Below are positions 1 through 32,000 of a stretch of DNA of 32,000 nucleotides, piece after piece. The DNA is from Rhodobacter capsulatus SB 1003. Its GTDB lineage: Bacteria > Pseudomonadota > Alphaproteobacteria > Rhodobacterales > Rhodobacteraceae. Position 1 is the stretch's first letter, and every line of letters begins with the position of its first letter. A program made the position numbers and the translations under genes. The DNA lies in NCBI RefSeq assembly GCF_000021865.1, contig NC_014034.1, positions 1,800,001 through 1,832,000 of the forward strand, in the 5' to 3' direction. A model generated the notes under the pieces. That model saw nothing but the letters and a program-made list of their open reading frames with translations. It ran no database searches and was not told the origin of the DNA.

Positions 1-340
1 GTACGGGCGTCGCCCCGGCGAGATAGGCATCGGCGAATTCCTCGATCACGGCTTCGCGGAAAGTGTTTTCGTAATCAAGGACATAGTGGGGGAAATTCAT
101 CGCTTCCGCGACGCGGCGGGCATCGTGGATGTCCTGGCCCGCGCAGCAGGCGCCCTTTTTCGCCAGGGCCGCGCCATGGTCATAAAGCTGCAAGGTCACG
201 CCGATGACATCGTAACCTTCCTCCTTCAGCATGGCGGCCACCACCGAGCTGTCGACGCCGCCCGACATGGCGACGACCACGCGGGTGTCGGCGGGCGCTT
301 TCGGCAGGCCCAGCGAATTCAGGGGGAGATCTTTCGGCAT
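1..340 (-). CDS. mnmA: tRNA 2-thiouridine(34) synthase MnmA, N-terminal part (gene continues beyond the left window edge)
   Basis: Absent from the ORF track because it has no stop codon in the window. My reverse-strand translation from ATG (338-340) gives [113 protein letters not shown]. It has the PP-loop motif SGGVDS and the CC..QD..DA block typical of MnmA/TrmU. An AAGGA SD-like element lies about 9 nt upstream. Confidence 0.8.
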
Positions 341-352
341 CGCAACAGTCCT

Positions 353-420
353 TTAACCAGACCCGCAGGAATATAGGAAAATGCGAACTACTCTCAACCC
401 TTGGCTAAACCCAGCGTTAA
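353..420. promoter_or_regulatory. mnmA/sciP divergent control region with CtrA-type motifs
   Basis: TTAA is rare in this GC-rich DNA, yet this 126-bp spacer has TTAACCAG (353-360), a 7/8 match to the CtrA 8-mer TTAACCAT. It also has TAAA-N7-TTAA (406-420), one mismatch from the TTAA-N7-TTAA box. Motif match only, no binding data. Confidence 0.35.
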
Positions 421-466
421 GGCCCTCGGCGCATTCTGCCCCCATGAAGACGAGGGGGGTGAGCCC

Positions 467-745
467 ATGTATCTGAAAAAAGTGGATGGTCCGCGCGCAG
501 TTACGCTGCCCGACGGGACGATTCTGACCCGGGCCGATCTGCCGCCGAAAGAAACGCGTCGTTGGGTGGCGTCGCGCAAGGCGATCATCGTGCATGCGGT
601 GACGCATGGTCTGATCGGACGCTCGGAAGTACTTGAACGTTACGGCTTATCGGAGGAAGAATTCGATATCTGGGCGGAAGCGGTCAAGAAACACGGCATC
701 GCAGGGCTGAAAGTGACGGCGATCCAGAAATATCGACAACTTTAA
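467..745 (+). CDS. sciP: SciP-like small transcriptional regulator (DUF1153 family, CtrA antagonist)
   Basis: Track ORF 401-745 begins at a TTG. The in-frame ATG at 467 follows a GAGGGGGG SD-like run (452-459) and gives a 92-aa product. The block LPDGTILTRADLPPKETRRWVASRKAIIVHAVTHGLIGRSEVLERYGLSEEEFDIWAEAVKKHGIAGLKVTAIQKYR fits the DUF1153/SciP pattern (LPP..T.RWV..RKA.VV.AV..GL....E....Y.LS.EEF..W......G..GL..T..Q.YR). It lies immediately upstream of ctrA. Confidence 0.7.
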   Translation: MYLKKVDGPRAVTLPDGTILTRADLPPKETRRWVASRKAIIVHAVTHGLIGRSEVLERYGLSEEEFDIWAEAVKKHGIAGLKVTAIQKYRQL

Positions 746-783
746 GTTGCAAATGAACGGAATCCTGCGACAGTAACTACGTG

Positions 784-791
784 TTAACCAT
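784..791 (+). promoter_or_regulatory. Perfect CtrA 8-mer half-site TTAACCAT upstream of ctrA (possible autoregulation)
   Basis: TTAACCAT at 784-791, about 50 nt upstream of the ctrA ATG (841). A second TTAA lies at 822-825. Sequence match only. Confidence 0.4.
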
Positions 792-840
792 TTGGTGACA
801 AGGTCGAACGTGATCGAGGGATTAATGCGGAGAACCCAGG

Positions 841-1554
841 ATGCGGATTTTGTTGGTGGAGGACGACCCGACGACCTCTCGCAGCATCGAGCTGATGCTG
901 ACCCATGCCAACCTCAACGTCTACTGCACCGACCTCGGTGAAGAAGGCATCGACCTTGCCAAGCTTTACGATTACGACCTGATCCTTCTCGATCTGAACC
1001 TTCCCGACATGAACGGGCTCGAGGTGCTGCGTCAGTTGCGTCTGGCTCGTGTCGACACGCCGATTCTGATCCTGACCGGTGCCGATGACACCGAGAACAA
1101 GATCAAGGGCTTCGGCTTTGGCGCCGATGATTACATGACGAAGCCCTTCCATCGCGAAGAGCTGGTGGCCCGGATCCATGCGATCATCCGCCGCTCGAAG
1201 GGGCATTCGCAGTCGATCATCCGCACCGGCAAGATCTCGGTCAACCTCGACGCCAAGACGGTGGAAGTGGGCGGCAAGCCGGTGCATCTGACCGGCAAGG
1301 AATACCAGATGCTGGAGCTGCTCAGCCTGCGCAAGGGCACGACGCTGACCAAGGAGATGTTCCTCAACCATCTTTACGGCGGCATGGACGAGCCCGAGCT
1401 GAAGATCATCGACGTCTTCATCTGCAAGCTGCGCAAGAAGCTGGCCGAAGTCACCGGCGGAGAGAATTACATCGAGACCGTCTGGGGCCGGGGCTATGTG
1501 CTGCGGGACCCTGATCAGGGCGACCTTGACCGCCGCATGGTCGTGGGCGCCTGA
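841..1554 (+). CDS. ctrA: Cell-cycle response regulator CtrA (OmpR family)
   Basis: 237 aa. Receiver domain MRILLVEDD...[13 protein letters not shown] contains the phospho-Asp. The winged-helix C-terminal domain carries [12 protein letters not shown]...[19 protein letters not shown] lies 8 nt upstream. Sequence and sciP adjacency match alphaproteobacterial CtrA. Confidence 0.92.
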
Positions 1555-5831
<4,277 letters not shown>

Positions 5832-5902
5832 GAGTTCTTAAAATGTTCTTGACGCATCGCGCGGAACATGAGAACAAAATGGCAACAGGAAGGAGACCTG
5901 AG

Positions 5903-6025
5903 ATGCAGAACCGTCCGACCCCGTTCGTTGCCCGTGAAACCGCCGAGATGGCGCAAGACATGATCGGGGCGCTCTCGCTTTGCGCCACTTTCCTTGCCGT
6001 GCTTTACCTGCCCGGCCTTTTCTGA
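5903..6025 (+). CDS. Hypothetical small hydrophobic protein (40 aa from the best-supported start)
   Basis: Track ORF 5843-6025 has three in-frame ATGs (5843, 5879, 5903). Only 5903 has a strong SD, GGAAGGAG at 5889-5896 with 6-nt spacing. Product is MQNRPTPFVARETAEMAQDMIGALSLCATFLAVLYLPGLF, with one C-terminal hydrophobic helix. A clean terminator follows. I recognise no family. Confidence 0.35.
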   Translation: MQNRPTPFVARETAEMAQDMIGALSLCATFLAVLYLPGLF

Positions 6026-6110
6026 CCGTCACTGCCACGCGCTTTCGCGACCCTGACGTCACATCACGGCCGCCTGTCCCCAAGGGCTTTGCCCGGAAAG
6101 CGCTTCCTGC

Positions 6111-6139
6111 GCCGCCATCTTCGGATGGCGGCGTTTTTT
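6111..6139 (+). terminator. Rho-independent terminator (recG / small ORF unit)
   Basis: GCCGCCATC-TTCG-GATGGCGGC: a perfect 9-bp stem (6111-6119 / 6124-6132) followed by GTTTTTT (6133-6139). It overlaps the stop codon of the convergent chemoreceptor gene. Confidence 0.65.
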
Positions 6140-7550
6140 ACATCCGATAGGCCAGACGCAGCCCGCCCCAATGCCGCCCCGAAACGAAGATCGGCGCCGA
6201 GAGATCCTTCATCAGCACGAAATTGCCGCCGCCCATGTCGCGCCGGTAGATCTGCAGCAGGAAGGGCGCGGTCGATTGCCCGGCCCGCAGCCCGACGCGG
6301 TCGTTGAAGATGCGCCGGTTGCGGCAGTTCGCGGCGTTCCAGACCGGATCCGGCCCCTGCGGCTGCGAGAATTTCCGGTTGTGCGTCGGCAGATAGCCGT
6401 TGCGGTCGACGGCGGCGCAAAACACGATCTCGGGCGAGAGGCTCAGCACCCGTTCCTGCACCGCGGGCAGGACGGCGTCGGTAAAGCCGGTGAAGGGCGC
6501 CATCACCTGCGCCGGATTGCTGCCCGCGATCGGGCTGTAGCGCGTCTCGAAAAGCGTGCCGGCACTGATCCGGCCCGCGGAAATGCCCGCCTCGAACAGC
6601 TGGCCCACCTCTTCGGCGGCGGATTTCACCGCCTCGATGAAGGCGGTGTCGGCCAGCGCCCCGCCCAGTTCGACCGCCTCCTGCACGATGGTCTCGCCCG
6701 CGATGATCAGGGTCCGGGTCTTTTGGGTCGCTTCATGCACCTCGGTCGAGGTTTGCTGCATGCCCTCGGCCATGCGGCGGAAGGCCGGGCCGAAGGAGGC
6801 GTTGGCGCTGTTCACCTCGGCGGCGCGGGTGGCGATTTCGGTCACCGCCGCGCGGGTCTGCGTCAGCCCGCCCAGCATCCGGCCAAGCGCCGCATCGGTG
6901 CCCGTCGCACCGGTCAGCACCGCATCGGCATCGGTCGAAATCGCGCCCGCCTCGTCATGCAGGGCGCGGATCGAGCCGGTCAGCCCGCCCACGGCATTGC
7001 CGATCCCCTCGGAAGCGGCGGCCGTCCGGCGCGAGAGTTCGTTGATCGCCTCGGCCACGACGGCAAAGCCGCGGCCCGCGTCGCCCGCCCGGGCCGCTTC
7101 GATTTTCGCGTTGATCGCCAGGATGTTGACCTGCATCGCCACGGATTTGATCCCGGCATTTTCCGCCTGCACCCGGGTCAGTGTCTCGTTCAGCTCCTCC
7201 ATCCGCGCGATCGCCGAGCGCACCCAGCTGGCGATCGTCTGCGCATGGGCCGAGGTTTCGCGCAGCTGCGCCGCCGTCTCCTCGACCATGCCCAGCGTCG
7301 CATCGGCGCTTTGGCCGACACGCTGCGCACCGTCCAGCACCCGGGCATTCGCGTCCTGCACCGTCTCGGCCGCCGTCTGCGCGCTGCGCAACAGCGAGAT
7401 CTGCGAATCCGCGAGCTTTTCCAGCGCCTCGAGCGCACTGGCCACCTCGGCGACATCCCGGCCCAGATCGAGCGCGTCGGTCGCGATGCGGGTGATGCGC
7501 CTTCGGAACTGGTTGCAAGCGACGGGGAGGAGGCGGGATGGGTCATGCAA
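6138..7550 (-). CDS. Soluble methyl-accepting chemotaxis protein with inverted domain order
   Basis: 470 aa. The MCP signalling hairpin [39 protein letters not shown] sits in the N-terminal half. I see no hydrophobic TM segments. The C-terminal ~170 aa ([10 protein letters not shown]...[17 protein letters not shown]...[13 protein letters not shown]) looks like a sensor module. The start is a TTG with no convincing SD, so the 5' end is uncertain. Confidence 0.8.
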
Positions 7551-7612
7551 GGTCCGGATGAGTTACAGCCCACCATCGCATGCGCCCCTTGCACAAGAGT
7601 TAAGGGGCGTTC

Positions 7613-8041
7613 TCAAACCGCCGTGAGAGCCGACAAAGTCGCCTCCGGCGCAAGCAGAATCGAGGCGTGACGGTTCGGATAGTCGCGCGCGGCGGTCAGG
7701 ACCTCGTATTGCGCGAAGGGCGCGGCGGGGACCGGGCCACCGCGCAGCATGGCGGCCAGGCTTTCGCACAGCGCCTGCACCTCGGACCGCGAACGCCCGA
7801 TCACTTCGGCACCGAAAATCGCGGCCGAGGCCTGGCCCAAGGCGCAGGCATGCACGGTCTGGGAAAAGGCGGTGATGCGCCCGCCCTCCAGCCGCAGCGC
7901 CACCGAGACGGTCGAGCCGCAAAGCGGCGCCCGTTTCGTGGCGCGCAGCGCCGGATCGGGCAGCGGCTCGGTGTGCGGGATCGCGGCGGCCAGCGCCAGC
8001 ACGCGATCGGCATAGAGTTTGAAAAGATCGGCATCGCTCAT
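7613..8041 (-). CDS. NifU/IscU-like iron-sulfur cluster scaffold family protein
   Basis: Track ORF 7613-8587 is artificially extended through the tRNA. The real start is most likely ATG at 8039-8041 (MSDADLFKLYADRVL...), giving 142 aa. Cys-containing blocks APLCGS and HACALG resemble the IscU/SufU N-terminal domain family. Confidence 0.65.
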   Translation of the reverse strand: MSDADLFKLYADRVLALAAAIPHTEPLPDPALRATKRAPLCGSTVSVALRLEGGRITAFSQTVHACALGQASAAIFGAEVIGRSRSEVQALCESLAAMLRGGPVPAAPFAQYEVLTAARDYPNRHASILLAPEATLSALTAV

Positions 8042-8098
8042 GGCTTTTCCCCGCAGTCTGTGCGGGTTAGATAGACCGGGACACGCAGGGAGGAAAGC

Positions 8099-8461
8099 AT
8101 GGGTTTCGATCCGCAGAGCCTGAAATATGATGCCAACGGTCTGATCCCGGCGATTGCGCAGGAGGCGGGCACGGGCGAGGTGCTGATGATGGCCTGGATG
8201 AACGCCGAAAGCCTGGCGCGGACTTTGGCGACGGGGCAGGTGACCTATTGGAGCCGCTCGCGGCAGGCGTTCTGGGCCAAGGGCGAAAACTCGGGTCATG
8301 TGCAAAAGCTGGTCGAGCTGCGGATCGATTGCGACCGGGATTGTCTTTTGCTGCTGGTGACGCAGGCGGGTCCGGCCTGTCACACCAACCGCCGGTCGTG
8401 TTTCTACACGGCGCTGCGCGGCGGCGAAGAGGTCGAGATCCTGACCCCGATGGCGGACTGA
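8099..8461 (+). CDS. hisI: Phosphoribosyl-AMP cyclohydrolase
   Basis: 120 aa. NGLIPAIAQ...EVLMMAWMN...[52 protein letters not shown] is the classic HisI signature. GGGAGG SD upstream. Confidence 0.92.
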
Positions 8462-8510
8462 GCGCGACGCCCGCACGGCCTGCGGGCGCAAAAGCGTCCT
8501 GACGTCAGGA

Positions 8511-8593
8511 TGGTGCGGGTGAAGGGACTCGAACCCCCACGCCAAGGCGCCAGAACCTAAATCTGGTGCGTCTACCAGTTTCGCCACACCCGC
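8511..8593 (-). tRNA. tRNA-Leu, anticodon TAG
   Basis: The reverse complement reads GCGGGTGTGGCGAAACTGGTAGACGCACCAGATTTAGGTTCTGGCGCCTTGGCGTGGGGGTTCGAGTCCCTTCACCCGCACCA. Features: 7-bp acceptor stem GCGGGTG/CACCCGC, anticodon stem CCAGA/TCTGG with loop TTTAGGT (anticodon TAG), long variable arm, GGTTCGAGTCC T-loop and encoded CCA. Confidence 0.9.
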
Positions 8594-8776
8594 ACTGCCC
8601 TCGCTTTTAGCAACTCGCGCGGCCCTGTGTAGGGGGGCAACAGGTCTGCGGGCAAAATAGGGTTTGTTAACCTTTCCCCTCGCCAGAGCGCGGGGCCTGT
8701 CCTAGGCTTCCGATCAGAGCCGCAAAGGCCAGATGATCAAAAAAGCCGGAAACCGGCACGAGAGCAGGAAGACCCG

Positions 8777-9307
8777 ATGGACAGGCAGGCCACGGGGCGC
8801 GGGGAGGGCGGGGCCAGGGCGCCCGCATCTTCGGCGTCCGCCTTCACATTCGATTCCCGTCTGGGCGCCGAGGGCGCGCATGGGGTGGCGGGCTTCGCCA
8901 TGGGCTCGCGCGTGGCGACGATGGACGGGCTCTTGCCGGTCGAATTCCTGAACCTGGGCGACCGGATCGTCACCCGCTCGGGGATGCGCGTGCTGCGCGG
9001 CCTGTCCAGCCTGCCGCTGGTGTCGCGGCTGGTCGGCATCGCGCCCGGGGCGCTGGGGCATGACCGGCCGGGGCAGGCGATGGTGCTGGGATCGGGCACG
9101 CAGGTGCTTTTGCGCGACTGGCGGGCCGAGGTGATGTTCGGCACCGCCCAGGCGCTGGTCGCGGTCGAGCGGCTGATCGACGGGCAGTTCATCACCCGCA
9201 TCACCGGCCGCAAGATCCGCATCTTCGCGCTGCATTTCGAGGCGCCCGAGGTGATCTATGCCGATGGCGTCGAGATCGGCTGCAAGCCCCTGGCCTTGCG
9301 TAGCTGA
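8777..9307 (+). CDS. Hint (Hedgehog/intein-like) domain protein
   Basis: 176 aa. GFAMGSRVATMDGLLPVEFLNLGDRIVTRSG...IAPGALGHDRP...VLLRDW...ALVAVERLIDG...IFALHFEAPEVIYADGVEI fits the stand-alone Hint-domain proteins common in Rhodobacterales. AGGAAG SD lies 5 nt upstream. Confidence 0.7.
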   Translation: MDRQATGRGEGGARAPASSASAFTFDSRLGAEGAHGVAGFAMGSRVATMDGLLPVEFLNLGDRIVTRSGMRVLRGLSSLPLVSRLVGIAPGALGHDRPGQAMVLGSGTQVLLRDWRAEVMFGTAQALVAVERLIDGQFITRITGRKIRIFALHFEAPEVIYADGVEIGCKPLALRS

Positions 9308-9320
9308 CAGGGGGCGAAGC

Positions 9321-9371
9321 GCGTATTTGCCCCAAGAAAAAACGCATCGGCTTTTCTTGGTGAAAATACGC
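9321..9371. repeat. 51-bp palindromic intergenic repeat, copy 1
   Basis: GCGTATTTGCCCCAAGAAAAAACGCATCGGCTTTTCTTGGTGAAAATACGC. Arms GCGTATTT..CCAAGAAAA / TTTTCTTGG..AAATACGC pair as a long hairpin. It lies between the convergent Hint gene and nnrD. See copies at 13029 and 20320. Confidence 0.85.
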
Positions 9372-9395
9372 CCTGTCGCGCTGACGGGCGGCGGC

Positions 9396-10250
9396 TCAGA
9401 GGTTCAGCGCGCGGAAGACCTTTGGCAATTCCTCGGGCAGATCCTCGGCGATCAGGCCGGGGCCGAAGCTCAGCGCGGCTTCGACATGCAGCCAGGTGCC
9501 GGTGCAGGCGGCCTCGAACGGTGTCAGCCCGCGCGCCATCAGCCCGGTGATGATCCCCGCCAGAACGTCGCCCGATCCGGCCGTGGCCAGCCAGGGCGCG
9601 GCGCGGGGGCCGGTGGCGCTGTGCACGGCGGCCGCGCCCGACGGATGGGCGATGGCGGTTTCGGGGCCCTTGAGCAGCACGGTGCAGTTGATCCGCGCGG
9701 CGGCCTGGCGGGCGGCGGCGACGCGGGGCAGGCTGCCGTCTTCGAGCCCCTGCGCAAGGTCGGGGAACAGGCGGCGGAATTCGCCCTGATGCGGGGTGAT
9801 CACCGTCTGATCATGCATCGCGTTGAACAGCGGGCCGGGATCGGCGGTGAAGGCGGTCAGCGCATCGGCATCCAGCACGGTGGGACGGCGCAGCCAGAGC
9901 GCGGCGGGCACCATTTCCAGCGCCCGCGGCAGGCCCAGCCCCGGGCCGAGGCAAAGCGCGTTCAGCCGCGGGTCCTGAAAATGGCCGCGCAGGGAATAGG
10001 CATCGGGCAGGGCGGTCAGCATGATCGCGGTCAGCTGCGCCGCATTCTCGGCCAGGCTGATCTGCGGACAGGCGAGCGTCACCAGACCCGCCCCCACTCG
10101 CAGCGCGGCCCGCGCGGCCAGACGGGCGGCGCCGCCCTTGCCGGGACTGCCCGCCAGAATCAGCGCATGGCCGTGGTCGTATTTATGCGCCTCGGGCGAT
10201 TTGGCGAGGCGGGAACGCATCTCCTCGGTCAAGGTGATCTGGCGGAACAT
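9396..10250 (-). CDS. nnrD: ADP-dependent NAD(P)H-hydrate dehydratase (YjeF C-terminal domain) as a separate ORF
   Basis: Track ORF 9396-10778 overlaps nnrE in another frame. The plausible start is ATG 10248-10250 with GGAGGGG SD about 4 nt upstream. MFRQITLTEEMRSRLAKSPEAHKYDHGHALILAGSPGKGGAARLAARAALRVGAGLVT... and a C-terminal GSGDVLAGIITGL motif are typical of the carbohydrate-kinase-like dehydratase domain. Product 284 aa. Confidence 0.8.
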   Translation of the reverse strand: MFRQITLTEEMRSRLAKSPEAHKYDHGHALILAGSPGKGGAARLAARAALRVGAGLVTLACPQISLAENAAQLTAIMLTALPDAYSLRGHFQDPRLNALCLGPGLGLPRALEMVPAALWLRRPTVLDADALTAFTADPGPLFNAMHDQTVITPHQGEFRRLFPDLAQGLEDGSLPRVAAARQAAARINCTVLLKGPETAIAHPSGAAAVHSATGPRAAPWLATAGSGDVLAGIITGLMARGLTPFEAACTGTWLHVEAALSFGPGLIAEDLPEELPKVFRALNL

Positions 10251-10318
10251 GGCCCCTCCGGCGCGGTCGTTTTTTCCAACCCTAGCGCGGGGTGGTGAGA
10301 AAAGCGTGAAGATCCGCC

Positions 10319-10957
10319 CTAAAGGCCGATCGGTTTGACGATGACGCCGATGCCCTCGGCGCGCAGCTGCGCATGTGCGGGTTTTTCGCGGTGGAAGGTG
10401 ACCGCCAGCGAACAGGGCGCCGAGGGCCAGCCCGCGGCATCGGCCCGCGCATCGGCATCGCGCCCCGAAGGCAGGTCGATCGCCAGCACCGGCCGCCCCG
10501 CGCTGGCCAGCGCCGCGAAGATCGGGCCGAAGCCGGTCAGGGGCCGCGTCAGCCCAAGCCCGAAAAGCGCATCGACGACCAGATCGGCGCTGCTGAAATC
10601 GGGCGCGGCGGGCAGGGGCGCGATCGTGCCGATGCGCCGCCAGCGGTCGTGATTGGCGCGGGCGTCGGGCGGCAGCCGGTCCGCCTCGCCGTAAAGATAA
10701 AGTGTCACCTTCCAGCCGCGGCGGCGCAGGAGCCGGGCGACCACGAAGCCGTCGCCGCCGTTGTTGCCCGGCCCGCAAAGGATCATCGCATGGCGCAGCG
10801 CCACCGCGGGCGGGCGGATGTCGGGCCAGGCCTCGGCGATCGCCTCGACCACCGCCGCGCCCGCGCGTTCCATCAGCTCGAGCCCGCTGGCGCGGCCGGA
10901 GGCGATGGCCGCCCTCTCGAGGCTGCGCATGTCATCACTCGTCAGGATTTCCGTCAT
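10319..10957 (-). CDS. nnrE: NAD(P)H-hydrate epimerase (YjeF N-terminal domain) as a separate ORF
   Basis: 212 aa. MRSLERAAI...GLELMERAG.AV...ILCGPGNNGGDGFVVARLL...VVDALFGLGL.RP...AIDLPSG is the YjeF_N signature. It ends at TAG (10319-10321), 68 nt before the nnrD start. Confidence 0.8.
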   Translation of the reverse strand: MTEILTSDDMRSLERAAIASGRASGLELMERAGAAVVEAIAEAWPDIRPPAVALRHAMILCGPGNNGGDGFVVARLLRRRGWKVTLYLYGEADRLPPDARANHDRWRRIGTIAPLPAAPDFSSADLVVDALFGLGLTRPLTGFGPIFAALASAGRPVLAIDLPSGRDADARADAAGWPSAPCSLAVTFHREKPAHAQLRAEGIGVIVKPIGL

Positions 10958-11465
<508 letters not shown>

Positions 11466-11546
11466 GACTTCCGAATTTCGGGCGATGGCCCGGCACCGCA
11501 ACGGGCCCAGCCCGCACCCCATGCTCAACGAAAGGGTAATTTGCAA

Positions 11547-12956
11547 ATGAGCGCAGTCAAAAAGGCTCTCGATCTGATGAAGGCGGAGGAGGTCGAATAT
11601 GTCGACATCCGTTTCTGCGACCCGCGTGGCAAGCTGCAGCACGTGACGCTGATCGCCGATCTCGTGGACGAGGACTTCTTCGAGGAAGGCTTCATGTTCG
11701 ATGGCTCGTCGATCGCGGGCTGGAAGTCGATCGACCAGTCGGACATGAAACTGATCCCGGACGCGTCCTCGGTCTACATCGACCCCTTCTATGCCGAAAA
11801 GACCATGTGCGTGCATTGCAACGTGGTCGAGCCGGACACCGGCGAAGCCTATTCGCGCGACCCGCGCGGCATCGCGCTGAAAGCCGAAGCCTATCTGAAG
11901 GCCTCGGGCATCGGTGACGTCGCCTATTTCGGGCCGGAAGCCGAATTCTTCATCTTCGACGACGTGCGCTACTCGGTCACCCCGGCCAAGGTCGCCTATC
12001 AGATCGACGCGGAAGCGGCGGCCTGGAACACCGATGCCGAAGTCGAGATGGGCAACCTCGCCCACCGCGCCGGCCACAAGGGCGGCTACTTCCCGGTGAA
12101 CCCGGTCGATGAAGCCCAGGACCTGCGCGGCGAGATGCTCTCGACGATGAAGCGCATGGGCATGAAGGTCGACAAGCACCACCACGAAGTGGCGACCTGC
12201 CAGCACGAACTCGGGCTGATCTTCGGCGGTCTGACCGAACAGGCTGACAACATCCTGAAATACAAATACGTCATCCACAATGTCGCGCATGCCTATGGCA
12301 AGACCGTGACCTTCATGCCGAAACCCATGAAGGGCGACAACGGCTCGGGGATGCACGTGAACATGTCGATCTGGAAAGACGGGAAACCGCTCTTTGCCGG
12401 GGACAAATATGCGGATCTGTCGCAGGAAGCGCTGTATTTCATCGGCGGTATCCTGAAACACGCGAAAGCGCTGAACGCGCTGACGAACCCGGGCACCAAC
12501 AGCTACAAGCGTCTGATCCCGGGCTTCGAGGCCCCGGTTCTGCGCGCCTATTCGGCCCGCAACCGCTCGGGCTGCGTCCGTATTCCGTGGACCGAGTCGC
12601 CGAAAGCCAAACGCGTCGAAGCCCGCTTCCCCGATCCGTCGGCGAACCCCTATCTGGCCTTTGCCGCGCTGCTGATGGCCGGTCTCGACGGCATCAAGAA
12701 CAAGATCGACCCGGGTCCGGCCTCGGACAAGGACCTCTACGATCTGCCGCCGGAAGAACTGGCCGCGATCCCGACCGTCTGCGGCTCGCTGCGCGAGGCG
12801 CTGACCGAGCTCGAGAAGGATCACGACTTCCTGCTGGCCGGTGACGTCTTCACCAAGGACCAGCTGGAAGGCTATATCGCGCTGAAGTGGGAAGAAGTGT
12901 ATGCCTATGAGCACACCCCCCACCCGGTCGAATATCAGATGTACTATTCCTGCTGA
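11547..12956 (+). CDS. glnA: Glutamine synthetase type I
   Basis: 469 aa from ATG 11547 (the track starts at TTG 11541). An AAGGG SD lies 10 nt upstream. GS-I signatures are present, including the adenylylation-site region [10 protein letters not shown]. Confidence 0.95.
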
Positions 12957-12975
12957 TCGGCGGGATGGTTCGGGA

Positions 12976-13004
12976 AAGGGCGCCTTTGGGCGCCCTTTTC
13001 TTTT
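12976..13004 (+). terminator. Rho-independent terminator of glnBA
   Basis: AAGGGCGCC-TTTG-GGCGCCCTT: a perfect 9-bp stem followed by TTCTTTT, 20 nt after the glnA stop. Confidence 0.7.
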
Positions 13005-13028
13005 GCCGGGGTGCGACTGCGACTCTTT

Positions 13029-13079
13029 GCGTATTTGAGCCAAGAAAAAACCCGGCGCTTTTTCTTGGTTCAAATACGC
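13029..13079. repeat. 51-bp palindromic intergenic repeat, copy 2
   Basis: GCGTATTTGAGCCAAGAAAAAACCCGGCGCTTTTTCTTGGTTCAAATACGC, located between the glnA terminator and fabD. Its 3' flank CTCGGGGGTCCGG resembles the copy-3 flank CACGGGGGTGCGG. Confidence 0.85.
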
Positions 13080-13173
13080 CTCGGGGGTCCGGCGGCGCGA
13101 ACGCCCGGCGGCTTCCGGTTGCTCCGGACGCTGCGTCAAGTTAGAGAAGGCCAGATTTGTCAAGGAGGCGGGC

Positions 13174-14103
13174 ATGAGCGTGGCATGGGTGTTCCCCGGT
13201 CAGGGGGCGCAGACTATCGGGATGGGCAAGGCGCTGGCCGAGGCCTATCCGGCGGCGAAGGCGGTCTTTGACGAGGTCGACGCGGCTTTGGGCGAAAAGC
13301 TGAGCGCGCTGATCTGGGAGGGCGAGATCGAGCGGCTGACCCTGACGGCCAATGCGCAGCCGGCGCTGATGGCGACCTCGCTCGCCGCCGTTGCGGCGCT
13401 GAAAGCGGAAGGCATCGAGGTGGGGCAGGCGGCCTTTGTGGCCGGGCACAGCCTTGGGGAATATTCGGCGCTGTGTGCGGCGGGGGCCTTGAGCCTGGCC
13501 GATACGGCGCGGCTTTTGCGCATCCGCGGCGAGGCGATGCAATCGGCGGTGCCGGTGGGCGTGGGCGCGATGGCGGCTTTGCTGGGGCTCGATTTCGCCA
13601 CCGCGGCCGAGGTTGCGGCCGAGGCGGCGCAGGGCGAGGTCTGTCAGGCCGCGAATGACAACGACCCGGCGCAGGTGGTGGTGTCGGGCCACAAGGCGGC
13701 GGTCGAGCGCGCGGTCGAGATCGCCAAGGGCAAGGGCGCGAAGCGGGCGGTGATGCTGCCGGTCTCGGCGCCCTTCCACTGCGCGCTGATGCAGCCCGCC
13801 GCCGACCGGATGGCCGAGGCTTTGGCGGCGGTGACGGTGTCGGCGCCGGTCGTGCCGGTGGTGGCGAATGTGCGCGCCGAGGCCGTGTGCGACCCCGCGA
13901 CCATTCGTCAGCTGCTGGTGGAACAGGTCACCGGATCGGTGCGCTGGCGCGAGTCGGTGCTGTGGATGGTGGGCCAGGGCGTGACCGACTTCTGCGAAGT
14001 GGGCGCGGGCAAGGCGCTGTCGGGGATGATCAAGCGCATCGCCAAGGACACCACGCAAAAGGCTGTCGGCACGCCCGAGGATGTGGCGGCGCTGAAGGGC
14101 TGA
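13174..14103 (+). CDS. fabD: Malonyl-CoA:ACP transacylase
   Basis: 309 aa. FPGQGAQ, active-site GHSLGEYSA, AAGGAGG SD 5 nt upstream. Confidence 0.95.
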   Translation: MSVAWVFPGQGAQTIGMGKALAEAYPAAKAVFDEVDAALGEKLSALIWEGEIERLTLTANAQPALMATSLAAVAALKAEGIEVGQAAFVAGHSLGEYSALCAAGALSLADTARLLRIRGEAMQSAVPVGVGAMAALLGLDFATAAEVAAEAAQGEVCQAANDNDPAQVVVSGHKAAVERAVEIAKGKGAKRAVMLPVSAPFHCALMQPAADRMAEALAAVTVSAPVVPVVANVRAEAVCDPATIRQLLVEQVTGSVRWRESVLWMVGQGVTDFCEVGAGKALSGMIKRIAKDTTQKAVGTPEDVAALKG

Positions 14104-14183
14104 AGAGGCTACGGGCTTTGCGCCCCCAGACCCCCGCAGGATATTTGTGGCAAGATGAATGCCACGTCAGGAAGGGCTTGCAG

Positions 14184-14921
14184 ATGTTTGATCTGACTGG
14201 GAAATCGGCGCTGGTGACGGGCGCTTCGGGCGGCATTGGCGGCGAGGTGGCGAAGGCGCTGCATGCCGCCGGGGCCAAGGTGGCGCTGTCGGGCACGCGG
14301 GTCGAGCCGCTGGAGAAGCTGGCGGCGGAGCTGGGCGAGCGGGCCTTTGTCTGCCCCGCGAACCTCTCGGACCCGGCCTCGGTCGAGGCGCTGCCGAAGG
14401 CGGCCCTCGAGGCGATGGGGTCTGTGGATATCCTTGTGAACAACGCCGGGATCACCCGGGATAACCTGTTCATGCGGATGTCGGACGAGGAATGGGCAAG
14501 CGTGATCGACGTCAACCTGACGGCCTCGTTCCGGCTGATGCGCGGCGTGCTGCGCCCCATGATGAAGGCGCGCTGGGGGCGGATCGTCAATATCACCTCG
14601 GTCGTGGGGCAGACCGGCAACCCGGGGCAGGGCAATTATGCCGCCGCCAAGGCGGGGCTGACCGGCATGTCGAAATCGCTGGCCTATGAAGTCGCAAGCC
14701 GCGGCATCACGGTGAACTGCGTCGCGCCGGGCTTCATCGCCACGGCGATGACCGACAAGCTGAACGACGAGCAGAAGGCGAAGATCCTGACGCAGATCCC
14801 GGCCGGGCGGATGGGCGCGGCCGAGGAGATCGCGGCGGCGGTGCTTTATCTGGCCTCGCCCGAGGCGGGTTATGTCACCGGCACGACGCTGAGCGTCAAC
14901 GGCGGCATGGCGATGATCTGA
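14184..14921 (+). CDS. fabG: 3-oxoacyl-ACP reductase
   Basis: 245 aa from ATG 14184 with GGAAGGG SD. The track ORF 13887-14921 is an upstream in-frame extension overlapping fabD. SDR motifs TGASGGIG, NNAG and YAAAKAG are present. Confidence 0.95.
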   Translation: MFDLTGKSALVTGASGGIGGEVAKALHAAGAKVALSGTRVEPLEKLAAELGERAFVCPANLSDPASVEALPKAALEAMGSVDILVNNAGITRDNLFMRMSDEEWASVIDVNLTASFRLMRGVLRPMMKARWGRIVNITSVVGQTGNPGQGNYAAAKAGLTGMSKSLAYEVASRGITVNCVAPGFIATAMTDKLNDEQKAKILTQIPAGRMGAAEEIAAAVLYLASPEAGYVTGTTLSVNGGMAMI

Positions 14922-14942
14922 GGCCCGCCGGTGTGACGAGTT

Positions 14943-14965
14943 GCCCCTGCCGCAAGGGCAGGGGC
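14943..14965 (+). terminator. GC-rich hairpin after fabG (possible attenuator or RNA-stability element)
   Basis: GCCCCTGCC-GCAAG-GGCAGGGGC: a perfect 9-bp stem with no following T-tract, so it is not a canonical intrinsic terminator. Confidence 0.3.
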
Positions 14966-15124
14966 GAAAGCAAAACGGCTTGCCTTGTGGTTTTACTGTG
15001 ATATGAGCGGCGGGGACGAGCGGGGGCTAGCCTCGGCTCGCGGCAGCCCGGGCAAAACCGGTGTTGAAGCCGCTCGAACGAGCACTGACAGGATGGGTTT
15101 CGGCCCCCTAAACGAGGAAGAAAC

Positions 15125-15358
15125 ATGAGCGACATCGCGGATCGTGTGAAGAAGATCGTCGTGGAGCATCTGGGCGTGGAAGAGGACAAGGTCACCGAGA
15201 CCGCCTCGTTCATCGACGATCTCGGCGCCGACAGCCTTGACACCGTGGAACTGGTGATGGCTTTCGAAGAAGAATTCGGCATCGAGATCCCGGATGACGC
15301 CGCCGAAACCATCCAGACCTTTGGCGATGCGGTGAAATTCATCACCGAAGCCGCCTGA
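15125..15358 (+). CDS. acpP: Acyl carrier protein
   Basis: 77 aa. Phosphopantetheine attachment motif [20 protein letters not shown] upstream. Confidence 0.96.
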
Positions 15359-15384
15359 GGCTTGCAAGCTTTCCGGCTTGACGA

Positions 15385-15413
15385 ACGGCGCCCTTTGGGC
15401 GTCGTTTGCATTT
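15385..15413 (+). terminator. Terminator/attenuator-like hairpin after acpP
   Basis: ACGGCGCCC-TTT-GGGCGTCGT: a 9-bp stem with one G-U pair, followed by the U-rich TTGCATTT. Confidence 0.5.
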
Positions 15414-15424
15414 GGAGGGGCGCG

Positions 15425-15973
15425 ATGCGGGTGTTTTTGGGGATCATGCTGCCCGAGGCGCTTTGGGGCGCGGTGGCGGCGCTGCAGGCGGAGCTGGGCT
15501 GCGGGCGTCCGGTGGCCGGGGAGGCGCTGCATCTGACGCTTTTGTTTCTGGGCGATCTGGAGCTGCCGGAGCTGGAGCGGCTGCACGAGGACATCTCGGC
15601 GCTGCCGGTTGCGCCTTTCGAGGTGGTGCTGGCGGGGCTTGACGTGATCGAGAGCGGCGATCGCGGGCGGGTGCTGGCGCTGAAGCTGCGGCCAAGCCCG
15701 GCGCTGGAGGCGTTGCAGGCGAAGCTGGCGCAGGCGGCGCGGCGGGCGGGGCTGGCGCTGGAGCGGCGGCGGTTTCGGCCGCATGTGACGATTGCGCGGT
15801 TCAATGCGGGGCTGACCGAGACGCAGGCGGCGCGGCTGGGGCATCTGCTGGAAAGCCGGGGCGATGTGGTGCTGCCCGCGTGGCGGGTCGGCGGGTTTTC
15901 GATGCTGCGCTCGCATCTGACGCGGGCGGGGGCGGAGTATGAGGTGCTGGCCGACTATCCCGAGGCGCCCTGA
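15425..15973 (+). CDS. thpR: RNA 2',3'-cyclic phosphodiesterase / 2'-5' RNA ligase family (2H phosphoesterase)
   Basis: 182 aa from ATG 15425 (GGAGGGG SD 4 nt upstream). Two H-x-T/S-x motifs at the canonical spacing: EALHLTLLFLG and FRPHVTIARF. Confidence 0.75.
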   Translation: MRVFLGIMLPEALWGAVAALQAELGCGRPVAGEALHLTLLFLGDLELPELERLHEDISALPVAPFEVVLAGLDVIESGDRGRVLALKLRPSPALEALQAKLAQAARRAGLALERRRFRPHVTIARFNAGLTETQAARLGHLLESRGDVVLPAWRVGGFSMLRSHLTRAGAEYEVLADYPEAP

Positions 15974-16064
15974 CCGGCGAAGTGACGCCTGCGGCGGCGC
16001 TGGACGTTGCACGGCTTTTGCGGCCCGTGTAGAAGCACTTAACGAAACGCGAAAGGGGTTTGCG

Positions 16065-17327
16065 ATGCGTCGGGTTGTCGTCACGGGTCTGGGTCTGGTC
16101 ACGCCGCTGGCTTGCGGGGTCGAGGAAACCTGGTCGCGGCTTCTGGCTGGTCAGTCGGGAGCGGGGCCGATCACGCGCTTTGACGCCGCCAATGTCGTGA
16201 CGAAATACGCCTGCGAAGTGCCGCGCGGCGATGGCTCGGATGGCACCTTCAATCCCGACCACTGGATGGAACCGAAAGAGCAACGCAAGGTGGACGAGTT
16301 CATCCTTTACGGCGTGGCTGCGGCGGTGCAGGCGGTGAAGGATTCCGGCTGGGAGCCCGAGGACGAGGAAGCCCGGTGCCGGACCGGCGTGATGATCGGC
16401 TCGGGCATCGGCGGGTTGCAGACGATTGCCGAAACCGCGGTGCTGATCAAGGAGAAGGGGCCCAAACGCGTCAGCCCGTTCTTCATCCCGGCGGCGCTGA
16501 TCAACCTGGTCTCGGGGCAGGTTTCGATCCGCTTCGGCTTCAAGGGGCCGAACCATGCGGTGGTGACGGCCTGCGCGACCGGCGCCCATGCGATCGGCGA
16601 TGCGGCGCGGCTGATTGCGCTTGGCGATGCCGATGTGATGGTGGCGGGCGGCGCCGAGAACCCGATTTCGGAAATCGGCATTGCCGGGTTCAACGCCTGC
16701 AAGGCGCTCTCGACGAAGCGGGCGGACGACCCCAAGGCGGCAAGCCGCCCCTGGGATGCGGACCGCGACGGTTTCGTGATGGGCGAGGGCGCGGGCTGTG
16801 TCGTGCTGGAAGAATATGAACACGCGAAAGCGCGCGGCGCGAAGATCTATGCCGAGGTGCTGGGCTATGGGCTCTCGGGCGATGCCTATCACATCACCGC
16901 GCCGTCCGAGGATGGCGACGGCGGCTTCCGCGCGATGACGGCGGCGGTGAAGCGCGCGGGGATTGATCCGGGCGAGATTGATTACGTCAATGCGCATGGC
17001 ACCTCGACCATGGCCGACACGATCGAGCTGGGCGCGGTCGAGCGGCTTTTGGGCGATGCGGCCTCGAAGGCGACGATGTCGTCCACGAAATCGGCGATCG
17101 GGCATTTGCTGGGGGCTGCGGGCGCGGTCGAGGCGATCTTCTGCATTCTGGCGATCCGCGATCAGGTGGCGCCGCCGACGCTGAACCTCGACACTCCGGC
17201 GGTGGCGGCGAAGATCGATCTGGCGCCGAAAGTGGCGGTGAAGCGCAAGATCGACGTGGCGATGTCGAACAGCTTCGGCTTTGGCGGTACCAATGCGGCC
17301 TTGATCCTGGGCAAGGTGCGCGGATGA
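16065..17327 (+). CDS. fabF: 3-oxoacyl-ACP synthase II
   Basis: 420 aa from ATG 16065 with AAAGGGG SD (the track ORF starts upstream at 15939). MRRVVVTGLGLVTP, active-site Cys in VVTACATGAHAI, and His motifs NAHGTST and GHLLGAAG. Confidence 0.95.
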   Translation: MRRVVVTGLGLVTPLACGVEETWSRLLAGQSGAGPITRFDAANVVTKYACEVPRGDGSDGTFNPDHWMEPKEQRKVDEFILYGVAAAVQAVKDSGWEPEDEEARCRTGVMIGSGIGGLQTIAETAVLIKEKGPKRVSPFFIPAALINLVSGQVSIRFGFKGPNHAVVTACATGAHAIGDAARLIALGDADVMVAGGAENPISEIGIAGFNACKALSTKRADDPKAASRPWDADRDGFVMGEGAGCVVLEEYEHAKARGAKIYAEVLGYGLSGDAYHITAPSEDGDGGFRAMTAAVKRAGIDPGEIDYVNAHGTSTMADTIELGAVERLLGDAASKATMSSTKSAIGHLLGAAGAVEAIFCILAIRDQVAPPTLNLDTPAVAAKIDLAPKVAVKRKIDVAMSNSFGFGGTNAALILGKVRG

Positions 17328-18496
17328 TGTGGCGCAACATCGTCTCCAACTTCCTCACCTTGTTGATTGTTCTGATGGTTGTGTTGGGGGGGGTGGTGAC
17401 CTGGGCGAAGCGTCAGTATGACGGGCCCGGTCCGCTCATGGCGGGGATGTGTCTGCGCGTCGAGCCCGGTGCGAAGTTTCGCGACATCTCGGAAACGCTG
17501 AAGGAAAAGGGCGCGATTTCATCGGCTTATATCTTTCGTGCCGGGGCCGATTACGACAAGAAGGCGGGCAAGCTGAAGGTGGGGTCCTATCTGATCGCAC
17601 CGGGGGCCTCGATGGCGGGGATTGTCGATCAGATCACCGCGGGCGGCCCCTCGAGCTGCGGCACCGAGCTGAATTACCGCATCGGGGTGAATGGCCAGCA
17701 GATGATCCTGCGCGCGCTGGACCCGGCGGTGGGGGACTATGTCGAGACGGCGAAATTCGATCCGAAGCTGGAGCCGGCGCCTGCGGGCTTTGCCGAGCAG
17801 GTGGCGCAATCGGATGTGCGGCTGCGGGTGACCTTGGCCGAGGGCGTGACCAGCTGGCAGGTGGTCGAGGCGCTGAAATCGGCGGATTTCCTGACAGGCG
17901 AGGTGGCGAAGCTGCCGCCCGAGGGGAGCCTTTCGCCCGACAGCTACGAGATGAAGCGGGGCGCGAAGCGGGCCGATCTGATCGCCGAGATGACCGAGCG
18001 ACAAAAGGCGGTTCTGGCCGAGTCCTGGGCGGCGCGCGCGCCGGGGCTGCCCTACAAGACGCCCGAGGAGGCGCTGGTGATGGCCTCGCTCGTGGAAAAG
18101 GAAACCGGCGTCGCCGCGGAGCGCGCCCGGGTGGCGAGCGTCTTTGTCAACCGGCTGGCGCAGGGGATGCGGCTGCAGACCGATCCGGCGGTGATTTACG
18201 GCGTGACCAAGGGGCAGGGCGTGCTGGGGCGCGGTTTGCGGCAATCGGAGCTGCGGCGCGAGACGCCCTATAACACCTATGTCATCGACGGGCTGCCGCC
18301 GGGGCCGATCTGCAACCCCGGGACGCAGGCGATCCGCGCGGCGCTGAACCCTGATTCGACGAAGTTCCTGTATTTCGTGGCGGACGGCACCGGCGGGCAT
18401 GCTTTTGCCGAGACGATCACCGAGCATAACCGGAACGTCGCGCGCTGGCGGGAGATCGAGAAGACCCAAAAGCAGGGCGCAAGCGACGGAAACTGA
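17324..18496 (+). CDS. mltG: Endolytic murein transglycosylase MltG (YceG-like)
   Basis: 390 aa. ATGA overlap with fabF. N-terminal TM helix FLTLLIVLMVVLGGVV. YceG signatures ASLVEKETG, LQTDPAVIYG and YNTYVIDGLPPGPICNPG. Confidence 0.85.
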   Translation: MMWRNIVSNFLTLLIVLMVVLGGVVTWAKRQYDGPGPLMAGMCLRVEPGAKFRDISETLKEKGAISSAYIFRAGADYDKKAGKLKVGSYLIAPGASMAGIVDQITAGGPSSCGTELNYRIGVNGQQMILRALDPAVGDYVETAKFDPKLEPAPAGFAEQVAQSDVRLRVTLAEGVTSWQVVEALKSADFLTGEVAKLPPEGSLSPDSYEMKRGAKRADLIAEMTERQKAVLAESWAARAPGLPYKTPEEALVMASLVEKETGVAAERARVASVFVNRLAQGMRLQTDPAVIYGVTKGQGVLGRGLRQSELRRETPYNTYVIDGLPPGPICNPGTQAIRAALNPDSTKFLYFVADGTGGHAFAETITEHNRNVARWREIEKTQKQGASDGN

Positions 18497-18499
18497 AGG

Positions 18500-18532
18500 A
18501 AAACCCCGGCTTCGTCCGGGGTTTTTTCTTTT
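18500..18532 (+). terminator. Rho-independent terminator ending the fab-mltG unit; left boundary of the GTA locus
   Basis: AAAACCCCGG-CTTCGT-CCGGGGTTTT followed by TTCTTTT, starting 4 nt after the mltG stop. Confidence 0.8.
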
Positions 18533-18559
18533 CAGCGGGTGCAACCCTGAATATAGCAC

Positions 18560-18588
18560 TTGACTTTGCGAACGCTTCAAGGTAGAGA
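18560..18588 (+). promoter_or_regulatory. Candidate sigma-70-type promoter of the GTA cluster
   Basis: TTGACT (18560-18565), a 17-nt spacer, then TAGAGA (18583-18588), inside a locally AT-richer island (18548-18600). The -10 is weak, which is compatible with activator dependence. Motif inspection only. Confidence 0.3.
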
Positions 18589-18688
18589 TAAGGCATGCTA
18601 GGAGAGGTGGGCAAGCGCCGCGGGTGACCGTGTGCGCTTTTTTCATTTCGCTCGTGCGGACAGGCATGAGAGGCGGGTCACGCAAGAC

Positions 18689-19012
18689 ATGGACATGGGG
18701 TTCAAGGGTGGGGACGCTCCTCCGGTGGATTTGCTGGAGGAGACGGAGGAGCTTTATCGGGAAATTGCCGGGGAACTGGCCCTGGCGATGAAAGGGGTTC
18801 GCCAGGGCGAGGCGAAGGAGGCCAAGGCCGCCGCGCAGGCGGTCAAGGACCTTCGCGCGGCGTTCCAGATGGTGATGGAAGAAAGGGTGCGTGTTGAAAA
18901 ACTTCGCAGACAAGTTGCCGGTGTCGGAGCCGGAAGCGAGCTTGACCTGGACGCCGCCCGGGCTGAGATCGGGCGCCGCCTGGCTTGCCTGCGCGACGCC
19001 GCAGGAGGTTGA
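18689..19012 (+). CDS. g1: GTA g1, small terminase-like protein
   Basis: The track ORF starts at GTG 18632. I prefer ATG 18689 (MDMGFKGGDAPPVDLLEETEELYREI...), giving 107 aa. It is a small, helical, charged protein directly upstream of and overlapping TerL, which is the TerS position. The start is uncertain (18632, 18689 or 18695). Confidence 0.6.
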   Translation: MDMGFKGGDAPPVDLLEETEELYREIAGELALAMKGVRQGEAKEAKAAAQAVKDLRAAFQMVMEERVRVEKLRRQVAGVGAGSELDLDAARAEIGRRLACLRDAAGG

Positions 19013-20309
19013 CGCCTTTCTGGGGGGGCTTGGGAACAATGCGCTTTTGGCGCTGCCCTGGATTTTCGAATTCTGGGCGCTGCCGCATCAGCTGCCCCCG
19101 GTGGGGGCGTGGAAAAGCTGGGTGATCATGGGCGGGCGCGGCGCGGGCAAGACCCGGGCCGGGGCGGAATGGGTGCGGATGCAGGTCGAGGGGGCGGGTC
19201 CGGCCGATGCCGGGCCCGCGCATCGGGTGGCGCTGGTGGGCGAGACCTTTGATCAGGTGCGCGACGTGATGATTTTCGGCGAGAGCGGGATTTTGGCCTG
19301 TTCTCCGCCGGACCGGCGCCCGGAGTGGGAGGCGACGAAGCGGCGGCTGGTCTGGGCGAATGGCGCGACGGCGCAGGCCTATTCGGCGCAGGAGCCCGAG
19401 GCGCTGCGCGGGCCGCAATTCGACGCCGCCTGGGTCGACGAGCTGGCGAAATGGAGACGGGCCGAGGAGACCTGGGACATGCTGCAATTCGCGCTGCGGC
19501 TGGGCAAGCATCCGCAGCAGGTGATCACCACGACGCCGCGCAATGTGGGGGTGCTGAAGGCGATCCTCAACAACCCCTCGACGGTGGTGACGCATGCGCC
19601 GACCGAGGCGAACCGGGCCTATCTGGCGGAAAGCTTCCTGGCCGAGGTGCAGGCGCGCTATGCGGGCACGCGGCTGGGGCGGCAGGAGCTGGAGGGGGTT
19701 CTGCTGGAGGATGTCGAGGGGGCGCTTTGGACGACGGCGCAGCTGGAGGGGCTGCGGCTGGCGTCGCCGCCTGCGATGGACCGGGTGGTGGTAGCGCTCG
19801 ATCCGGCGGTGACGGGCGGCGCGGGGTCGGATGAATGCGGGATCGTCGTGGCGGGGGCTGTGACGCGCGGGCCGGTGCAGGACTGGCGGGCCTTTGTGCT
19901 CGAAGATGCCTCGGTCCGGGGGCGGCCGACCGACTGGGCGCGGGCGGCGATTGCGGCGATGGAGCGCTGGGGCGCCGAGAAGCTGGTGGCCGAGGTCAAT
20001 CAGGGCGGCGAGATGGTCGAAAGCGTGCTGCGCCAGATCGATCCGCTGGTGCCGTTCAAGGCGCTGCGGGCGTCGCGGGGGAAATCGGCGCGGGCCGAGC
20101 CGGTCGCCGCTTTGTATGAGCAGGGCCGGGTGAAGCATTGCCGCGACGGGCGGCTGGGCGCCCTGGAGGATCAGATGTGCCGCATGACGGTGCGAGGCTA
20201 TGCGGGCAAGGGCTCGCCCGACCGGGTCGATGCGCTGGTCTGGGCGATGACGGAATTGATGATCGAGCCCGCGGCGCATTGGCGGAGGCCGCAGGTGCGC
20301 GGGCTTTGA
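18891..20309 (+). CDS. g2: GTA g2, large terminase subunit
   Basis: 472 aa. Walker A VIMGGRGAGKTRAG, Walker B-like AWVDELAKW, C-terminal nuclease fold region. There is no in-frame ATG upstream of Walker A, so initiation is at GTG 18891 or TTG 18894, where a GAAAGGG SD-like run lies at 18881-18887. It overlaps g1 by 122 nt. Confidence 0.85.
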   Translation: MLKNFADKLPVSEPEASLTWTPPGLRSGAAWLACATPQEVDAFLGGLGNNALLALPWIFEFWALPHQLPPVGAWKSWVIMGGRGAGKTRAGAEWVRMQVEGAGPADAGPAHRVALVGETFDQVRDVMIFGESGILACSPPDRRPEWEATKRRLVWANGATAQAYSAQEPEALRGPQFDAAWVDELAKWRRAEETWDMLQFALRLGKHPQQVITTTPRNVGVLKAILNNPSTVVTHAPTEANRAYLAESFLAEVQARYAGTRLGRQELEGVLLEDVEGALWTTAQLEGLRLASPPAMDRVVVALDPAVTGGAGSDECGIVVAGAVTRGPVQDWRAFVLEDASVRGRPTDWARAAIAAMERWGAEKLVAEVNQGGEMVESVLRQIDPLVPFKALRASRGKSARAEPVAALYEQGRVKHCRDGRLGALEDQMCRMTVRGYAGKGSPDRVDALVWAMTELMIEPAAHWRRPQVRGL

Positions 20310-20319
20310 GCGCGCAAGG

Positions 20320-20370
20320 GCGTATTTGGACCAGGAAAAAGCTGCGTGTTTTTTCTTGGTGAAAATACGC
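20320..20370. repeat. 51-bp palindromic intergenic repeat, copy 3 (inside the GTA operon, g2-g3 spacer)
   Basis: GCGTATTTGGACCAGGAAAAAGCTGCGTGTTTTTTCTTGGTGAAAATACGC, starting 10 nt after the g2 stop. The A-to-G change in the left arm (CCAGG versus CCAAG) still pairs as G-U with the right arm. Confidence 0.85.
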
Positions 20371-20423
20371 CACGGGGGTGCGGGGGTGTGAAACCCCCGC
20401 TTCTGCCGCGGAAATCTGGTCGA

Positions 20424-20455
20424 AAGGGTCGGGGTTTTCCCGGCCCTTTTTCTTT
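20424..20455 (+). terminator. Intrinsic-terminator-like hairpin between g2 and g3
   Basis: AAGGGTCGGG-GTTTT-CCCGGCCCTT: a 10-bp stem with one G-U pair, followed by TTTTCTTT. It is preceded by a second hairpin, GCGGGGG-N7-CCCCCGC (20380-20400). Confidence 0.5.
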
Positions 20456-20494
20456 GGCCGGGGCCTTGGGCCGGGCCGCGACGAGGAGAACGGG

Positions 20495-21685
20495 ATGGGA
20501 CTGAATTTCTTTCGCAAGGCGGCCCCGGAGGTGCGGACGGAACCGGTGGCCGAGCGCAAGGCCTCGGTGACGGGGCGGATCGTGGCGATGGCCTCGGGGG
20601 CGGGGCGGCCGGTCTGGGGGCCGCGCGACACGGTCAGTCTGATGCGCACGGGGTTTGCGGGCAATCCGGTCGGGTTTCGCTCGGTCAAGCTGATCGCGGA
20701 GGCGACGGCGGCGGTGCCCTTGATCTGTCAGGATGCCGAGCGGCGCTATGAGATCCATCCGGTTCTGGATCTGCTTCGCCGTCCGAATGCCGGGCAGGGC
20801 CGGGCGGAGCTGTTCGAGGCGCTGATCGGGCAGATCCTGCTGTCGGGGAATGGCTATCTGGAGGCGGTCTGTCCCGAGCCCGGCGTGCCGAGAGAGCTGC
20901 ATGTGCTGCGATCGGACCGGATGGCGGTGGTGCCCGGGGCGGATGGCTGGCCGGTGGGCTATGATTACACCGTGGGCGGGCGCAAGCATCGCTTCGACAT
21001 GACCGGCCATCCCGATCCGATCTGTCATATCAAGAGCTTCCATCCGACCGATGACCATTACGGGCTGAGCCCGATGCAGGCGGCGGCGGTGGCTTTGGAC
21101 GTGCATAACGCGGCAAGCGCCTGGTCGAAGGCGCTTTTGGACAATGCCGCGCGGCCCAGTGGCGCGATCATTTACAAGGGCGCCGACGGGCAGGGGGTGC
21201 TGGCGCCCGAGCAATATGAGCGGCTCATTTTCGAGATGGAGACGCATCATCAGGGCGCGCGGAATGCCGGGCGGCCGATGCTTTTGGAAGGCGGGCTCGA
21301 CTGGAAGCCGATGGGGTTTTCCCCCTCCGACATGGAGTTTCACGAGACGAAGGCGGCGGCGGCGCGGGAGATCGCGCTCGCCTTCGGGGTGCCGCCGATG
21401 CTGATCGGCATTCCGGGCGATGCGACCTATGCCAATTACGCCGAGGCGAACCGGGCGTTTTACCGCCTGACGGTGCTGCCGCTTCTGACCCGGGTTTCGG
21501 CGGCGCTGGCCTGGTGGCTTTCGGGGTATCTGGGCGCGCAGATCGAGCTGAAGCCCGATCTGGATCAGGTGCCGGCGCTGGCGGTGGAGCGGGACCAGCT
21601 TTGGGCGCGGATCGGCGCGGCGGGGTTTCTTTCGAACAGCGAAAAACGGGTGCTGCTGGGGCTGCCTCCGACGGCTGAGGGCTGA
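20495..21685 (+). CDS. g3: GTA g3, portal protein (HK97 family)
   Basis: 396 aa from ATG 20495, with GAGGAG SD at 20483-20488 and 6-nt spacing. The track start 20378 would translate through the hairpins. The sequence has the character of an HK97-type portal (...GNPVGFRSVKLIAEA...LLSGNGYLE...HYGLSPMQAA...AFGVPPMLIGIPGDATYANYAEANRAFY...). Confidence 0.9.
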   Translation: MGLNFFRKAAPEVRTEPVAERKASVTGRIVAMASGAGRPVWGPRDTVSLMRTGFAGNPVGFRSVKLIAEATAAVPLICQDAERRYEIHPVLDLLRRPNAGQGRAELFEALIGQILLSGNGYLEAVCPEPGVPRELHVLRSDRMAVVPGADGWPVGYDYTVGGRKHRFDMTGHPDPICHIKSFHPTDDHYGLSPMQAAAVALDVHNAASAWSKALLDNAARPSGAIIYKGADGQGVLAPEQYERLIFEMETHHQGARNAGRPMLLEGGLDWKPMGFSPSDMEFHETKAAAAREIALAFGVPPMLIGIPGDATYANYAEANRAFYRLTVLPLLTRVSAALAWWLSGYLGAQIELKPDLDQVPALAVERDQLWARIGAAGFLSNSEKRVLLGLPPTAEG

Positions 21686-21688
21686 GGC

Positions 21689-21922
21689 ATGGTGGTGGGG
21701 GGGTCGCGGTTTCTCAAGGAGCCCTTCGAGGTGCATGAGCAGCGCTTCGAGGCGACCGAGCGGATCATGGAGTTGCAGTTCACCCAGGTGGAGCGGCGGC
21801 TTGAGCGCATCGAGGTGATGATCGAGCGGCTGGAAAAGCGTTTGTTCATGACGGTTTACGGCGTGATCGCCGTGATCCTGACGCAGGCGGTGCAGGGCAT
21901 TCTGGACTATGCCCCGAAGTGA
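21689..21922 (+). CDS. g3.5: GTA g3.5, small coiled-coil protein with a C-terminal hydrophobic helix
   Basis: 77 aa. A heptad-like charged segment ERIMELQFTQVERRLERIEVMIERLEKRL is followed by FMTVYGVIAVILTQAVQGIL. It is packed tightly between portal and protease, 3 nt after the portal stop. Confidence 0.6.
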   Translation: MVVGGSRFLKEPFEVHEQRFEATERIMELQFTQVERRLERIEVMIERLEKRLFMTVYGVIAVILTQAVQGILDYAPK

Positions 21923-21932
21923 GGAGCGAGGA

Positions 21933-22487
21933 ATGAAGAGAGGCGAGAGCGGGCTGGAGCGGAAGTTCTGCGGCGCGCAGCCGGTGCAGCTGCAGGACGG
22001 CGCGCGGATCGAGGGCTATGCGAGCCTTTTCGGTCTGCCCGATCAGGGCGGCGATGTGGTGGCGAAGGGGGCTTACGCGAAAAGCCTGGCGGCGATTGCG
22101 GCGCGGGGGGGCAGCGTGAAGATGCTGTGGCAGCATGACCCGGCGCAGCCGATCGGCGTTTGGGACGAGATCCGGGAGGATGCGCGCGGGCTTTGGGTCA
22201 AGGGGCGGCTGTTGCCCGAGGTGGCGCGGGCGCGCGAGGCCTTGGCGCTGATCGCGGCGGGGGCGATCGACGGGCTGTCGATCGGATATCGCACCATCGC
22301 CGCCGAGAAGGACGCAAAGGGCCAGCGGCTGCTTGCGGAACTGGAGCTTTGGGAAGTGTCGCTGGTGACATTCCCGATGCTTCGCGAGGCGCGGGTGGCG
22401 GCGAAGGGGGAAGCCCCCGAGGCCGCGATCTGGCGTGATCTGGCCCGGGCGCTGAGCGCTGCCACGGCCGAACTGGCGGCGCGCTGA
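21933..22487 (+). CDS. g4: GTA g4, prohead maturation protease (HK97/S78 family)
   Basis: 184 aa from ATG 21933, which has GAGGAG SD at 21921-21926 and lies after the g3.5 stop. The track start 21909 overlaps g3.5. IEGYASLFG..D..GDVV..GAY..SL......VKMLWQHD...PIGVW....ED..GL.V.G.L...... is the HK97 protease pattern. Confidence 0.85.
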   Translation: MKRGESGLERKFCGAQPVQLQDGARIEGYASLFGLPDQGGDVVAKGAYAKSLAAIAARGGSVKMLWQHDPAQPIGVWDEIREDARGLWVKGRLLPEVARAREALALIAAGAIDGLSIGYRTIAAEKDAKGQRLLAELELWEVSLVTFPMLREARVAAKGEAPEAAIWRDLARALSAATAELAAR

Positions 22488-22518
22488 GCCCCGCCGCTGC
22501 TGCAGGAGTGTGGAAAGG

Positions 22519-23715
22519 ATGAAGACCGAGACCAAGGCTCGGGCCGGAACGGGCATGCCTGAGGGCGCCGATCCGGTTGCCGAGGTGAAAACCGCGCTGG
22601 CCGGTTTCCTGAAGGAAGTCAAAGGCTTTCAGGATGATGTGAAGACGAGATTGCAACAACAGGAAGAGCGTGTGACCATGCTGCAAACGAAGACCTATGC
22701 CGGGCGTCATGCCCTTGCCGCCGCCGCGACCGAGGAGGCGCCGCATCAGAAGGCCTTTGCCGCCTATCTGCGCACCGGCGATGATGACGGGCTGCGCGGG
22801 CTGAGCCTTGAGGGCAAGGCGCTGAATTCGGCGGTGGCGGCCGAGGGCGGTTATCTGGTCGATCCGCAGACCTCGGAGACGATCCGGGGGGTTTTGCGCT
22901 CGACCGCCTCGCTGCGCCAGATCGCCAGTGTCGTCAATGTCGAGGCGACCTCGTTCGATGTGCTGGTGGACAAGACCGACATGGGCTCGGGCTGGGCGAG
23001 CGAGACGGCGGCGCTGAGCGAGACCGCGACGCCGCAGATCGACCGCATCACCATTCCGCTGCATGAGCTGGCGGCGATGCCGAAGGCATCGCAACGGCTG
23101 CTCGATGACAGCGCCTTTGACATCGAGACCTGGCTGGCGAACCGGATTGCCGACAAGTTCGCCCGGGCGGAGGCGGCGGCCTTCATCTCGGGTGACGGGG
23201 TGGACAAGCCGACCGGGTTCCTGACCAAGACCAAGGTGGCGAATGGCGCCTGGGCCTGGGGCAGCCTTGGCTATGTGGCGACCGGCGCGGCGGGGGATTT
23301 CGCGGCGGTGAATGCCTCCGATGCGGTCGTGGATCTGGTCTATGCGCTCGGCGCCGAATACCGGGCGAATGCGAGCTTCGTGATGAATTCGAAGACCGCG
23401 GGGGCGGTGCGCAAGATGAAGGATGCCGACGGCCGGTTCCTGTGGGCCGACAGTCTGGCGGCGGGGGAACCGGCGCGGCTGATGGGCTATCCGGTGCTGA
23501 TCGCCGAGGACATGCCCGATATCGCGGCCAATGCCTATGCGATTGCCTTTGGCGATTTCGGCAATGGCTACACGATTGCGGAACGCCCGGATCTGCGGGT
23601 GCTGCGTGACCCGTTCTCGGCCAAGCCGCATGTGCTCTTCTATGCGAGCAAGCGGGTGGGCGGCGATGTCAGCGATTTCGCCGCGATCAAGCTGTTGAAG
23701 TTTGCCGCCTCGTAA
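22519..23715 (+). CDS. g5: GTA g5, major capsid protein (HK97 fold) with N-terminal delta/scaffold region
   Basis: 398 aa from ATG 22519 (the track starts at GTG 22510). The N-terminal ~100 aa are charged and coiled (FLKEVKGFQDDVKTRLQQQEERV). The remainder matches HK97-family capsids (...GGYLVDPQTSE...IPLHELAAMPKASQRLLDDSAFDIETWL...FVMNSKTAGAVRKMKD..G.FLW...). Confidence 0.9.
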   Translation: MKTETKARAGTGMPEGADPVAEVKTALAGFLKEVKGFQDDVKTRLQQQEERVTMLQTKTYAGRHALAAAATEEAPHQKAFAAYLRTGDDDGLRGLSLEGKALNSAVAAEGGYLVDPQTSETIRGVLRSTASLRQIASVVNVEATSFDVLVDKTDMGSGWASETAALSETATPQIDRITIPLHELAAMPKASQRLLDDSAFDIETWLANRIADKFARAEAAAFISGDGVDKPTGFLTKTKVANGAWAWGSLGYVATGAAGDFAAVNASDAVVDLVYALGAEYRANASFVMNSKTAGAVRKMKDADGRFLWADSLAAGEPARLMGYPVLIAEDMPDIAANAYAIAFGDFGNGYTIAERPDLRVLRDPFSAKPHVLFYASKRVGGDVSDFAAIKLLKFAAS

Positions 23716-23887
23716 CGGGCGGTGAAGGGGCCGGGGGCAACCCGGCTGCCGCCGGTTCGCCGGTCGGGCGGGCGCGGGCTTCCGGCCGCTGCCTAGCTGC
23801 TCCCTCCGTCCGAGTGGCGGTGCGGGGTCTGCGCCCGAACGCCCAAGTGCAGGACCGCGGGGGCGGTCGGCTTTTCGGAGAGTTTCC

Positions 23888-24481
23888 ATGATGCTGAACG
23901 AAGTGACGGCGGTGCCCGGGACGGCGCTGCCGGTGGCCGAATTCCGCGACCATCTGCGGTTGGGCACCGGCTTTGCCGATCTGGGGGCCGAGGATGCGGC
24001 GCTGCTGTCCTATCTGCGGGCGGCCATTGCGGCGATCGAAGGGCGCACGGCCAAGGCGCTGATTTCCCGGGGCTTTCGGCTGGCTCTGACGGCCTGGCGC
24101 TGGGGTGACATGCAGACCTTGCCGATTGCGCCCGTGGCGACGGTGACGGCCTTGCGGCTGGTCGATGCGGCGGGGGTCGAGACGCCGGTGGCGGCGGGCT
24201 GGCGGCTGGTGCCCGACATGGCGCGGCCGCGGATCGAGGCTTTGGGGGCGATGCTGCCGATGATCCCTACGGGCGGGCGGGTCGAGATCGACTTCACCGC
24301 CGGGTTCGGGGCCAGTTGGAGCGCGCTGCCGGTTGATCTGGCGCAGGCGGTGTTCCTGCTGGCGGCGCAATATTACGAGCTGCGCCATGACGGGGCGGCC
24401 GAGGGCGGCGCGATGCCCTTTGGGGTGATGGCGCTGATCGAGCGCTGGCGCACGGTGCGGGTGCTGGGGGGACGGCCATGA
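23888..24481 (+). CDS. g6: GTA g6, head-tail adaptor (gp6-like connector)
   Basis: 197 aa. GGAGAG SD upstream. Position and length fit the phage gp6-like head-tail connector (...LSYLRAAIAAIEGRTAKALI...LAQAVFLLAAQYYELR...). Confidence 0.75.
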   Translation: MMLNEVTAVPGTALPVAEFRDHLRLGTGFADLGAEDAALLSYLRAAIAAIEGRTAKALISRGFRLALTAWRWGDMQTLPIAPVATVTALRLVDAAGVETPVAAGWRLVPDMARPRIEALGAMLPMIPTGGRVEIDFTAGFGASWSALPVDLAQAVFLLAAQYYELRHDGAAEGGAMPFGVMALIERWRTVRVLGGRP

Positions 24482-24816
24482 GCAGGCCGCGGCTGAACCG
24501 CCTGCTGGTGCTGGAAGAGGCCGTGCGCGTGGCCGATGGCGCGGGCGGGCACCGGCTGGACTGGCAGGCGAAGGGCGAGGTCTGGGCCGAGGTCACGGCG
24601 GGCAGCGGCAGCGAGCGGGCGGGGGAATTCGTCACGCTGGCCTCGGTGCCGTTCACCATCGTCGTGCGGGCGGCGCCGGTGGGCGCGGCGCGCAGGCCCA
24701 GGCCCGAGCAGCGCTTTCGCGAGGGGGCGCGGATCTTTCGCATCCTTGCCGTCGCCGAGCGCGACCGCGAGGGGCATTACCTGAGCTGCTTTGCCCGCGA
24801 GGAGGTGGTGGCATGA
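24478..24816 (+). CDS. g7: GTA g7, head-closure/stopper protein (SPP1 gp16-like head-tail joining family)
   Basis: 112 aa. ATGA overlap with g6. The pattern ...W...VWAEV...SG.E.......S...F.I.VR........R......RIF.I... is typical of the head-tail joining family. Confidence 0.75.
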   Translation: MSRPRLNRLLVLEEAVRVADGAGGHRLDWQAKGEVWAEVTAGSGSERAGEFVTLASVPFTIVVRAAPVGAARRPRPEQRFREGARIFRILAVAERDREGHYLSCFAREEVVA

Positions 24817-25220
24817 GCTATGCGGTGGCGGGCGCGCTGCAGGCGGCGGTCTATCAGCAGCTGCGGGCGGATGCGGTGCTGGCGGCGCTGGTGGGAACGG
24901 CGGTTTACGATGCTGTGCCGCCGGGGCCCTTGGCGGGCACCTATGTCAGCCTTGGGCCCGAGGATGTCGCCGATGCCTCGGACAAGACCGGCGCGGGGGC
25001 GGTGCATGATTTCGTCATCTCGGTGATCACCGACGCGGCGGGATTTGCCACGGCGAAGGCGGCGGCGGCGGCTGTATCCGATGCGCTGGTGGGGGCCGAT
25101 CTGGTGCTGAGCCGCGGGCGGCTGGTGGGGCTGTGGTTCCTGCGCGCCAAGGCGCGGCGGGTGGAAAAGGCCGACATGCGGCGGATTGACCTTGTGTTTC
25201 GCGCGCGGGTCGAGGGCTGA
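24813..25220 (+). CDS. g8: GTA g8, tail terminator / tail completion protein (DUF3168-like)
   Basis: 135 aa. ATGA overlap with g7. Assigned from position before the major tail gene and from size. Confidence 0.7.
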   Translation: MSYAVAGALQAAVYQQLRADAVLAALVGTAVYDAVPPGPLAGTYVSLGPEDVADASDKTGAGAVHDFVISVITDAAGFATAKAAAAAVSDALVGADLVLSRGRLVGLWFLRAKARRVEKADMRRIDLVFRARVEG

Positions 25221-25260
25221 GGCCTTTGGGCGGTGAAATTTCAACATCTGGAGTGACGAC

Positions 25261-25674
25261 ATGGCGGCGCAGAACGGCAAGGACCTTCTGATCAAGCTCG
25301 ACCTGACCGGGTCGGGGCAATTCGAGACCATCGCGGGGCTGCGTGCGACGCGGATCAGCTTCAATGCGGAGACGGTCGATGTGACCTCGCTGGAAAGTCA
25401 GGGCGGCTGGCGGGAATTGCTGGGCGGCGCTGGGGTGCGCTCGGCCAGCATTTCGGGCGCGGGGGTGTTCAAGGACGCCGATACCGACGAGCGGGCGCGG
25501 CAGATCTTTTTCGACGGCGAGGTGCCCGAGTTTCAGGTCATCATCCCCGATTTCGGCATCGTGCAGGGGCCGTTCATGATCACCTCGATCGACTATGCGG
25601 GCAGTCACAATGGCGAGGCGAGTTACGAACTGGCGATGGCCTCGGCGGGCGCGCTGAGCTTCACGGCGATCTGA
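25261..25674 (+). CDS. g9: GTA g9, major tail (tube) protein
   Basis: 137 aa. GGAG SD 7 nt upstream. MAAQNGKDLLIKLD......F..IAGLR...ISFN.E.VDVT...S.G.WRELL.G.G..S..ISG.GVF is the TP901-1-like major tail pattern. Confidence 0.85.
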   Translation: MAAQNGKDLLIKLDLTGSGQFETIAGLRATRISFNAETVDVTSLESQGGWRELLGGAGVRSASISGAGVFKDADTDERARQIFFDGEVPEFQVIIPDFGIVQGPFMITSIDYAGSHNGEASYELAMASAGALSFTAI

Positions 25675-25681
25675 GGCGGGC

Positions 25682-26008
25682 ATGGCAAACCCTTGGGCGG
25701 GCGAGGTCGAGATCTGGCTGGGCGCCGAGCGGCGGGTGGCGAAGCTGACGCTGGGGGCGCTCGCGGAGCTGGAGGTGGGGCTGGGCGAGGCCTCGCTTCT
25801 GGATCTGGTGCGGCGGTTCGAGACGGGCGCGTTTTCCAGCCGCGACGTGCTGGCGCTGATCGTGGCGGGGCTGCGTGGCGGCGGTTGGGAGGGGCGGACG
25901 GAGGATCTGCGCACGGTCGAGATCGGCGGCGGGCCGGTCGGTGCGGCGCGGATCGCGGCGGAATTGCTGGCGCGCGCCTTCACCGTGCCGGGGCAGGGCG
26001 GATCGTGA
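25682..26008 (+). CDS. g10: GTA g10, tail assembly chaperone-like protein
   Basis: 108 aa. The position between the tube and tape-measure genes is the lambda G equivalent. Confidence 0.65.
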   Translation: MANPWAGEVEIWLGAERRVAKLTLGALAELEVGLGEASLLDLVRRFETGAFSSRDVLALIVAGLRGGGWEGRTEDLRTVEIGGGPVGAARIAAELLARAFTVPGQGGS

Positions 26009-26232
26009 GCGGCGGTCTGGACTGGCCGGGGCTGTTGCGGGTCGGGCTGCGGGGGCTGGGGCTGCGGCCCGGGGAGTTCTGGCGGCTGACGCCCGCGGAG
26101 CTGGCGGTGATGCTGGGCGAGGCGGCGGGGGCGCCGCCGCTGACGCGCGACCGGCTTTCGGAGCTGGCGGCGCGGTTTCCCGATACGCCCCGCGGGGGCG
26201 ATCTGAAAGGAGGAGGCGATGGTCGAGGTTGA
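26005..26232 (+). CDS. g10.1: GTA g10.1, second small tail-assembly ORF in the -1 frame
   Basis: GTG 26005 overlaps the g10 stop (GTGA). Product is 75 aa: VSGGLDWPGLLRVGLRGLGLRPGEFWRLTPAELAVMLGEAAGAPPLTRDRLSELAARFPD... It forms the 3' part of track ORF 25693-26232 and overlaps the g11 start by 14 nt. Confidence 0.55.
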   Translation: MSGGLDWPGLLRVGLRGLGLRPGEFWRLTPAELAVMLGEAAGAPPLTRDRLSELAARFPDTPRGGDLKGGGDGRG

Positions 26233-26878
26233 CGGGCTGGACGGGCTGGGCCGACAGGCGGCGGAACTGGAGCGGGCGCTGGGGGGCGCCGAGGGGGTGG
26301 CGGCCAGTTTCAGCGACGAGCTGGGGCGGATGCGCGAAAGCCTGACCTATACCGGCCGCGAGGTGGGGACGCTGTCGTCCAGTTTCGGGCGGTCGCTGCG
26401 GCGGGCTTTTGATGGCGTCGTCTTTGACGGGATGAAGCTGTCGGACGCGCTGAAGACGCTCGCCGAGGGGATGTCGCAGGCGGCCTATTCGGTGGCGATG
26501 AAGCCGGTGCAGGAGGCGGTGGGCGGGGCGCTGGCCAGCACGGTGAACGGGCTTTTGGGAAGCGTTTTCGGTTTTGCGCAGGGCGGGGCGTTTTCGCAAG
26601 GCCGGGTGATGCCCTTTGCCAAGGGGGGGGTGGTGTCCTCGCCCACGAGCTTTCCGATGCGGGGGGCGACGGGGCTGATGGGCGAGGCCGGGCCCGAGGC
26701 GATCTTGCCGCTTGCGCGGGCTGCGGACGGGCGGCTGGGCGTGCAGGCGGGCGGCGGGCGGGTCGTCAATGTGGTGATGAACGTGACGACGCCCGATGCC
26801 GCCGGGTTTGCGCGCTCTCAGGGCCAGATCGCGGCACAGGTGAACCGGCGGCTGGCGCGCGGATCGCGCAACGCCTGA
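26219..26878 (+). CDS. g11: GTA g11, tape measure protein (unusually short)
   Basis: 219 aa. Very strong SD AGGAGGAGG (26207-26215). Helical N-terminal half, Gly/Ala-rich middle, and the conserved block MGEAGPEAILPL typical of tape-measure C-terminal regions. Confidence 0.75.
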   Translation: MVEVDGLDGLGRQAAELERALGGAEGVAASFSDELGRMRESLTYTGREVGTLSSSFGRSLRRAFDGVVFDGMKLSDALKTLAEGMSQAAYSVAMKPVQEAVGGALASTVNGLLGSVFGFAQGGAFSQGRVMPFAKGGVVSSPTSFPMRGATGLMGEAGPEAILPLARAADGRLGVQAGGGRVVNVVMNVTTPDAAGFARSQGQIAAQVNRRLARGSRNA

Positions 26879-26888
26879 GGAGAAAAGC

Positions 26889-27521
26889 ATGGCATTTCAT
26901 GAAGTTCGGTTTCCCGCCAATCTGAGTTTCGGCTCGGTCGGCGGGCCGGAGCGGCGCACCGAGATCGTCACGCTGTCGAGCGGGCATGAGGAGCGCAACA
27001 GCCCCTGGGCGCATTCGCGGCGGCATTATGATGCCGGGGTGGGGCTGCGATCCTTGGATGATGTCGAGCGGCTGATCGCGTTTTTCGAGGCGCGGGGCGG
27101 GCAGTTGCACGGCTTTCGCTGGAAGGACTGGGCGGATTTCAAGAGCTGTCCGGCCTCGCGCGCCGTCGCGCATGAGGATCAGCTGATCGGGATGGGCGAT
27201 GGTGTCACGACGGCGTTTCAGCTGGTGAAGACCTATGTCTCGGGCGGGCAGAGCTATCTGCGCCCGATCGTGAAGCCGGTCGAGGGCACGGTGAAGCTGG
27301 GCATTGCGGGCGATCATCAGGCCGAGGCGGTGAATTTTGCCGTCGATCATGCCACCGGGATCGTCAGTTTCAACGAACCGCCGCCGCAGGGGGCGCGGGT
27401 GACGGCGGGGTTCGAATTCGACGTGCCGGTGCGGTTTGATACCGACCGGATCGCGGTTTCGGTGCAGTCGTTTCAGGCGGGGGATCTGCCGCAGGTGCCG
27501 GTGGTGGAGGTGCGGATCTGA
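26889..27521 (+). CDS. g12: GTA g12, distal tail protein (DUF2460 family)
   Basis: 210 aa. MAFHEVRFPANLSFGSVGGPERRTEIVTLSSGHEERNSPWAHSRRHYDAG matches the conserved N-terminus of the GTA/phage DUF2460 family. GAGGAG SD upstream. Confidence 0.8.
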   Translation: MAFHEVRFPANLSFGSVGGPERRTEIVTLSSGHEERNSPWAHSRRHYDAGVGLRSLDDVERLIAFFEARGGQLHGFRWKDWADFKSCPASRAVAHEDQLIGMGDGVTTAFQLVKTYVSGGQSYLRPIVKPVEGTVKLGIAGDHQAEAVNFAVDHATGIVSFNEPPPQGARVTAGFEFDVPVRFDTDRIAVSVQSFQAGDLPQVPVVEVRI

Positions 27522-28411
27522 TGGCCTATCCGGAGAGTTTGAAGGCGCATCTGCAGGGCGGTGTGACGACGCTGGCGCGGGCCTGGGCCCTGGCGCGGGC
27601 GGATGGGCGGGTGCTGGGCTTCACCGATCATGATGTGGTGCTGCGCTTCGACGGGATCTCCTTCGAGCCGGGCAGCGGCATGACGGCCAAGGCGGTGCTG
27701 CAGGGCACCGGGCTTTCGGTCGACAATACCGAGAGCTATGGCGCGTTGAGCTCCGAGGCGATCACCGAGGCGGATCTTCTGGCCGGGCGCTATGATGGCG
27801 CGGCGGTCACGGTCTGGCTGGTGAACTGGGCCGATCCGGCGATGCGGGCGGTGATCTTTCGCGGCCATCTGGGGGAGGTGTCGCGCGGCGCGGGGGCGTT
27901 CACGGCCGAGCTGCGCGGGCTGACCGCGGCTTTGGGGCAGGAGCAGGGGCGGATCTATCATCCGCGCTGCGCCGCAGTGCTGGGCGATGGCAGGTGCCGG
28001 TTCGATCTGACGAAGGACGGTTATGCGCTGGAGGCGGCGCTGGGCGGCGTTGACGAGGCGGTGGTGTTGCGCCTGGCCGAGGGCGCCGGGTTCGAGGATC
28101 GCTGGTTCGAGAAGGGGCGGCTGGTGGTGCTGGATGGCGCTGCGGCGGGTCTGATCGGCGTGGTGAAGAACGACCGGTTGCAGGCGGATGGATCACGGCT
28201 GATCGAGCTTTGGCAGCGGCTGGGGGCCAATCCGGTGGCAGGGGATCGGGTGCGGATCGAGCCGGGTTGCGACAAGCGCGCCGGGACCTGTCGGCTCAAA
28301 TTCGACAATTTCCTCAATTTTCGGGGATTTCCGCATATTCCGGGGGAAGACTGGATGGTGTCCTATCCGGTGCAGAGCGGCACCAATGACGGCGGGAGCC
28401 TGTTTCGATGA
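27521..28411 (+). CDS. g13: GTA g13, baseplate hub protein (DUF2163 plus BR0599-like domain)
   Basis: 296 aa. TGATG overlap with g12. ...TTLARAWALARADGRVLGFTDHD..L.FDGI.FEP..G...... and the C-terminal CDKRAGTCRLKFDNFLNFRGFPHIPG Cys-rich motif are typical of this family. Confidence 0.8.
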   Translation: MAYPESLKAHLQGGVTTLARAWALARADGRVLGFTDHDVVLRFDGISFEPGSGMTAKAVLQGTGLSVDNTESYGALSSEAITEADLLAGRYDGAAVTVWLVNWADPAMRAVIFRGHLGEVSRGAGAFTAELRGLTAALGQEQGRIYHPRCAAVLGDGRCRFDLTKDGYALEAALGGVDEAVVLRLAEGAGFEDRWFEKGRLVVLDGAAAGLIGVVKNDRLQADGSRLIELWQRLGANPVAGDRVRIEPGCDKRAGTCRLKFDNFLNFRGFPHIPGEDWMVSYPVQSGTNDGGSLFR

Positions 28412-28860
28412 GCGCGGTCGGGCTGCGGGCGGTGGCGATCGCGCGGGACTGGATCGGCACGCCTTACCGGCATCAGGTCTCGGTGCGGGGCGCGGGGACG
28501 GATTGTCTTGGGCTTTTGCGCGGGGTCTGGCGCGCGCTTTATGGCGCCGAGCCGGAGCTGGTGCCGCCCTATACGGCCGATTGGTCCGAGCCTGCGCGCG
28601 AGGAAGTGCTGTGGCGGGCGGCGGCGCGGCATCTGGTGGCGCTGCCCGTCGGGGCGGGGCCCGAGCGTCCGGGCGAGGTGCTGCTGTTTCGGATGCGCCA
28701 TGGCGCGGTGGCCAAGCATCTGGGCATCGCGGCCGAGATCGGCGCCGGGGCGAGTTTCGTGCATGCCTATACGGGGCATGGCGTGGTCGAAAGCCCGCTG
28801 TCCGAGCCCTGGGCGCGGCGGATCGTGGCGCGGTTTCAATTTCCTGAGGGGGGCCGGTGA
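28408..28860 (+). CDS. g14: GTA g14, NlpC/P60-family cell-wall peptidase
   Basis: 150 aa. ATGA overlap with g13. WIGTPYRHQ....GTDCLGLLRGVW holds the catalytic Cys. KHLGI and HAY provide His candidates. Confidence 0.85.
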   Translation: MSAVGLRAVAIARDWIGTPYRHQVSVRGAGTDCLGLLRGVWRALYGAEPELVPPYTADWSEPAREEVLWRAAARHLVALPVGAGPERPGEVLLFRMRHGAVAKHLGIAAEIGAGASFVHAYTGHGVVESPLSEPWARRIVARFQFPEGGR

Positions 28861-31800
28861 ATGGCGACGATACTGCTTTCGGCGGCGGGGGCCGCGATTG
28901 GCGGTGGCTTTGGCGGCACGGTTCTGGGCCTTTCGGGGGCGGTGATCGGGCGGGCCGTGGGCGCCACCTTGGGGCGGGTGATCGATCAGCGCTTGCTGGG
29001 ATCGGGGTCGCAAAGTGTCGAGACCGGGCGGGTCGACCGGCTGCGGCTGTCGAGCGCCTCGGAGGGGGAGGCGGTCGGGCGGCTTTGGGGGCGGATGCGG
29101 GTCGCGGGGCAGGTGATCTGGGCGACGCGGTTCTTTGAGAGTGCCTCGGTTGAAAAGAGCGGCAAGGGTGTGCCGCGGGCGACGGTCACGAGCTACAGCT
29201 ATTCGCTGAGCCTGGCGCTGGCGCTGTGCGAGGGGGAAATCCTGCGCGTCGGTCGGGTCTGGGCGGATGGCAGCGAGATCGAGGTCTCGGGGCTGAACAT
29301 GCGGGTTTACCGGGGCGGCGAGGATCAGCTGCCCGACCCGAAGATTGCGGCGGTGGAGGGGGCGGAGGCGGCGCCCGCCTATCGCGGCATCGCCTATGTG
29401 GTGCTGGAGGATCTGCAGCTGGCCCCCTTTGGCAACCGGGTGCCGCAGTTCACCTTTGAGGTGGTGCGGGCGGCGCAAGGCGCGCTGGCGGAGGCCGAGC
29501 CCGATCTGACGCGGGGGCTGCGGGCGGTGGCGCTGATCCCGGGGACGGGGGAATATGCGCTGGCGACGACGCCGGTCTATCTTGCGACGGGCAGCGGGGT
29601 GACCGCGACGCAGGGGGTGGCGAACCAGAATGCGCCCGGGGGGCAGACCGATCTGGTCGCGGCGCTGGAGCGGCTGGACGAGGAGCTGCCGAATTGCGGG
29701 GCGGTGTCGCTGGTGGTGAGCTGGTTCGGGGACGATCTGCGCTGCGGGGCCTGCGATGTGAAGCCCAAGGTCGCCTCGGTCGCGGAGGAGGGGGCGAACA
29801 TGCCCTGGCGGGTGGCGGGGCTGGAGCGGGCGGGCGCCGAGGAGGTGCCGCGGCTTTCGGGCCAGTCGGTCTATGGCGGCACGCCCGCGGATGCGGCGGT
29901 GATCGAGGCGATCGCGGCCTTGCGGGCGGCGGGCAAGGCGGTGACGTTCTATCCTTTCATCCTGATGGCGCAGCTGGCGGGGAATGGCCTGCCCGATCCC
30001 TGGAACCCGGGGAGCGCGCAACCGGCCTTGCCCTGGCGGGGGCGGATCACGCTTTCGGTCGCGCCGGGGCGGGCGGGCAGCCCCGATGGCACGGCGGCGG
30101 CCGAGGCGCAGGTGGCGGGGTTCTTCGGCGCTGCAAGCCCGGGGGATTCCGCGATTGCGGGGGGCGAGGTGGTCTATTCCGGCCCCGAGGAATGGTCGAT
30201 GCGCCGGTTCATCCTGCATTATGCGCATCTGTGCCAGCTGGCGGGGGGCGTTGACGCCTTTTGCATCGGCACCGAGATGGTGGCGCTGACGCAGATCCGC
30301 GGCCCGAGCAACAGCTTTCCCGCGGTGGCGGCGTTCCGGCAGCTGGCGGGTGAGGTCAAGGCGATCCTGGGGCCCGGCTGCAAGATCGGCTATGCCGCCG
30401 ACTGGTCGGAATACTGGGGCTATGCGCCCGGCAATGGCGAGCGGTTCTTTCATCTGGACCCGCTTTGGGCGGATGAAAACATCGACTTCATCGGCATCGA
30501 CAATTACCTGCCGCTGTCGGATTGGCGCGATGGCGCGGATCACGCCGATGCGGGTTGGGGCTCGATCCATGCGCTGGATTACCTGCGCAGCAATATCGAG
30601 GGCGGGGAGTATTATGACTGGTTTTATGCCGCGCCCGAACATCGCGCGGCGCAGATTCGCACGCCGATCACCGATGGCGATCACGACGAGCCCTGGATCT
30701 GGCGGGCGAAGGACCTGCGCAACTGGTGGCTGAACGACCATCACGAGCGGGTGGGGGGCCTGCGCTCGGAGGTGGCGACGGCCTGGGTGCCGCAGTCGAA
30801 GCCGATCTGGTTCACCGAGATGGGCTGCGCGGCGATCGACAAGGGCACGAACCAGCCCAACAAGTTCCTCGATCCGAAAAGCTCGGAATCGGGCCTGCCG
30901 CATCATTCCGACGGGCGGCGCGACGAGCTGATCCAGATGCAATATCTGCGCGCGATGACGGGCTACTGGGGGGAGGCGGCGAGGAACCCGGTCTCGGCGG
31001 TCTATGGCGGGCCGATGCTGGACATGAGCCGGGCGCATGTCTGGGCCTGGGATGCCCGGCCCTGGCCGCAATTTCCGCTCAACACCGCCTTGTGGTCGGA
31101 TGGCGAGAATTACGCGCGCGGGCACTGGATTTCGGGGCGCGCGGTGGCACAGCCGCTGGCGAGCGTGGTGGCCGAGATCTGCGGTGCGGCCGGGATCACG
31201 GAGATCGACGTGAGCGGGCTTTACGGGCTGGTGCGCGGCTACACGATGACGGGCGATCAGACCGGGCGCGCGGGGCTGCAGGCGCTGATGCTGGCCTATG
31301 GCTTCGAGGCGCTGGAACGCGACGGTCAGCTGGTGTTCCGGATGCGCGACGGGCGGGTGGCGGCCGATCTGGCCGCGGCGGATCTGGCGCTGGGCGAGGG
31401 CGAGGCGGTCGTCGAGACGGTGCGGGCGGCCGAGGCCGAGATCGCCGGGCGGGTGCGGCTGGCCTATGTCGAGGCGGAAGGCGATTTCGAGGTGAAGGCG
31501 GTCGAGGCGGTCTTTCCCGATGCGGCGGCGGGGGCGGCGGCGGGATCGGAGCTGTCGCTGGCGCTGACGCGGGCGCAGGCGCAGGGGATCGTCGGGCGGT
31601 GGCTGGCCGAGGCACGGGTGGCGCGGGACACGGCGCGGTTTGCGCTGCCGCCCTCGCGGGGGCATCTGGGCACGGGCGATGTGGTGCGGCTGGATCTGCC
31701 CGAGGGCAAGCGGCGCTACCGGATCGACCGGGTTGAGCAGGCGGGGCTGATCCAGGTCGAGGCGGTGCGGGTCGAGCCCGGGATCTATGCGCCCGCCGAC

Positions 31801-32000
31801 GAGGTCGAGGATCCGGCGAGCCTGCGCCCCTTTGCGGCGCCGGTGCCGGTGACGGCGGTGTTCCTGGATCTGCCGCTGATGAAAGGGGACGAGGACCCGG
31901 TTGCGCCGCATCTGGCGGTGACGGCGACGCCTTGGCCGGGGACGGTGGCGGTCTGGTCCTCGGACGAGGATGCGGGCTATGCGCTGAATGCGAGCTTGGG
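28861..32000 (+). CDS. g15: GTA g15, giant multi-domain tail-tip / host-specificity protein (truncated at the window end)
   Basis: Absent from the track because no stop occurs before position 32000. The frame starting at ATG 28861, directly after the g14 TGA, stays open for more than 1046 codons. My translation begins MATILLSAAGAAIGGGFGGTVLGLSGAVIGRAVGATLGRVIDQRLLGSGSQSVETGRVDRLRLSSASEGEAVGRLWGRMRVAGQVIWATRF... An internal region, FIGIDNYLPLSDWRDG...IWFTEMGCAAIDKGTNQPN (about 30480-30870), resembles a TIM-barrel glycoside-hydrolase-like domain. The 1182-aa ORF on the minus strand is its shadow. Confidence 0.85.
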   Translation, partial: MATILLSAAGAAIGGGFGGTVLGLSGAVIGRAVGATLGRVIDQRLLGSGSQSVETGRVDRLRLSSASEGEAVGRLWGRMRVAGQVIWATRFFESASVEKSGKGVPRATVTSYSYSLSLALALCEGEILRVGRVWADGSEIEVSGLNMRVYRGGEDQLPDPKIAAVEGAEAAPAYRGIAYVVLEDLQLAPFGNRVPQFTFEVVRAAQGALAEAEPDLTRGLRAVALIPGTGEYALATTPVYLATGSGVTATQGVANQNAPGGQTDLVAALERLDEELPNCGAVSLVVSWFGDDLRCGACDVKPKVASVAEEGANMPWRVAGLERAGAEEVPRLSGQSVYGGTPADAAVIEAIAALRAAGKAVTFYPFILMAQLAGNGLPDPWNPGSAQPALPWRGRITLSVAPGRAGSPDGTAAAEAQVAGFFGAASPGDSAIAGGEVVYSGPEEWSMRRFILHYAHLCQLAGGVDAFCIGTEMVALTQIRGPSNSFPAVAAFRQLAGEVKAILGPGCKIGYAADWSEYWGYAPGNGERFFHLDPLWADENIDFIGIDNYLPLSDWRDGADHADAGWGSIHALDYLRSNIEGGEYYDWFYAAPEHRAAQIRTPITDGDHDEPWIWRAKDLRNWWLNDHHERVGGLRSEVATAWVPQSKPIWFTEMGCAAIDKGTNQPNKFLDPKSSESGLPHHSDGRRDELIQMQYLRAMTGYWGEAARNPVSAVYGGPMLDMSRAHVWAWDARPWPQFPLNTALWSDGENYARGHWISGRAVAQPLASVVAEICGAAGITEIDVSGLYGLVRGYTMTGDQTGRAGLQALMLAYGFEALERDGQLVFRMRDGRVAADLAAADLALGEGEAVVETVRAAEAEIAGRVRLAYVEAEGDFEVKAVEAVFPDAAAGAAAGSELSLALTRAQAQGIVGRWLAEARVARDTARFALPPSRGHLGTGDVVRLDLPEGKRRYRIDRVEQAGLIQVEAVRVEPGIYAPADEVEDPASLRPFAAPVPVTAVFLDLPLMKGDEDPVAPHLAVTATPWPGTVAVWSSDEDAGYALNASL

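Follow-up and report, generated by a model that had tools for sequence, protein, structure and literature searches.

AT-rich inverted repeats at gene ends in Rhodobacter capsulatus and other Rhodobacterales: a large dispersed family resembling REP, BIME and REPIN elements

The 51-mers found three times in a stretch of 32,000 nt from Rhodobacter capsulatus (the whole of which is called the window here) are inverted doublets of a unit of about 22 nt, and they belong to a genuine, large, chromosomal, non-coding and dispersed repeat family. With a probability of about 0.6, they represent doublets of a REP/BIME/REPIN-like family which would be maintained in concert and would have a role at the ends of genes. 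The family is apparently new for R. capsulatus and other Rhodobacterales, as no prior description was found in the literature searched, the coverage of which was incomplete and included a survey of REPs with CGTC or GTAG heads and a survey of non-coding RNAs in 26 genomes.

The following elements and accompanying structures were located in the window:
9321..9371, no strand assigned: doublet copy 1, identified by pattern match, folding and a covariance score of 61 bits
13029..13079, no strand assigned: doublet copy 2, identified by pattern match, folding and a covariance score of 68.5 bits
13080..13111, plus strand: companion module of copy 2, a CGGGGGT linker and a degenerate GC-rich hairpin
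14113..14159, plus strand: singlet with companion, composed of the GC hairpin GGGCtttGCGCCCCC, the linker ACCCCCGCA and the half-unit GGATATTTGTGGCAAGATGAA
20320..20370, no strand assigned: doublet copy 3, identified by pattern match, folding and a covariance score of 68.4 bits
20371..20400, plus strand: companion module of copy 3, the linker CACGGGGGT and the GC hairpin GCGGGGGTgtgaaACCCCCGC (20380-20400)
20424..20456, plus strand: intrinsic-terminator-like hairpin, GGGTCGGGGttttCCCGGCCC and then TTTTTCTTT, directly 5' of the portal gene g3

All three full copies were read exactly where the preliminary description had placed them. The pattern GCGTATTT-N25-45-AAATACGC matched the window three times and had no match in 100 dinucleotide-preserving shuffles, and a repeat finder put the three copies into one family (D2). 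With a covariance model derived from 118 family members, the best score elsewhere in the window was just 10.6 bits, compared with 61-68 bits for copies 1 to 3; thus, the window contains exactly three full copies. The earlier count of three per 32 kb is correct for full-length copies, but a fourth member of half length is present at 14139-14159. For each of copies 1 to 3, folding gave a long hairpin on both strands (z-scores from -3.7 to -7.1). When the window was compared with Rfam at gathering thresholds, the sole passing match was a tRNA, with no family for the repeats, and an E-value scan around copy 2 yielded nothing but sub-threshold matches to generic miRNA hairpins. A sigma-70 promoter scan of positions 8600-21000 of the window gave 0 sites, and a terminator scan called none at copies 1 to 3.

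According to Pfam, the genes 5' of the copies encode a Hint-domain protein, glnA and the large terminase g2 of the gene transfer agent (GTA); the distances from their stop codons to the copies are 13, 72 and 10 nt, respectively, as had been claimed. The genes beyond are those for NAD(P)H-hydrate dehydratase (convergent), fabD and the GTA portal. Copy 1 thus lies between convergent genes, with the stop of the Hint-domain gene at 9307 and that of the dehydratase gene, on the minus strand, at 9396. Copy 2 is found 3' of the terminator hairpin of glnA itself (approximately 12970-13003) and 5' of the fabD start at 13174, and copy 3 is inside the GTA operon. Orthologues of copy 1 were present at loci L091 (strain DSM 1710), L060 (SP108) and L024 (R. 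viridis), and those of copy 3 at L001, L002, L010 and L026. Copy 2 is identical in L066; in its R. viridis orthologue (L024), AAGAA/TTCTT replaces AAAAA/TTTTT and the loop is nearly identical. The sites of all three copies are occupied in DSM 1710, SP108 and/or R. viridis.

The basic unit is AT-rich and non-palindromic and reads G[CG][GA]TATTTG-NN-CCAAGAAGAA, or, in degenerate form, G[CG][GA]TATTTG-NN-[CG]CAAG[AG][AT][GA]AA. In a doublet, two units face each other across a GC-rich apical loop of 7-12 nt (73% GC, without a dominant motif); the core is GCGTATTT-NNN-CCARGAARAA-loop-TTYTTCYTGG-NNN-AAATACGC. The facing units are predicted to form a hairpin or cruciform with a stem of about 21 bp, which is often lengthened by complementary flanks. 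The palindrome of 51 bp described previously is valid for the core, but mostly it runs a few base pairs further (AAGG-core-CCTT); other flank pairs are CCCCCG/CGGGGG and CGGCGG/CCGCCG. A stem with one small bubble had also been described. The stem was recovered; the bubble is really a variable internal loop of 3x3 nt, since the NNN triplets are paired in only about half of the cases. Both the internal 3-nt loop and the apical loop vary freely throughout the family, in agreement with the observation from three copies that arms are conserved and loops differ.

Within the set of 118 members, 97% of the inner helix is paired. As the search pattern prescribed the outer 8 bp, their invariance carries no information. 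At pair 27-48, A-U was found in 61 members, G-C in 46, G-U in 3 and other combinations in 8, and in Rubellimicrobium the pairs 25-50 and 26-49 switch from A-U to U-A. Copies which do not fit the exact pattern revealed a second subfamily, CCCCCG-GGATATTTG-NN-CCAAGGTGAAAG...CTTTCACCTTGG-NN-CAAATATCC-CGGGGG. Its outer arms are compensating (GGATATTT..AAATATCC, with the variants GAGGTATTT..AAATACCTC and GAGATATTT..AAATATCTC), and thus the outer arm co-varies too. The part truly common to both arms family-wide is TATTTG-NN-[CG]CAAG. A comparison of 111 orthologous pairs, which are phylogenetically not independent, showed 43 changes of the inner stem in both arms with preservation of Watson-Crick pairing and 71 changes in one arm; with independent arms, the expectation for double changes is about 6. 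Pairing is kept by two-sided changes (A-T/G-C, A-T/U-A). Covariation in the arms, the absence of which the preliminary description would have counted against a family, is evident from the A-U/G-C split at pair 27-48, the U-A switches and the 43 changes in both arms.

These data bear on the suggestion that the palindrome is merely a 13-bp site, TATTTGnnCCAAG, present twice in inverted orientation and bound by a chromosome or nucleoid protein (gyrase, IHF or a MucR-like protein, or a topology or replication factor) which acts on DNA at gene ends where supercoils accumulate. Near-invariance of TATTTG and CCAAG in both arms across genera, with variation at other positions, would fit such a site, as would the existence of single units that are kept at orthologous sites and the occurrence of an AT-rich island, enriched between convergent genes, in a genome of 66% GC. 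Escherichia coli BIMEs are bound by gyrase and by IHF. On the other hand, the half-sites are not at a constant distance (loops are 7-12 nt long and can reach about 50 nt), so that a rigid dimer on duplex DNA is unlikely, and positions beyond the conserved motif co-vary between the arms. Because arm spacing varies and the arms co-vary, formation of a hairpin or cruciform appears to matter, beyond the presence of two duplex half-sites. The IHF consensus WATCAANNNNTTR was not matched by inspection, nor was a resemblance seen when the unit was compared by eye with the consensus sequences for IHF, CtrA, LexA, DnaA, FnrL and sigma-54. A protein-binding site in duplex DNA as the whole explanation is considered decidedly unlikely.

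The units are not confined to doublets. The singlet in the window (unit 14139-14159, companion 14113-14127) is situated between the fabD stop at 14103 and the fabG start at 14178 and has orthologues in L066 and L024. In 903 kb of loci, 137 doublets and about 31 singlets were counted. Half-elements are common and often have a GC hairpin with its ACCCCCG linker on their 5' side, as in CCGGGGCtctGCCCCGG-ACCCCG-GGATATTTG... The 3' flank C(T/A)CGGGGGT(C/G)CGG, which had been noted as shared by copies 2 and 3, is indeed common to both, and is really a recurrent companion module present at many copies; it is the mirror image of the companion of the singlets, i.e., a CGGGGGT linker with a GC hairpin. 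The companion hairpin of copy 2 is perfect in DSM 1710 (L066: CCGGGGGCGcgaaGCCCCCGG). Several kinds of arrays were encountered, such as tandem doublets about 90 nt apart, unit-unit-inverted unit, and a doublet with companion hairpin preceded by a singlet. GC-hairpin companions and arrays together indicate a mosaic organisation, as in BIMEs. An apparent nested insertion at L006, L014 and L087 was rejected, as it proved to be a direct singlet followed by a doublet with companion hairpin.

The concern that no more copies might exist outside the window was dispelled by a genome search. With a looser pattern (outer arms and CC..GG only) and one genome per species, at least 120 loci were obtained. 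Among the 120 loci listed, about 108 are from four genomes of the R. capsulatus complex (SP36, SP18, DSM 1710 and SP108), from R. viridis JA737, Pseudothioclava arenosa and two Rubellimicrobium species; the other dozen come from metagenome-assembled genomes, as scattered matches with unrelated interiors and in about the number expected by chance. The strict full-length pattern detected the orthologous g2-g3 copy, with a different loop, in two IMG/VR contigs. The covariance model added about 18 copies which deviate from the exact pattern in the loci from the looser search. When the copy by which each locus had been found was subtracted, the 903 kb still contained about 26 doublets in excess, together with about 31 singlets; from this surplus and from the density in the window (3 doublets and 1 singlet per 32 kb), a rough estimate of 100-350 elements per genome was derived.

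A BLAST search with the element against plasmids and phages found no Rhodobacter plasmid and no phage record. The matches were to plasmids of Marinibacterium and Sagittula, besides one short, unrelated-looking match with E = 5. Complete doublets with companions are carried by the plasmid of Marinibacterium anthonyi (Paracoccaceae), where they lie between parA and parB, and by that of Sagittula stellata (Roseobacteraceae). The absence from Rhodobacter plasmids and phage records suggests a replicon bias resembling the behaviour of REPs. Unit-like motifs were also found 3' of g2 in 24 of 77 GTA loci of related Rhodobacterales. The family of the R. capsulatus group is part of a wider superfamily of the Rhodobacterales.

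With gene calls from a codon-based finder, for which the loci served as training set, 113 copies could be classified by context: 52 were between convergent genes, 58 between genes in tandem, 3 between divergent genes and none was intragenic. The background of intergenic regions comprised 458 tandem, 125 convergent (18%) and 124 divergent (17.5%) cases. The bias towards gene ends that had been noted for three copies is therefore present family-wide; copies shun coding sequence and divergent promoter regions. Median distances were 26 nt to the nearest stop and 63 nt to the downstream start. For 116 copies the flanks could be used, and these copies correspond to 51 distinct sites, of which 31 are occupied in at least two genomes and 3 are common to Pseudothioclava; such orthologous occupancy across species and genus points to an old and stable residence. 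Empty orthologous sites were not found by BLAST of the flanks, in a set of loci which is biased, having been chosen for containing a copy. One site has a single copy in SP18 (L041) and two copies in SP36, R. viridis and DSM 1710 (L007, L074, L086). This polymorphism, together with the replacement of interiors (see below), is indirect evidence for mobility.

Some of these properties could be expected of a classical MITE, i.e., a deletion derivative of an insertion sequence, the arms of which are terminal inverted repeats and which is mobilised in trans by a DDE transposase. A very small core is indeed enclosed by inverted repeats of about 21 nt, many copies are dispersed, and the number of copies at one site is polymorphic. 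A target-site duplication, a hallmark of such elements, was not seen, as no direct repeats were present across 121 copies; the flanks were inverted complements (AAAGG/CCTTT, CCCCCG/CGGGGG) or unrelated. In the loci examined, no parent insertion sequence was found and no transposase gene lay between inverted units; the gene at L004 which is flanked by inverted singlets encodes a DEAD-box helicase and not a transposase. Stability at orthologous sites across species and genera, the lack of copies inside genes, and single units with a strand-specific companion hairpin, unlike solo terminal inverted repeats, argue in the same direction. An origin as a MITE is very improbable. The preliminary description had spoken of REP/BIME- or MITE-like behaviour; position, number and mosaic structure bear out the first comparison, and no hallmark of the second was detected.

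The position past stop codons raises the question of a function in RNA. A dedicated RNA element would be a bidirectional terminator, an attenuator or a barrier to 3'-exonucleases or RNases, which sets mRNA ends and segmental stability and, in the GTA operon, could lead to differential expression of g1-g2 and of g3 onward. The median distance of 26 nt past stops and the enrichment between convergent genes are compatible with this, and 48 of the 64 tandem regions with a doublet are without a separate canonical terminator. Furthermore, flanks often have the form AAAGG-stem-CCTTT, a weak A-tract/U-tract arrangement. The fold of the sense strand is the stabler one in 40 of 57 tandem cases, a figure which is confounded by orthology and strand skew, and 24 of 30 singlets are in sense orientation to the upstream gene, but this falls to about 6:2 independent tandem sites once orthologues are collapsed. 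In R. capsulatus, the intercistronic hairpins of the puf operon stabilise upstream mRNA, as do REPs in E. coli, and these provide a precedent.

An intrinsic (Rho-independent) terminator can be rejected, since the stem is AT-rich and is followed by no more than 3-4 T, which are inside the extended stem. The G-U pair in copy 3 had been read as a pointer to selection on RNA rather than DNA; it is not diagnostic, because G.U and A.C are about equally frequent on the sense strand in tandem contexts (11 and 8, respectively), and there is thus no RNA-specific signature. Canonical terminators co-occur at least as often with the elements as without them (27% and 20%, respectively). In the 16 doublet-bearing tandem regions with a terminator, the element precedes it in 10 and follows it in 6, including that of glnA in the window. 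Since terminators are not depleted and elements are located 3' of terminators in 6 of 16 cases, a role at the level of mRNA is no more than plausible. That the elements are dedicated RNA devices and nothing else is unlikely, as this alone would leave unexplained the genome-specific subtypes at fixed sites and the replacement of whole interiors.

The latter two features became apparent from the comparison of orthologous copies. In the 111 pairs mentioned above, divergence amounted to 9.6% in the flanks, 7.3% in the inner stem, 21% in the apical loop, where 46 pairs also differ in loop length, and 37% in the NNN triplets; interiors change several-fold faster than flanks. Subtypes of the stem are distributed according to genome: AAGAA/TTCTT was present in 18 of 20 copies in SP108 and in 8 of 8 in Pseudothioclava, AAAAA/TTTTT predominates in SP36, SP18, DSM 1710 and the window, R. 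viridis is mixed, and Rubellimicrobium has TTGAx/xTCAA. At 17 of 31 shared sites, A-T and G-C were both seen at the same pair, in different genomes. Genome-specific stem subtypes at orthologous sites suggest concerted evolution or turnover.

Two routes to such differences can be discerned. Point changes which preserve pairing while the loop is kept are exemplified by copy 1 versus L060, copy 3 versus L026 and copy 2 versus L024. Replacement of the whole interior would account for pairs such as L079/L116 and L013/L046: in pairs of unlike subtype whose flanks share at least 90% identity, the loops have an identity of 0.57-0.60, close to the value of 0.53 for random loops, compared with 0.87-0.95 for loops of the same subtype. 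It may be inferred that the repeat population evolves in concert at fixed sites. A G:C to A:T hotspot which depends on context and is alike in both arms could partly contribute to this, instead of a trans-acting factor.

For the REP/BIME/REPIN-like family which we favour, the following course of events may be envisaged. The elements reside at the ends of transcription units, excluded from genes and divergent promoters, and persist at orthologous sites for long periods. Concerted evolution would proceed by in-place replacement or gene conversion, and a trans-acting protein recognising the invariant TATTTG..CCAAG duplex might drive or police the replacement. At the RNA level, the stable hairpin, which can be read from either side, could serve as a barrier at 3' ends or as a weak aid to bidirectional termination; at the DNA level, gene ends could gain a structured, AT-rich site through the element. 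In the GTA operon, where the intergenic region already possesses a conserved terminator, copy 3 would contribute a further hairpin.

The spacer between g2 and g3 is 185 nt long and contains, in this order, the g2 stop, 10 nt, the doublet, CACGGGGGT, the GC hairpin and the terminator-like hairpin, and then g3 begins. The terminator-like hairpin (20424-20456) is a neighbour of copy 3 and is outside the repeat family; it is kept in 37 of all 77 GTA loci, and among the 32 closest ones, with a g2 identity of 76% or more, the number is 28. In many GTA loci, the companion module of copy 3 is likewise conserved beside the unit. Outside the capsulatus group, the nearest relatives, with g2 80-86% identical, possess the 3' half-unit only, at the same position, and in more distant GTA loci the module is in the opposite orientation. 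In Caulobacter crescentus, the anti-terminator GafZ bypasses a terminator located directly 3' of the gene with which the GTA cluster begins (PMC11150451). The RcGTA g2-g3 spacer may be regarded as positionally analogous to this terGTA, as both are structured non-coding regions with inverted repeats 3' of the first large gene of the GTA cluster. However, terGTA consists of three GC-rich direct repeats of 150 bp (PMC11150451), without sequence relation to the Rhodobacter family, and the latter is genome-wide and not specific for the GTA.

A more far-reaching scheme would combine both aspects. In it, the TATTTG..CCAAG duplex beside a GC hairpin would be the target of an undiscovered trans-acting enzyme of the Rhodobacterales, e.g., a nuclease or recombinase of the HUH type or of another structure-specific kind, which would repeatedly rewrite elements in place, with genome-wide concerted evolution as the result; in addition, GafA-modified RNA polymerase would have to pass a terGTA-like checkpoint composed of the copy after g2, the GC hairpin and the conserved terminator. 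We consider this combination quite unlikely as a whole. If it were true, conserved repeat units of the Rhodobacterales would have been co-opted into regulation of the GTA. In any case, copy 3 beside a conserved internal terminator should be a test case for anti-termination in RcGTA, as in CcGTA.

R. capsulatus is a model organism for gene transfer agents and for mRNA decay in the puf operon. A family with at least 100 copies per genome should offer markers for strain typing and candidate 3'-end or processing elements for the annotation of transcriptomes, and is a natural system for concerted evolution of palindromic repeats outside the gamma-proteobacteria. Masking of the elements would also clear spurious ORF calls, such as the recurring pseudo-peptide QEKT..FFLVQIR.

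Several known repeat families invite comparison. RIME of Rhizobium and elements of the Correia/ERIC type are lineage-specific mosaic intergenic palindromes which yield long hairpins if transcribed and sometimes occur in operons, as was found here; they are not known to have sequence similarity to the Rhodobacter family and are 100-150 nt in length compared with 51-67 nt, and no duplication of TA or another target was present in Rhodobacter. The likeness to REP/BIME of Enterobacteria and REPINs of Pseudomonas is closer, since all are short, extragenic, multicopy, chromosomal and hairpin-forming elements at the 3' ends of genes, which occur as inverted doublets, singlets and mosaics, have a species-specific consensus and are absent from the plasmids and phages searched. 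As with REPs, the Rhodobacter elements are dispersed in many extragenic copies (at least 120 loci, none inside predicted genes); as with REPINs, inverted doublets make up a population within the genome (137 doublets, with genome-specific subtypes and replaced interiors). The mosaics of BIMEs have their parallel in the companion GC hairpin with its ACCCCCG/CGGGGGT linker, in tandem pairs and in the arrangement unit-unit-inverted unit. A unit which is itself palindromic, with a GTAG/CGTC head as in REPs, was not found, since only the doublet is palindromic. REPs are also GC-rich, whereas the Rhodobacter stems are AT-rich in a GC-rich genome and have a conserved 3x3 internal loop. A tblastn search with E. 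coli RayT against 1.4 Mb of element-bearing loci, which is a weak test, gave nothing better than E = 2.9.

Among alpha-proteobacteria, the CGTC-tagged REPs described by Di Nocera et al. (2013, PMC3733652) are likewise intergenic palindromes and mostly head-to-head dimers. They have a stem of 8-9 bp, a loop of 4-5 nt, a CGTC head and a CCA tail (PMC3733652), compared with arms of 21 nt, loops of 7-12 nt and the motifs TATTTG and CCAAG in the Rhodobacter family; Rhodobacterales are not named in that survey (PMC3733652). The general phenomenon of REP/BIME-like repeats is well known, and the AT-rich, non-palindromic unit is the unusual feature of the family described here.

At orthologous sites of the R. 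capsulatus complex, R. viridis, Pseudothioclava and Rubellimicrobium (loci L004-L122), the subtype of the inner stem of the repeat was specific to the genome. AAGAA/TTCTT stems were found in strain SP108 and in Pseudothioclava, mostly AAAAA/TTTTT stems in SP36, SP18, DSM 1710 and the window, and TTGAx/xTCAA stems in Rubellimicrobium. These genome-specific subtypes show both arms changing in parallel or in concert, at a minimum of a dozen independent loci. Enlarged apical loops were present in the following copies:

L020, 1290-1382
L048, 2866-2945
L076, 4516-4595
L099, 4722-4818

The loops contained either an additional hairpin (e.g., GCCCTCCCCGAAGGGAAGGC) or an insert of about 50 nt; thus, the apical loop accommodates insertions. 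A further GC-rich repeat, e.g., CGGGGGGTGAATTGGCCGAAGGCCAAGAGGGGGGCAGCGCCCCCC, which may constitute a distinct repeat family, frequently adjoins the element (L033, L049, L078, L094, L096, L117 and others). It ends in a GGGGGCagcGCCCCC hairpin, and since a T-run follows this hairpin in some copies, the GC-rich repeat resembles a terminator.

The window contained a fourth, half-length family member (singlet), which was absent from the list of copies in the preliminary description:

14113-14159, plus strand: GC hairpin, ACCCCCGCA linker and GGATATTTGTGGCAAGATGAA, in the fabD/fabG intergenic region

This singlet was kept in DSM 1710 (L066) and R. viridis (L024). Only two plasmid-borne members were detected in PLSDB, among them a complete doublet (two inverted units) with its companion, i.e., a GC hairpin and ACCCCCG/CGGGGGT linker:

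L203, 601-659: Marinibacterium anthonyi plasmid pLA6_007, parA-parB intergenic region of the plasmid partition operon

Other features of the window were a tRNA gene, the sole Rfam match passing the gathering threshold, located some 290 nt 5' of the Hint-domain gene, and two canonical or canonical-looking terminators; that of glnA was missed by a simple terminator scan and detected by a second, separate scan.

8514-8593, minus strand: tRNA gene
12970-13003, plus strand: glnA's own canonical terminator, GGGCGCCtttgGGCGCCC then TTTTCTTTTG, 5' of repeat copy 2
20424-20456, plus strand: canonical-looking intrinsic terminator, GGGTCGGGGttttCCCGGCCC then TTTTTCTTT, within the GTA operon, directly 5' of the portal gene g3

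The terminator-like hairpin between g2 (large terminase) and g3 recurred among the g2-g3 spacers of L123-L202; of the 32 closest GTA loci of the Rhodobacterales, 28 have kept it. In Caulobacter, terGTA is a terminator which is bypassed by GafZ (PMC11150451); the R. capsulatus hairpin occupies an analogous position.

Follow-up and report, generated by a model that had tools for sequence, protein, structure and literature searches.

Do the phage-type head and tail genes in the right part of the window (the whole analysed stretch of DNA, 32,000 nucleotides) belong to a prophage, or do they form a particle producer that has become part of the host genome? The cluster consists of 17 co-oriented plus-strand genes (g1 to g15 plus g3.5 and g10.1) in positions 18689–32000, with 13.3 kb visible and about 14.1 kb in full from the g1 ATG to the g15 stop. 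It is almost certainly the RcGTA structural cluster of Rhodobacter capsulatus (rcc01682–rcc01698), a domesticated-phage producer of particles that carry host DNA. This reading is already published and is not new, as an earlier note on this DNA had correctly supposed; the cluster, however, contains two conserved RNA elements that seem to have gone undescribed so far.

Gene content of the cluster

A Pfam and NCBIfam profile search identifies family matches for 16 of the 17 ORFs, all but g1, including matches to GTA-specific NCBIfam models, and the genes follow the siphovirus morphogenesis order that the earlier note had read from the ORFs. HK97-family portal, S78 protease and capsid proteins and a TP901-1-family tube are among the profile matches, and long antisense ORFs opposite the cluster have no family matches. 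The capsid shows 100% identity over 386 aa to the major capsid protein Rcc01687 (PDB 6TB9), and 8–9 further proteins match RcGTA cryo-EM chains at full length (the portal, adaptor, stopper, terminator, tube, distal tail, hub and megatron matches run end to end). The window DNA is 99.92–99.97% identical to R. capsulatus chromosomes and 92–94% identical to other R. capsulatus lineages. The assignment in the earlier note to RcGTA g1–g15 is thereby confirmed, at the level of both the DNA and the individual proteins. The locus, the 17 genes and their order are those of the RcGTA of SB1003 (PDB 6TB9, 6TBA, 6TE8 and others), and the function of the cluster is predicted from identity to this characterised locus.

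The g1 gene (rcc01682, 18689–19012), for which neither Pfam nor NCBIfam yields a match, corresponds to the published 324-nt gene of the small terminase TerS (Sherlock 2019); the length of the ORF (324 nt, 107 aa) agrees with that report, and the same gene call is made in the near-identical locus L081. A start at the first in-frame GTG (18632) was rejected in favor of the ATG at 18689. The large terminase gene g2 (rcc01683; Terminase_6N 2.6e-29, Terminase_6C 1.9e-17) overlaps g1 and occupies 18891–20309 as the longest ORF, with an ambiguous start that varies in public gene calls from GTG at 18891 to CTG at 18963 (448 and 472 aa called); its translation contains the Walker A motif GGRGAGKT, as previously noticed. 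The two RcGTA terminase subunits, TerS and TerL, fill the heads with host DNA by a non-specific headful mechanism. The portal gene g3 (rcc01684, 20495–21685, 396 aa) matches PDB 6TBA chain 1A, “Portal protein Rcc01684”, at full length (897 bits; Phage_portal 8.4e-88); a start at 20378 was rejected, so that the spacer between g2 and g3 is 185 nt long. It is followed by the small head-formation gene g3.5 (rcc01685, 21689–21922; NF048001, “GTA head formation protein, RCAP_rcc01685 family”, 116 bits), by the prohead protease gene g4 (rcc01686, 21933–22487, 184 aa; Peptidase_S78 1.3e-30, TIGR01543), with the start taken from public gene calls and the SD sequence, and by the major capsid gene g5 (rcc01687, 22519–23715, 398 aa). 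The RcGTA capsid is oblate, has the HK97 fold and holds less than 4.5 kb of DNA.

The connector genes, which by family are a head-tail connector, a head completion protein and a tail completion protein gp17, are g6 (rcc01688, 23888–24481; PDB 6TBA, “Adaptor protein Rcc01688”, TIGR02215), g7 (rcc01689, 24478–24816; PDB “Stopper protein Rcc01689”, Phage_HCP) and g8 (rcc01690, 24813–25220; PDB “Tail terminator protein Rcc01690”, Tail_completion_gp17), each matched at full length. The tail tube gene g9 (rcc01691, 25261–25674; PDB “Tail tube protein Rcc01691” at full length, Phage_tail_2 4e-49) precedes the tail assembly chaperone gene g10 (rcc01692, 25682–26008; Phage_TAC_11, GTA-gp10, 1.2e-27) and a second chaperone ORF, g10.1 (rcc01693, 26005–26232, a 75-aa gene call; Phage_TAC_6 1.1e-24, TIGR02216 rcc01693 family), which is read in the –1 frame with respect to g10 and overlaps it by GTGA. 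With 219 aa, the tape measure protein encoded by g11 (rcc01694, 26219–26878; NF058675 RcGTA_tape, 343 bits, cut-off 220) is very short. Downstream are g12 (rcc01695, 26889–27521; PDB “Distal tail protein Rcc01695” at full length, DUF2460 8.7e-92), the baseplate hub gene g13 (rcc01696, 27521–28411; PDB 6TBA chain 7A at full length, 658 bits, TIGR02218), the exact protein product of which occurs on R. capsulatus chromosomes, and g14 (rcc01697, 28408–28860), which encodes a tail NlpC/P60 peptidoglycan peptidase (TIGR02219, 174 bits; NLPC_P60 weak). The megatron, or host-specificity, gene g15 (rcc01698, 28861–32000) is cut by the window end: the first 1046 of its 1304 aa are visible, matching residues 1–1046 of PDB 6TBA chain 8A (2364 bits) as well as NF048004 GTA_megatron (1578 bits), GTA_TIM and Phage-tail_3, and the gene would end about 775 nt past the window. 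For the last 258 codons and the right border, the sequence of near-identical strains (L081–L085) was used. All five gene overlaps named in the earlier note are present in the sequence, namely ATGA at g6/g7, g7/g8 and g13/g14, TGATG at g12/g13, and GTGA at g10/g10.1. In RcGTA, the connector and tail products (portal, adaptor, stopper, terminator, tube, short tape measure, distal tail, hub, peptidase and megatron) build a short siphovirus-like tail that injects DNA into the periplasm of the recipient.

Borders, promoter and host regulators

The left border is the conserved host gene mltG/yceG (17324–18496, plus strand; “pabC” in older annotations; Pfam YceG 1e-79, TIGR00247 MltG), which the literature places directly before g1. 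Immediately after it, at 18500–18534, the sequence contains a plus-strand intrinsic terminator, a 10-bp GC-rich hairpin (AAAACCCCGG-CTTCGT-CCGGGGTTTT) followed by a T-run, which the terminator scan lists on the minus strand; the border proposed earlier, this terminator plus a promoter region, is thus found as described. The promoter region (18560–18613, plus strand) contains TTGACT at 18560–18565. In R. capsulatus, a single promoter upstream of g1 drives transcription of the cluster and is bound by a dedicated activator, GafA, which is itself under the control of CtrA and quorum sensing. The GafA-bound probe covers nucleotides 76–125 upstream of the g1 ATG (EMSA mapping, Fogg 2019; Sherlock & Fogg 2022) and, counted in this sequence from the ATG at 18689, maps to 18564–18613.

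Host regulators of GTA production, ctrA and sciP, are present in the window as well, 17 kb upstream of the cluster. The sciP gene for the CtrA inhibitor (401–745, plus strand; Pfam DUF1153 3.5e-39; NCBIfam NF051866 CtrAInhibSciP, 124.6 bits, cut-off 100) is given with the coordinates of the listed ORF, in which the profile match begins at residue 23. The response regulator gene ctrA (841–1554, plus strand; NCBIfam NF045991 RespRegCtrARhodob, 440 bits, cut-off 350; Pfam Response_reg and Trans_reg_C) is required for RcGTA production. Between the two genes, at 773–788 on the plus strand, the promoter of ctrA contains a CtrA box, the only match in the window to GTAAC-N6-TTAAC (0.06 expected by chance), the motif reported for this promoter (Fogg 2019). 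The accessory loci gafA, ghsA/B, rcc00171 and rcc00555/6 are outside the window; the published location of the RcGTA lysis, head-spike, tail-fibre and regulator genes is elsewhere in the genome.

Rival readings and mode of inheritance

All genes of the cluster have phage structural homologs in phage order, the canonical head, connector and tail order of HK97- and TP901-1-type siphoviruses, and more than 120 clusters of this kind are entered in IMG/VR as viral contigs, so that one might see here the late region of an intact or recently decayed HK97-like siphovirus prophage with lifestyle genes beyond position 32000. This reading is refuted by the right flank in near-identical strains, where only g16, cysE, plsC (acyltransferase), cdsA and pdh (pyruvate dehydrogenase) genes follow, and is judged highly improbable overall. 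The left flank consists of mltG, fab and gln genes. As the earlier note had stated for the visible part, the cluster contains no integrase, repressor, replication or lysis module, and no integrase, lysis or replication genes are found beyond g15 in the near-identical loci. Its statements on insertion marks and composition are also borne out: att repeats are absent (exact matches shared by the two borders reach 10 nt at most), the sole tRNA in the window, tRNA-Leu at 8511–8593, is 10 kb from the cluster, and codon usage is host-like (GC3 of 0.83 in the flanking genes and 0.84 in the cluster; RSCU correlation r = 0.92). Among 69 species-level loci, cysE is found on the same strand after g15, within 6 kb, in 66, and this shared chromosomal context implies vertical inheritance rather than integration. 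Furthermore, the proteins, with a reservation for those of g11 and g15 (see below), are identical to those of an experimentally defined GTA. Compared to HK97 and TP901-1 phages, RcGTA lacks the integrase, repressor, replication and lysis modules, has an oblate capsid with a capacity below 4.5 kb and a tape measure of 219 aa, and is host-regulated and vertically inherited.

A cluster that looks intact but is silent or defective in the source strain, yielding no particles, is improbable too, albeit less so than a prophage. Comparison with five other R. capsulatus assemblies reveals four differing positions, including two amino-acid changes private to the window: R211 in g11 (26849–50), where all five have A, and S in g15 (30149), where all five have F; at 23740, in the g5–g6 spacer, the window is 1 nt shorter than all four assemblies that cover the site. 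Non-producer R. capsulatus strains are on record (PMC3924369). Nevertheless, all 17 ORFs are open and of full length (g15 up to the window end), the capsid and eight other proteins match particle structures, and neither the promoter region nor ctrA or sciP is disrupted. When strains do not produce, the cause is usually regulatory or lies in loci elsewhere. With its complete set of tail and baseplate genes, a cell-wall peptidase among them, the cluster could also suggest a tailocin (a phage tail-like bacteriocin) or another DNA-free particle. Tailocins lack head and packaging genes, and the intact TerS, TerL, portal, prohead protease and major capsid genes refute this reading, leaving it a practically negligible probability.

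The producer of DNA-carrying particles thus remains the preferred reading. RcGTA particles transfer random host DNA fragments of about 4 kb from cell to cell. Given that the packaged fragment is far smaller than the cluster of about 14 kb and that further loci are unlinked, the element is incapable of self-transmission and descends vertically as a host gene cluster. The earlier argument from packaging size accordingly agrees with the literature, which reports a packaging limit of about 4 kb (<4.5 kb) for a cluster of about 14–15 kb, accessory loci at unlinked sites, and no att sites. The neighbors in SB1003 are the same, with yceG/mltG upstream and g16 and cysE1 downstream; the type I GTAs of other Rhodobacterales, DsGTA of Dinoroseobacter shibae and RpGTA of Ruegeria pomeroyi, share the gene order, the families and the downstream cysE, and type I Rhodobacterales GTAs show 55–90% protein identity to the window in g15 and portal.

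RNA elements within the operon

The g2–g3 spacer is strongly structured (fold z = –5.5). At 20423–20455, 40 nt before the g3 ATG, it contains a plus-strand hairpin resembling an intrinsic terminator, GC-rich, of 8–11 bp, with a 5-nt loop and a U5CU3 tract. In a scan of 17000–32000, it is one of two plus-strand terminator-like matches and the only one between cluster genes; the other is a weak hairpin in the g1 leader. Conservation of the hairpin extends through the GTA clusters of Rhodobacterales: under strict scan settings it is found in 40 of 76 related clusters, at a density of 3.7 per kb in this spacer versus 0.021 per kb elsewhere, and in the alignment 94.4% of the cells are paired, with 100 cells changed on both sides versus 37.5 in shuffles. 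The upstream part of the spacer (20319–20400, plus strand) comprises a long hairpin, HP1 (20319–20371), a conserved AAATAC block (20363–20368) and HP2 (20380–20400, GCGGGGG-UGUGAAA-CCCCCGC). In 18 of the 76 clusters, AAATAY precedes HP2 at a distance of exactly 19 nt, and 18 of the 19 matches to the combined pattern in 549 kb are located in the g2–g3 spacer. No description of the terminator-like hairpin was found in the literature. Antitermination by GafA has been proposed in recent papers, and no demonstration of it in R. capsulatus was found beyond this proposal; the hairpin is a candidate cis-target.

The second element is a conserved structured RNA in the g5–g6 spacer (23764–23840, plus strand), with stacked helices P1 and P2 capping an invariant loop of about 19 nt, UAGCUGCUCCCUCCGUCCGA. 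In the alignment, 96.6% of the cells are paired, compared with 33–49% when the structure is slid, and double-sided changes affect nine pairs, a number reached by 0 of 500 shuffles. A covariance model yields 36 matches in 1.5 Mb, all on the plus strand and all in the g5–g6 spacer. There is no matching Rfam family, and no description was found in the literature. The g2–g3 terminator and the g5–g6 RNA probably tune expression within the operon.

Type I Rhodobacterales GTAs likewise have a terminator-like hairpin in the g2–g3 spacer as well as a structured g5–g6 spacer, but Roseobacter-type clusters carry a different conserved g5–g6 loop (CUGUCCGCGCGCGC instead of the one in the window) and lack the AAATAY and HP2 block. 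In Caulobacter crescentus, CcGTA has a homologous head-tail cluster, the activators of which, GafY and GafZ, are homologs of the N- and C-terminal portions of GafA. An early terminator that requires read-through is present there too; it is made up of three GC-rich direct repeats of 150 bp that follow the first gene, whereas in the window the second gene is followed by one canonical hairpin and its U-tract.

Identity, gene content and chromosomal setting

From 18.6 kb to the end of the window, 17 co-oriented ORFs follow one another without a break on the + strand in the rcc01682–rcc01698 order, and the last of them, which opens with the ATG at 28861, continues past the window end. With gene starts refined using the junction sequences, public gene calls and solved structures, these genes encode the small terminase (g1, 18689–19012), the large terminase (g2, 18891 or 18963 to 20309, start uncertain), the portal (g3, 20495–21685), a protein of the NF048001 family, “GTA head formation protein, RCAP_rcc01685 family” (g3.5, 21689–21922), the S78 prohead protease (g4, 21933–22487), the HK97 capsid protein (g5, 22519–23715), the adaptor or head-tail connector (g6, 23888–24481), the stopper or head completion protein (g7, 24478–24816), the terminator protein of the tail completion gp17 type (g8, 24813–25220), the TP901-1 tube protein (g9, 25261–25674), two tail-assembly chaperones (g10, 25682–26008, and g10.1, 26005–26232, the latter matching TIGR02216, “rcc01693 family”), the tape measure (g11, 26219–26878; NF058675, “RcGTA-type tail tape measure”, 343 bits), the distal tail protein (g12, 26889–27521), the hub (g13, 27521–28411), an NlpC/P60 peptidase (g14, 28408–28860) and the “megatron” protein (g15, 28861 to beyond 32000 and thus cut by the window end; NF048004, 1578 bits). 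The roles of the tail proteins are those named in the RcGTA structures. Pfam and NCBIfam searches identify the expected family for all genes except g1, the terminase being of the T4-type large terminase family and the portal of the HK97 portal family, and four GTA-specific models (NF048001, NF058675, TIGR02216 and NF048004) are matched. The Walker A motif quoted in the earlier note is present in the sequence, as are, at the gene junctions, all five of the start/stop overlaps that it listed.

The start of g2 is ambiguous in the public gene calls, which place it either at GTG 18891 (472 aa) or at CTG 18963 (448 aa); with either start, g2 overlaps g1 by 50–122 nt in another frame. Relative to g10, the reading frame of g10.1 is -1, as is that of the second ORF in the phage G/GT chaperone pair. 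Programmed -1 frameshifting at this junction was considered and rejected: the sequence lacks a canonical X XXY YYZ heptamer, and the GTG of g10.1 itself overlaps the g10 stop codon. Long antisense ORFs, of up to 1182 aa, match no Pfam family and are taken as shadow ORFs of the kind that commonly arises at 69% G+C.

Over 386 residues, the capsid protein shows 100% identity to the PDB entry 6TB9, “Major capsid protein Rcc01687”, and the 1046 visible residues of g15 align end to end with chain 8A of 6TBA (2364 bits). A search with a concatenated query identifies full-length matches to seven more RcGTA chains, namely the portal, hub, distal tail, adaptor, tube, terminator and stopper proteins, with scores of about 2.0–2.3 bits per residue, the level expected for identical sequences. 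Several R. capsulatus chromosomes encode the exact g13 protein, and the window is 99.92–99.97% identical to these chromosomes over 14.5 kb, compared with 88–94% identity to other R. capsulatus lineages, e.g., DSM 1710. The locus is RcGTA g1–g15 (rcc01682–rcc01698) and not merely a relative of RcGTA. Both the protein and the DNA identity support the interpretation of the earlier note, which was also correct in its belief that the system had already been described; its confirmation adds nothing to the knowledge of RcGTA, and the case illustrates that a textbook domesticated-virus locus is recognisable from raw sequence.

On the left, the host gene mltG (yceG) ends at 18496 and is followed by a 10-bp GC-rich hairpin with a T-run (18500–18534); 192 nt separate the mltG stop codon from the g1 start. 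The genes left of the cluster are all host housekeeping or regulatory genes, including mltG, fabF, acpP, fabG, fabD, glnA and glnB close to the cluster and, farther away, nnr, a gene for a Hint-domain protein, hisI, a chemoreceptor gene, recG and ligA. In the 99.9%-identical loci, where the sequence beyond 32000 could be inspected as the earlier note had proposed, g15 encodes 1304 aa and is followed by g16/rcc01699 (DUF7742), cysE, an acyltransferase gene (plsC), cdsA and then, on the opposite strand, pyruvate dehydrogenase genes, with no contiguous integrase, replication or lysis module. The same right-border arrangement has been described by Sherlock & Fogg. Among the 69 species-level loci with enough downstream sequence for this comparison, which covers the downstream side, cysE is on the same strand within 6 kb after g15 in 66 and within 1.2 kb in 59, in agreement with the report that pabC (an older name of yceG) and cysE are universal flanks (Hynes 2016). 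This conserved chromosomal position across the order indicates vertical inheritance.

The lack of att sites and of a flanking tRNA, already claimed from the sequence alone, holds: there are no att-type repeats at the borders, the longest exact word common to both being 10 nt, and the sole tRNA gene of the window, tRNA-Leu at 8511–8593, is 10 kb from the cluster. The repeat families detected are low-identity GC-rich matches, and the literature likewise reports no att sites at the RcGTA borders. The composition of the cluster is as host-like as had been stated, with GC of 0.69 versus 0.66 and GC3 of 0.84 versus 0.83 in the cluster and the flanking genes, respectively, and an RSCU correlation of r = 0.92 between the two.

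The gene content and the identity of the locus come from the present analysis, whereas the mechanism is known from published experiments on the same locus. GafA, which binds the RcGTA promoter, is the activator of the cluster; the g1 product, the small terminase, has TerL as its partner and shows weak DNA binding with no sequence preference; the capsid is oblate in the solved structure, with a capacity below 4.5 kb; and about 4 kb is packaged versus a cluster of about 15 kb (Hynes 2016). Random sub-genomic packaging and host control through the CtrA phosphorelay, GafA and quorum sensing have been established experimentally, and unlinked loci encode the lysis proteins (rcc00555/6), head spikes (rcc01079/80), the tail fibre (rcc00171) and GafA (rcc01866). 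The visible 13.3 kb exceeds the packaging capacity three-fold, so that the element is unable to move itself, as had been argued before.

All defining features of RcGTA-type (alphaproteobacterial type I) GTAs that can be tested in sequence are found here. The reading of the locus as a temperate HK97-like siphovirus prophage is excluded by gene content and context, given that no integrase/att, repressor, replication or holin/endolysin cassette is contiguous with the cluster; such elements are absent from the 18.5 kb upstream and, in near-identical strains, from about 5.6 kb past g15. Gene content and context also exclude a phage tail-like bacteriocin (tailocin), the genes for terminase, portal, protease and capsid being present and intact. 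That the cluster is silent in this strain is improbable rather than excluded by the sequence, and has no positive support. IMG/VR files more than 120 RcGTA-like clusters as viral contigs, many of them about 14 kb long and so no longer than the cluster itself. GTAs are thus routinely counted as proviruses in this database.

Promoter region and terminase–portal spacer

The genes for the CtrA inhibitor, sciP (401–745), and for the master regulator, ctrA (841–1554; NF045991, 440 bits), both of which contribute to control of the cluster, are located at the window start, 17 kb upstream of it, and a CtrA box, GTAAC-N6-TTAAC, is found at 773–788 in front of ctrA, where it has been described in the literature as part of the ctrA promoter. 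The published GafA-bound probe, 76–125 nt upstream of the g1 ATG, includes the -35 and -10 elements and the transcription start site and maps to 18564–18613 of the window; TTGACT is present at 18560–18565. A sigma-70 promoter scan of the + strand, which is uninformative for this organism, returns nothing near g1 or within the cluster. The g1 leader, downstream of the mapped promoter region and ahead of the g1 ATG, contains a weak 5-bp hairpin followed by TTTTTT (18619–18644).

The spacer between g2 and g3 (20310–20494) is 185 nt long. The earlier note had begun the portal ORF at an in-frame GTG at 20378, an extension that hides this spacer; g3 starts at 20495. The spacer folds with -100.8 kcal/mol (z = -5.5 versus shuffled sequence) and contains, on the + strand at 20423–20455, a GC-rich stem of 8–11 bp with a 5-nt loop followed by a U5CU3 tract, 40 nt before the portal start. 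This arrangement, a GC-rich hairpin with an immediate U-tract on the transcribed strand, is the one expected of an intrinsic terminator. A scan of the + strand from 17000 to 32000 identifies two terminator-like sites, this one between cluster genes and the weak hairpin in the g1 leader.

For comparison, the portal protein was used to retrieve 76 GTA clusters from IMG/VR; the spacer is present in every one of them, with a length of 56–280 nt. A strict scan for a hairpin plus T-tract on the + strand of the spacer is passed by 40 of the 76 clusters; the density of hits is 3.7 per kb in the spacer, compared with 0.021 in the rest of the loci (an enrichment of about 175-fold) and 0.09 on the opposite strand of the spacer. 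A T-run of at least 4 is present in 69/76 spacers, and in nearly all of the 65 distinct spacer segments a GC-rich hairpin immediately precedes it. When 57 distinct hairpins are aligned, 94.4% of the cells pair, a figure biased toward pairing by the choice of the best hairpin before the T-run in each spacer; the strict scan with its internal control is free of this bias. Each of the inner three pairs shows 27–32 double-sided changes, and the covariation score is 0.468 compared with 0.245 in shuffled alignments (reached in 0/500 shuffles). Judged by its sequence, the element at 20423–20455 is terminator-like, a putative canonical intrinsic terminator conserved with compensatory changes in the GTA clusters of Rhodobacterales.

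Upstream of this element, a small hairpin denoted HP2 (GCGGGGG-UGUGAAA-CCCCCGC, 20380–20400) is near-invariant in 18/76 clusters, which are Rhodobacter/Paracoccus-like. An AAATAY block (AAATAC in the window; 20363–20400 together with HP2) precedes HP2 by exactly 19 nt, and 18 of the 19 matches to the combined pattern in 549 kb are located in the g2–g3 spacer. Possible roles of this block are those of a nut-like site or of a component of an internal promoter or leader.

In Caulobacter, GafZ, a homologue of the C-terminal portion of GafA, enables RNA polymerase to read through a terminator located after the first gene of CcGTA. By analogy, the authors of that study propose that antitermination may be a function of GafA as well, as does a Bartonella preprint. 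The terminator-like element together with HP2 might be the missing cis-target of processive antitermination by GafA, with a phage-nut-like role for HP2 (20380–20400); expression of g3–g15, not of g1–g2, would then depend on GafA-modified RNA polymerase. The g2–g3 element makes the proposed antitermination by GafA directly testable, and the hairpin with its U-tract between the terminase and portal genes provides a defined sequence for mutation and reporter constructs. The two main papers on RcGTA regulation make no mention of a terminator, and no mapped terminator in an RcGTA-type cluster was found in the literature searched, which consisted mostly of sources other than subscription-journal papers, so that a prior mention is possible.

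The g5–g6 spacer

The spacer between the capsid gene g5 and the adaptor gene g6 (23716–23887, 172 nt) gives no signal when folded as a single sequence (z = -0.04), so that its structure is visible by comparison only. A spacer of 129–237 nt with near-invariant blocks is retained in 76 of 79 clusters. In the Rhodobacter-type class, it contains two helices around an invariant 19-nt apical loop, UAGCUGCUCCCUCCGUCCGA, which in the window correspond to 23764–23840 on the + strand. In the alignment of this class, 96.6% of the cells pair, compared with 33–49% when the partners are slid, and 9 of the 20 pairs show double-sided changes, a level reached in 0/500 shuffles. Many of the pairs are G-U, which would be A-C mismatches on the opposite strand, indicating that it is the + strand RNA that folds.

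With a covariance model derived from 28 sequences, 1.5 Mb was searched, including independent loci from Rhodobacter, Paenirhodobacter, Dinoroseobacter, Ruegeria, Roseovarius, Rhodovulum and Haematobacter. All 36 matches are on the + strand and in the g5–g6 spacer; the match in the window (23764–23840) scores 79 bits. Roseobacter-type clusters possess an equivalent two-helix architecture with another invariant loop core, CUGUCCGCGCGCGC, and often a T-tract after the outer helix. An Rfam search of the whole window at the gathering threshold identifies tRNA-Leu alone, a permissive Rfam scan of 23600–24000 yields chance-level matches alone, and the literature searched contained no paper on the g5–g6 RNA.

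Several other explanations of the spacer were considered. The alignments make a coding role unlikely, given an invariant 21-mer without variation at any position and flanking segments that vary in length among the clusters. Pairing of the invariant loop (CUCCCUCC...UCCGA) with the SD region of g6 (UCGGAGA), a complementarity that exists in both sequence classes, was rejected, the partner being inconsistently placed in the roseobacter-type clusters. A sigma-54 reading of the loop region in the roseobacter-type class was rejected as well, the GG-GC spacing being 15 rather than 12. Our best guess for the g5–g6 RNA is a role in processing, stability or translation by which the proportion of head to tail gene products is set.

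Taking the two spacers together, it is possible, and in our estimate somewhat doubtful, that the RcGTA operon carries two apparently undescribed conserved cis-RNAs, a terminator/nut-like target of GafA and a control element between g5 and g6. The g5–g6 RNA, which is apparently specific to GTA clusters, may represent a new cis-regulatory motif and might serve as a marker that distinguishes GTAs from prophages.

Differences between near-identical assemblies, and two overlapping ORFs

The window differs at three sites from the near-identical R. capsulatus assemblies. At 26849–50, it has CG where 5/5 assemblies have GC, so that codon 211 of g11 encodes R instead of A; at 30149, it has C where 5/5 assemblies have T, with S instead of F in g15; and at 23740, in the g5–g6 spacer, it is 1 nt shorter than the 4/4 assemblies that cover the site. 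These differences are possibly peculiarities of an older reference sequence, errors of the source record or private changes. One of the compared assemblies, L081 (CP198954.1), shows A-to-G differences from the window at 21546, 23066, 24784, 26162 and 29719, each of which turns GAGCTG into GGGCTG, a pattern suggestive of systematic base-calling errors at a methylated motif in that assembly.

Elsewhere in the window, at 9396–10957 on the - strand, two overlapping ORFs in different frames encode the YjeF N-terminal epimerase and the C-terminal dehydratase, each being one half of the NAD(P)H-hydrate repair enzyme; the arrangement represents either separate genes or a frameshift.
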